Shown here: piece after piece, positions 1 to 64,000 of the stretch
How the letters are laid out: every line of letters starts with the position of its first letter
Position numbering within the stretch: the stretch's first letter is position 1
Source: Heterodontus francisci
Lineage: Eukaryota
Direction of reading: 5' to 3'
DNA length: 64,000 nucleotides
NCBI RefSeq assembly: GCF_036365525.1
Contig: NC_090376.1
Coordinates: 131,358,765 to 131,422,764 of the forward strand
Notes under the pieces: model-generated
What the model was told of the DNA's origin: nothing
What the model saw: only the letters and a program-made list of their open reading frames with translations
Database searches by the model: none
Translations under genes and position numbers: made by a program

Positions 1-2756
1 GAGACTGATGTCTGTTCTTCAATGGTCTTAGAGGCCTCAGGATTGATTCTAGCTCCAAATTATAAACTTAAGATGGCTGCCAGATTTATCAGTCATGCAA
101 ACATCAAGCTCGAGGTAATAGAAAAATACACCTTATGAAGGATTACCTGGGCAGCTAGACAAAATGATTGCCAACTGCACCATATTGTCAAAGAGCAAAC
201 AGAGCTCATAACACAGGACACTGAAAACTATTTTGAGGCAATCCTTGCTCCCTTAAGATGTTTAAAGACAGAGCTTCCACCTTTTCATACTTGGTTGTGT
301 TTCTTCCTTTTCTCCATCTACCCACTGGGACAAGACTAAGCTGTGAATACCAATCTATATCCTATGGGTCTGAGCATTAAGCCTTTATGACTTAGTTAAT
401 AAGTAATGACTATTAGGTCTGGGAATTGGGTTGTTCTCCTCAGTTCTCTATGGTCAGTGATGTCATTGGTTTTACTGTACAAAATATTGCTGCACTGCCT
501 GAATTGTCTATATGCCAGAATGCTATAAATCTAACACAGTTAGCTCAACTGTGAGACTCTGAGTCATTATTGTGCTGTGTGACTCTGAAGCTTTATTACC
601 TCAAATATAGAATTTTCAAGATTTTTTAAAAATTAAATGTTAATACAGTACCTCATAACTCTAGCCAGTTCTTGATTTTTTTAAAATAAGCTGTACATTA
701 GATACATTGCAGTAGTGTATTGAATGAACTCATTGATCCATTGACTGAAGTCCCATCACTAATCTGTTACCAGAAGCACTTAGCTGTCTTGACCTGTGTT
801 AATTCCAAACCTTTATCTCTATCCTCCTTGTAACACTGAGTTCCAGATGTGGTCACCAGGACCGTGGCTCCTTCACGCTCACAGAAGAACTCCCGAAGAT
901 CACCAATACTGGTGAGACCCTTCTACATAAAAAGGACAAATATGCTGCAATATGGTGCACAAAATGCACAAGACTAAAATATTGCTGCATTGTACCTTTC
1001 AGGAGATGGGGATATGTGAACAAACTAAGTGCACACTGAGTTGAGACGTACATATATTTCAATGGAAAGTACAGAAAGCTTTATGATTGTTCTGCACGCA
1101 GTGTTAAGCGAATCCAATTCCAAATATAGACTGAAAACATCATGGAATTCCATTTTGACACATTGCTGCTACTGATGGATCCTAATTTTAGATACAAGAT
1201 GAGGCATCAGTTAGTGGAGCTAAAGTCAAGGAATCACAATGTGCTCCTCTTATATTGTAATGTTACTTGACCCTTCACAGGGAACAAAGGGATTGGTAGC
1301 AGCCAATCCTAATGGCTCACAAAGTAAGAATTAGTTCTTTGAAAAATACTGTCATTTGACAAAAATGTAATAAAAAATGTAGACATCACCTCTATTTTAC
1401 ATTTATATGTATCAAATTAAACCAGGGAACAAATCTCAGTATACACTGCACACAAGTGCACCCTGTCTCAACTCAATGTCACATACCCAACTACAGTGAA
1501 CCCATTCACACTGCCTGCTTACTTGCAATGAAGCCATACCCCCTGTAGTCAATCATTATGCACTTGCACACAGAAAGTCAACTGTTTACCATTCACCTGT
1601 GAGCACATATGGAACAGCGGCTTTAAGCCTGGATAACAGAATCATTTTATCCCAAGATACTTAGTGGAAATAGTTTCAATGTAAAGGCTATCAGAGAAGC
1701 CAGGAAAAACTCTACAAAATTCCGGATTTTTTCTGAGATTTATACCCGCCATGAAATCTCACTAAACATTTGATCTTGGTCATTTATTTTTAATGTGAAA
1801 AAAATCTACAATTATCAAGATTCAACCTCAGTAAATATTAACTGCATTTGCCCAAGTAATTTACATATTGAGCTTTTGCCTGGCTTTTTACAGGAGGCAA
1901 GCCGATTCTGATTTCTCCACAGTTAATTCACAAAAACGCTGCATCTATAGTTTTTTTTTAAATGTACTAAACGCCATTGCTCATTTAACAAAGTGACAGC
2001 ATATTACTGTAGAACAGAATCTGTTTTTTTCTTAGTGTTTGATTGCTGAAGATACACATATATGTAAAGCACACACATGGACAATTCTTAAAGGGGCACA
2101 GGTTTTATCCAGAACTGTATTACAGATTTTTAATGTGTGTATATATATATATAATATAGAGAGAGATAATAAAGGCATACTTCATATCAAAACAATCCGG
2201 TATTGTAAATTTACCGTTGTAATCTAACAAACATGATCTACCGTTGTTCTTGCTCCCACACAAGGAGAAAGGTCTGTTAAGACACAAACATGACTCTTCA
2301 TTTCTGTTTGTGTTGGTAGGTTTGGCAAGAAGCCAGGGCAACAGTCAAAATTGAATAATACACTGTACTTTTATAGCAAAGCTTTCTCAGACGTGCTGCT
2401 TCTCCAGATATTTTATATCATCAAAAACTTCCAGTTCACTTCCCTTTATTATCCGATATAAACAATTAAGTATTTGATTTCACTTACATTTCAATTAAAA
2501 GCTACATTGAAACCTTTAGTTATGTGACCGACATTCAAAATCAGTTTCTAGCCAACATTTTATTTTGTATCAACTCCAGACTGGCAACCCAGAATAGCTC
2601 AGTTTGGACTATGGTTAACATTACATTTACAACTGGTTCAATTGATCAGGTCACCTTACCAAATATACACTCAGACACACGTCTAAAGCTGTGTGGTCAA
2701 TAACCATAACCCTGGTTTCACACCCTCATGCTCCAGCCATCCAATCAATCACCTAC

Positions 2757-3167
2757 CTGGTTTGGGTCTGTGGCTCTGAAAACATGGCATGCCATCTCAG
2801 ACTCAGGGTTGTCAGGCTGGGTCCTGATTAGATAAGCGAAGTAGGTAAGGTCATGGCTGTTGTGGATGAACCTGGTGACGTGTTGTGCCTTATGCTCAAA
2901 GATGAAGACTGAAGTGTTGCTGCTGGTGGCTTGGGGGACGCACCTGATGAGAGGTGGTACGAGGGTGAGAAGAACCTCCCGTGCCGCCAATGATGACCCT
3001 GGCTCTTGCTTCTCACAGCGCTTGCGGATCTCAGCCATCAGCCAGGGCAACATGGGCAGGGTTGTCCGCCGGTCCAGAGTGGAGCAGCCCATGTACCACA
3101 AGGTAAACCTCTTCTCAAGTTTACTCTTTCCCTCCGGCTGTGCTTGGTTGCTCTTGTCTTCCTCCAT
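2757..3167 (-). CDS. TBC1D4: TBC1D4 (AS160) first coding exon, N-terminal PTB domain; the rest of the gene lies left of the window
   Basis: Translation MEEDK...[30 protein letters not shown]...[28 protein letters not shown]...[13 protein letters not shown] matches TBC1D4 exon 1. It is 411 nt and ends at a phase-0 donor CAG|gtaggt. Synteny with COMMD6/UCHL3 favours TBC1D4 over TBC1D1. Confidence 0.95.
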
Positions 3168-3849
3168 TCGTACTGACTGGCAGAATCAGGTTTGCTAAGA
3201 TGCAGCTTAATTTTTTTTCCCCTTATCCTTGCAGTTGGTGCTTCAGCTGCTCAAGAACGACACGTGGGAGGATCTCGTCACTAACAGCCTCCCAGGTCCC
3301 TGGGCCATTTGCTTTGAAATGCAGGCAAGTCCGATTACTGTCACAGCATACAAGCCAACTTCTACCAGATGTATATTCAGCAGCCAAGATTCTGCGACGT
3401 ACCTCCCTTTCCAATGTGAAGGGGCTTTATTATCAATATTTGCGATCTCTTTACTCAAACACTTCATGCATTATAGTTTCCGATTACATAACGATCCGCA
3501 AACGTCAATAACCTTTCGATTTTGACCCACTTAATGACCTGCCCTCCGCACAAAATAAAACCTCAACCAAGAATCTGAGACGGAATCTCTCGCGTCCTCC
3601 AGGGTGAAATTATGAGGATGATTAAAGCAGAGTTTGGGGACAGAGGTAGTGAATTCTGCTTGCAGCCTGTTCGCTGAACATTTAAATAGACGGCGTCTCC
3701 GATTCAGACGGGATCCTTCTCTGTTTTAAGATAATAGAGAATACAATTTTACAAAACGACCAGACGACATGCACTCAAAACGTGGCCTTCCTTGTACTGT
3801 ACACAAGACAAATGAACTCTCTCTCTCTCTCCAGCTGGCTGGGGGGAAT

Positions 3850-4200
3850 CAGCCCATCCCTGTGCAGCCCCCGAGGAGACAGGGGAATCCCTGCAAAGCG
3901 CAGGTTAGCGCTTGTACCTTTCCTGGGTCGATTTCCAGCTCTGCTGCTACTTGCGAGTGAGCGGGCAGCTCCCTGCCGGAGCGACTTGGCTACCTTGTTC
4001 CTGTGTCCCGGGGGCTGGCTCCAGCTTGGACTTGCCCACAAGTGGAAAGGAGGAGGAGAGAAAGGCTTTTTCTTCACGTTGACTGGAAAATGACTTTGTC
4101 TGGGCCACGTGAGTAAAGGGGAGGGACGAGGAGGAAAGTGACAACTAACAGTGACAACATGCAGAGGGCAGGTAAACCTGCACTGAAACCCCACCCCTCA
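3850..4200 (-). promoter_or_regulatory. Probable TBC1D4 promoter / 5' UTR start
   Basis: Locally GC- and CpG-richer, non-repetitive stretch upstream of the ATG with an E-box CACGTG at ~4107; the TSS cannot be determined from sequence. Confidence 0.4.
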
Positions 4201-4382
4201 CTGCATTCATTACACACCAACACTTCACTGCAGAACATTACTCAAGGAGTGCTCAGTAACATAAAGCACGGGGACAAGTCTGGATCCACTAGTACAAGTT
4301 GAATAATTAAAAGTCTAAAAGGGTAAACGAGTAATTGATTTCAACAATAAAAGAAAGACTTGCTATTTATATACATATATAA

Positions 4383-4590
4383 AAAAACAGAAAATGCTGT
4401 AACTGTGCAGCAGGTCAGGCAGCAGTGTGGAGAGAGAAAAACAGCAAACTTTTCAGGTCGAAAACCGTTCACCAATTCACCTGCAACATTAACTCTGTTT
4501 CTCTCTCTACAGATTCTGCCTTCCCTGTTGAGTATTTCCAACATTTTCTGTTTCTGTTTCATATTTCCAGAATCCTCGGTATTTTGCTCT
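4383..4590. mobile_element. Old inverted pair of short Penelope terminal-repeat fragments
   Basis: Degenerate minus arm (~4383-4470) and plus arm (~4478-4590) matching the Penelope terminal repeat seen at 24982-25085 and 52099-52316. Confidence 0.65.
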
Positions 4591-4599
4591 TGCTATTCA

Positions 4600-4985
4600 T
4601 ATAGTGCCTTTCACAACCGCAGGATGTTACAAAATGCTTTACAACCAATGAAATGCTTTTGAAGTGTAGACACAGTTGCAGCCAATTTGCACACAGCAAG
4701 GTCGCTCAAAACAGTAATGTAATAATAACCAAATAATTTTTTTTTAGCGATGTTCGATATTGGCCAAGACACCAGGGAGAACTCCTCTATTCTTCGAAAT
4801 AGTGCGATGGGATCTTTTACATCCACCAGAGAAGGCAGACAGGGCTTCCGTTTAACATCTCATCCGAGGGCAGTGCCTCCGAATGTCAGCTGAGATTTTG
4901 TGCTCAAGTCTCTGGAGTGGGACTTAAACCCACAACCTTCTGACTCAGAGGCAAAAGTGCTACCCATTGAGTCATGGCTGACACT
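4600..4985 (-). mobile_element. Deu-domain tRNA-derived SINE (SacSINE1/AmnSINE-like)
   Basis: Reverse complement carries the core GATGTTAAAC..GCCCTGTCTGCC..GGTGGATGTAAAAGATCCCAT shared with several other copies in the window. Confidence 0.75.
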
Positions 4986-5808
4986 TAAATAAAGTTGGAT
5001 AGCCTCCTGTATGTTTACAAACAAAAAATGGATAAATAATGGTCTCCCTAAATGAAATATAATAGATTTTTAAAAAAATACTCCTTTGATGTGATGTGCT
5101 TACCTGAAAGTCATTTAAACAAATAAATGTGCTACTCCCTGAAACTTCATTAGAACTGTTAAGCGAATATAATAAAGAAAACTATTTTATATCGGGGCTA
5201 ATTTATCCTAGTTCTATCAGTATGGGCTTAGCTGGCTACTTTTTATTAAACATAGTTGTCATTACTTTTTTTTAATGTTCTCCCTTGTTTCTAACCATCT
5301 TATGAAGTCCCTTCTGTAGAACACAGTTACACAGGCCAGCTGCTCTCTCAGATCCAACCTAAATGACCACCTGCAAGTCTGGATAGTAAATGTAAGTCGG
5401 TTTCCAGCTCAGAGAATGTCAGACGAGCCAGGTGCTGCTCTTATCCACTCTACACACCTCATTTATTTCCAATATAAGTCAGTGGAAGTCAAACGGGGCC
5501 AGTAGTACGGGCCAATTTAACACTTCCTCCTAGCCCAGCACCATCGAGGCTAAAAGCGGCATTGGAAACGAAAGAAAATCCTCAATGGGCTGAATGACCT
5601 TTCCTCTTCCTTGACAACTCTTGTATTGTTATGTCCTAATGGCTATGCCAGAGGAACTCAGCAACTGGCAGACCATCATTTTAAAACTGCTATCTCATTT
5701 CTTCATTTTGTTCCTAAGATTGTTACTGCGCACATGGGGGATGGTAGCATAATAGTTATGTTACTGGACTAGTGATCCAGAGGCCTGGACTACTGATCCA
5801 GCGACATG

Positions 5809-6534
5809 GGCCGGAATTTTACAGCCCCCAAATAAGTGGGCTGGTGGCGGGGGTGGGGGCGTAAAATTGAGTGGGAGGCGGGGGGGCTGTTGCCAAACCC
5901 TCCCGCCCCCCCACTGCAATTTTATGTGGGGCGGCAATAAATGGCCAACCCGCCCCAGGCCAATCAAGGCCCTAAATGTCCAATTAACTAGCACTTAAGG
6001 GGCTCCTCTGGCCACCACGGGTATTTTACCTTCGGTGCCTGGACAGCAAAACCCCCAAGATCCCCACCTGGTAAAACCAGGCGGCCTGCTTGTGGGCTGG
6101 GGAGTGGCCTCCTGATCAGGAACTCCCCACGGTGGGCCACTCCCGTAGCCCCAACACACAACACCCCTCCCCCCCCCAACCGACCCCAATTGCCTCGCTG
6201 GGGCCCGGCTGATTGTCCCCGTCAAGGCCCTAAAAAATTTATCTATGTTCTGGGGCCGTCCTTCCTGTTTCCTCCAATGGCTGGGTGTAGTCCCGGCAGT
6301 GGCCACTGTTCCCGGTGCCGCTGCTGGGACTAAGAGCTACCAGCCCGCTGATTGGCTGGCAGCTCCATTAGGTGGGACTTACTGCGGCGAGGAGGTGGAA
6401 GTCCCGCCCAGAACCAATTAAGGGCCTGGGGAGCGAAAAATTCCGGTCTGGCTCCCCAGGAGCGGCGGAGGCAGGATCGCCATTGACTTTTCGGCCAGTG
6501 GGCGGGACCTCCTGCCCAATGTAAAATTCCGGCC
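5809..6534. mobile_element. Non-autonomous DNA transposon (MITE, probably PIF/Harbinger)
   Basis: Perfect 15-bp TIRs GGCCGGAATTTTACA (5809-5823) / TGTAAAATTCCGGCC (6520-6534), ATG/GTG 3-bp flanks, GC-rich interior. Confidence 0.8.
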
Positions 6535-6555
6535 GTGAATTCAAATCCCACCAGG

Positions 6556-7534
6556 TGTTGCGACCGAGGAAGGAGGAGTCCACTGTTTTTCTAGTTCCAC
6601 TTCTCCACAGGTCACAATATGTATTTAAATTTTTCCCCAGTTACCGATTCGGTCATAGACTCTATTTTTATTTCAGAATAAAATACACCAACCAGGTTTC
6701 TTTACTAAACAACAAAATTATCAATTTATTATAAAACAAGACATAACTAGTAATGAAACAAAGCAGTAACACACAGATCGAAATATAAAAGTTCCCTTTT
6801 TACCTTAGGCCCCTCACACACACACACAAACAAACACACACACACACACACACACACACAGGCTAACCAAAAAAAATAGAGATTTACTCTTTAGAGCTCT
6901 ATTACAAAAAAAAAACAAACAAAAAGAATACTTTGGCCAGATACTTGCTAATTCTTGAAGAAAAAAGAGATGTGGAAAGCTGTCCACGGTCCTTTGTTTT
7001 GGTTTGGCATCCCAAATACCGTAGACAGCTGTCATTGGGATCTTCCTAGAACAGTTATTGTCAGGCGATGTTGAAGATCAGTTTGGGCAGGCTGTCCAGG
7101 AAAAATGTACCAACAGTTTCAATCTGTTTCTTAACATTGCTTCTCAGAGCTTCTCAAAGAGATGGAAAACTGATAGGCTTTTCAAAGAGCTGGAACAAGC
7201 TGAGGTAGGGTTCGCTCCCGAGGTAGGTTTTCTCCAACTCACTGTCCAAAAGCAAAACCAAAAACATCTCAAAAGTCAAGCCTCCTGACCCCTATAAATC
7301 TTGACCTGTCACTTCTTTTTAAATGTCTTTCCACAAGTCAAAGAGCCCCCCTGCTGGGTATTTATCTGAAAACAGGTGCCTTCCAGTAATTATTGTTTAC
7401 AAGTTCAGTCCAAAAGTCCTTCTGATGACCTCTTTTATAAAAAAAAATCAAAGTTCCAGCATCTATGGAATTTTTTTCAGTTTTAAAACACAAATCCTCA
7501 TAATTTAACAAAAAACATGGAAGCACTCGTAACA
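6556..7534. mobile_element. Solo-LTR-like element
   Basis: TG...CA ends with short inverted termini TGTTGCGA/TCGTAACA, flanks CAGG/CAGT, internal (CA)n at ~6815-6860; a related copy lies in the opposite orientation at 17642. Confidence 0.7.
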
Positions 7535-7584
7535 CAGTGTAGGTGAAGAATTTAAATTCAGTTACTAAATAAATCTGGATTCAG

Positions 7585-9490
7585 AACATAAGAAATAGGA
7601 GAAGGAGTAGACCCCTCGAACCTGCTCCGCCATGCAACATGATCATAGCTGATATTCTACCTCAACTCCACTTTCCCACCTGCTTCCCATATCCCTTGAT
7701 TCCCGAAGGGACCAAAAACCTATTTATCTCAGCCTTGAATATATTTATCGATGGAGCATCCTCTGGAGTAGAGTTCCAAAGTAGAATTCCAAAGATTCAT
7801 GATTGTCTGAGTGAAGAAATTTCTCCTCATCTCCATCCTAAATGATTAACCCTTTATTCTGAGACTGTCCCCTCATGCTTTAGATTTCCCAGCCAGGAGG
7901 AACAACCTCTCAGTCTCTACTCTGTGAAACCCCTTGTCTCTTGTATGTTTCAATGAGATCACCTCTCATTCTTCTAAACACCAGAGAGTATAGACCCAAC
8001 TTACTCAGCCTCTCATCATAGGCCAACCCTCTCATCTCAGGAACGAACTATTTAATCTTTGATGAAATGCCTCTGGAGTGGGACTTAAACCCACAACTTT
8101 CTGACTCAGAGACAAGAGAGTTAATGCAAGAATATCCTTCCTTAGACATGGAGATCAAAACTGCACACAGTACTCCAGGTGTGGTCTCACCAAAGCCCTG
8201 TATAATTGTAGCAAGACTTCCTTATTCCTGAACTCCAATTTCCTTGCAATAAAGGCCAACATGCTATTTACCTTCCTAGTTGCTTGCTGTACCTGCATTC
8301 TAACTTTCTGTGTTCCTTGTACAAATACACCCAAGTCTCTCTGAACATCAGCATTTAAAATTCTCACACCTTTTAAAAAATATTGTTTTTCTAGTCTTAC
8401 TACCAAAGTGAATAACGTCACACTTCCCCGGGTGGTAGAGGCAGGAACCTTTACAACATTTAAGAAGTATGTAGATGATCACTTGAAACATCATAGCATA
8501 TAAAGCTACGGGCCAAGTGCTGGAAAATGGGATTGAAATAGATAGGTGCTTGATAGCCGGCATGGACACGATAGGCCGAAGGGCCTGTTTCTGTGCTGTA
8601 TAACTCTATGACTCTATTATATTTCATCTGCACCTTGTTACCCACTCACTTAACCTGTCTATATCTCTTTTCAGCTTCTGTGTCCTTCACACAGTTTACA
8701 TTCTCACCTAACTTTGTATCATCAGCAAACTTAGATACATTGCTTTCAGTCTCTTTCGCTATGTCATTAACATAGATTGTAAATAGCTGAGGCCTCAGCA
8801 CTGATCCTTGTGGCACTCCATAAGTTACAGCCTGCCAACTTGAAAATGCCCCATTTATCCCTACCATCTCTTTCCTATCCGTTAACCAATCTTCCTCCCG
8901 TGCGAATATATTACTCCCAACTCCATGAGCCCTTATCTTGCATATTTTTGTCTGGCACATTAGCTAATGCCTTTTGGAAATCCAAGTATACTATATCTAC
9001 TGGTTACTCTTTATCTACCCCACTAGTTACATTCTCAAAAAACTCTAATAAGTTTGTCAAACACAATTTCCCCATCATAAAACCATGTTGACTTTGTCTG
9101 ACCGTGCTATGGTTTTCCAAGTGCACTGTTAAGACTTCCTTAATAATAGATTCTAGCATTTTCCCGATGACTGATGTCAGGCTAACTGGCAGTTAGGAGT
9201 GTTACATTTGAATAGCAGTGTTACATTTGCTAACTTCCAATCTGCTGGGACCATCCTAGAAGCTAGGGAATTTTGGAAAATCATAACTAGTGCATCCATT
9301 ATCTCTGCAGTTATCCCTTTTAGTCCCGAGGATGTAGGCCATTGGGTTCTGAGGAATTGTCAGCTTCTAGTCCCTTAAGTTTCTCCAATACTTTTTCTCT
9401 GCTAATATTAATTACCTTAAGTTCCTCACTCTTATTAGCCCCTTGTTTACCTTCTATTTCTGGTATGTAATTTGCATATACTACTATGAA
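7585..9490 (-). mobile_element. CR1/HER1-type LINE 3' fragment, degenerate, with a small plus-strand CR1 tail inserted at ~8428-8612
   Basis: ORF pieces GVPQGSVLRPQLFTIYVND...SKFADDTKLG and RDLGV...LYRALVRPHLEYCVQF are typical CR1 reverse transcriptase. Confidence 0.9.
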
Positions 9491-10117
9491 GACAGACACA
9501 AATTATTCAGCTTTTCAAATATAGGTTTTTCCTGAGTTTTTGAGATACAGAATTTCAGTGCTGAGGAACCAATCCCTTTCTCACTTTCTTGTGTTAAAAT
9601 TCCCAAGTAAAGCTCTGTCTACATCTCCAACTTTAGAATGGCGCCCTCTTCAGCACTGGTGAAATATCTCCATTTCACACACTGGTCACATTTATGGGCT
9701 TATTGAATGAGATTCCCAATTTATGACAATGGACAATGAGACAAAGCTTTGTTTTTGTGTCCATTAAAGACAAGGTCCTAAATTTTTTCACAGAGGAATC
9801 TTATAATTGATAGGGAGGCAATTTTATCCCACCAGTCTGGATTGGATTCAAGCCCAGATCTTACAGATGACAGGACAGTGTTAGTCTAAGGGGTAATTCT
9901 CTGACCTCACACTGTCAACAGGCAGCTTTTCCCACCAAGAACATGAGTCAGAAAAGTATGCCTCTATTGGGTTCCTGGTCTGGAGGTGGTTAATGCTGAA
10001 ACTCAGTGTAAAATCAACTTCTAAAAGCATTAAAAAATCAAAGTATTTATTGTATCTGGCACCTACTGTTACAAAATGAAAAAGCAAAGACAAGGGGATA
10101 AATTTATGAGAGGCAAA

Positions 10118-13100
10118 TGGGGCCCAAAAATACCGGAGCTGGCCGCTGTACTGCTTTCCCAAGGTCGTTCCTGCCATTGGCTATGTTCACCAGGGCAGGG
10201 GGAGGGCAGGATCACGATCGCACCCTGATCTCCAATTAAGACCAAATAAGGTGTTTAAGGAGCTCATTAAGAGCTTGTTAATGGGGGTTGTTTAGATTGT
10301 CATGGGGATGCATGGGCTGCATGCAGTGTCTGGGGCAGGTCAGGAGAAGGGAGGCGGGTAGTCATGGCCACCCTAGGGAATTACCTTAGCCCCATAGAAG
10401 CGTGAACGGCACAGAGGGGAACTCGGCCATTGGCAAACAGGTGCCCTTTGTGCAGGGCAGGTGGTGGAGAGATTGGGCAGGAAGAGCTCAGGCAGTGTAG
10501 AGGGTCATGACCTTCCTGGCATCGCAGGGGCATAAGAGCAGGGGGCAAGACTGCCAAGGACAATTGGGCATCAATAACCACAAGAAAGGCTCCAGCTGGC
10601 AATGGGGGCATGACTCTCAGATTGTGGGCTGAGTGGTGATGAGGCGAAACACTCCTACCTGCAGGAAGAGTAGAGCCCCGGGTATCAGAGGGGCAGGGGG
10701 GAGGAATGGGGGGCAGGAAGGATAAGGACATACCCTCAGCATAAGATCTACTGATGAAGACAGAACTATCTTGACATGACTGAGAACCAGTGCAGCAGGA
10801 GACTGCAACTCTCCAGGCAGATGTTCACAGACATCAATGCCTGGATCACTGAAGACCTTGCACCTCACAGCACTGGTCACCATGCCCTGTTAGTAGCTGT
10901 CAAAGTCACTGTGGCCTTGAACCTCTTTGCTTCTGGCTCTTCCCAAGGATCAGCTGCAGACCTTGGTGGAATCTCGCAAACAGCTGTACACCACTGCATC
11001 TCGCTGGTCACTGATGCCTTCTTTGCCAGAGCTGGATAATACATTCAGTTCACAACAAATGAGACCTCGCAGTCACAGAGGGCATTGGGTTTCGCTACCA
11101 TTGCTGGATTCCCCCCGGGGGAAGGGCATCATCAATTGCACCCATGTGGCCATCAAGCTACCAACTGAACACCCAGTAAAGTTCATCAACAGAAAGGGCT
11201 TTCACTTCCTTAATTTTCAAGTGAGCATGCAAATACAGCAAGCAATTAGAAAGGCAAATTGCATGTTGGCATTTATTGCAAGGGATTTGAGTACAAGAAT
11301 AAAGAGGTCTTGCTGCAATTGTACAGAGCTTTGGTGAGACCACACCTGGAGTTTTGATGTGTGCAGTTTTGATCTCCATATATAAGGAAGGATATACTTG
11401 CATTGGAGGCAGTACAGTGATGGTTCACTAGATTGTTGATGAGTTGAGAAGACAGATGAGATGAGAGGGTTGTCCTTTGATGAGAGGCTGAATAAATTGG
11501 GTCTAGATTCTCTGGAGTTTAGAAGAATGGGAGGTGATCTCATAGAAACATACAAGATTCTGAGAGGGTTTGACAGGGTTGATACTGAGAGGTTGTTTCC
11601 CCCTGGCTGAGGAATCTAGAACACAGGAGCACAGTCTCAGGATAAGGGGCCGATCATTTTGGACTGAGTTGAAGAGAAATTTCTTCCCTCAAACAGTTGT
11701 GAATCTTTGGAATTCTCTATCCCAGAGAGTGTGGATGCTCCGTCTTTGAATATATTTAAGGCTGGAATAGACAGATTTTTGGTCTCTTAGGGAATCAAGG
11801 GATATGGGGAGCAGGGCGGGAAAGTGGAGTTGAAGCCAAAGATCAGCCATGATCGTATTGAATGGCAAAGCAGGCGTGATGGGCCATTTGGTCTACTCCT
11901 GCTCCTTTTTCTTATGTTCTTATGTTCATCTGGTTTGTGACCACAACAAGAGCTTCCACTATGAGTGCACTCACTTTCCTGGCAGCTACTATGACTCCTT
12001 TATCCTCCACTAGTCTAGGCTGCCGCAGCTCTTTACTCCAACCCCAAAGTCTATGGATGGATCCTTGGGAACAAGTGATACCCTTTGAAGAAATGGCTAC
12101 TCACCCCTCTACAAGAGCCCGAGACAGAAGCACAGAGGCAATACAACCAATGCCACCTGCTCACCAGAACAACTATGAAGATATGTTTACAGTACCTGGA
12201 CCGGTCGGGTGGTGCCCTACAATACCTTCCTGCAAGGGTCTCACTCATTGTGGTGGCCTGCTGCGCTCTCCATAACATGGCCCTCCAGAGAGGTGTGGAC
12301 CTTGGGGATGATGAAGGCATTCCCATGAGGGGTGCCACTGTCATCCTCCTTGGTGACATCTTCAGCCCTGGGCAGGCACACTGGATGACTGGAGGGGAGT
12401 ACTATCTGTGGCATGACTGGCATCTTCTCCAAACATCTCTGCACCTGTATATGTCAGTACGCAGTTCTTGCATGTACTCCAAGAGCTGCCACATATGGCT
12501 CTCCATGAGATTGGCTACTTTCTCAATGCAGGAACTCCTGCACTCATAGCTCTAAGTCATGGTGGCGCACATGAGCTGAATGGACTTCTCTGTTCTCAGC
12601 CCTCGACTCCACACTGCCTCAGGGAACTCCAACATGTGGGAACACATCTGCTGCTGCTGGTCTAGGTAGAGCATCTTTTCCAGTGACTCCTAAGGCCCTG
12701 CATTTGTGCCAAGTTGAGCAGAGCTGTGTCTGTACTCACTCCTCTGAGGGGAACTGCCCACAGCTGCCGCTACCTCTGGCACCTCCTTCTTTGCACTAGC
12801 GCCATGATCATCATCCTGTGCCACCCTACCTAAAGGTACTCAAAGACCCACGAAGATGAGAGCATTTGCACTAGTGGACGCTGAGCATGTATGGTGTAAT
12901 GTTGCTTCTTCAATTCTTTAGTGGCTATCGTGGCCTAGTGATGGAGAGGGAGAAGGTCCTGTGGGTTGGACATCTGCACCTGTGGGAGACACTAGAAGAG
13001 ATCATGAGAACTTGTCTTGGAGAGCAGAAGCCTCTGCAGTGCTGATACTTTCCAATGCAGCTCAGTATTTGGCATGCTGTCGGATGGGGTGGAGTGCAAC

Positions 13101-13665
13101 ACACCCCATTAATGAACACATTGCCTCTATAATCACTATCTCCACCATGAGTGCCCATTTTGCCAGGGATGACTTCCTCCTGATCTATCATCCTGGTTGC
13201 CTCCATCACCCGATCCTCCATTGCCTTTACGATGTGAAAGTATGGTACTCCTCCTCCACTCTGGGCCCTCTCCCAGGCATGATGTTCCTGTTTCTCCTGC
13301 AAGGACAAAACAGAGTGTGATAAGGCACTGCTGTCCTCTGTGACCAATGGCATCTTCCCCTATTCATCAGAAACTGCTCATTTCAATGCTGGCAGGTCCT
13401 CAGCAGCACTATGGTTCTGAGCCATTCTGAGGGGTCAGTAAGTGCCCTGGGCACACACTCCTCCCATGTTAAGGAGCAGCATGTGCCCTGAGACTCCTCA
13501 GCTGGTGTGTCTGCTGGAGGATGAATACCCAGAGGCCTGTCCTGAGGGTTGGGATTTGCACTCACCTTGCCAGAGTATATGAGGTCATTGAACTTTTACC
13601 TACATTGGATCCAGGTTCATCTGGCAATGCTTCTGCCGTTGGCAGTGGCTGCGATTTCTACCTAA
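10118..13665. mobile_element. Decayed PIF/Harbinger transposon: DDE nuclease on +, Myb/SANT protein on -
   Basis: Plus-strand fragments VKVTVALNLFASGSSQGSAADLGGISQTAVHHCI, GIINCTHVAI..FINRKGFHFLN, WLLTPLQEP..QYNQCH and LIVVACCALHNMAL are HARBI1-like. Minus-strand EIAATANGRSIAR*TWIQCR*KFNDL|gtgag (~13565-13660) splices to EKQEHHAWERAQSGGG. Many stops and frameshifts; outer boundaries approximate. Confidence 0.85.
11218..11922 (+). mobile_element. CR1 LINE 3' fragment inserted in the Harbinger nuclease gene
   Basis: MQIQQAIRKANCMLAFIAR..., CR1 3' UTR ending in CTTATGTT repeats; the nuclease sequence resumes at ~11923. Confidence 0.85.
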
Positions 13666-13694
13666 ATTAAATCACCACAATAAATCCTACATCA

Positions 13695-14115
13695 CTAGTG
13701 TGATGTAGGAAACGCAATAGCCAAACCGGGCCCTGCAAGCTCTCACAAACAGCAATGCGATAATGTCCAGATAATCTCTTTTAGTGATGTTGGTTGAGAG
13801 ATAAATATTGACCAGGGCATGAGCGAGAACTCCCTGCCCTTGTTTGAAATAGTACCATGGGATCTTTTACAACCACCTGAAAGGGCAGACAGGACCTCGG
13901 TTTAAAGTCTCATCCAAAGGATGGCATTTTCAAAAGAGCAGCACTCCCTTAGTACTGACCCTCTGACAATGCGGCATTCCCTCAGTACTGACCCTCCGAC
14001 AGTGCGGCACTCCCTCAGTACTGCACTGGAGTGTTAGCCCAGATTATGCGTTTGAATCTCTGGAATAGGAAAAGAACCAATGACATTCTGGCTCAGAGGC
14101 AAGAGCTCCAACTGA
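13695..14115 (-). mobile_element. Deu-domain SINE with an internal ~33-bp tandem repeat
   Basis: Same core as other copies; GCACTCCCTCAGTACTG-like units recur three times at ~13940-14022. Confidence 0.75.
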
Positions 14116-14769
14116 GCATAGTCTGTCGGACTATAAAGGTTTTTTATTAAAAATGTAATCATCCTTTGTATTGTTCAAAGTCAGTGGTATCTCACATAGT
14201 ATTCAATCACTGTTAAAAAGGAAGAATTCCTTGAAATATTCAATGTTTAAAGAATGATTCAACAGACTTGCCCAACTAAAATTGAGGCTGACTACTAATG
14301 TGAGTATAGCATGTCGTGGCTATAAAGAGGAGTCAACTTATACGCCAAGTATACAGTCTTTGGGGCTGGAAAAATGGGGTCATCTTATACACTAGGTCAA
14401 CTTATAAGCTGTGATGCACGATACTCCACTTATGGTCTAACCAAGGTTTTATACAAGTTTAGCATAACTTCTTTTCAATCTTATTCCTCCAGAAATGAAA
14501 CACAGTGCTCTGTTTGCTTTTTTCTGGCAAAAGAGAGGGGAAATTAGACTTTTTTTTTCACACTGCACGCTGTTATGATCTGAAATGCACTGCCTGAAAG
14601 GGTAGTGAAAGCAGATTCAGTGATAACTTTGAAAAGGGAATTGGATAAATACTTGAGGGTAAAAATTTGCAGGGTAAAAGCAGTGGAGCAGGACTAATTG
14701 GATCGCTCTTTCAAAGAACCAGCTCTAGCATGATGGGCCAAATGGCCTCCTTCTGAGTTGTTGGTTCTA

Positions 14770-15020
14770 TGGTCATTTATGCCCTCCACCCTGTTAGTGA
14801 CATTTTCCATTTTTCCCATTCCCCTACCTTTTCCCTGCCTCAGTACTTGCTTATGAACTATTAACTCTCTTACTTCTTCCGGTTCTGATGAAAGGTTATC
14901 AACCTGAAACATTAGCTCTCTTTCTCTCTCCAAAGATGCTGCCTAACCTTTTGATTGTTTCCAGCAATTTCTATTTTTGTTTCAGATTACCAGCATCTGC
15001 ACTATTTTGCTTTTATTTTA
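14770..15020 (+). mobile_element. Penelope 3' fragment with hammerhead-like motif
   Basis: GGTT CTGATGA A AGGTT ATC AACCT GAAAC ATT at 14881-14913, followed by the conserved terminal repeat. Confidence 0.7.
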
Positions 15021-16495
15021 GTATATTTGAGTCCTTGACTTGGATCAGTTATACACTGTTTGCATACCAAACTGTTGAAACTATCAGGCTTCATCCATTC
15101 TGCTAAGGCTCCACTGCTGTGTCATAAAATACACTGTAGTTAGCCTTCCTCATTTCCAACTGTGTCTAAGCAATCCATTTTTCAAATTTTGCAATAGGAC
15201 ATAAATGATGGATGTTTCAAGATACATAGTCTATACTTAGCAGTGGATCATTTAGTTTTACATCTGCAAATGCCAAGCGGTCTACCAGAAAATTGAGGTC
15301 TTAAACCAACTCCACTTCTCTGCTTCCCAAATTGACAAATCATTTGCTATTTAACTAGTAAAGAAAAAAGATCATTATATAAAATTAAGGATAGAAAGAA
15401 TGGGAACTAAATTACATCAGTACTCCCTGGTCCAAGTTTCTATACACCCTGATGCCACTTCATCTGAAGACTACACTTGGTCATGACAAATAGCAGTTGA
15501 TGCTGGTTCAATTGTTAATTTTAACTCTGAGATTGAAAGATTTCTGTTGACCAGGGGTATTAAGGGATATGGGGCAAGGGCAGATATAGGCAGTTAGGTC
15601 ACAGATCAGCCTTGATTTCACTGATTGGCAGAGCAGGCTTGAGGGGCTAAATGGCCTGTTCCTGTTCCTATGTCCTATGTTCATGTATTTATTCTCCCTA
15701 TGCAATGCCATGGCAAATTAGTAACATATTAAAAATGTTATGTTTGCATATGTTTCCATTCAATTTTTTCCATTTTAAATTTCTATTTTAAATTTATAAT
15801 GGAAATTGTCCGACTGGCAGGTAAGTGTAAATACAAATATTGAATTTACATAGACAGTTTCCATTGTACGTGTTGAAATTCATCTTTTCTTTAACTCACT
15901 TTTTTTGCATCTTTCTCTTTTTCTTATTTTCCTCTTTTTGGATGGAGGCTAGCAGCATAAGGAGCCACCAGTTGCATTGGGGATGCAATTGTGGGAAATA
16001 TGTGGCCCTCAGCACCTCACATCCCATCCCTTCCCAATCATTCATGCTTCCCCCAACCCAACTTGATCCCATGGCATTCCCTACCTATTCATCTTCCTAT
16101 GATCTTTTCTCCTTCCTACTACCCCATTGCTCCATCACTACCTCTTTTCTTTTGAACTACCCAATCCACTCCTGCATCACCCCTTTCCCCCAAAGGCAAA
16201 TGATGAGGCCAGAGGCCCCTTCAACCTTAGCCTGTTTCCCTCATCCTCTTCACCCCTGCCTCACTTCCTTTTTTTCCTACAATTTGCTTTCAAAATTCAA
16301 CTTGTCTTTTAAAAAATCAAAGTAGAGTAAAAAGGGACCTGTATGTCTCTCTCTCTCTCTTCTACTCTATCATTGGGTTAGAAATTAGAACCTTTAGCTC
16401 ACAAGGGTAAGTGATTAGCATTGTTCTTTTCTACTTGTCAACAAACACCAGTGAGATTAATTTTTTTTTAATTGAGCTAATATTAAATGAAAGAT

Positions 16496-17283
16496 TGGCT
16501 GGGATTTTATCCGGATGATGGAGGTCTCGACTTCTGGCAAAAGCACCACTGAGAACCCCACGCTGTTCCTTTTATGGGAGGCCCGCCGAATCAAGTGCCA
16601 ATTGGGCACTTGACTGGACAGCGGCAGGCTTTCCATGGGCTCAAGGACCCTGGTGCCGGAAGGCCCACCCTCTGAGAGCTGCCAGCCAATCAGAGGCTGG
16701 CAGCTCTTGAACTGAGCAGCGTCACCGTGGAGGTGGTGGCTGCTGCTCGTGCAGCACTCACCTGAGCCCTAGGAGCAGCACTGGACCTCAGTCACAGGTA
16801 ATTCAGGGCTGGCTGGGTCTCACGTGTGAGGATCATGGGGAAGGTGTTGTAGAGGTATCAGTAGCGAGGGCAGGGCGGTGGCTCTCAGCGGGTCTCCCCG
16901 CCCCCCCCCCTTCCCAATGCCAGGTCCATTGTTGAGGCACTAAGTGCCTTTTTATCGAGGGAACCCCCTCACCCACCCCCAACCCACAGCCAGCAAGCAA
17001 CCCGCATGTTTTTTCTTGCCGTGCTTCCTATGCAGTGACAGGCCTGTCCACCACCCCCCCCCACCCCACTCAACCCCACTGGGCTAATTGCAGTGGTGGT
17101 GGGATGAGGCCCTTAATTGGGCATTAATTGCCCACTTAGGGTCTCAATTGGTGGAGGGCAGGAAGGCTGTTCCCAGGCCATCCTACCCAGGACTTAATTT
17201 CGGCAGAGGCGGGATTGTGACAGGATCCCCCCAGCCACCATCCTACCCAATTATATCCTCTCCTGCCTCCAAAATTCCCCCCC
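16496..17283. mobile_element. MITE of the same family as 5809-6534
   Basis: Degenerate TIRs GGCTGGGATTTT / AAAATTCCCCCCC with ATT on both flanks; shares internal motifs (CAGCCAATCAG, CCCTTAATTGG). Confidence 0.7.
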
Positions 17284-17641
17284 ATTGTTTCTCACCTTCC
17301 TTTCTCTGACCCCAGTCTTTCTTTCTCCTCTCTGTCATTGTCCCTCTCTTCTTCTACCACACTTCCAATGATCCCCGTCACTCTCTCTCAGTTTCTCTGA
17401 CTCCCCCTGTCTCTCTTGCTCTTTCTATCAGTTTAATGCTCTTTCTGAAAACTAGGACAATTCTGTAACAAGAACACTGTCATTTTATTTAAGTTTTTGT
17501 CACTAGACAGACAATAACGCTTTTGGAAGTTGACTTCATTTTTCAAATTTATTTTAAAGAAAGCTACTGACAAGAAAGGCAAATACTAAAAGAAAAAAAC
17601 AAATATTCCATCATCATAACTTATTGCATTATTACAGCCAC

Positions 17642-18487
17642 TGTTACGAAGGTGCTTCTATGTTTAGCGTTAAATTTTATGAGGGCTCATATTTAAATGG
17701 TGGAAATGGATTCAGTTTTGAAAGGCTGACGATTTCACAGATGCTGGCCTTCGTTTTGTTGTTGACAGTTTACTGAAAGGACACTGAAATGTTATGTTTG
17801 AAAAGAACCTTTATCGAATGTCACACGATAAATAAACAACAGAAACCTTGGTGTCCTGGGGCAGATGTTTACAGAAAAGTGACATGTTAAGATTTATAGT
17901 GGTCAGGATGTTCCAACTGGCTATTTGGGGTTTTGCTTCTGAGATGTTGTTTTGGTTCAGTTGGAGTGTTGACAGTGTTTGAAAAGCAGTTGAAGATCAA
18001 TCTGCCAAGGAATAAACCCTCAGTTCATCTTTCCTGCACCTCTCGAAGAGACCCTGAGAGGTCCAGTGTATCAGCTCCTCTTTCGTCCTGTCACTGAAAA
18101 CACCTGCATATTCAGTGTGATAATGGAAATCCCTGGTGCCACATTTCTCCTGGAAAGCCTACCAGATTAATTCTTGACATCTCCAGAACGAACTGCTTCA
18201 GAAAATATCCCAGTGACCCATCACTATAAACCCACACACCAGACCAAAAGGGGTGACATCCTTTCATATATTCTCTTTTTCTTCAAGAATTAGCAAGTGT
18301 TTGACCATTGTATTTTTTTTTTGTCTTTTTTTTGTGGCAAGCTCTGCAGAGAGAATTTCTTTATTTGTTTTTGTGTGTGTGAGTTTGTATGTGGGGTATT
18401 TTAAAAGGGAACGTTCATATTTCAATCTGTGTGTTCATGCTTTGCTTTGTTACAGGATAAGTCTTGTTTTCTAATAAACTGATAATG
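17642..18487. mobile_element. Solo-LTR-like element, related to 6556-7534 in the opposite orientation, truncated
   Basis: Begins TGTTACGAAGGTGCTTC, similar to the reverse complement of the 7534 end; similarity is also visible near 18460-18487. Confidence 0.6.
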
Positions 18488-18548
18488 AATGAGTCCTGAT
18501 TAGCTTGGATAAGAAAAGTGTCTCAAGCAGATTGAGAAAGTGAAAGGT

Positions 18549-18680
18549 TCTGATGAAAGGTCATTGATCTGAAACGTTAACTCAATTTTTCTCTCCACAG
18601 ATGCTGCCAGAGCTGCCAAGTATTTCCAACATTTTCTGTTTTTATTTCAAATTTCCAGCAGCCATAGTATTTTGCTTTTG
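18549..18680 (+). mobile_element. Short Penelope-derived element with minimal hammerhead motif
   Basis: CTGATGA A AGGTC ATT GATCT GAAAC GTT AACT at 18550-18582; flanked by a ~16-bp TSD (TGAGAAAGTGAAAGGT 18533-18548 / TGGGAAAGTGAATGGT 18681-18696). Confidence 0.8.
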
Positions 18681-20215
18681 TGGGAAAGTGAATGGTCTGT
18701 TTCTGTTGTCTATGTGCATAACTTAACTTTTCAAAAGTGAACATTTACAAGTCATCATCATTGAATACTCTATTAGATGATTTTCTTATTTAGCTTTACT
18801 TTTTGTAAAAGCAGACTTCATTTGGTTGATTCAGTCAGCAGTTGTTGACAGATGTTTGGGTGTAGTTACCGTTTTGCTAAAGGAAGTCTACAGGTCAGAA
18901 CACAAACTGGTAATTAGTTACTCTACCAGTTACAACATGAAAAAGATGTCGATAATATCAATGACATTTTTTCACTAATTCTGCTTTAAGTTCTCACAAA
19001 AGCTCGAAATCAGACTGATTGCATGCTTTCTTCAAGATGAAAATTTCAAGAGGTGAGGAACGACAGAATGACTAGTAAGAGGATTATGATAAAATAAACC
19101 ATGAGTTCTCCTGAGTCATGAGTTATACAGAAGTCACGAACACCACGGTGCATGAGAATTCTACTGGCCGGTCTTGCACTACGGTTTATTTTTCTGATTC
19201 ACAAGTGAATTGCTACGTGCTATTTTTTTACAAAGTACAAAAATAATCCAAGTGTAATCACTTTGAAAGCTATGGATCTGACAGTGACAAATGCTGTCTG
19301 TAAACTACTACTGAATATTCCATATGTGTTATATGAATAAAGAATGTACCTTTTGTTTGTCTTCAAAGACTCATCAAACACCTCAAAAAAAAGTTTATTG
19401 CAACATTACTTTCAAAAATGTGCTTGAAAATTAACAATTACAATGAACATATTTAAGTTCATTTAAACAAACCGACTGTATTCAGTTTTGAGTGTAATAC
19501 ACCAACATTTCAAACATAAACGGTTTTGCCTATTCAAACAATCCATCTCATTCAATATAAACTAATGTTCAGTTCAAATTCTGCTTGAAGCACTCAGCAT
19601 TACAGCCTTAAGCCAGATGCGAACACAAGAGCTGAATTCTGGAAAAGAGTTGAGGGTAGCTGCCCTTATCATCAAAGCAGCATTGAACTAAGTGTGGCAC
19701 TCAGAAGGCCTGGCAAAACAGAGGTCAGTGGGGGTCAAGGCAAAACCCTTCAATGGTTGAAGTCATATCTGACACAGAGGAAAAAGGTTGTGATTGTCAG
19801 AGGTCAGTCATCATAACCCCAGAACCTTGATGCAGGAGTTTCTTGGAGAAAACTGTTTGACTCAACCATCTTCAGTAGCTTTCCCTTCAACACAAGGCTA
19901 GGAGTGGGACTGTTCACTGACAATCCAATGTTCAACCCATTCACAACCTCTCTGTTTGGACTACAGCAAGATGTGGACAATATCTGGGTTTGATCTAATA
20001 AGTAGCAGGTAGCAGTTGTGCTATATAAGTCCTAGGTAATAACCATCTCGACAATAATTTGCTTGATTGGCATCCTGCCACTGTACTCAATAGTTACCCC
20101 TGCCACCACTGGTGGGCTGTAGCTGCAGTCTATCTACAGCATGCACTGTAGTATCTCATTCAGCATGCTTAAATAGCACCCACCACTCACCCCCACCATC
20201 CTACTGCTAACATAG

Positions 20216-21111
20216 TGTCATGCTAGGCCCCCACCTGCCAAGGATGAGGCACATTAATTTTGTCATGAACATTGATTTTAAACTGTTACTGGAGTGAAGA
20301 AAGGACTTGTTAAATAGATCAGCCATGGCTGGAAAAGACATTTGCATATTAACAGACGGTGATTGGAAGGACAAAGGACCATTCCCGGACACATTCAACC
20401 CACAATGGACCTTGATCACCAGGTATTGTGTGTAAGAGGAGCATTACAGAGACTGCTAAGGTGATACAATCCAAGAAGTGGTCAGACCAGTTAGTCACAT
20501 GACTAACCTACTTGACAGCCTGGGTTTTTCTGAATTATACGAACAGTTTGAACAGAGTGTGTCTGTTTGCTCCTGGACTGAGAAGATCTCTCCTGTCTGC
20601 TCCCATCTCTTTCTCACAAGCCTCTGAACCCACTGAAGACACATGAACCCCAAGAGAGAAAGGTCTCCTACAGTTAAACAAGGTTTAAGATGAATACTGG
20701 GCCCCAACAAAAAGCAAGACCTACCTACAATCAAGGACTCTACATGAGCTCGAAGAACCATAACAAATACTCTTCAGATATTGCCTCAAACGTTTCAACT
20801 TTATTTTTCGTCTGCTCTTGTCTGTCTCTATCTGCATGTGAGTATCACACATGCATGCTAGCGTGGGTGTGTTGTGTATCCATAGGTATTAACCGAATTA
20901 CAGTTTAAATTTAAGTTTAATGAATTTCAACTTTTCTTCTTTAAACCTAAGAAAGCCTATTTGTGCTGGTTTCTTTGCCTTATAATTGGAAAGCAGCGAA
21001 CAAGGATTCACCAAGGGGGAGCTAAAAACATGGTGTGTTTAAAATTAAACCCTGTTATAGTAAGACCAGGTGAAGGCTGAAAGGGAACCTCTTTCTCACC
21101 TAGTCATAACA
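20216..21111. mobile_element. Solo-LTR-like element inserted in an old LINE fragment (~19690-21250)
   Basis: TGTCATG...CATAACA termini, ~900 bp, non-coding; LINE-like sequence on both sides. Confidence 0.7.
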
Positions 21112-21449
21112 GAATCACCACCACCATCCTACTTCTAAAATAGAAACACCATCATCTCCAAATTCCTCTCCCAACTTACAGACCATTTTGACTTGAACAT
21201 ATATTGCCATTCCATCATTCTCTCTGGATCAATAACCTGGAACTTCCTAGTAAAAATGCGAGATTTAAAATTATTTGTGTGGAGCCAGGAAGAACAGGAG
21301 TACTCCTCCAGCTCCACAAGGATAATGTGGGCCACTCTCATTTTGGCTGGCTCCCACTCCGTCTACATTGGACCAACATTGTTGCTGGCCAGGTCAGCCT
21401 CTGGGCCATCCAATATTGGGCTAGCCCAGAACTGGTGATCTGTAGCACA

Positions 21450-21900
21450 GGGACGTATGAGGAGAGATTGGGTCAACTAGGCCTATATTCACTAGAGTTT
21501 AGAAGAATGAGAGGGGTTCTCATGGAAACCTATAAAATTCTAACAGGACTAGACAGGCTAGATGCAGGGAGGATGTTCCCGATGGTCGGGGAGTCCAGAA
21601 CCAGGGGTCAAAGTCTCAGAATACAGGGTATACCATTTAGAACCGAAATGAGGAGAAATTTCTTTACTCAGAGGGCGGTGAACCTATGGAATTCTCTACC
21701 ACAGAAGGCAGTGGAGGCCAAGTCATTAAATATATTCAAGAAGGAGATAGATATCTTTCTTAATGTCAAAGGGATCAAGGGATATGGGGAGAAAGCGGGA
21801 ACAGGGTACTGAATTAGACGATCAGCCATGATCTTTTTTGAATGGCAGAGCAGGCCCTAAGGGCCGAATGGCCTACTCCTGCTGCTATTTTCTATGAGTC
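21450..21900 (+). mobile_element. CR1 LINE 3' end
   Basis: YEERLGQLGLYSLEFRRMRG.LMETYKILTG...RNFFTQRAVNLWNSLP plus the CR1 3' UTR. Confidence 0.9.
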
Positions 21901-23419
21901 TATTTGGCTCCCGAAGCATTTCGGTGACATGGTAATGAGGCCTGGCCTGAAAATAGATTGTGCTTCCTACCAGCACTAGCAGGTGGTCAGCTGCCCGACG
22001 GTCAAAATGCATCTCTGAATAGTCCAATACCATAACTAAGCTACCAAAGCCTGAGGCACAATAAGGGTTGTTGGACAATAATGAATGAGAACCATGGCTG
22101 CTTTTCACTCTGTAACCTTGTATTGCAGGTTAATAGCTGCAGGCTATCCCTATTCTGATTGATAACAACTAAGGCAGAATAGATTGTGGATCGAAACTGG
22201 GAATTTCCTGCTCTGTTTGACTTTGTTATTCATTCCTTTCTTTTGGCACTATTCTAAGCAGACCCACCATCATCATACTTTTGCAACTTAGTTGGCTGCA
22301 TGTTTTTCAGCTCACTCTACCTGTTGGATAAATATCCTATCTCGAGATTGCTGAAATGTGTCCTCTATTTATGATCTACTTCAATTCGATCTTCATCTCA
22401 TAGAAAACAAATTCTTGACATGCATATGAGTAGTTTGTCTTTTGTTTTACAGTTTTTTTTCTCCTTTCTCCTGAACCTGTCACTCCTGAAGGCCATGGCC
22501 TATGCTGAAGTGTTGTTTCATAAGCATGTGTTTGTGCAGGTCTCTGAAATTGTCTCACTCGTTCCACCTTGTGGTGAAAAAAAAACTGCAACTGTGGCCA
22601 TTTCCATTCAGCAGGAGTTTTGTACCATTTTAGCCACCACTAATCACTTGCAAAATAATTGGTGCAGAATGTCCACCAAAATGGTAATTATTTGCACACA
22701 TTTGCTGTGGTCACAAGCTTACTCACAGAAGCTGGGACAAATGATTTGAAACAGATTCTCAATTGACTGCAATTAATAGGTTAAACATGTTCAAGTGAAC
22801 AGAGACAAGATTGTCAAAATGAATATTCATTGCTGTCTTCACAGTTCACCACTATTCTCACCCATTAAAAGCATGAACACAGATCACTGACTACCTTTCC
22901 ATACCTAGCTTTGTCACACATAGGTTTTTTTTGTTTTTCTAATTTGCAGACTAAATGATTATAAGATTGATATAAGTAGTCAAACTCGTGCAATGCAGTA
23001 AAACTACAGGAGGATGCTTTGTGTCTGAAAGGTGCTACATTGTCAGGTTGACAAGGCTACTTTGACCCAGAATTTGCCTGAGCCGAGCATCTCACAGCAT
23101 GCCCAATTTATGAGACTTGGGATGCGTTATTGTATTAAAGGTGCTAAATAAATGCAAGTTGTTGTTTCCTGAACCCTTCAACTCACAAAACATTAAGTTG
23201 CTAAAAGTGCGAGCTGATAATGGCGCAGCAAGGGAAACGGGGCACCTGGGACCTTGGTGAACAACAGGAAAAACTGTGTACCTCCTTCATCACTGAGATA
23301 AAAGGACTCAGAAATAAAGAGCAGAAGGACTGAGAAGGAGGGTGAATTAAAGGTGGTGAATTCAATGTCAAATCAGGTACAGAAATAAAGAGAAGGAATG
23401 TAAGATTGAATTAATCAAG

Positions 23420-24389
23420 GGGCACGGTCAGATGACGAGGGGTCGAAGGGCTTCCCTTTTATTCCTCTCCCTGTTTGACCACAACAGACCACATTCTTCT
23501 TTTAAAGTGGATGTACTGGCCAATTCAGTAGGTGTTTGATTACTTGCTATGATCATAACAAGAACCAATTGGACAGGTTTTCTTGAGTTTCACAAAGAAA
23601 GAGGTTAACTTTATTGTACCTGAACCGAACAAATGAAAATAATAAACTATGCATCAACTTTCTCTCACACACACCCACACCAGAGGTTTACACACACTCA
23701 AATAGGTTACAGAGTGGGGAAAGGTAGATTGATTGAGTTAGAGTCAATAGAAAAAAAGGGATATACAGTCTGTGGCTTTTGGTGATTCGGCTGGCTTCTA
23801 ACTGAATTCGGTGGTCCTAAGGCTTTTAGTTTGAAGAGGTAGATGACTGGTTCAGTGGATCTCTTGGATAGCAATGCGGATGATTTCCTCCAATGGAGTT
23901 TCTGAATTTGGCTGGAGTATGCAAAGGTGGTCAGTCAACAAGCAGAATTTGAAGCTTTCAAGCAGGAATGGAGAGAGAGACAGAGAGAGCGACCCACCCA
24001 CCCCCACCCAACTTGGGTCTGCACGTGTCAGAGTCCAGAAGCTGCTTCTTGCTGCTGTAGAGAAACACAAGCTTAAAACCACAGATGGGGAGGGGCTTGT
24101 CACATGACAGTCACCCAGTGATTCAAACATGTTAGCCGTGTTTCTTTTCTTGCTAAAAAGAAAAGGTAGTTCCCGTAAACTTCCTGGGATAGCTGGGATG
24201 TGCAGCCATTTCGTCTCCACCCTATAAGCCTTCCAATGTAGGATACAGTGTTGTAAATTAGGTGGTGATCCTAAGCTGCCAGCAAAGTTCTCTTTTTTAT
24301 CTGTTCTTTTTAAATTTCTTCAAAAAAAATCAGATCTCCAGTCAATGGATTAAAGAAAATTATGATTCAACAAAGGAAATTGGCATGAC
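23420..24389. mobile_element. LTR-like element nested in an unclassified repeat (~23065-23410 and ~24390-24795)
   Basis: Layout similar to 6556-7534 and ends in CATGACA; the host repeat resembles 50570-50760. Confidence 0.5.
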
Positions 24390-24981
24390 AAGAGAAAAAA
24401 AAGTCAGTAAGGAAAACAGAAAAATTGCTCTACATTTAAAATTTGACATTGTTTAAATCTCCACTTACAATTCAATACCTGAAGGAATGAGACTCCATAA
24501 ATTTAATTGTTCATGTTCTGGGCTAAAGAGGTTGATCAGTAGTCATGAACAGTTATCACAATGTTAAAATTGTACTAATGCTATTAATTACTAAACTTTA
24601 CTTTTTGTGGTGATTTTAATGGACAATTGGCATGCAAGTGCAGCAACTTCAACAAAATCCCAAGGAGGTTAATTGTGAGATGCTGCTTTTGTGAGGTTAA
24701 CAGCAGAATGGCACAAATCGCCCAGCAACTTATGGCGATTCACACCTTATGGGGTGTCCCTTCCACATCACATTTTGCTGGCTGATTTGCACATTTAAAA
24801 AAAGTCTTTCATGGAATGTGAGTGTCGCTGGCATGACCAGCATTTATTGCCCATCTCTAATTATCCTTAAGCAGGTGGTGGTGAGCCTTCTTAAACCACT
24901 GTAGTCCATACTGTGTAGGTACACCCACAATGCTGTTGAAGAGGGAGTTCCAGGATTTTGACCCAGTGAAGGAACGGCGAT

Positions 24982-25340
24982 GAGAACAGAAACTGCCAGA
25001 AATATTCAGCAGTTCTGGCAGCATCTGTGTAGAGAGAAACAGAGTTAATGTTTTAGGTCTGTGACCTTTCATCAGAATTGGCAAAAGTTAGAAATGTAAC
25101 AGTCTTTGAGCAAGTGAAAGGGAGGAGGAAGGAAGAAGAACAAGAAGGAAAGTCTGTGATAGGATGAAGGGGGAGAGATTAAATGGCAGAGATGTCACGG
25201 ATCAGAATGCAAATGGAGTGCTAAACAGTTGTAGAGAAAGGCAAAACATGAATCCAGAGAGAGTGCCAATGGCAGAACAATGAACAGCTATGAAAGCAAA
25301 AACGTGAAAAACAAGTTTAAGACTAGCACAGTTTAAAAAA

Positions 25341-25377
<37 letters not shown>

Positions 25378-28231
25378 TAAAAAATAATAAACAAAAAATA
25401 ATGGGGCTCATTGTCTGAAATTATTGAACTCAATATTGAGTCCAGAAGGCTGTACAGTACCTAATTGGAAGGTGAAGTGCTGTTACTCGAGCTTGTGTTG
25501 ATGTTCACTACAACACTGCAGTAGGCCGAGGACAGAAATGTGGGCATGAGAACAAGGTGGTGAATTAAAATGGCAAGCAGCCAGAAGCTCGGAATCATGC
25601 TTGCGGACTGAGCGGAGGTGTTCTGTAAAGTGGTCACCCAATCTGCGTTTGGTCTCCCCAATGTAGAGGAGATCCCACTGTGAGCAGCAAATACAGTATA
25701 CTGAATAGAAAAAAATACTTCATCTGAAAGGAGTGTTTGGGGTTCTGGATGGTGAAGAGATAGGAGGTAAAAGGGTAGGTATTACACCTCCTGCGATTTC
25801 ATGGGAAGGTGCCGTTGGAAAGGGATGAGGTGTCGGGGGTGATGTTGGAGTGGACCAGAGTGTCGCGGAGGGAATGGTCACTTTGGAATGCTGGAAGATG
25901 CGTTTGGTAGTGGCATCACGCTGGAAATAGTGGAAATGGCAGAGGATGATCCTTTGGGTGTTTAAGCTGGTGGGGTGGAAAGTGAGGACAAGGCGAACCG
26001 TGTTGTAGTTCTGGGAGGGAGGGGAAGGGGTGAAGGCAGAAGTGTGAGAAATGGGTCAGACACAATCAAGGGCCCTGTCAACCACTGTGCGGGGGAATCC
26101 TTGGTTGAGGAAAGAGAAGAAATGTCAGAGGTGCTATTGTGGAAGGTTGCATCATCAGAACAGATACATTGGAGACAGAGAAACTGGGAAAATGGAATGG
26201 AATCCTTACAGGAGGCAGGGTGTGAGGACGTGTAGTTGAGGTAGCTATGGGAGTTAGTGAGCTTATAATAAATACTAGTGGACGGCCTATCCCCAGAGCT
26301 GGAGACAGAGAAATCGAGGAAGGGAAGGGAAGTGTCGGAGATGGACCATGTGAAGGTGAGAAAAGGGTGGAAATTGGAAGCAAAGTTGATGCAGTTTTCC
26401 AGTTTGGGGCAAGAACAGAAAGCGGCACCGATACAGTCATCAATATACCAGAAAGGAGTTGAGGAAGGTGACCTGAATAGGACTGGAACAAGGAATGTTC
26501 GACATGCCCCACAAAAAAACAGGCATAACTAGGACCCATGCAGGTACACGTAGGAACACCTTTTATTTGGAGGAAGTGAGTGGAGTTGAAGGAGAAGTTG
26601 TTTAATGTGAGAACAAGTTCAGTCAAGTGGAGGAGGGTGGTATTGGATAGGAACTGGTTGGGCCTCTGTTCAAGGAAGAAGCAGAAAGCCCTCAGACCAT
26701 CTTGATGTGGGATGGAGGTGTAGAGATTTTGGACGTCCATAGTGAAGAGGAGGTGGTTAGGGCCAAGAAACTGGAAACTGTCGAAATGATGTAGGGTGTC
26801 AGAAGAGTCACGGATGTAGGTGGGAAAAGACTGGACAAGGGGAGAAAAATAGAATCAACATAGGAAGAAATCGGTTCAGTGGGGCAGGAACAGGCTGAAA
26901 CGATGGGTTTACCAGGACAGTCCTGTTTGCAGATTTTGGGAAGAAGATAGAAATGGGCGGTTCAAGGTTGCGGGACTATGAGCTTGGAAGCTGTAGAGGG
27001 AAGATCTCCAGAGGAGATGATTTCAGTGACAGTCCTGGAGACAGTGGCTTGATGGTCGGTGGTGGGGTCTTTGTCCAGGGGGAGGTAGAAAGAAGTGTCA
27101 GAGTTGGCGCTCAGCCTCTGCAAGGTAGAGGTCAGTACATCAGACAACAGCATCACCCTTGTCAGCAGGTTTGATCACAATATCAGGGTTAGACCTGACA
27201 GAACGGCATGCAGCAAGTTCAGATGGGGACAGGTTAGAGTAAGTGAGGTGGGCAAAGAAATTAAGACAGCTGACAGTTTTCAATGAAAAGATCAAGAGCA
27301 GATTAGAGGCCAGAGGGAAGGTCCCACCCGGTAAAAGGAGAGCACTGGAGGTGGGTGAAAGGGTCCGCTGGTCGAGTGGAGGACTCCTGCGCAAAAAGTG
27401 AGCCCAGAGGTGAAGGCGACAGAAGAAAAGATCAACCTCGTGTCATGCGCAAAATTCACTGAGGTGGGGGACTAAGGGGATAAAATTGAATCACTTGCTA
27501 AGTACAGATCATTCAGCATCAGCGAGGGGAAAGTCAGAAGGTATTGTGAATACACAGCAAGGGGTGAGATCAGGGCAAGGGATGGGCTCAGAGAGAAGGG
27601 AAGGGGAAGAAAGATCTGAGGGGCGTTGGTACCTATAAGTTGCTGGAGCTTGCATTCCTTAACACCTGAAAGGAAGAGATAAAGTTTTTTGTTAATGCGT
27701 TGGATAAGGCGAAGAATGAAATTAAACTGCGGAGCAGAACAGCTTTGAGATAAGGTGAGGCAGTGCCTCTCGAGAGAGAGCTCGAGTGTGTACATGTTGC
27801 AGTGCATGGCACGGAATGTGGATCTCAGGATACGGTGAGAACAGCAGTCCGAGGAACGTTGTATGTCTCGGCGATACCTGTCAACCTGGGTAGATTTGAA
27901 ACATGAAGGATGAAACCCACATGGAATACGTCGGAGCCAGAGACAGTCGTTGAGGAAGGAGATGTGGCTGTGAAAACGAGCTTTAGCAGAAACCTTATCG
28001 AACATCAGGAGGGAAATGGAAAGCAATGAAGATGAACGAGGTAAAAGAAATAAAAGGAAATCCGGTCTGAGAGAAGAGCAGAACTTCTTTAAAAGGTAGG
28101 TATTCCTGGAAGAGAAGTAGCAGTGAATTAAACACTAAAATGACAGCAAAGTACTGTGGATGATGGAATTCTGAAATGAGAAGAGGAAATGCTGGAAATA
28201 TTCAATAGGTCTGGCAGCATCTGTGTAGAGA
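24982..28231 (-). mobile_element. Near full-length degenerate Penelope-like retroelement (RT + GIY-YIG endonuclease)
   Basis: Frameshifted ORF pieces DIVIKPADKGDAVV, MDVQNLYTSIPHQDG and LNNFSFNSTHFLQIKGV..MGPSYA, and VYCICC...LYIGETKRRLGDHF at ~25630-25700. Direct terminal repeats at both ends; ~14-bp TSD GAAGGAACGGCGAT (24968-24981) / GAAGGAACAGCGGT (28232-28245). Confidence 0.9.
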
Positions 28232-28745
28232 GAAGGAACAGCGGTCTTATCTTCCAGGCAGGTTGGTGTGTGACTTGGAGAAGAAGTCGCAGGTGGTAGT
28301 GTTCCCATGTGTCTACTGATCTTGTCCCTCTAGGCAGTACATGTCATGGGTTTGGGAGGTGCTGTTAAAGGTTGATTTGTCCTCGATAATGTTGAGCTTC
28401 TTGTGTGTTGTTAGAGCTGCACTCATCCAGGCAAGTGAACAGTATTCCATCACACTCCTGACTTGTGCCTTGTGATGGTGGACAGGCTTTGGGGAGTCAG
28501 GAGATGTATTATTCAATGCAGAAGACCCAACCTCTGACCTGCTCCTGTAGCCACAGTATTTATGTGGCTGGTCCAGTTATATTGCTGGTTAATGGTAACC
28601 CCCAGGATGTTGATAGTGGGGGAATTCAGTGATGGTAATGTTGTTGAATGTCACAGGGAGGTAGTTAGACATGCTCTTGTTTGAGATGTTAAGTACCTGG
28701 CACTTGTGTGGCATAAATGTTACTTTCCACTCATCAGTGCAAGCC
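28232..28745 (-). mobile_element. LINE 3' fragment (host of the Penelope insertion; its tail continues at ~24800-24981)
   Basis: KAQVRSVMEYCSLAWMSAA...KKLNIIEDK RT-thumb-like peptide; the uninterrupted tail is seen at ~41990-42300. Confidence 0.75.
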
Positions 28746-29461
28746 ATTAAGAAGAACCTGCGTCATTCATATCCCGTTATTTTCCCAGCAAATTCTTGTA
28801 AGATGGTTTATGGAATTTTAAGGGTCTAGAAAGAATAGAAATAGACAAAAAAATGCACAGCAGGACCCAAATGTAGCAGATAATTAATTCAATGTATTTC
28901 AACAGTGTTTGAAAAATCACATGATATTACATGCAATTCTGTCAATGGGAATTAGAATTGGTCTGTCACTTGCTAAAAATATTCAAGATGAATCAGAATA
29001 AATATTCAACATCTGTCACTATGACAAGAGTTTCTCTAAAGGAGAGGAAATATTAAAGATTAACTGAAATTTGGAGTGGTATCATTTTGCCCAATCATTT
29101 AAGCTGGCTATATACTAAGTATAGCTAATCCTTCACAAAATAATTAAATAGTAATATAGAAGAATTTTAAAATCTATGTCGTGTTCATCATTTCAATGTT
29201 TATTTAACAAAAAATTTAAAAAAAGGAGAAATTACCAGACAGCAGAATATCTAAGCAACTAATGGATCTTAGCCCAGAACTTAACGAGTTGACTTTTCAT
29301 AAATTTGTTCTTAGGCTATGCAAAATATTGGCAAGGCTGCAGTGAACTCCCATCCCTAAAGGCCCTGAGCAACTTTTTTTATTCAAATGAGTAGCTTGCG
29401 AGGTCACCTCAGAGGGCATGAAGAGTTGACCATGATTTTGTATCTGATATTGATTTTTAAA

Positions 29462-29753
29462 ATGCCTGAGCAGCTCTCAAGAACCATTATTCCACAACGT
29501 CGACAAGGTGATGAAGCAGTTTCACCACGACAACAACAGCTCCTTCAAGGCCACGAGCATTATGAACTCATTTGTGAACGATACGTTCAAATGGATCATC
29601 GGTGAGGCTTCCTGCCTGGCCCATGACAACAAGCGCCACAACATCAGCTTCTGGGAAATCCAGACCATTGCCTGCCTGCTACTGCCTGGGGAGCTGGTCA
29701 AGCATGCAGTGTCGGGTGGAGCAAAGGCAGTGACCAAGTATACCAGCTCCAAG
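29462..29753 (+). pseudogene. Orphan histone H2B pseudogene
   Basis: KVMKQFHHD...[31 protein letters not shown]...EIQT...[35 protein letters not shown] (MPE) at 29462 is out of frame, the N-tail is largely deleted, the stop is lost and no histone stem-loop is visible. Confidence 0.9.
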
Positions 29754-30639
29754 GAAATCTGCGCAATGCACTGAAAAATACCTAGAAACTACTAGATTTA
29801 TTGAATTGAGTTTCACACCTTGCTCTCGTTGAAGTGTTGAACTTGTGGCCTCTGGGTTGCTCTCCAGTACTGAACCATCCATGTTGGTTCGTGGTCAGGA
29901 GGGGAATGAATAATTATTGCAAACATACTGTAAATGTATTGTCAGTGATGCTTCATTAATAAATATGGATGTACAGTTGTTGAGAGTAATTGGATTGCCC
30001 CTCACTGCATTGCTGTTTGTAACAGCTTCAGCCAGTAAGCTCATTGATTAGAATTTCTCCTTACTAGGCAACACATACAGATACACTCTCTATAACATGT
30101 TTCGTCATACAACACACTTCCAAATACTGTTCCACAGCAGTTTTACATGACACTGTGAGCTCTCATCATATTCCCTGAAAATACACCATATTAGTATTGT
30201 TAAATAATAGGAATGCATTGGCAATTTAAAAAAAAAATTGTTAACAGACAAAAGCACCATACAAGGTATGAATAACTAGTGCACAATGCTGTCTGTTCTG
30301 GGCTGATGTGTCTATACTTCATGTTGAAAAGTCATCAATATAAGCACTTTCCTTTCCTATCATCATTTATTACTTGCCTTTTCTTTTCCTCCTCCTCTAT
30401 TCTTCTTGGGCTGAGACAAGCTGCTCCGAATCCTCAGACAATCCTGAAGAAATGTGTTAGTGTGCCCAGACTGACTTGTCTTCTGATTATCCCTCTCTCC
30501 ACATGGCAAAGTGCTTAACCTCCTCTCAGTCTCTCTGTATGGGAACACATTGTGCTCCTCATGGGAAATCAAGGGCACAAACCTGTGTCCTTGCACTCAG
30601 TTATCCATGTATTAGAAGGTATTCTCCACAGAGCAAAGG

Positions 30640-31010
30640 CAGTTAAGATTTAATTGAGGTGTTCAATATCATAAAGGGTTTTGCTGGAGTAGATAGGGAG
30701 AAACTCTTTCCACTGGCAGGAGGGTCGGTATCGAGGGCACAGATTTAAGTAATTGACAAAAAAGACAAGGGGTAGATGAGGAGAATTTCTTTCACTCAGT
30801 GAGTTGTTATGATCTGGAATGCACTGCCTGAAAGAGTGGTGGAAGCAGAATCAACAGTAACTTTTGAAAGAGAATGGGATCCTTACTTGAGAAGGAAAGA
30901 TTTGCAGTTCTATGGGGAAAGAGGCGGAGGGAGTGGGACTCATTTCTTCTCAATCTCTTTTCAAAGCCACAGGGACAATGGGCTCCTTCTATGCTGCATT
31001 ATTCTATAAC
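30640..31010 (+). mobile_element. CR1 LINE 3' fragment
   Basis: IWNALPERVVEAES..FEREWDPYL. Confidence 0.75.
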
Positions 31011-31519
31011 ATTGAGCTTTAAAGATATATTTAACCTCTGGGAAAATAAGGAGAGCAGCAAGGCTGCACAGACTGTCCCTGTTCAGCTGATGTGTTAACT
31101 GAGTGAGAAAAGAAATGTAGAGACTTATTCAGACAAAGGAGACCATGCAGGTTTATGCTGCTGTGATAGCACAGTTTGCTTCACAAACCACTGACCACCT
31201 CCAGGCGCTTACCCATTGTCTCTCGAGACTGGGAGGCTAAAGAAGAAGAAGATAGCACAGTCTAAGTCATCAACTGTCAGCACTTTAAAAGTGTTTCATT
31301 TAACACCACCAACATTTAAATGCAATATTGTTCATGCTGATTGCTCGAAGAGCTGTAACAGGGCATTAGCTTCTTATGTAATGTCCTATTATAGGTTTCT
31401 TTGACAGTAAACAGCAAGTGCAAGAAAATAATGTCGTCAGTCAGATGATCTTCATTTTCAAGCTGTGATCCGATTGTTTTCAACAGTAAAAGAAATATAC
31501 TGCTGGTCAGAGCTATATT

Positions 31520-31965
31520 GCTGTCAGCCATCACTCAGGGAGTCAGAAGGTGGTGGGTTTAAGTCCCACTTCAAACACTTGAGCATATAATCCACACTGA
31601 CACTTCAGTGCAGTACAGAGAAAGTGCTAAACTGGTGGAGATGCTGTCTTTTAGATGAGATATTAAACCGAGGCCCTGTCTATCCTCTCAACTGGAGGTA
31701 AAAGATCCCATGGCACTATTAGAAGAGCAGGGGAGTTCTCCCCAATGTCCTGTCCAATATTTATCACTCAACCAACATCACTAAAACAGTTTATCTGGTC
31801 ATCATTACATAACTGCTTATGGGATCTTGCTGTGTGCAAATTGCCTGCCGCGTTTCCTACATTACAACAGTGACTACACTTCAAAAGTACTTCACTGGCT
31901 GTGAAACATTCTGGGATGTCCTGAGACCGTGAAAAGTGCTTTAGAAATATAAGTGCTTTCATTTT
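31520..31965 (+). mobile_element. Deu-domain SINE
   Basis: tRNA-like head remnant, core GATGAGATATTAAACCGAGGCCCTGTC...GTAAAAGATCCCATGGCACTA, L2-like tail. Confidence 0.8.
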
Positions 31966-32082
31966 TTATTTGATCAAAGTGCTAAACGAATCAAAATATA
32001 GTTCCGCTGTTCTTCAGCTACTTAAAAATACATTTTACAGGTAGAATCAAGATGGATTAAAAAAATAATTGACAGGGCTGTA

Positions 32083-32690
32083 GGGCAGAATTTTATGCTG
32101 CCCTTGGAAGTGGGCATGGAGGCAGAGGGGCAAACAAAATGGCAAGGGGCGCATTCCCGACATTGCTCAGGCCCCCCCGTTACTTTATCCGGGATGGGGA
32201 AGGCCGAGAACAGCCTTCCCACCCCAGGCCAATTGAGGCCCCTAAGTAGCCACTTACGAGCCTCTCTCCGCCTCCACCTCAATTCTGCCACGGGGAGACA
32301 CTATCAGGTAAAGTGAGGTCAGTGTCTCCCTCTTTTGGGGTAGTTCAAGGCCTGCAGAAGCCCTCCCAGCGACGACTGTTGTCCTCCCCCAACTGGGAAA
32401 CACTCCCCACCCTCACCTGCCCCTCCCTCCACCCCGGCACCAGGGTCTGCCTGAATGGCCCCAGCGGCCCTGACTCCACTCACCTTTCCCAGGGTCTCCT
32501 TTGGTGCTGCAGAGCCTCCTGCAGTACCGGCAGTGCTACTGCTCCCAGTGGGGCTGCCAGTACTGCATAACTGCCGGCATTCTGATTGGCCGACAGCTCC
32601 GGAGGTGGGAGCTCTTGGCTGAGGCTTGGGTCTCCCCCCCACCTTCTGGCCCACTGCCAGGACCCCCGTCGCGAGAATAAAATGCAGCCC
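32083..32690. mobile_element. MITE (same TIR family)
   Basis: GGGCAGAATTTTA / TAAAATGCAGCCC termini, flanks GTA/TTA. Confidence 0.7.
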
Positions 32691-33199
32691 TTAGTTTAAA
32701 GGCCTTGGACCAATTTTGGAAAGACTCCAGTAGAGTCAGTCTTTACACCTGCAATTCTGCATTGATTCAGAGCTACCTTGTGGCCAACAATTGAGCTTTT
32801 TTGAGGGGTGGAGGAAGGCTGGGGGTGGGGGGGGGGGCGCAATTCCAATTCATCAGTTTAGCTGAGTTTGTGCCCTAAAACTTTGAATTTTCCGCCTTTG
32901 CTCCTGGTTATGAGTTTTTGAAGCAACAAAATATTTTCAGCAGTTAGAACTGTGAGATTGCAAGAATCACACTTGCCGCAATTCAGGATGGAGCAAAGAA
33001 AGAAAGCCTTCTTGACCAGCCCTCAGACTTGCAACATTTCCCTTCCGACAGCTTCAAACTGCCATAAGGAAATGTCATAAGTCCTGATGAGGCTCATGCT
33101 GTGCTTTTTTAAATTATCAACAAGAGAAGAGGATCTGCATAGGGGTCCAAAATCACAAGGTGACAGACTACAAGTTCTACAGCAAACTAGCCACTTGCA

Positions 33200-33490
33200 A
33201 CAGACCCAAACTACAAGCCCAGAAGAGGAGAGAGGTATGGAGGACTGACCTTTGCGAAGTGAAGGAGGACATTGACCCTCTTGCAACACTGGACACAGTT
33301 CCGGTGGGGTGGTGGTGGGGGGAGTGACCCCATGTCTGCTGACCTCCTCTGCAATCTCCATCTAGGTTCACTTGGTCAGGATCTCTTCTTGGCATGCCTT
33401 GGAAAGAGGACCTCCCAACTTTCCCTTGCAGCATGGACCTTCGATGGGGACTTATATATGTTAACTGCCAGGCCAGAACAACATCTGTCT
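33200..33490 (-). mobile_element. Harbinger Myb/SANT gene fragment
   Basis: HAARESWEVLFP, MEIAEEVSR and CCKRVNVLLHFAK|gtcagt resemble the trihelix protein exon at 13565-13660. Confidence 0.6.
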
Positions 33491-33529
33491 GATTCACAAA
33501 AGGCTCCTCCAATATTGGGTTCTAGCACT

Positions 33530-33970
33530 AAATTGTAACTCAACCTCCTCCAGCCCTCCACACTCCTGCAATTCTGGCCTCTCGGGATCCCTAATTATCA
33601 TCACTCCACCATTCACGAATGTGCCCTCAGCTGTTTAGGCCCCAGGCCCTGAAATTCCCTCCCTAAACCTCTCTACCTCTCTCTCCTTCTTTAGGATACA
33701 CCTTGAAACCTACCTCTTTGACCATGTTTTTGGTCACCTGTCCAAATATCTTCTGTGGCCTGGTGTCAGATTTTGCTTGTTGACGCTTCTGTGAAGCACC
33801 GTGGGACATTTTTCTAAGTTAAAGGTGTCTTGATTTTAAAATTTTCATCCTTGTTTTCAAATCCTTCCAGGACCACGCCCCTCCCTACCCAAAATCTCCT
33901 CCAGCCCTATAACCTCCAAGGTATCTTCAATTCTGGCGTCTTGCACATCGCTGATTTTCATTGCTCTATC
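33530..33970 (+). mobile_element. L2 LINE 3' fragments
   Basis: Similar to the reverse complement of L2 copies at 47845-48590 and 62320-63330. Confidence 0.65.
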
Positions 33971-34654
33971 ATTGTCAATTGTTTATTACTGCACAGGGAA
34001 GTGGAAATGAAGAGACAAAGGAGAAAAATTGTGAAGAACAGGGTCACTAGTAGCATCAGATACTTTCCAGATCTCAAAAGAATTTGTTTGCCATAAAAGA
34101 ATCCTTATTGAAAAGACTGATTTTCCATTGCACACCCACAGCTTGTGGGGATCAGGAAAATTACCATATTTTCTTAAATATGTGTGATATGGGGACTAGA
34201 GGGCATCATGAGTCAAACACTGCCCTTTTACTTCTGGATTTAATCTAAACTGATGGATGAAAGTATCCTCGCAATTCTGGCTGTAATTACTCCACATTAA
34301 ATGAGTTTGAGTGGTCTCACTTTTGTTCCTAAAGACCATTTCGCACAAAAAAAATCACCATTCATTTGCTACCAAACATTAGCTTGGTCAGTTGGGAGAA
34401 CTTGTCCCTGTGGCAGAACTTGTCCCTGTGGCAGAAGGTTATGGGTTCAAGCCTCACTCCTAGATTCAAGCAAAGCAGCAGGTGGACCTGCATGAGTGAT
34501 GACCATCACCTTAATACCCAGGCCCACTCAGACATGAACCTGGATAAATACCACTCAGGCAAAATGTAGCAACAACAAAGTAGTGGAGCATAAATTGCCT
34601 CGGGCTTCCAATTTTGGTTGGGTGTACTCATGGCAGCCACTCAGGTGAGATATT

Positions 34655-35316
34655 GGGCGAATTTTCCTGGACCATTGGTGACGTGTTGGGAGGTGCAAGG
34701 GCTGGTAACGTGTCGGGAGGGGAGCTTGACATCTTCCCGCCATCATGCCACACTGCCAGCAGTGGGAAAGTTGGCGGCTCGGCTGGCCAATTGTGCCAAT
34801 TAAGGGCCACTTCCTGCCTCTGCAGGCGTTTTACCCACATAGGGAGACCGCCCAGTGAAACCTGGCAGCCTCCCAGTGAGCTCCAGGGGTTGGGGAGTGC
34901 CCTTCTTTATGGACACTCCAAGGTCCATGGAGGGACCCCCTGGTAGCATGCTGCCCTTATGGCAAAGATGCCACAAGTGCTCCATGACCCTCAACACACT
35001 GCACCCACCCCCCACCCCCAACAATTGCTGGGGCCTGACTGCCAGGCCTCAGTTTCCCCAACCTACCTCAAATCTCTTTCAGGGTGCCCCACCATTGAGG
35101 TGCCCTCTCCTTGGAGCTGAAGCCTCAGCTGAGGTTGCTGAGCTGCAGGCCCTCCGATTGAGCCAGCAGCAGTTGGGGGTGGGTCGCCGTCCTCTTAATT
35201 GTCTGCCACCGGCAATATGCTGCTCCAGGTCCCACTCCCTGCCAAGACGGGGTGGGGGGGCCTCCCACCTTCAGCCCTGGCAATGGGACTTGCCATTACA
35301 TGGCAAAATTCAGCCC
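34655..35316. mobile_element. MITE (same TIR family)
   Basis: GGGCGAATTTT / AAAATTCAGCCC termini with an exact ATT/ATT 3-bp TSD. Confidence 0.75.
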
Positions 35317-35904
35317 ATTAAATCTGAGGCGTTTACCTCAATATCCCATAACATTACCATAAAAGAGCAGGGAATTCTCTCAATGTCCTGCCCAATATTT
35401 TTCTCACAGCAACCAATATCATCATAATAAACTGAATTGCTTGCTCATCTACTAGTGGGACTTTTCTGTTGGAAAATGGGCTGCTGCATTTACCTAGATA
35501 ATAACAATAACTGCACTTCAGAAATAATTCATTGATTGCCAAGTGCTTTGAGATGTCCCAGGGATGCAATAATACACTGTATAAATGCATGCCGTCTTAT
35601 TCAATTAACAAGAGAGCTTGTCTGATGCAATGGGGATGCTTTTCCAATAGTGCATTATGCAATTGAGAGAGTGCACCTGGTGACCATTGATTCGTTTTTA
35701 AAAAAAAATATGAAGCAGTCATTTCACATCAGTGGTTTAACCAGGCAGATTTTCTGTACGTTAACACACACAAACCAATTTTCCCTCCCCATCATGTATC
35801 CTTATTCCATAAAACTGCTAATTATGATGATATGTTACTCAGGAACCTAGGAACAGGAGTAGGCCATTCAGGCCCTTAGGCCGGTCCCACCATTCACAGG
35901 TCAA

Positions 35905-36510
35905 AGAAAGGCTTGCATTTATATAGTGCCTGTCACAACTTCCAGATGGCCCAAAGCGCTTAACAGCCAAGGAAGTACTTTTTGAACTGTACTCACTGTT
36001 GTAATGTAGGAAACGCAGCAGCCAATTTGTGCACAGCAAGATCCCACAAACACCAATGTGATAATGACCAAATAATCTGCTTTTGTTCTGATGAAAGGTC
36101 ACTGACCTGAAATGATAACTCCGCTTCTCTCCCCTCAGATGTTGCCAGACCTGTTGAGTATTTCCAGCACTTTGTTTTTATTTCAGATTTCCAGCATCTG
36201 TAGTATTTTGCTTTTAATCTACTTTTGTGATGTTGATTGAGAGATAAGTATTGGCCAGAACACCGAGGATAACTTCAATGCTCTTCTTTAAAATAGTGCC
36301 ACGGGTCTTTGACATCCACCTGAGGAAACAGACGGTGCCTCAGTTTAACATCCTCATCCAAAAGACAGAACCTCAAACCGTGCAGCACTTCCTCAGTACT
36401 GCACTGGAGTGTGGTCCTAGACTTTTGTGCTTAAGTGTCTGGAGTCAAACTTGAAATCAAAACCTCTGACTCAAAGGTGAGAGTGCTACCAACTGAGTCA
36501 CAACTGACAC
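35905..36510 (-). mobile_element. Deu-domain SINE interrupted by a Penelope-derived short element
   Basis: SINE sequence is continuous across the 36087-36214 insert. Confidence 0.8.
36087..36214 (+). mobile_element. Short Penelope-derived element with hammerhead-like motif
   Basis: TCTGATGA A AGGTC ACT GACCT GAAA; 14-bp TSD TAATCTGCTTTTGT (36073-36086) / TAATCTACTTTTGT (36215-36228). Confidence 0.8.
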
Positions 36511-38049
36511 ATGATACGTTACTGATGTGTATCTTAACTCCATCTACCTGCATCGGTCCCATAACCTTTAACAATCTCACCTGACAAAATTCTATCAATC
36601 TCGATATTGAAATTTTTCGATTGACTCCCAGCCTCAACATTTTTTGGGGGGTGGGGGGGTGGTGCATGGAAGAGGGGTCCTGATTTTTACTAGCCTTTGG
36701 GATACAACTTACCCATGGTATTTAACTATATTACATGTAAATTACAAATTTGAAATGGATTTAAGAATGAAACAATCCCAGATTTAGCTGTTAACATTTA
36801 GGTCATGAAGATCAGACCATCGCACCTCAGATGTTCTTGTTAAAGTAAGAAAATAGCAGATCGTGTCTGAGCACAAGTCTCTTTGGACATGCATACTTTC
36901 AAAATATCAAAAGTGACCACTTAAACTATAAAGTTTACCCAGTTAGGTAAATTAGCTCATTGACCACTTAGCTCAGAAATGAGTTGTGTCTTGATATTCT
37001 AGTGCAGGAGTGGAGTTGATCATTTTTCCTCACCAATCAGGGATAAAATCATTCAGTACAGAGACTTCTTTGGTAATCTATTTGGCAGCTGCTGACAGGA
37101 TAAGCCAAGAAAATCCCAGGTTTGATCCCCAGTTTGTGTGAAGATAACCGATCTTGGAAGGTATACTCGTAAAGGTAGTAGTGATGTTATAATTGTCTGC
37201 TCCGCCACTTGGTGCTGGAGCAAAATGGCAAAGGCCCCCTGCTAGAAGCACTGTATATACAACACACACAGTCCACGAGAAACAGGTTGCTGGAACTTTT
37301 CGGCTGTAATCATTGCATCATCTCTCAGATGACATGATCTGGCCATTAAGGCGAGCAGCAGTAGATAACTGTAAAAGTAAATAACTGTAAATAATATTAA
37401 ATAATTAGGCAGGATAGTGGAGCCTATGATCTGTACCCCAACAGAAAGTTAATGGCTTCAGGAAGAAAATTGGTGAAAAACTCCAACCCCCACACACTAA
37501 GTTTAAAGACCTCCAACGCCTTTCAAATTTCATCTTTCCTCACATTTGTGAATTATTTGTAATTCTCCACTCTCTTTGAAGCTCCCAGTAAGTATCATTC
37601 GCTAACTGAGAGATGAAGCAGATAACCCACCCCAAGGTCTCTTGCAATGGGACATTTGGCTCAGTTGTTGGTGGGGGGGTGGGGGTGTTTATGACATTAA
37701 TCAGGTGAATTAGGTGTTTCACCCTTCCAATTTCCTTCCTTGTATTAATTGCCTGGCATATGCAGAGTGCTCTTATTATTGGCACAGTTCAAATTGAGGG
37801 CTCATCATAAGGGGATTTGAGAGCATGAATCCATATCCTGCTGCAGCACCCTGGAGCATTAACAGTGCTATATCTGTTGTTGATAGCAACATAGATTCTG
37901 AAGTAGAAGATTCTATCTGAACAAGCTGCGATCCCATTGTTTTCAATTGTAGAAAAAAAACACAGCGCTGGCCACAGTTACACTGGTGCCAGCTGTGGCT
38001 CAGTGAATAGCATTCTCACCTCCAAGTCAGAAGGTAGAGTGGGGGAAGG

Positions 38050-38975
38050 AAGTACTAAGTGAGGTACCCCAAAGATCAGTGTTGGGACCACTGCTGTTTT
38101 AATTGATATCAAAGACTTGGCTAGTGGAATTGGTGCTTACTAATTACAAAATGAGTTGGACAAACAAAGAGAGACAGAATAATCGTAGATTAAATATTGT
38201 GCAAACATGTGTAAAGTACTGAACAGTGGACAGAATAAATGGGCAACATACAATCTATAAATAGTGTTGAAACAGCAGAGGACAAAGTTGGAGACAACCT
38301 GGAAGTCTGAGTAGACTTGATGCTTAACTTATCCAACTAATAAAGGGCAGAAATCAACAAAGCCTGTAGAGCATGGAACTATAAACCAGAAGCAGTCGAA
38401 TACAATTCAGAGGCGGTCATAATCAAACCATACTTTGGAATAATGCATCCACTTCTGGTTACACAAACACAAGTGAAACAATCAAGCATTAGAAGCATTG
38501 CAAAGAAGAGCCATGAGGTTGATCCCTACAGTTGGAGGTCTAAGTTATTAGAAAACTTGGGGATTTCAGCTTTAAAAGGATTTGTCAGAGAGGTGGCCTT
38601 ATATATAAGACAGTCATAGAATCATAGAATGGTTACAGCACAGAGGGAGGCCATTTGGCCAGTCATGTTCATGCTGGCTCTCTGCAAGAGCAACTCACCT
38701 AGTCTCACTTCCCGGCCTTTTCCTCGTAGCTCTGCAAATATTCTCTCTTCAGATAATTATTCAATTCTCTTTTGAACGCTCCAACTGAATCTGCCACCAC
38801 CACACACTCAGGTAGTGCATTCCAGATATTAACCATTCGCCGCATAAAAAAAAGCTTTTTATTCAATGTCATTTTTGCTTCTTTTGCCAATCACCTTAAA
38901 TCGGTATCCTCTGGTTCTGGATCCTTCGGCCAATGGGAACAGTTTGTTCTACTCTAGCCAGACCCTCATGATTTG
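38050..38975. mobile_element. CR1 fragments: old plus-strand copy (~38050-38610) and younger minus-strand 3' end (~38615-38975)
   Basis: GAGGTACCCCAAAGATCAGTGTTGGGACC (VPQ.SVLGP) and FF.RRMVNIWNALPECVV; tail CATAGAATCATAGAA. Confidence 0.7.
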
Positions 38976-41900
38976 AGTCAATGGTATGTAAAAGGTAAAA
39001 TTACATTAAATTGCATGAGCAGGAAACTGAAAAGGCCACAGGTTCAATATAGCAAAAAGCATATTTAGGAAAATCTTCCACACAAAAGATCAATGGACAC
39101 CGTGCCCAAATTGGGTGTCACATTTCCGACAACACTTGACTACAATTCAAAAGTACTTCACTGGCTGTAAAGCATTTTGGGACATCCTGGTTGTGAAAGG
39201 CGCTAAATAAATGCAAGCTTTTTCTTTAACAGCACAAGTCAATTAAATGGATAATAAAATACAGTATATTCCAAACTCAGTGCACCTTCATCCAGAATCA
39301 TAGGTGGTGAACGTGGCAGTGGTTGTTCTAAATCTTTCATAATTTCATAATCAAATTACTAAAATTAAATACAAATGTTATATTTTTAAAGCAATCAGAG
39401 ATTCTGAAATGCCTAGGCAAGTGGTAATAGATATGGTCATCCTCAACAGCAGCTTGCTTTCACCTTTCATAGTAGCAGTGACTCATGTGCAACAAATGCG
39501 CTATTCTTCATTTCACTTCGCTTACTAAAATTCTGGGGGGGTGGTGGTGGTGGGCACTTGTTGGATTGTGCATGTTCTTTTCATTGGTTCTATATAGGTT
39601 ACTGAATCACAATATAGAACAGATTAGTGACTGCAGTGCTCGAACCATTGGTTCTTTTAGCACTATGCTGCTAGTGATTATCATCCTTTTGGTTGCCTCC
39701 AGCCTAGTCAATACTGGGCAGCCAAAGCTTACATGCAAACTCGAGGGGAGAACTTCCCAAGGATGGCGCTAACACAATCCTTCACCTAATCAGATATTAT
39801 TTTTCAGAATTCATCATTTGTTTTATGACTTGGATTAAAAAGTTTTGTCTGCATTTTCTACTTTCCTACTCTTTCTAGTCAGGCATAGCATAAATGTAGG
39901 ACTTGCCCAGATTTAAACATTATTTTGGTTGCACTGGCACCTGTACCAATTTTAGATGATGGTGCGTTAGCAATCAGAAGTGATGCTTAGCTCGTGAGAA
40001 TAAGTTCAAATTGTTGAGCATCTTGGTCATTCACTGTGGTTAGCATAACTCAATGCACTGCTCAGATTTAATCTGTAGGCTACTACATATTCACACAGCA
40101 CTGCCACAATCCAACCATTCAAAATAAAGTACACTCTGTTGGCCTCATGAGGAGATAAAACCGAGTTTAAAATCTCTAAAGACATTAAGACAAATCAGGC
40201 AAATATGCCCCGATGTTTAACGGTTGGCTGGCTACAGTTGAAATGTGAGCTTCATTTTCACAACAGTTTGTAACACTATACAAATACCTTGGTGGTTCAC
40301 TCTGCATCTAGTTAAATGAGAAAAGGAAACCATTTATTTCCTCCACTAATATTAGGTCACTGTACTTGGTAATGTTCATTTTTGGATGCAAGACACCATC
40401 ATATTCATCACAGCAACGAAACCTCTACATTTACAGATTCAAATTGGTAAAAATAAGTACGGGTTACAATATTGAGGGACAATATCGAACGTACTACTTT
40501 TGAACTGGTTTACTTGCTTCATTTATATTAAGTAAACTAAATTGATTCAGGTATTTTCCCTTCACTTCTATAAAAGCAGCCGCGTTTTTCATTGGAGATG
40601 CAGAATAACAAGTAATTAAACTTGTACTCTGGCCAGTTCAAGTGGTATCCAATTATTGTAGCCAATAAACCCACTCACTTTTTTTTTTACTTTTAAAAAA
40701 AATTCTTGTTACTTTTTCAATTGGGAATTAATGAGAAAGGGAAAAGCTTTTTTTCTCTCATTACTGTGAATTAAAATGTATTACAGGCAGCAAGTTGGTG
40801 GATATTCATACTGTACACTAGTGTATGAGTGTGGATTGGCTCTGCAACTATAATGGCAACCTTTAAACCACATCAAGTGTGTGGGGACAGAAAGAAACGG
40901 AGTCAAATCACCCCAAGCTGTTCTTTAAATGGTTCCCAGAGCAGAACTGACACGGAACTGAAACATGACTTTGCCATTGTGATCGCCATCCTGTGTTCTG
41001 AGGCAGGAACTGCGAGTTAAAATACAAATAATTTGAAAGGATCTTTTTAAAAAAAATACTCATTTAAACCTAGCTTAATAGCAGCTCCAGGCAGGAATTT
41101 TTAAGGTTATACACATTTGAAAAAAAATGTTAACCTTCAGTGGGACATTGTGAATTTTTGTAATGGTTTAATCTGTCACAAGTGAGAGAAATAAAAGCAA
41201 TAAATTTGATCAATTTTGTTTCAAAATAAAATGCACTGGAACATTGGTACCTTTCAACTTACACACACCAATTAATGTTCTATCATTATGTTTCAAAATT
41301 AGCAACATGAACTATACCACTTGGATTAAGCTAGCGCTGTACTATTAACTCAAATTGTTGCATTTTGAAATGCATTTCAAGTACTTAAATGTATATTATA
41401 TATATGAAAAAAAATGCAGACCCAAGGTGGGAAGAAATGATGACATTTGATGGTCTGCATGTATGCACACACAAGTATCTACAATCATTGTCTCTCAGAT
41501 TGCTCATCTGCTTTATAAGTGGGAAAGTAGATTGATTTTACATCTCTGCCAACAAGATATATTTGTTTATAAGGCAAAATAGTGCAGATGCTGGAAATGT
41601 GAAAAGTCAACAGAAAATGCTGGAACCACTCAGGTCAACTGTAAAGAAACAGAAAAAAAACTCTCCACAGATGCTGCCCAACCTGGAGTATTTCTCAAGC
41701 TATATAATTTTTTTTGGAACAGAATGGGTCTGAGGCAACTTCAGATTCACTTTCCCTCAAACATCCAATTTTGTTATCTACTGCACCCAGATTTCAGAAT
41801 TTATCATTGCTAGGCCTGGACTATAACTACAAGGCGACCAAACCTGATTCACTGACCACTAACAACTGGTGAAACACAATTTAGGCTAGGAGATTCAAGT

Positions 41901-41989
41901 GAGTCGAGTAATCCTGGGATTTAGATGACTGCCGCGTAGCATGACTTAAGTCACTTCTCATTTTGAATCTGTAGGTCTTTTTAAAAAAT

Positions 41990-42300
41990 CATTTATGGGA
42001 TGGGAGTGTCACTGGCAAGGCCAGCATTTATTGCCCATCCCTAATTGCGCTCAAGAAGGTGGTGGCGAGCCACCTTCTTGAACCGCTGCAGTCCATCTGG
42101 TGTACGTACACTCATAGTGCTGTTAGGGAGGGAGTTCCAGGATTTTGACCCAGCAATAGGGAAGGAACTGTGATATTGTTCCAAGTCAGGATGGTCTGTG
42201 ACTTGGAGGGATATTAGCAAGAGGTGGTGTTCCATGTGCCTGCTGCCCTTGCCCTTCTAGCTGGTCGGAGGCTGTGGGTTTTGAAGGTGCTGTTGAAGGT
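41990..42300 (-). mobile_element. LINE 3' tail
   Basis: AGSKSWNSLPNS...LQRFKKVARHHLL; the same tail ends the SINEs at 47268-47680 and 51205-51460. Confidence 0.7.
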
Positions 42301-43886
42301 TACATGGATGTGGTGTAGAGGTGCGAGAACATTAATGCTGAATTCTGAAGAGATGTTACCACCCTTGTGCAAGCCTCCCTCCTCAACTGGATTGGAGACA
42401 GATTTGTATGAGCATTAAAATACAACTCAGGTATATGGCTAAGTGTGAAAGTAAGCCCGGAAAGAAGACTGCCTATAAGATACATAGCACAAAACGTACT
42501 AGGTTAGTTATAAACACAAACACAAAACAATGCAATAATCTCCTCAAACAAAACACAAGAAATCCTCCCAAGTAATTGCAATGTAGGATTCAAAGCAAAA
42601 TGGTGCACATGTAGACTCAAAGTGCAATGGATGATGCAGGTACAGCAAAAAGAAATATACAATCTCCAAAGACAGGCAATAGATTTGAAACAAACTTTGT
42701 CACCAGATGGATACTGGCTCAGCAGACACATCAACTGGTTGCCAAGTATAAGGAAGTAGTAATACTGACAGTAGCACCTCATTTGACAACATAGCTAGAG
42801 GAAGACAAAGCCCTGGGTGCTCCACATAACCACATACAGACATAAAGTAGAACTAGAATTACATAATAGCCTGTAAATTGTAAATATAATATTCAGCAAT
42901 GGATAGAAAGAGGCACAGGCCAGGGATGGAGGTTATAGATCAGGCAAATCCGGTCCTTCTACGATCAAGAAAGGATAAACAAGTTGGAGAAACTGGTGAC
43001 TTTGCAACAATGCTATTAAGGAGCAGGATTAATATGGGCCAAAACAATAACCAAGGCAGTCCAAAAGAGGGAGTTGGTGTACAACTTATGATCAAAGCTA
43101 AGCAGATAGTTTTATTTTCAACTACATTTTATATATTAGAAGTCTAAATCCCCCTGATCTCATCATCACAGGTACACCAGCATTTACTTCATCTGCAGTA
43201 GTTTCCAAAAACTGAATGTAAGACAGAAAAAATATTTGATTTTTCCATCCAGCGCATGAGCAAAGCAGCCTTTCTGAATTGTGTTTGATTAAACAGGACA
43301 TCCATAGTCAGCAAAGCCTTTCATGCTCGTCATTCGAATCCACTTGCTTCAACCTGCCATGAACATCAACGAGCGTTAAACTGCAGCATTGATTGTTTCC
43401 TACAATAGCAGATATTTCCCCACTGCAACTTACAGCAGCATATCCAGGGAAACACAGAATGTGGCAACAGTATCCTGAGATCGGAAACCACATTCAAGTC
43501 ACGTGTAATTGGCTCGCTTTTGTTATCAGAACATCTACTTCGATTTGCTTTAGCTGACTACTGGATGGCATGACTCAAGTCACTGCTCAGTTTGAATTTG
43601 TAAGTTACACATGGACGTGGCGGAGAGGTGAGAAAACTAGCGTTCAATTGTGACCGATGCTTCCTCCAGTGTGCAGGCAACCCTCAACAATAGGACTGGA
43701 GACTGATCTGTATGAATACTGAAATACAACTCAGTACATGGCTGTAGGTGTGAAATTAAATCGGAAAAGAAAACTGCCTATAAGACCCATTTCTTTTTCT
43801 AAGGTTGAAGTCTCACTCGATCAAAAAAATTATCTCCCCAAGCCCCAACGCCCCCACCTTTTCTAAACACCTAGCTAGGTGCAAAC

Positions 43887-44813
43887 TGTCACAATAAACC
43901 CTACACATTGTTTTGACCACGGCGGGAGCAACGCACTGTCAATTCAGTCCCATCACTCCGCAGGTCGCAGCATATTATTAAGCTTTCACACCCAATTGGA
44001 AAACAGCCAAATTAAACGCACTAGTAACCCCAGAATGAGACAGATCAAACAAGGTATCTTTAGACAGCAAATTAACTATTTATTTTAAAAAACCTAAATA
44101 CTAAACACTATCAAGATAAACCTATGTCTAAAGAACTTATAACTTCAAATTTGAATCTAACATCCGCCCCCCCAAATCACACACATACACTCAAAAAACA
44201 GTAATTAACTGGTTTTTATATGTGGAATTTTTAAAATTAGCTGTCTCTTAAGAATAAATAAAATAATAAAGTCTTTGCAGGTTACGGTCCTGATAAATGA
44301 GGAATTCTAATGTGAAAATAAGTCAAAGGCCACTTGACGTCTTCACGTGGATCTGATGAAAATAATCCTTCAGTAGATAAGCATTCAACTCTTCGGCTGC
44401 AGCAGGTAGTAAACAGTTCTTTCAGTGATGAGCATGGCAATGCAAAGGGTTTCTTGAAAAAGGCGGCTTTTCTTCTTTACTCAGGGAATTAACTTGGTTT
44501 GTAGCTCCTTGTAGAATTTCTGCTGAGAGAGAATAAAACAGCTCCTTTTCTTCAGTTGGCCTCGCTGGAAAGTCTCCCAGAATTAACTGGTTTCAGATGG
44601 TTTCAGCCAGTTTTACACACAGCCAAGTGGAAAATTACCATGTGACCTCTCTCTCCTGCTGTTGCTCAGGGGTAACAAAAATGCAACTGCTGCATACTGT
44701 GCCTCAGGAATTCCAGAATCTTCTCTCCCTTAAAGGTGCACTATTTTTAAGAATCTTAAAGGTACACACACTGTTTTCAATCCGAGGAGAAAAATAATTA
44801 CAGATCCGTGACA
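43887..44813. mobile_element. Solo-LTR-like element
   Basis: TGTCAC...GTGACA inverted termini, ~930 bp; no clean TSD seen. Confidence 0.6.
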
Positions 44814-45641
44814 ACATATGTACACATGTATACGAGCCATCGATTTAGTCCTTGCAACCCTTGTGTTAATTTTGTCATGTAATAGACATTAGTACGAGGA
44901 ACGGGAGCTCTGCATCACCAACTCAAAATAAGTTCATGAGGGAAGAAATGAGTAGGACGATCTGCTGACAGTTAGTTGAAGTAGGATTGGAGGAGGCTCA
45001 TGTGGAGCATAAGCACTAGCATAGAGCTGTTGGGCTGAATGGCCTGTTTGTGTGTTGTGAATACCTTGTAACGTGTTCCTGCAGATCCCTCACAGCGGTG
45101 AGGAGGAGGAGGAATATAGTGCTGAGGAGAAGGAGAATCTGAGGCCTTCCTTCCCCTTTATCTCAGACGAGGAGGAGGGGAATAACTAGTCTGGGTCTTA
45201 ATATCTCCTATGTGGATCGATGTCTAATTTTGTCTCATTATTTGTCTGTGATGTACCTTGGGTCATTTTATAACATTAAATGTGCGATATAAATGCGTTG
45301 TTGTTGTCATTTGACTGTGTGTATAAAGGCAACGTAGCACTTCATTAAACCTATTCACACACATTTTACAGGGGGGGGTGATGGGGGCGCAGTGGTGTTG
45401 ACAGTGAACTTTGTCAGCGTTCAGTCATTACCCTTCTGAAACTAACCCCAGCTTCAGGATGTCGGGCATGTGCAGATTAACCCAGAAATCCTGAAGTTAT
45501 GGTCTGTCACTCAGTGCTCGGACACAGGCTGTGCTGAGGACACACCCGACCCCACCAACCACCCCTCCCCCCACACCAAGATCTAACAATCAATCAGTGA
45601 GAACTTCAACTTTCCAGCTTCTACATCACCATTTGAAACCT

Positions 45642-46080
45642 GTGTCAGCCATGGCTCAGTAGGTATCATTCGCCTCCGAGTCAGAAATGGGTTCAACTCC
45701 CACTACAAAACTGGAGCACAACAATCTAGGCTTACACTCCTGGTGCAGTACTGAGGGTGTGCTACACTGTCAGAGGGGCTGTCTTTCAGAAGAGACGTTA
45801 AACCGCAGCTCTGTCTGCTCTCCCTGGTGGGCGTAAAAGATCCCATGACACTATTTCTAAGAGGAGCAGGGGTGTTATCCCTGGTGGCCTGGCCAATATT
45901 TACCCCTCAATCAACATCAACAAAGACATTATCTGGTCATTATCACATTGACGTTTGTGGGAGCTTGCTGTGCGCAAATTAGTTGCCACATTCAACAGAA
46001 TCTGCACTTCAAAAGTACTCATTGACTCTAAAGTGCTTTGGGAGGTCTTGAAAGGCGCTATAGAAATGCAAGCCTTTCTT
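45642..46080 (+). mobile_element. Deu-domain SINE, near complete
   Basis: A-box TGGCTCAGTAGG, B-box GGTTCAACTCC, Deu core and tail. Confidence 0.8.
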
Positions 46081-46597
46081 TAACAATCTAAAAATACCTC
46101 ACAGTATGACACTTATGAAACATGGTCTGATTAACTGCAGAGAAAAAGCTCCTCCTTTCTGTCAACTTACTTAATTTCAACATATGATATTGCCATTTCA
46201 ATCATCCTTGTGACTGATCCCTGAATAGAGCTGACAATTTAGTGCAAATTAATGAAGGTTTTTATTGTGTGGACTACTGTCCATCCAGACTCATTTCACG
46301 AGACAGCTGATGCACTGAGACGTTCATCCAAGGCAAGACAGATTCAAATTCATATTGAAGGTAAAACAAGGCTATGAAGCCACTGCCTCTCCTGTAACAT
46401 TTCTACAAATAGACTTGCTTTATTCACTTTTAATGAGCTGCTCTAATATAGTTTTGCAGCATTGCTTTTAAATAAACTTCGCTTTCGCCACCCCCATGTC
46501 ATCCAGATTGCATACGAGGGCGCCACTGAAATTTTTCAGACAATACATGGTAATGTTTCCTGCTCCTCCCCAGAGCACCTTCAATGAAAGTAGCACA

Positions 46598-46603
46598 TTT
46601 ATT
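46598..46603 (-). terminator. Candidate COMMD6 polyadenylation signal AATAAA
   Basis: TTTATT on the plus strand ~175 nt past the stop; alternatives at 46419 and ~46261. Confidence 0.45.
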
Positions 46604-46777
46604 AATATCCAACAATTGGAAAATCATAGGTGGTGAAGGGAATATGTAATGCAAATGTGTATAATCAAAACGGAGTGCAGTCATTTTCTTTTCTCCTGTG
46701 GAACTACCTCCTCCTTCTCTTCTGTGTAATGGAAGCAGAACCAGGGCTTGGAGGGGGTTTCAGGTCAGAAACAAGCT

Positions 46778-46828
46778 TCATACCATTTCAAGGACAGCAG
46801 CCACTTCCCGGAACTGCTTGGAAAAATT
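46778..46828 (-). CDS. COMMD6: COMMD6 exon 7 (last): NFSKQFREVAAVLEMV*
   Basis: cag| acceptor, 51 nt, TGA stop; matches the COMMD6 C-terminus. Confidence 0.93.
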   Translation of the reverse strand, partial: NFSKQFREVAAVLEMV

Positions 46829-47267
46829 CTGTTAAGATACAGAGATATAATTATTTGGTAGGACAGTTCTATACAGGCTCAGGTAAAGTTTCTAGGCCAA
46901 CAAGCTCAGTTTGTCTGGCTCCAATTGAGACGTTGCTGGGAGTCAATTTGTTTGAGCATTTGGTCATTCAGGGAGAGATATCCGCTACTTTTAATATTGA
47001 CAAACTTGTACATAGAATTTACAGCACAAACAGCTCAATTGGCCCAATGTTATTGTCCACACAAGTCTCCTCCCACCCTACTTCAGCTAACCATATAATC
47101 TATTCCTTTCTCCCTCACCTTATCTAGCATCCCTTTAAACTTTCCTCCAACAACTTTCATGCTGCCTCACTTCTTCAACTCTACTAGACCTTGGAAAAAC
47201 CTTGACTTTGGGTCAAATTTCCCACAGTTCACTCTCTTCATTCGCTCAGTTTACTCCTTTATGTTTC

Positions 47268-47680
47268 AGTGGCATGGTCGTTATATTACTAGACTAGTAA
47301 TCCAGAGGCCGAGATGAATAATGTGCTAGACACAAGTTGAAACCCCAACGCAGAAGTTTGTGAGCAAAATTCAGTTAATTAAATAAATATGGAATAAAAA
47401 GCTGGTGTCAATAATGGTGACCATGAAACTATTGGATTATAGTAAAATTTACCCGATTCATTTAATGTCCTTTAGGGAAGGAAATCTGCCATTCTTACCC
47501 GGTCTGACCTACATGTTTTTCCAGGCCCACATCAATGTGGTTGACTCTTAACTGCCCTGAGAAATGACCTAAGCAAGTTACTAAGGCAGCTCACCACCAC
47601 CTTCTCAAGTGCAATTAGGGACAGGCAACACATGCTGGCCAATGCAGCGATGCCCTGATTCTGTGAATGAATAAATTAAA
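47268..47680 (+). mobile_element. tRNA-derived SINE
   Basis: tRNA-like head, core GTCCTTTAGGGAAGGAAATCTGCC, LINE-type tail; partial copy at 51205-51460. Confidence 0.7.
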
Positions 47681-47844
47681 ATGGCGGAACATTAAGGAAC
47701 AAAATGTGTAAGACTTCTGCCTCCTTCAAAACTTCAACTTCTAGCATGACTGAACTCCTGTTTTCTGCTAACCAGAAGAGTAAAGACATGCAGGGGACTC
47801 AATGAGTGCACCTTTTATCTTCTACCCTATTTTATTAAAGTTTA

Positions 47845-48590
47845 CAACAACAACAACAACTTGTATTTATACAGGGTCTTTAACACAATTAAACATCCCA
47901 GGGTACTCCACAGGGGCATTATAAAGTAAATTTGACATCGAACCACTTAAGGCGATATTAGGTCAAATGGCCAATAGCTTGGTCAAAGAGGAAGGTTTTA
48001 AGGAGTGTCTCAAAGGCGGAAAGAGAGGTAGAGAGTGTTAGGGAAGGAATTCCAAAACTTAGGGCCTCGGAATTTGAAGGCACAGCCGCCAATGGTGAAG
48101 CAATTAAATTTGGGGATGCTCAAAAGTCCAGAATTAGAGGGGCGCAGATCTCTTGGAGGGGTGTGGGCTGGAAGGGATCACAGAGATAGGGAGGGGAGAA
48201 GCCATGGAGGGATCTGAAAACAAGGGTGAGAATTTTAAAATCAAGTCGGTGCTTAACTGGGAGGCAATGGAGGTTAGTGAGCACAGGGGTGATGGGTGAA
48301 TAGGGCTTTGTGCGAGTAAGGACACGGGTATCAGTGTTTTAGATGACTTCAAGTTTACAGAGGGTAGAATGTGAGACACCAGCCAGGAGTGCATGGCAAT
48401 AGTCCAGTCTAGGAGGTAGCAAAGGCATGGATGAGAGTTTCAGCAGCTGAGACAGGGGTGATGTTAGAGGTGGAAATAGGTGGCCTTAGTGATGGCACAG
48501 TTATGTGGTCGGAAACTCATCTTGGGGTCAACTATGATATCCAGGTTACAAACAGATTTACAAGAGACTATTTCTTTGCCAGCAAAACGG
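47845..48590 (-). mobile_element. L2 LINE 3' fragment
   Basis: VCNLDIIVDPKMSFRPH...ITKATYFHL; (CAA)n tail at ~47845. Confidence 0.8.
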
Positions 48591-48710
48591 AATCTACTTT
48601 TGCAACATTTTACCAGCATCAGGCTTGACCTCCTTTTCAAAAGGAAAAACAAAAGATCTTTGTGCAATTTGCCCCTTTTTAAAAAGATGAATGAAAGTTG
48701 GGCTACTGAC

Positions 48711-48863
48711 CTGAAACTGCGGGACGGTCATTTCGAATGATCTGCTGATTATTTCTCCTGAGGGGTCAGCTACTTTCAGCATCATGGTTACATAGGGGTG
48801 GTTTAGAGATCTGCAGCTGTCAGAACTGACTGCCATTCCCAGCTTCCACTGCAAGTCCACAAG
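48711..48863 (-). CDS. COMMD6: COMMD6 exon 6 (COMM domain)
   Basis: LVDLQWKLGMAVSSDSCRSLNHPYVTMMLKVADPSGEIISRSFEMTVPQFQ; aag| acceptor, |gtcagt donor, 153 nt, phase 0/0. Confidence 0.96.
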
Positions 48864-49408
48864 CTTGGAGGAAACAAAAAAATAAGCATTACATTTTTAC
48901 AAATAGTCTTTTGCAAGCACCATGGAGTCTTAAATGTATTGAACATCTTGATAAAATGCAATTTAGACTTGGTCTCCTTGTAATAAATGTGACTAATTCA
49001 TGGACGAAATTTTGCTTAGTTGAACCGCCTGCTCTGAGTCTCCTGCTAATACAGCGATACAGTATTTAAAACTAGCCAGACTCAGGAGTAACTATAACAG
49101 ACAATGTTGGAAATACGCAGATTAGTCAGCATCTGTGGAGAGAGATGGCCTTTCATCAGAAATTGAAGAATTTAGAGATTTAATAGCAATTTTGATGTCC
49201 CCCAAAATAACAATGACATGCCTTGCCTTCTACTTCTGGGTCGAACATAGTGGCATCTGCTGCAAACTTCATGAAATGCAAAAACAAAGTATGGTGCAAT
49301 ACACATTTGTAGAAACATCTGTGGCTCAGGCCAAATATGACAAGACAACAGATGCAGATTTATACACATTCAAGCTTTAAAAAGCCTGCACGTACTGGGC
49401 CCTCTCAC

Positions 49409-49577
49409 CTGTCCGACTGTCAACATGTGCTTGGCATCTTCTGGTGTCACAATTAGTTTGCCCTGTTCATTCCACACGTGACGAATAACTTGAAGTGCTT
49501 GCTTGGACCACTTACTGCTGCTATCTGCTAGCTTCACAATGAGGTCTTCAGCTGTCATATTACCCTGTGCAGCTGAC
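49409..49577 (-). CDS. COMMD6: COMMD6 exon 5
   Basis: Pyrimidine tract plus cag|, SAAQGNMTAEDLIVKL...VWNEQGK...MLTVGQ, |gtgaga; 169 nt, phase 2/0 consistent with neighbouring exons. Confidence 0.9.
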
Positions 49578-49794
49578 CTGCCAAGAAAAAGAAGGAAAAT
49601 TGACAGGTGTTGCCTGTGTTCCCTCTGAGCTCATTAGGCATTGTAAAAATTTAAAGACTGGGGTTGGAAAAGGCTATGGCCACTGACTTAAGGATGTTCA
49701 TACTGTACTCGATAATTTACAAAATACGTTAAAAGGTGAACAGCACTTTTCCCTAGTTTTATATGATGGGCATTAATAAAACACAAAAGGAACT

Positions 49795-50030
49795 TCCAGA
49801 GAAACATCTTTACCCAGACAGGGGTTAGAATGTGGAGCTTGCTACCACAGGCAGTAGTTGAGCTGAATAGCATTGATGCATTCAGGGGAAGCTGGATAAG
49901 CACATGAGAAAGGAATAGAGTATATGCTGATGGGGTTAGATGAAGAGGGGGCAAGAGGAGACTTGTGTCAATTATAAACACAGGCATGGTCCTGATGGGC
50001 CGACTGGACTCTTTCTGTGCTGTAAATACT
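49795..50030 (+). mobile_element. CR1 3' end
   Basis: Degenerate FTQ..VRMW.LLP-type sequence and CR1 tail. Confidence 0.65.
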
Positions 50031-52098
50031 TTATGATACTTTTTAAGAAAGAGGTATCAAAGCAGTCTATAAAGTCACATATTACCATGATAAAACACAA
50101 TCACTTTTCATAGATTATTCCTACATAAAGAATCACCTCCTCACAGCTGGTCCCTACCTCTTGCTGTTGCCCATCATTGGTGGGAATTCCCACCCACAGT
50201 ATTCCACAGAAGTAAGCAGGACCTGGAACTGGCATCAGAGCTGGTGGGGGGGACGGGAAAGGAGGGAGAACAATATGCAGTTTCACTAAAGCAGGAGGCA
50301 CCTAGAATTGCAGTAAGGCAGGTGAAAGGAGCCAGAGGTGATGTTACATGCAAGCAGAGTGGACTGAAACAGGTTGTGGGCTACAGACTGAGCTACCATT
50401 GCAGCTATTTCCTACCCAGCTAACTGGACAGATGCTGTAGCTCAAGTCAACGGTTAAAATGGAGACCCGCTTGTCTACATAGCTCAGCTGTGCACTTCAA
50501 ACTTCCCAATAAGCTAGCAATTTTATCAAGTTCTTTACACCAAATCTGTTCAAAGGAACGAGAAACCTGGGGCTCGATCTTGCTGGAGCAGGGCAGCATG
50601 CTCTATTAGTTAGACTTGTTTGTGCGCGCTTTGAAAGTTTTTGGCCACAAAGTTGCTGAAAGTGCGAGGCGAAAATGGCGCAGCGAGGGCAACAGGGCAC
50701 CTTGGCATACAAAGGGACAAATCAACAGCTTTAAAATGAGGGAATGCAGTGGGAGTGGTGCTGCTCCATTCCAACTGTACCCTGCTCCTTTCCTGCCGAA
50801 TGGGGAAGAGTTAAAAGTCCCCTCAATGTTTTATACATTAATTATACTATATGTCAAGTTCGACCTATAAATGCATGCTCATTCAACAGATACTCTGCAA
50901 CAACTGTGTCCAGGCTGTCACACAACAGTAACTCATCACTTCTGTGGCATTGCACTTAAAAGAAGTCAACATGTCTGATAAAATGCCTTTAAAATAAACA
51001 CAGGCATGGTCCTGTTGGGCTGACTGGCCTCTTTCTGGGCCCCTTTATATGGCCCCAATTAATTGCATTACTTTATTTGTCTCCACCCAACGTTTACAAA
51101 CCACCAAATACACATTATTGTTTTCATAATATTAAATTTCATGTTTGAAATTTTAAAGCAAATAATTGATCATTTTTACTTTCACATCTCCAAAACCAAA
51201 AATTAAAAACCCATCTGGTTCAGTAATGTCTTTTAAAGAAGGAAATCTGCCATCCTTATCCGGTCTGGCCTATATGTGCAACTCCAGACCCACAGCAATG
51301 TGGTTGACTATTAACTGCCCTCTGAAATGGCCTAGCAAGCTCCTCAGTTGCATTCAAGAAAGTGGCTCACTACACCTTCTCAAGGACGATTAGGGATGGG
51401 CAACAAATGCTGGCCTTGCCCGTGTCGCCCACATCCCATGAGTGAATATTTAAAATAAAAATCAGTACTGTGTGACAATATTAGAAAATTGCATGGATGT
51501 TCAAAACAGCACTCACTTCTGATCCACATACATTACTGCCTGGGCAATACTAAATGTTGAGCAGGACATTTTGACTTGATTGGATTCAGGTGGCAAAAGC
51601 AAAGTAAAAATCAATTGTAAAGGCATACCACTTCTAAAAAATAAATCGACACATTTTCAAGGGCAATTGGGGATGGGCAATAAATGCTGGCCTTGCCAGC
51701 GATGCCCACACCCCATGAATGAATAAAATAAAAGCTGCAGTATTGCATGTTCAAAAAGGCAAAACTGGGAGGTCTTGAAAAGAAACACTGCAGCTTAGAT
51801 TGGTCAGAAAAAATGTTTTGTTTTCTGCTACTTCGAGGGAGGCAAATACTTTAGTTTGCTTGATCGGAATTTAAAAGTGGTGGCAGAACAGAATCAAATA
51901 GACAAACCTCGCTTTGATCTGGAAACTGTGGTGTGTTACAGCTGATCTTGAGTCAGAGAGGCAGCTTTCAATTACACTCAACGCAAAATGAGCTAGAATT
52001 TTATTTTTCAAATATTGAAACAGCTGTTTCAGTTGTTAACCTTTTTTTCCCCCAAGAATTACAATAACAACTTCTCATTCAACCCAGTGGAATAAGAT

Positions 52099-52316
52099 AA
52101 AAGCAAAATACTGCGGATGCTGGAAATCTGAAATAAAAACAAGAAATGCTGGAATCACTCAGCAGGTCTGGCAGCATCTGTGGAAAGAGAAGCAGAGTTA
52201 ACGTTTCGGGTCAGTGACCCTTCTTCGGAACTGGTCCGAAGAAGGGTCACTGACCCGAAACGTTAACTCTGCTTCTTTTTCCACAGATGCTGCCAGACCT
52301 GCTGAGTGATTCCAGC
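52099..52316. mobile_element. Young fold-back Penelope-derived insertion (82-bp inverted repeat)
   Basis: Arms 52148-52229 and 52235-52316 differ at one position; 5-nt spacer; exact 10-bp TSD GGAATAAGAT (52089-52098 / 52317-52326). Confidence 0.9.
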
Positions 52317-52473
52317 GGAATAAGATGTTCTGTTAATTATTTTGAAAAGATGTCATTAGACGATAAAATTTATAATCTGAATATTCAAGTGTGAAAGATA
52401 AATTTCAAAATTCACATCATATAAAAACACACAAAGGATATCGAAACTGCAGACAGATTGCAATGCTCACTAC

Positions 52474-52550
52474 CTGAAAAACAAGGAGATAACATGGACC
52501 AGTTTCTTAGTAGCTTCTAAATCCAGTTCAACGCCAGCAGTTTGAAGTCT
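52474..52550 (-). CDS. COMMD6: COMMD6 exon 4
   Basis: cag|RLQTAGVELDLEATKKLVHVISLFF(R)|gtagtg; 77 nt, phase 0/2. Confidence 0.88.
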
Positions 52551-52684
52551 CTGTTACACAAGGTACAAAACAAAGCAATAAAGATATTTGAACAGGAGCA
52601 AAAATCCAGCATCAATGTAAAACAAAGCAATTAAAAGGCTCTAAACTGACATTGAAATTAAATTTCATAAATTCAACAACTTAC

Positions 52685-52750
52685 TTCAGCCAATTCAAGT
52701 GCATTCACACCAGGGGTTTTGCATTGTAGGTGTAACATGATCTGCTGGCA
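52685..52750 (-). CDS. COMMD6: COMMD6 exon 3
   Basis: tag|CQQIMLHLQCKTPGVNALELAE|gtaagt; 66 nt, phase 0/0. Confidence 0.88.
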
Positions 52751-53446
52751 CTATTGTGAATTTAACAAACATACAGACATAAGAAAAAACCCACAAATAC
52801 ATAAACTTACACAGACAAATGTAAAATTATTTGTTGTTATCCACGCTGTACTGAATATCATCAACTGATCAATAGATTCAAAAGTTAAACCTGCCCTTAT
52901 AATTAGTTTTGTTTAAAAAGGTGATTATAGCTATTCTTCCCTTCTAAAATTTAAATCTAATGTGTTTTCTCTTTCATTTAAATTTCTTCAATGACTCCAA
53001 TTGTTTTTTTTAAAACTGTTTAGTTGCTAGATTTGCAACCTCTTCCTAAAAATGTTTCCAACAAAAATGGGTGAAAATAAGTTGAAGAATGCCACTGTTT
53101 TGGAATTAACATTTTTCTCACCTTTGGCACATGGTACAGAAACTTAATTCAACACTTTATTTACATACATGTGCATGCTTCCATTGAAAGTAATTTCATT
53201 TTCATAGTGCATTTTAAACTATCATTCAGTAGTGAAACTTTGAACAAGCTTGGATACCAGGAATACATTCTGAAAGTCACTGCACAGCTTTTGTTGCTAC
53301 AGGTAGATTAAACTAGCTATCAACGTCAGTATTCTCTACCTACAAAGTAAAAATGTTATTACCAAACATTCCACCATCACAGTAAACCTCTTAACACTGC
53401 CTTCATGACATCGAATTGTCATTTTAGCCCCCAAATTCATACTCAC

Positions 53447-53505
53447 CACCTCTGCAAACAAATCTTGGGGCAATTTGCTAATGCTTTCAACAGTGTTGTC
53501 AAAAC
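53447..53505 (-). CDS. COMMD6: COMMD6 exon 2
   Basis: cag|(G)FDNTVESISKLPQDLFAEV|gtgagt; 59 nt, phase 1/0. Confidence 0.88.
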
Positions 53506-53811
53506 CTGTAATTAAAATGATAAACTTTTTGAGCATTGCACTCCTACAAAACGTGACCGGCATTAATAGCTGTCAATTCATTGTCTGATATGAAGCCCTA
53601 TTAGATTATACCTGACGTGCAAAAGCAAAAACGTACAGTCAACAAATATAAATGGACTTCCTTTCTCCAGTTAACACTCGCTTTGAACAGCTACAACCAG
53701 GCTACAAATCGACATGATCACGAGAATCAAATCAAGACGCATCCTCTGCACCACATACATCGCTATGCGGCGTTTGAACTGGGGGTCTGCATGCCCACAA
53801 TGAACACTCAC

Positions 53812-53851
53812 CAGCCCAGCCTGCAGCTTGCTGTACCTGGGAACCTGCCAT
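53812..53851 (-). CDS. COMMD6: COMMD6 exon 1 coding part
   Basis: GACATGG strong Kozak context, MAGSQVQQAAGWA(G)|gtgagt; 40 nt, phase 1. The seven exons sum to 615 nt = 204 aa + stop. Confidence 0.82.
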
Positions 53852-54348
53852 GTCCAACAGCAGCACTTCCGCCCCGCTCTACTGAAGTCACGCCCCCGCA
53901 ATGTCTCCGCGTTCCAAGTGAAAGTCACAACGTTCCATTGGACAACGTGGGATCCCCGGGCTGGCGGCATCTAGTGATTGGCTGCTCTCCTTTCAACCCT
54001 GCCCTCTGACCGCACGTACCATCATCATTTTCAAGGGAATTGAACATTTTATAAGAAGCCCTGGATTTCCCTTAATGAGAGAAAAAAATGCCATTTGATT
54101 ATTTTTTCCCTTTCGATGCATTGTTGCTGGATTCTTGTATGCATTGCTTAAATAGTGCACTGAGTTTAATTTCCGGCTAAATGTTTGTTTTCCCCCCCAC
54201 TTCCTTCCAAGTTGCAAGGATCGTCTTCGAAAAAGGTCGATTTTTTTTTCTCTGAACGGAAGCGTGGTTTGGGGGAAGAGGAGAAGCAGGCAGAGCAGAG
54301 CAGAGCAGAGCAGAGCAGAGCAAAGGCCTTATTAAACTGTATTAAATC
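53852..54348. promoter_or_regulatory. Bidirectional COMMD6/UCHL3 promoter with both 5' UTRs
   Basis: Divergent ATGs 498 bp apart; CpG-enriched; ETS motif GCGGAAGTG (53864-53872, minus) overlapping a GC box; CCAAT (ATTGG 53977-53981); CGGAAG at ~54257. Confidence 0.75.
54291..54320 (+). repeat. (CAGAG)6 microsatellite just upstream of the UCHL3 ATG
   Basis: Six perfect pentamers. Confidence 0.9.
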
Positions 54349-54390
54349 ATGGACTGTCAGCGCTGGTTACCACTGGAAGCCAATCCTGAT
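54349..54390 (+). CDS. UCHL3: UCHL3 exon 1 coding part: MDCQRWLPLEANPD
   Basis: Matches the UCHL3 N-terminus; 42 nt; donor gtatgc. Confidence 0.95.
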
Positions 54391-54511
54391 GTATGCATTT
54401 TGTCTAAAAGCTGGGCAGTCGAAATTTGCAATGTTTTAAATAAACGTTATAGATGGCATATGCTAGTTCTCCTTCATGGTAATTAATCTATTCTTTCTTT
54501 GATTTTTCTAG

Positions 54512-54523
54512 GTCATGAATCAG
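54512..54523 (+). CDS. UCHL3: UCHL3 exon 2, 12-nt microexon: VMNQ
   Basis: ttttctag|GTCATGAATCAG|gtgagt; fills the gap between exons 1 and 3 in frame. Confidence 0.93.
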
Positions 54524-57149
54524 GTGAGTTACTGGGACTGCAAAGGCTGGTAGTGATGCTGTTCGTCTCCTAGTCATCAGTTGTGGAGGACTTCCACTGG
54601 AAGCTTTTGTAAATTAGTTTTTTTTCCTTCAGTGCATAATGGTGGGATGGTTATTGTTGGTTTCAACAACTAGCAAAATGGGCGTCAGCTATTTTTTTAT
54701 AAAATGCTTTTTGATAAGTTTACGCTGCAGAGATTTCCACATAGCTCTGAATTTGAGTGGGACTTCCTTCTCGACAGCTGGCATTTTTATCATAGGAAGA
54801 CTTAAACCATTGGGGACAATGCTGATACCTTTCTTTCACTTCTGGCCTGCTGAAGTAGCAATGTTGCTTAGAAAGGAGTAATGTTACAATGTTTTCCAAC
54901 TCCGCAAATCTGTGCCATCATTCTATGGAATGGAATGTTTACTCTTCAGTTAAGCCCCTTATAATATTTGGTCAGACATCAGATTGTAGGGTACTGTTCT
55001 AATGGAAAATTTAACAAATCTTCATGGAAAAAGAGCTGTATGTCATTTCTGTTATGTGTACTATTCTAATATCATGTTCCATGGTGACTGATAACGCAAT
55101 TGAGAAGGTTTCACGACTTTCATGAAGATGTGTTTTAAAATGCACACATTCTAAATGATACAATGATTTCCTTGCATTAACATTGACCATTACCTTGGGA
55201 GATAGGTAGCAATAACCAACGGCAGCTCCAAGTGTTGCTCTTATGTATGTAATGTACCAGCATTGTCATTCGTGGATATTCACAACAGTAATGGTATATT
55301 GTTGTTTTGACCTAAAGGGCTATTTTGTGTCCTTGTCGTTAAGAAAGCAACAAAAGGATAATTCATCCTTGCCATTCACACGAAGGGTATCGGTGAATCT
55401 GCTGATTTTTTTTTTTCTTTAAGCCTCTCTAGTATCTACTTGCCTTCCCCAATACCAAATAGGGATGTTAACAGATGTCCTATAGCTGCTATCTTCTCAT
55501 TTTAGGGGTTTTCTATTTCTATTTGTGTTGTGGGGGTATCTGAGAATTGTAAAGTCCCTTTTAAAAAAAAAGGTTAAGTTTTAATTTTGGCTAATCAGAT
55601 GCAGGATAAATATCACCTAAAGTAGATTAAAATTTACGAATACAAAATCAGTTTTTGGGAGGTCAGGGATTAAATTCTTTTTTTTTTCTTGCATTCTCTG
55701 CAAATAATACTGAGGAGGTCAGTCAGACCTTCTGCAATTTGACTATTGTGCATATCTGCACGAAACACTTTGACAGTTAGAGATTTTCTCTGCAATACAA
55801 CTTGAAATGATTGGAGCTTTTTGTAGACATTGTTTTGAGATTTATTTTCTTTTGCCAATTTTCTTCTCTCCTAATGGTATTGACTCCTTCCTGAGTTGTG
55901 ATGCGTCAGTCAGCTCAGGTACCACATTCACATGATCAATAGTTGGATGTGAGTCTTGACAGTAATTGTTGGCAGACTATTTGCCGGGGAGGTGGCAGAA
56001 GTACAGCTTGTCTCCTGATCTCCACACACGTACTTCTACCAGGTGTTCGTGGATAATGATCAGGAGTGGAAATTTTATGGTCCCTCACCCAGAGATTTTG
56101 AAACCAATTGATCTGATCCTGTTACCTCCATTTGGTGAGATCAGCTAACCCCAGTGCAGGCCATAGTTCAAATCTGGGACTGTGTGGCTTAACTATTCAC
56201 TGGATAAGTTTGCTGAGCAATAGAAGGAAGCCACAAGAAGTTTCTGAGCAAATTTGTCTTGCATATCTTTGGTGAAAGCCAGTTTTAATCTCCCATCACA
56301 TTTTGTGGTTTCATTGTTTCTGTGCTGCAAGAAAAATTTATTTTTAAACATTTTTTAATTCTCTCAAAATTAATAACTTGACGAATGCTATGCACGTTTA
56401 ACACCTGATAATTACTCATCCCACAATGAGAATAACAACAGGCATTAACTACATTGAGTAAACTGGCAATCGACTCTTGGCAAAACTCTTGTCATGGAGT
56501 TTGAGGAGAGGGGAATCAAAATGAAATTGAGCTGCCCCTTGCACTATAGAAAATAATGCAAAAGAGAATTATTTTTAAATTTCATCTTGTTGTAATGACG
56601 AGCTTTTCTTCAGGCTTTATGGTGGTGTCTGAGCTCTGTTCTCCAATTAATTAATATTTTGAATGTATTTTATTTTTCTACCTTCCCAGAAAACTGCCTG
56701 CAGACCTCCCCTCACTTCCAAGTTATCCTAGCCATGCCTCTCACCCTCTCCACCTTATTTGCCATTGGTATCCTAACCATCTGTATCCTCTAATGTTGAG
56801 CTTGTTCCGATTTTCTGCGATGAGCTACTTCAGTAATCTGCCATGACAACCTGGCACTAAGTATTTTGCCAATTCAAAACATCTTTTATGAATGTTTTGG
56901 TATTCCAGTACAGACCTATTTTTTTCACATTCACCCGATATGTTTAGTTTTATATTTTATTACACTAAATCTACTGTGGTAATTGCACACGGGGAGTCCA
57001 GACGAAATATAGTCTTCAGGTGGGAATAATTCGACCAAGGCATGCAGCTATAATTAACTCCACATTTTAAAGTTATCCTATCTGTCCTTATTTTTATATT
57101 TAAATTCCTGTGTCCATGTTTACATAGGCAGTTTCCATTCTAAATATGT

Positions 57150-57975
57150 TACAATGTAATTACACCCTCCTGCCAGTGATGGCAGTGCAGTCAGTCAGAC
57201 TTCTTCCAGTCATGTTCGGTATATCTCAATGGTCCATGCTTGGATCCTTCCTATTCCTTATTGATATGGGCCCCATGCCAATATCACAGACTTGGGGTTC
57301 AGCTTCTGTACAAATATGCTGAAGAAATTGCTTTGTTACACAGTCTTAATTTTGTCATCATGGAATCCAGCTGTCTACCTGATATTGAAATCCTGAATGA
57401 GACAATATCTTGAGATGAATATTGGCAAGATCGAAAAGCATTCGCTCTTCAGCTGCTGTCTGTGTGAACCTGATGTTGTGCAGTCTTGGTGTTCTCCTTG
57501 ACCAGGAATGAGCTTCAAGCACTACATTCAACTTATAATCAAGATAGCTTACTTCCAATTGTGTAACGTCATTTGCTTTCCACCACTGAAATCCTCATGC
57601 ATCCTTTGCCACTTCAAGGCTTGAATGCTTTCTTTGCTTGTCTCTCTAGTTCTACCCAGCACAAACTATACTTCGTTTGGACCTCTGCAGGCCATATCCT
57701 ACCTTGCAAAAACTGCACACCCACCCATCACACCTGGCCTTGATGACTCTATCAACTGCCTATCCTAAAACACCTGGATATCTGTAACTCATCTTCAAGT
57801 CCTTCCATTGTTTTGCCTCATCTTCTTTCCTAAATCCTAGTGTTCTGCCTTTGCTCTTTAGACCCTGATTCATTGTGTGTAGTCTCTACCACTGCCTGGC
57901 CCACTCCCTCCTAATGGCGGCTGAGCCTTCACGCACCATACCATTGCATTCTTTAACTCTTTCCACCTTTCAAAA
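57150..57975 (+). mobile_element. Old L2 LINE fragment
   Basis: Degenerate RT-like sequence (LGSFLFLID, YAEE.., NIGKIESI) in the order expected for L2. Confidence 0.55.
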
Positions 57976-59689
57976 GCTTCGAAATTTCACAGACACATCT
58001 CCAAGCCACCTGAAGGCAAACTGAGCATTATTTGAGTGAGACAAGATTAGATATAAAGTGTTACCCGCTTCATTATACAGACAGCAACTGAACCTACAGA
58101 GCAACCGTTATATTATTTCACTCAGTCTCTCTTTGGTGCTCAAACATTGCGAGGAAAGTAATAAACCATGCAATCACTCCCTTACAGAGGCTAAATTAAT
58201 TCTTTTTGGTGTGTTGCCCTTCTTTCTAGCCAACTTCTAATTGCAATGACTGAGGGACTGTGTTTTTAGCTTTTTGCTCTGGACCAAAAATCCGACCAAA
58301 TCTTGGAGCATGGACGTTCCCCTTTTTGCTGGTTCTGACCCCAGAAATCAGTGGTGTGATGTCCCTCTCACTTTTTCCTCAGAGATTCGCCAGAAGGCCT
58401 TTCAATCAAACTGACTACCCCTCTTCCAAGAGTATATTCTCAGGAGACACTTCATGCTGTGCTTGCATGACTAGAATCGTCCTCGTGGCAATGGGTGTAA
58501 ATGTTTGTTGGCTATCTGAGATTGGTTGTGTTGATTTTGTCAGTACAATTCCCCGTGATATTGTCATAACCAGAGCAAAAGATTGTGGAATTTTAAGTGC
58601 AAATTGCATTCAGTACTGTTCAAGTTGCTGCATTTTATTTTTTGTACTAGTTTTTAAAACATTGCGCAAGATGCAGGCCCCGTCCACACCTCCAGGTAAA
58701 TTAATCACCATTGGTGATTCGTTAGTATTCCTTTGCAGAGGCTCTAAAGATTAAGTGGGATTTCATGGGTGCAAGGGCAGTAATAAATTTTCAAAGGATT
58801 TGAATGTTTTTTTTTAATTTATTAAGGAGCCCAATCTAACTAGAAAATAGTTTTGTGTATTTGTCATTTTCAATAATTTAAAAAAGCCTTACTGACAGGT
58901 GTCAGATTGACACTGCAATTTAAAATGCTTTTTTATGATAAACACATTTTTAGCTGTTTAATCAAACTTTACCAAGTTACCACTCTTAATTATATAAAGA
59001 ATTTATTTTTAAAGCAAAATTGCCCGATTCTGCTGGCTGGTGACAGATTTTGCGTTCTGCGTTCTGCAATATGCAAATGAGTTTGTGGAAACTCTGGTTG
59101 GGGGAACAGTTTTCAAGATGGGTGCAATTTCTGCTGCCATCACCAATTGTTCCCAAAGTGGAAACTCTACCCAAAGTGATTAGCAACACGGTAGAGATCT
59201 CTCTCGTGCCTGGCCCGCTAAAATCTGAAGCTCCCTTCTGTCTCAGTGCCGTAGCCTGCTGTTTTTTTCAACTGTTCTTTTAAAAGCACAGTTCTTAAAC
59301 CGTAACTCTATCCCGAATCCTTTCCGTGAAGGAAAACAAATACAACAAAAAAATCCCAATACTTGAAAATCATACTAAGAGCACAATGTTTTCCCAGCTA
59401 ATTGCAGTAAGGAATGGGAATTATAATTTGTAAACTATTCTCCTGAGTCCCAGGCCTTCCGCATGGACTGTAAAATCAGCACATTCCTGTAAATGTAGCA
59501 CATTTGGTCAAGGGATGTTTATGTTCTGTATATGGTGAACCATTGCCTTAGATGTTTTTTGCTCAGCAAATTCCTGACTCATGATGTGGTCTACAAAAAC
59601 AAATACAAGAAGGTTTATTCATCTATATGTTAACAGTGAATCCCATTGTATTTAAAATACTATTGAGTTACAGTTTGCTTTTTAGCTGT

Positions 59690-60048
59690 GGTTCTTGGGC
59701 AGCGCAGTGGTTAGCACCACAGCCTCACAGCTCCAGCGACCCGGGTTCAATTCTGGGTACTGCCTGTGTGGAGTTTGCAAGTTCTCCCTGTGTCTGCGTG
59801 GGTTTTCTCCGGGTGCTCCGGTTTCCTCCCACATGCCAAAGACTTGCAGGTTGATAGGTAAATTGGCCCTTATAAATTGCCCCTAGTATAGGTAGGTGGT
59901 AGGGAAATATAGGGACAGGTGGGGATGTGGTAGGAATATGGAATTAATGTAGGATTAGTATAAATGGGTGGTTGATGGTCGGCACAGACTCGGTGGGCCG
60001 AAGGGCCTGTTTCAGTGCTGTATCTCTAAATCTAAAAATCAAATCAAA
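59690..60048 (+). mobile_element. HE1-type V-SINE
   Basis: tRNA head (GCGCAGTGGTTAGC, GGTTCAATTC), V-domain GTGTGGAGTTTGCAAGTTCTCCCTGTGTCTGCGTGGGTTTTCTCCGGGTGCTCCGGTTTCCTCCCACA, CR1/HER1 tail. Confidence 0.88.
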
Positions 60049-61362
60049 GTGAGATACTGATGAGAATCACATTTACATTTTTAGAACCCATCTATATACT
60101 TAAAATATCTGATTCATTTCATCTCATTTTTATTTTTTATGCATTGAAAAAAATATTTATTTAACTTGAGTGCTATAAATCTCACTGGGGACCGTTCTGG
60201 TCTGGTCTGAGTTAAAATCAGTTGACTTCAACACAGAGCTTTCCACTAATTGTTTCATTAAACCTCAGTGTTGAATTTTTATTCAGAAGAAATAATTTGA
60301 AAAAAGACATACATTTAGATAAGTTGACAGTTTATTGGGACTTGTGATATGGTTGTGGATGGGGACTGCTCTTTGTGGGGGGAGCACAGAGGCTGATAGT
60401 TAAGTCGGGTCCTTCCTAAATAAGTTGTGATCTTGTAGGATTGGTTCGTTGCTTTTTGAAACATTATCTCCTTTCTACATTGAGCTCTTGCCTTTTTGTG
60501 ATCGTCTGAGTTTAGAGAAGAGGAGGAGTGGAGACAGTTGACTAGTTTTTTGACTAACCCCCACTTGTTATCTGTTAAGAGTTTGGAGAGCTTAGAATGA
60601 ATTCTGGGTTTTTAAAATAATTGCATTCGTATGAAAACCTCATCAAATTGGTTGAGACTAGGCTCAAAGCAACTGTATATTCCTTTTTAAACCTTGCCTT
60701 CCATTTCTGGATGTTCATGGCACTGATAGAGTGCCAGGAAATCCTCAACCCTATCATTAATTGTCCACCAGAGATTAGGATCTCAACAATTTTCAAAAAA
60801 ATCAACAAGGGGGGAATAAATACATAATTTTTAAAGGGATACCAATGATTTTATTACAAATTTAAAAATTGTGAAATGGAAGTCTTGACAGTAATGCCAT
60901 TAGCAGCACAAATGTTTTATTGTTTACAAATAGAATGGAACAGCTCTCCTGTCACACTAGGTGGCGATCTTAATCTATGGTAGCACAATGGCTTCGCAGG
61001 CTGGGTAGGTGGAGTACAGTCACGTCCACTTGGAATAACTGCAAAAGGAGATTTTAGCCATGGGCACAAGAACAAATGAGAAAATTTTTCTAAGAATAAG
61101 GCAGAGTTGCTTAAAGAAGTATTCCTTATCCTTAAACATCAATCTCAAAAGATAGTACCAGGAGTACTTCCTTTTAAACAATTTTGTCTAAGGCTTAAAA
61201 ATGAGGGGATGCTGGAAACCAAAGATAGGTAATGATTTGTTGTAGTAACTTAGCCTCAGAAATTAGGCTAAAAGTGGCAGGAGACTGATGGTGACATTTT
61301 AGAAAGGAAATGTCATTAATAGTGTTGCTGTCCTTTTCAGGTAAATGTCTAAGAATAATCAG

Positions 61363-61785
61363 GTGTCAGCCATGACTCAATTGGTAGCACTCTTGCCACT
61401 GAGTCCCAGTAGAGACTTGAGCACAAAATCTAGGCTGACGCTCAGATGCAGTACTGAGGGAGTGCTACACTGTCAGAGCTGCCCTTCGGACGAGACGTTA
61501 AACCAAGGCCCTCCCTTCACCCCCGTCTGTCCTCGTTTTGAAGAAGAGCACTGGTATTTTCCCCTGTGCCCAGCCAATATTGATCCCTCTATCAACATTA
61601 CAAAAACAGATGATTTGGTCGTTATCCCATTGAGATTTGTGGCATCTTGCTGTGTGCAAATTGGTTGCCATGTTTCCAATGTTACAACAGTAACTACATT
61701 TTAAAAGTACTTCAGTAGCTGTAAAGCACTTTGGCACGTCCTGTGGTCATGAAAGGTGCTATATAAATGCAAGTCTTTATTTTTG
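61363..61785 (+). mobile_element. Deu-domain SINE
   Basis: Same head, core and tail as 45642-46080, with internal deletions. Confidence 0.78.
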
Positions 61786-61963
61786 CTTGTTGGGGTGCTG
61801 GAGGTTGTCACTGGCGCAATTATAAGAGTTTTGTTTTCTAAAGCAGTTATGGGGCGTTTGGCTCATTCTATTCCATGTGGATTCAATGAATTTAATTTTA
61901 TGTATGATGAATGAGTAAAGAAGAGTTTACCTGTCGAATTGACTTGATACATTTTCCCATTAG

Positions 61964-62092
61964 TTCATGCAACAGTTGGGATTGAAGCCCACTTGGCAAT
62001 TTGGAGATGTCTTTGGAATGGATCCTGAGCTCCTCAGTTTGATACCGAGACCTGTCTGTTCAATTCTTCTACTCTTCCCAGTTACAGAAAAG
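61964..62092 (+). CDS. UCHL3: UCHL3 exon 3; the gene continues beyond the window
   Basis: tag|[43 protein letters not shown]|gtattt; 129 nt, phase 0/0. Confidence 0.96.
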
Positions 62093-62314
62093 GTATTTGT
62101 TTTTCTTTTAATATGACTGGTAACCTCTCTAACCAAAAGGTGCTGTAAATATGGGACTCAAGATGAGGTGCATCATGTGTTTATTATGTGTGTATTAGTA
62201 GGTAAGAGAATAGGTGGGAAAAATACAGACATGTAGGTATGTATGTATGTGTCTGCATTTTTCCCACTTATGCTCTTACCTACTGTTTTTTTGTTATGTA
62301 ATTATGGTATATTT

Positions 62315-63335
62315 TATACAACAACAAAAACTTATATTTATATAGTACCTTTAACATAATAAAATGTCCCAAGGTGCTTCATAGGAGAATTTTCAACAAA
62401 GTATGACACCGAGCAACCAAAGGAGATATTAGGTCAGATGACCAAAAGCTTGGTCAGGGAAGTAGGTTTTAATGAATGTCTTATAGGAGGAAAGCGAGGT
62501 GGAGAGGCAGAGGTGTAGGGAGGTTATTCCAAAGACTGGAGTCTAGGCAACTGAAGGTGCAGCCACCAATGATGGAGTGATAAAAATCAGGGATGGACAA
62601 GAGACCAGAATTAGAGGAGCAAAGATATCTTGGAGGATTGTGGGGCTGGAGGAGATTAGAGATAGGGAGGGACAAGGCCATGGAGGGATTTGAAAATGAG
62701 GATGAGAATTTTAATATCAAGGCATTGCTTGACCATGAGCCAATGTAGGTCAGTGAGCACAGGGGTGATATGGGAACGTGACTTGGTGTGAGTTAAGACA
62801 CTGGCAGCAGAGTTTTGACTGACCTCAAGTTTACAGAGGGTAGAATATGGGAGACCAGCCATGAGTGCATTGGAATAGTCCAGTCTAAAGGTAACGAAGG
62901 CATGAAAGAGGGTATCAGCTGCAGCTGAGCTGAGCAAATTCGGGTGATATTACAGAGGTGGAAATAAGCGGTCTTGGTGATGCATGGACATGAGGTCAGA
63001 AGCTCATCGCGGGGTCAGATGTGACACTAAGGTTGCAAGCAGACTGGCTTAATCTGACTGTTGGTAGGGAGAGGGATGGAGTCGATAACTAGGGAATGGA
63101 GTTTGGAGCAGGGACTGAAAACAATGGAGTCAGTCTTCCCAATATTTAATTGGAGGACATTTCTGCTCATCCAGTGCTGGATGTCGGATAAGCAGTCTGA
63201 TAATTTAGCAACAGTGAAGGAGTCAAGACTGTTGGTGAAGTAGAGCTGGGTGTCATCAGCATCCATGTGACGATTAAAGCTGTGCTTTCAGCTGCTCCGA
63301 GAGGCAGCATGGAGATGAGAAATATTGAAGTAATT
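62315..63335 (-). mobile_element. L2 LINE 3' fragment
   Basis: DADDTQLYF...LSDCLSDIQHWMSRNVLQLNIGKT and HAFVTFRLDYSNALMAGLP...HITPVLTDLHWL. Confidence 0.9.
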
Positions 63336-63532
63336 CCAAGGTAATTTACCAAAATTGTGTTTGTGAATGGTAAACTGGCATTTGATAGTTTCTATGGCTG
63401 ACCGTTAAAATTAGTCATGTGTCCTGTTTTATCGTTTCTTCCTTCTCTTACCCCTTCCCGCTTTACATGTGGCAATTCATGTTCGGCTATAATTTTCTAG
63501 GTGGTAATTGTAGGCTAGATAGAAATCTAGAG

Positions 63533-64000
63533 CAGTGGTTCTCAAACAGGGGTCTGTAGAGACTTTCCACGGGGCCCATGACATATGAAAAGTGCTGACT
63601 GAGCAGGGTCAGCCTGGCGTGTGGATGATGTGAGCGGCTGCCTGGGGCACCATGATCTGGAGGGGGTCACCATGGGTCAAGAGTAAATGAATGAGCAATG
63701 GCCCAAGGCAGGGGTGGAGTGCAGGCGCCACATGCACCTGGCAGAGTGGGCTAGCTGTCTCACCTAGGGGAGTGCATATGGAGGAGCCCTAGGGGAGTGC
63801 ATATGAGAGTGGCACAAAGATTGCCCAGTAGATCCTCAGTTACTAAGGATGGTGCTGGGCACCAGATGAGTTCAGCCTTCTTTAAGAGAGGGGACTCTCT
63901 TTAAATACCTGAACACAAGAAATGATGACAAAATACAGGTTTGTCCAAGACTCCTCTTTTTACATGCAGCACTTTTACAATGAGTATTATATAGTATAAT
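63533..64000. mobile_element. Probable hAT-Charlie DNA transposon end; right boundary not seen
   Basis: CAGTGGTTCTCAAAC terminus preceded by ATCTAGAG, the NTCTAGAN target preferred by Charlie elements. Confidence 0.55.

What the first reader, a model, noticed from the sequence alone, without database searches (positions are those of the whole stretch)
14881..52316. Dispersed family of Penelope-derived mini-elements carrying a covarying minimal hammerhead ribozyme
Seen: at 14885, 18550, 25075(-), 36088, 52236(+) and 52228(-) the motif C(U/C)GA(U/A)GA-A-[stem II]-GAAAC-GUU recurs. Stem II shows compensatory changes between copies (AGGUC/GACCU, GGGUC/GACCC, AGGUU/AACCU). Helix III is reduced to the palindrome ACGU, and a short stem I forms between (G/A)GUU and AACU. 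Some copies have decayed (AAAAC at 25075, GAAAU at 36088). Established: Penelope-like elements carry minimal type I hammerheads that can cleave as dimers through a palindromic helix III. Inference: this genome hosts a high-copy ribozyme-bearing PLE family, with about nine terminal-repeat copies or remnants in 64 kb.
Basis: partly seen in the sequence, partly recalled or inferred. Interest (0 to 1): 0.7.

Follow-up and report, generated by a model that had tools for sequence, protein, structure and literature searches.

The report
Penelope retrotransposon stubs headed by hammerhead
These repeats are the short end-pieces of a known kind of jumping gene (a Penelope-like element) in a likely shark genome, and about half of them begin at the front edge of its tiny hammerhead-ribozyme motif rather than at the predicted cut site, likely because copying runs off the start of an uncut RNA.

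Summary
The motif is real at all six stated places. The copies are terminal repeats (pLTRs) of an endonuclease-bearing Penelope-like element (PLE). A decayed full-length copy lies at 24980-28235, and the genome holds intact 916-aa RT/GIY-YIG frames. Minimal hammerheads in PLE pLTRs are published (PMC4209133), so this is a new member of a known kind. Two exact motif variants occur 4,772 and 29,667 times, and extrapolation gives about 0.5 million pLTR arms.

Covariation is weaker than claimed. There is one true compensatory step (A-U, G·U, G-C; A·C in 0 of 106). The AGGUU/AACCU case fits neutral decay. Only 52228(-) keeps the complete motif.

One feature was not found in my searches of print. 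The 5' ends pile up at the first bases of stem I (32 of 60 random, 28 of 38 anchored short copies), not at the predicted cut site. Copies that carry the long ORF do not stop there (0 of 14). The likely cause is RT run-off at the 5' end of uncut RNA. Cleavage and the start site are untested. This scan reported the same pile-up in other shark-like genomes (eight notes).

The parts
14844..15022 (+). pLTR arm of an older subfamily with about 40 nt or more of 3' UTR, decayed hammerhead (C3 at 14885, helix III ACAU) and the 35-nt tail
   Evidence: no TSD found
18547..18679 (+). solo pLTR from -3 to +130 (C3 = +1 = 18550); core and ACGU intact, one G·U in stem II; TSD-like repeat at 18533-18548 and 18681-18696
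24980..28235 (-). decayed near-full-length PLE: 5' pLTR piece starting at +37, broken ORF, 3' UTR, hammerhead, pLTR without tail; TSD-like repeat at 24965-24979 and 28229-28243
28136..28235 (-). 5' pLTR piece of that PLE (lacks the hammerhead), running into the ORF start
26078..26854 (-). RT remnant, 78-84% identical in protein to the 149 other scored genomic copies
25555..25700 (-). GIY-YIG endonuclease remnant (frame-shifted; approximate bounds)
   Evidence: read against the intact ORF
25044..25078 (-). decayed hammerhead in the 3' pLTR (C3 at 25075; G12 changed to A, predicted dead)
36085..36216 (+). solo pLTR from -3 to +131; helix III and cut site decayed; TSD-like repeat at 36072-36086 and 36214-36228
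52099..52316 (.). one young insertion made of two head-to-head pLTR arms (minus arm -5 to about +130 with tail, plus arm -1 to +81); 82-nt 99% inverted repeat; exact 10-bp TSD at 52089-52098 and 52317-52326
52196..52232 (-). the only complete minimal hammerhead motif in the window (C3 at 52228; U4C variant; predicted cut after GUU); predicted to be masked by the long hairpin of the pair
41569..41697 (.). old head-to-head pLTR remnants without hammerhead
49096..49162 (-). pLTR remnant with the 5' half of the hammerhead (C3 at about 49159) and an internal deletion

Best explanation
The copies are separate insertions of the terminal repeat of a Neptune-type Penelope-like retrotransposon with a known minimal hammerhead motif, and about half of the short ones start at the first bases of stem I, likely because the element's reverse transcriptase starts 100-135 bases downstream and runs off the 5' end of an RNA that the predicted ribozyme has not cut. 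Shown: the PLE identity, two 3' ends (about +97 and +133), the 5' pile-up at -7..+5, its absence at +29/30, TSDs, and head-to-head pairs with one tailed arm. Inferred: the two 3' ends are RT start sites, as measured for the anole Poseidon element. Inferred: the RNA begins at about -4, in an initiator-like YYAGTT. Inferred: long, more-than-unit copies come from templates with no end there (read-through of tandem arrays, a circle, or a template jump). The motif would cut weakly and only as a dimer or with protein help, as published for relatives; it would not be needed to make these insertions. Identity about 0.97, run-off mechanism about 0.55.
For: Full-length element in the window. Intact ORFs with a 3,290-bp unit and a hammerhead in each pLTR. 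RVT_1 and GIY-YIG hits. 5' ends in -7..+5: 32 of 60 random copies, 14 of 19 young and 14 of 19 older tail-anchored copies; 0 of 19 and 0 of 19 at +28..+32. Genome-wide, an exact 35-mer at +1..+35 has 32,611 hits, while a more permissive 35-mer at -15..+20 has 18,766. Tail-ended copies stop there in 28 of 52 at risk, long-ORF copies in 0 of 14 (Fisher p 1.4e-4). TSDs of 9-19 bp occur in 17 of 69 non-inverted short copies, against 0 of 305 controls, so the upstream flank is target DNA in those cases. One long and one short arm in 14 of 16 head-to-head pairs. The anole PLE starts RT internally at two sites and uses uncut RNA in vitro (PMC11167929).
Against: No start site was measured: only assembled contigs were available and their RNA status is mostly a guess. 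The same letters (CTAAY..YAG) read as a branch point and 3' splice site, and the D. virilis intron ends at this point of the ribozyme. In D. virilis the start site lies about 120 nt upstream of that point (46-bp exon plus 75-bp intron). The -7..+5 window was chosen after seeing the data. Anchored sets come from the start of one contig and include both arms of some pairs. 4 of the 14 long-ORF loci are array-internal (0 of 10 without them). 6 of 60 random copies do end at +28..+32 (3.3 expected). 29 of 41 non-inverted hot-spot copies show no TSD. The element was not placed on a tree with named clades.
Confidence: 0.6

Rival explanations
1. RT stalls or lets go at the 5' edge of the ribozyme, because of RNA structure, a bound protein or the splice-acceptor-like site, although the RNA continues upstream.
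For: Branch-point/YAG-like letters are kept in all subfamilies. A small TTC-N4-GAA hairpin at -2..+8 can explain fold-back junctions. One copy (L206) and one contig joint link ORF sequence directly to -3/-4.
Against: A structure would stop RT at its 3' side, not after it has been copied (established RT behaviour, recalled). Long-ORF copies pass the site in 14 of 14. There is no pile-up at the putative branch point (-18..-8: 1 of 30 at risk). No constant upstream exon is seen and no GT..AG joint to the site is among the joints listed (some were not shown).
Confidence: 0.2
2. The short copies are a self-propagating non-autonomous family (SINE- or retrozyme-like): solo pLTRs are transcribed from an internal promoter and recopied in trans.
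For: Fixed ends, own TSDs and very high copy number. pLTR sequence alone can mobilise DNA in trans (PMC3846280 passages). It would also explain why long-ORF copies lack the -4 end.
Against: Short and long copies share the same subfamily states and the same two 3' ends. No tandem monomers were seen in 1.2 Mb, and no boundary lies at the cut site as in retrozymes. No shared downstream flank among short copies was noticed (by eye).
Confidence: 0.15
3. The ribozyme cuts the RNA after GUU and the cut product is the template for the short insertions.
For: 6 of 60 random copies end at +28..+32. ORF-running copies show 4 of 30 ends at +39..+45, and the window's own element starts at +37.
Against: 0 of 38 anchored short copies end at +28..+32. 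Three of the random +28 ends share an unrelated upstream sequence and look like another repeat inserted at TTAA (inference). Most short copies retain the whole motif.
Confidence: 0.05
4. Not exclusive of the others: the motif no longer cleaves in this lineage and is kept as promoter or protein-binding sequence.
For: The youngest and most abundant form has U4C, which considerably lowers activity in vitro (PMC3088659 passage) and is absent from the rows of the published alignment that I saw. The downstream pLTR (+33..+59) is as conserved as the motif. Only one compensatory change was found.
Against: Every other subfamily change falls on N7, loop 2 or a pair that stays paired (A·C in 0 of 106). 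U4C still supports viroid infectivity. The related anole motif cleaves with protein help.
Confidence: 0.25

Closest known systems
Minimal hammerheads (min-HHR) in pLTRs of metazoan PLEs (Cervera and de la Peña 2014, PMC4209133)
   Same: CUGANGA plus one extra base, stem II, GAAA, palindromic 15.2-16.2 with no loop 3, and a short stem I. CGU-U cut sites occur in many published rows. Motifs are mostly single, some in opposite-strand pairs, and two lie about 3 kb apart around an ORF. Reported for Xena, Poseidon and Neptune PLEs of fishes.
   Different: Stem II is 5 bp (7-8 in S. mansoni). The youngest form has U4C and the oldest A10.1-U11.1. Exact copies number 29,667 against about 9,000 motifs in Xenopus. 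No cartilaginous fish is named in the text read or in supplement file 2.
EN+ PLEs, Neptune/Nematis type (as described in Craig et al. 2021, PMC8557442)
   Same: Single ORF with DKG motif, RT, CX4CxxC linker and C-terminal GIY-YIG with CxxC..H..H. Partial tandems, inverted 5'-truncated arm, optional 30-40 bp tail.
   Different: Not placed on a tree. The 5' truncation is strongly non-random here, which the passages read do not describe.
Poseidon element of the green anole, PAc (Frangieh et al. 2024, PMC11167929)
   Same: Two RT start points that define the tail, about 100-135 nt 3' of the hammerhead. Both target strands are extended. Uncut RNA serves as template.
   Different: The ORF here starts about 170 nt after C3, not inside stem II. 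The 3' ends are U-rich, not AC-rich. The linker points to a different clade.
Animal non-LTR retrozymes (bioRxiv 10.64898/2026.07.22.740005)
   Same: Non-coding, hammerhead-bearing, pLTR-derived.
   Different: Retrozymes are tandem repeats with at least two consecutive hammerhead units. These copies are dispersed solo or inverted arms with TSDs.

Membership tests
EN+ Penelope-like element | single ORF with RT and C-terminal GIY-YIG | tested here: met
   916-aa ORF; RVT_1 E 1e-6 and GIY-YIG E 2e-4, both just under Pfam's gathering scores; 1,090 relatives at E<=1e-20 among 7,983 scored
EN+ Penelope-like element | pLTRs from partial or full tandems, inverted 5' arm, optional 30-40 bp tail | tested here: met
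   period 3,290-3,306 bp; 3' ends bimodal at about +97 and +133; one tailed arm in 14 of 16 pairs
EN+ Penelope-like element | RT groups with PLE/telomerase RTs in a tree | not tested
   no named reference sequences were held; the PDB search gave no useful hit
Neptune clade | CX2-5CxxC linker between RT and EN, and CCHH in EN | tested here: met
   read from the ORF; the feature is shared with Nematis
Neptune clade | phylogenetic placement apart from Nematis | not tested
   no labelled references
PLE minimal type I hammerhead | core CUGANGA..GAAA with extra base before stem II | tested here: met
   the youngest subfamily deviates at U4C
PLE minimal type I hammerhead | palindromic 15.1-16.1 segment, no loop 3, NUH cut site, short stem I | tested here: met
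   ACGU then U17, stem I AGUU/AACU; matches published rows
PLE minimal type I hammerhead | covariation in stems | tested here: inconclusive
   one compensatory step through G·U; the second claimed pair is not supported; no R-scape-type test was run
PLE minimal type I hammerhead | self-cleavage as a dimer or with protein | not testable with these tools
   needs a bench assay; insertion ends carry no mark at the cut site
Non-LTR retrozyme | tandem short hammerhead monomers with boundaries set by cleavage | tested here: not met
   no tandem short monomers in the window or in 1.2 Mb of random stretches; ends at -7..+5, not +30. Such arrays elsewhere in the genome were not searched for.

The most novel reading that the evidence does not exclude
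Penelope elements have a 'strong-stop' step like retroviruses. RT starts inside the 5' pLTR, copies to the RNA's first base at the head of the uncut hammerhead, and must then jump or use an endless (circular or tandem) template to make a full copy. The tens to hundreds of thousands of stubs are failed transfers that map the RNA start to a few bases. The hammerhead's job would be to trim the 3' end or circularise the RNA, not to define the insertion.
Probability: 0.3. Interest if true: 0.65.

Novelty: new member of a known kind. Interest (0 to 1): 0.3.

Why it matters
The ribozyme-bearing PLE is known biology. What is useful is the fossil record. The function of PLE hammerheads is stated to be unclear (PMC8557442), and this genome holds a young family with tens of thousands of near-identical insertions. 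Their ends say that the RNA copied was uncut and probably began at the ribozyme's first base. That yields direct tests (5' RACE, run-off RT, cyclic-phosphate sequencing) of how PLEs replicate. It also suggests that the most recent expansion used a core variant (U4C) reported to lower cleavage.

Tried and rejected
Rfam scan: no hammerhead family among 13 matches at E<=5, so Rfam models do not see this minimal form.

Pfam on the window's broken PLE frames: 0 of 6 hit. PDB sequence search with the intact ORF: one chance hit at E 0.19.

Compensation at the inner stem II pair was rejected. The 83 doubles compare with 44 expected from independence, the mismatch form is 13 times commoner, and about half of the doubles carry the ATC loop whose CpG decays to give the 3' change (43 of 83 counted by eye).

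A lariat or branch-point stop was rejected because there is no pile-up at -18..-8. Capture of a constant upstream exon was not seen.

Dimer folding was uninformative: the predicted dimers swap stem II strands instead of showing the ACGU duplex. Adding 60 nt of natural upstream sequence lowered predicted stem II probability below the shuffled control in 9 of 11 usable copies (one row matched an inverted arm and one had no match). The copies are related, so this is a weak hint only.

RNA evidence: only contigs were served, so no start, end, strand or cleavage could be read. The between-locus distance for partial tandems was not obtained because the script stopped at that step. Lünse et al. 2017 could not be read.
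Full report
Numbering. C3 of the hammerhead core is +1, stem I begins at -4/-3, and the predicted cut lies between +29 and +30.

1. Observation. The motif is at all stated places (25075-). A core-plus-stem-II descriptor finds 5 sites in the window, against 0 in 39 and 1 in 1 of 40 Markov controls. Homology searches show 12 arms in 8 insertions, including three head-to-head pairs and a decayed near-full-length element at 24980-28235. Five of the 8 insertions have a TSD or TSD-like repeat, exact for the 52099-52316 pair. Only 52228(-) keeps every core base and both stems. 18550 is nearly intact and the others have decayed. Rfam reports no hammerhead.

2. What it is. The window lies in a 6.0-Gb genome. 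The RT remnant found 30,288 candidates, of which 150 were scored, 4 of them in 924-codon open frames. In 16 fetched loci the element is a 3,290-bp unit with a 916-aa ORF: DKG motif, YIDD, CX4CxxC linker and GIY-YIG. It has a hammerhead in each pLTR and occurs as partial tandems and arrays. Pfam gives RVT_1 and GIY-YIG just under the gathering scores. The linker is the Neptune/Nematis mark. Among the 120 listed relatives the highest identities are 70% and 66% to Chiloscyllium punctatum proteins, and the rest are 46-58%. The host is therefore likely a cartilaginous fish (inference). Exact counts are 4,772 for one older motif and 29,667 for the youngest, with reversed controls at 0. In 120 evenly chosen 10-kb stretches there were 98 arms, or 82 per Mb, which extrapolates to about 0.5 million.

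3. Covariation. In 106 copies that span the motif, pair 10.1-11.1 is G-C in 42, A-U in 39, G·U in 23, other in 2 and A·C in 0. In 21 of the 23 G·U copies U4 is also present, so G·U is a subfamily state and not only CpG decay of the young form. This is one compensatory path in a master lineage. Other subfamily differences are N7, loop 2 and U4C. For the inner pair the genome holds C-G 13,938, U·G 586, C·A 1,056 and U-A 83, with 44 expected by independence. The 1.9-fold excess is of the size that mixed ages and the CpG in the ATC loop would give (inference), and the mismatch is 13 times commoner than the compensated pair. The 14885 variant is decay. Sequence 3' of the motif is as conserved as the motif itself, so conservation alone does not show selection on catalysis.

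4. Ends. The 3' ends are bimodal at about +97 and +133, which is the known tail. In 14 of 16 head-to-head pairs one arm is long and one short (p 0.002). For 5' ends, 8 of the 98 random arms were dropped as weak or at a stretch edge. Of the 60 remaining arms that end in -45..+46, 32 end in -7..+5 (13% expected, p 1.6e-13, window chosen after looking) and 6 end at +28..+32 (3.3 expected). In two sets of 30 loci anchored on sequence 3' of the ribozyme, 14 of 19 and 14 of 19 short copies end in -7..+5 and none at +28..+32. The mode is -3. Genome-wide, an exact 35-mer at +1..+35 with three CpGs has 32,611 hits. A 35-mer at -15..+20 with four degenerate places and one CpG has 18,766, a ratio of 0.58; upstream variants not covered could add to the drop. 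Of 102 short copies, 33 abut an inverted arm, and 17 of the other 69 have a 9-19-bp TSD (0 of 305 controls), 12 of them among the 41 hot-spot copies. Among 30 loci where the pLTR runs into the ORF, the 18 whose ORF runs to the locus end stop at the hot spot in 0 of 14 at risk (0 of 10 without array-internal loci). The 12 with early 3' ends stop there in 2 of 6, and tail-ended copies in 28 of 52. In three partial tandems the two units are identical over 991 nt and share 1-2 alleles found in no other sampled locus. Other pairs differ at up to 9 sites. Contigs from two coded organisms also break off most often before -4/-3 (13 and 10 contigs in X1, 14 in X5), though X5 has 17 at +22 and X1 has 9 at +38. 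These may be DNA and show no RNA start.

5. Mechanism. Shown: the ends, TSDs and arrangement. From published work: the anole PLE nicks both strands, starts RT at two internal sites near the pLTR-ORF junction, and uses uncut RNA. Its hammerhead cuts only with protein and is dispensable in vitro (PMC11167929). Inferred: RT starts at +97 or +133 and copies back to the RNA's first base near -4, where YYAGTT resembles an initiator (consensus recalled). The cDNA is then joined to the target, often by 1-3 bases of microhomology, or to a second cDNA from the other strand, which gives head-to-head pairs. Long copies would need a template without that end. I put run-off at about 0.55, a stall or splice-related stop at 0.2, copy-of-copy spread at 0.15 and cut RNA as template at 0.05. 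The same upstream letters fit a branch point and 3' splice site, and in D. virilis the intron ends at helix I while transcription starts further upstream. This is the main unresolved alternative. In head-to-head pairs the motif is predicted to be buried in a long hairpin (stem probabilities 0.0), so those copies would be inert.

6. Comparison with what is known. PMC4209133 describes minimal hammerheads in PLE pLTRs, widespread as single motifs or opposite-strand pairs, with low dimer-dependent activity. The motif here fits its consensus and CGU-U sites are common in its alignment, while U4C is not among the rows I saw. U4C lowers activity in vitro but is tolerated in a viroid. Inverted arms, tails, TSDs and solo pLTRs are described. 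Retrozymes are tandem and are reported for one cartilaginous fish, and these copies do not meet that definition.

Papers seen. PMC4209133: parts 1-3 of 4 of the text, a search of supplement file 2 and its part 2 of 3; file 1 was not searchable. PMC11167929: parts 1-2 of 4; supplements not opened (its Fig. S2 on genomic ends may bear on the pile-up). bioRxiv 10.64898/2026.07.22.740005: abstract, Results part 1 of 2 and passages; supplements closed. PMC8557442, PMC3846280, PMC2377424, PMC3088659, PMC6765202 and PMC6155905: passages only. Lünse et al. 2017: title in a reference list and a review's sentence only. Seven searches showed, in their listings and in the papers I opened, no report of a 5'-end pile-up at PLE hammerheads or of this shark family. 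Repbase, Dfam and subscription journals were not searchable.

7. Earlier scan notes. After I had reached this reading, one search returned eight notes from other shark-like genomes, most with the same pile-up and the same run-off idea. They are unchecked AI notes and are not counted as support.

8. Verdict. A new member of a known kind, interest 0.3. The ribozyme-PLE link is published. The end geometry is a real, testable refinement, seen repeatedly in this scan.

Noticed in passing
L131:3680, L134:8149, L278:about 8055 (random stretches): Three old copies break at +28 beside a shared unrelated sequence, as if another repeat had inserted at the TTAA inside the pLTR's GTTAAC. This mimics a cut-site end (inference).
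   Followed up: partly
window 28235; L293, L295, L302, L307: ORF-running copies show 4 of 30 5' ends at +39..+45, and the window's element starts at +37, shortly after the predicted cut site. The sample is small and the sequence is pyrimidine-rich.
   Followed up: partly
L206; contig joint L090:4436 to 5127 in run X1: ORF sequence is joined directly to -3/-4 of the pLTR, as expected if RT jumped after reaching that point.
   Followed up: no
L087, L090, L096, L300/L301, L321/L322: Head-to-tail arrays of full 3.29-kb units, with neighbours differing at 0-4 sites per 1 kb in the three arrays compared.
   Followed up: partly
pLTR +49..+123: A long predicted hairpin sits between the ribozyme and the tail. 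The +97 end falls near its tip and the +133 end just after it, so it is a candidate RT-binding structure (prediction).
   Followed up: no
window 2745-3185 (-) and 48594-48896 (-): Host exons with PID (E 0.005) and COMM (E 4e-16) domains. They look like TBC1D4 and COMMD6 (names recalled), so most copies are likely intergenic and the 49.1 and 52.1 kb ones likely intronic.
   Followed up: partly
window 29454-29774 (+): Decayed histone-fold frame (Pfam Histone E 9e-7), probably an H2B pseudogene (name recalled).
   Followed up: no
window 12079-12549 (+) and 8646-8963 (-): DDE_Tnp_4 transposase remnant and LINE-type RT remnant.
   Followed up: no
window 62183-62302: Long imperfect hairpin with sub-threshold miRNA-family hits, probably a small inverted-repeat element.
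   Followed up: no
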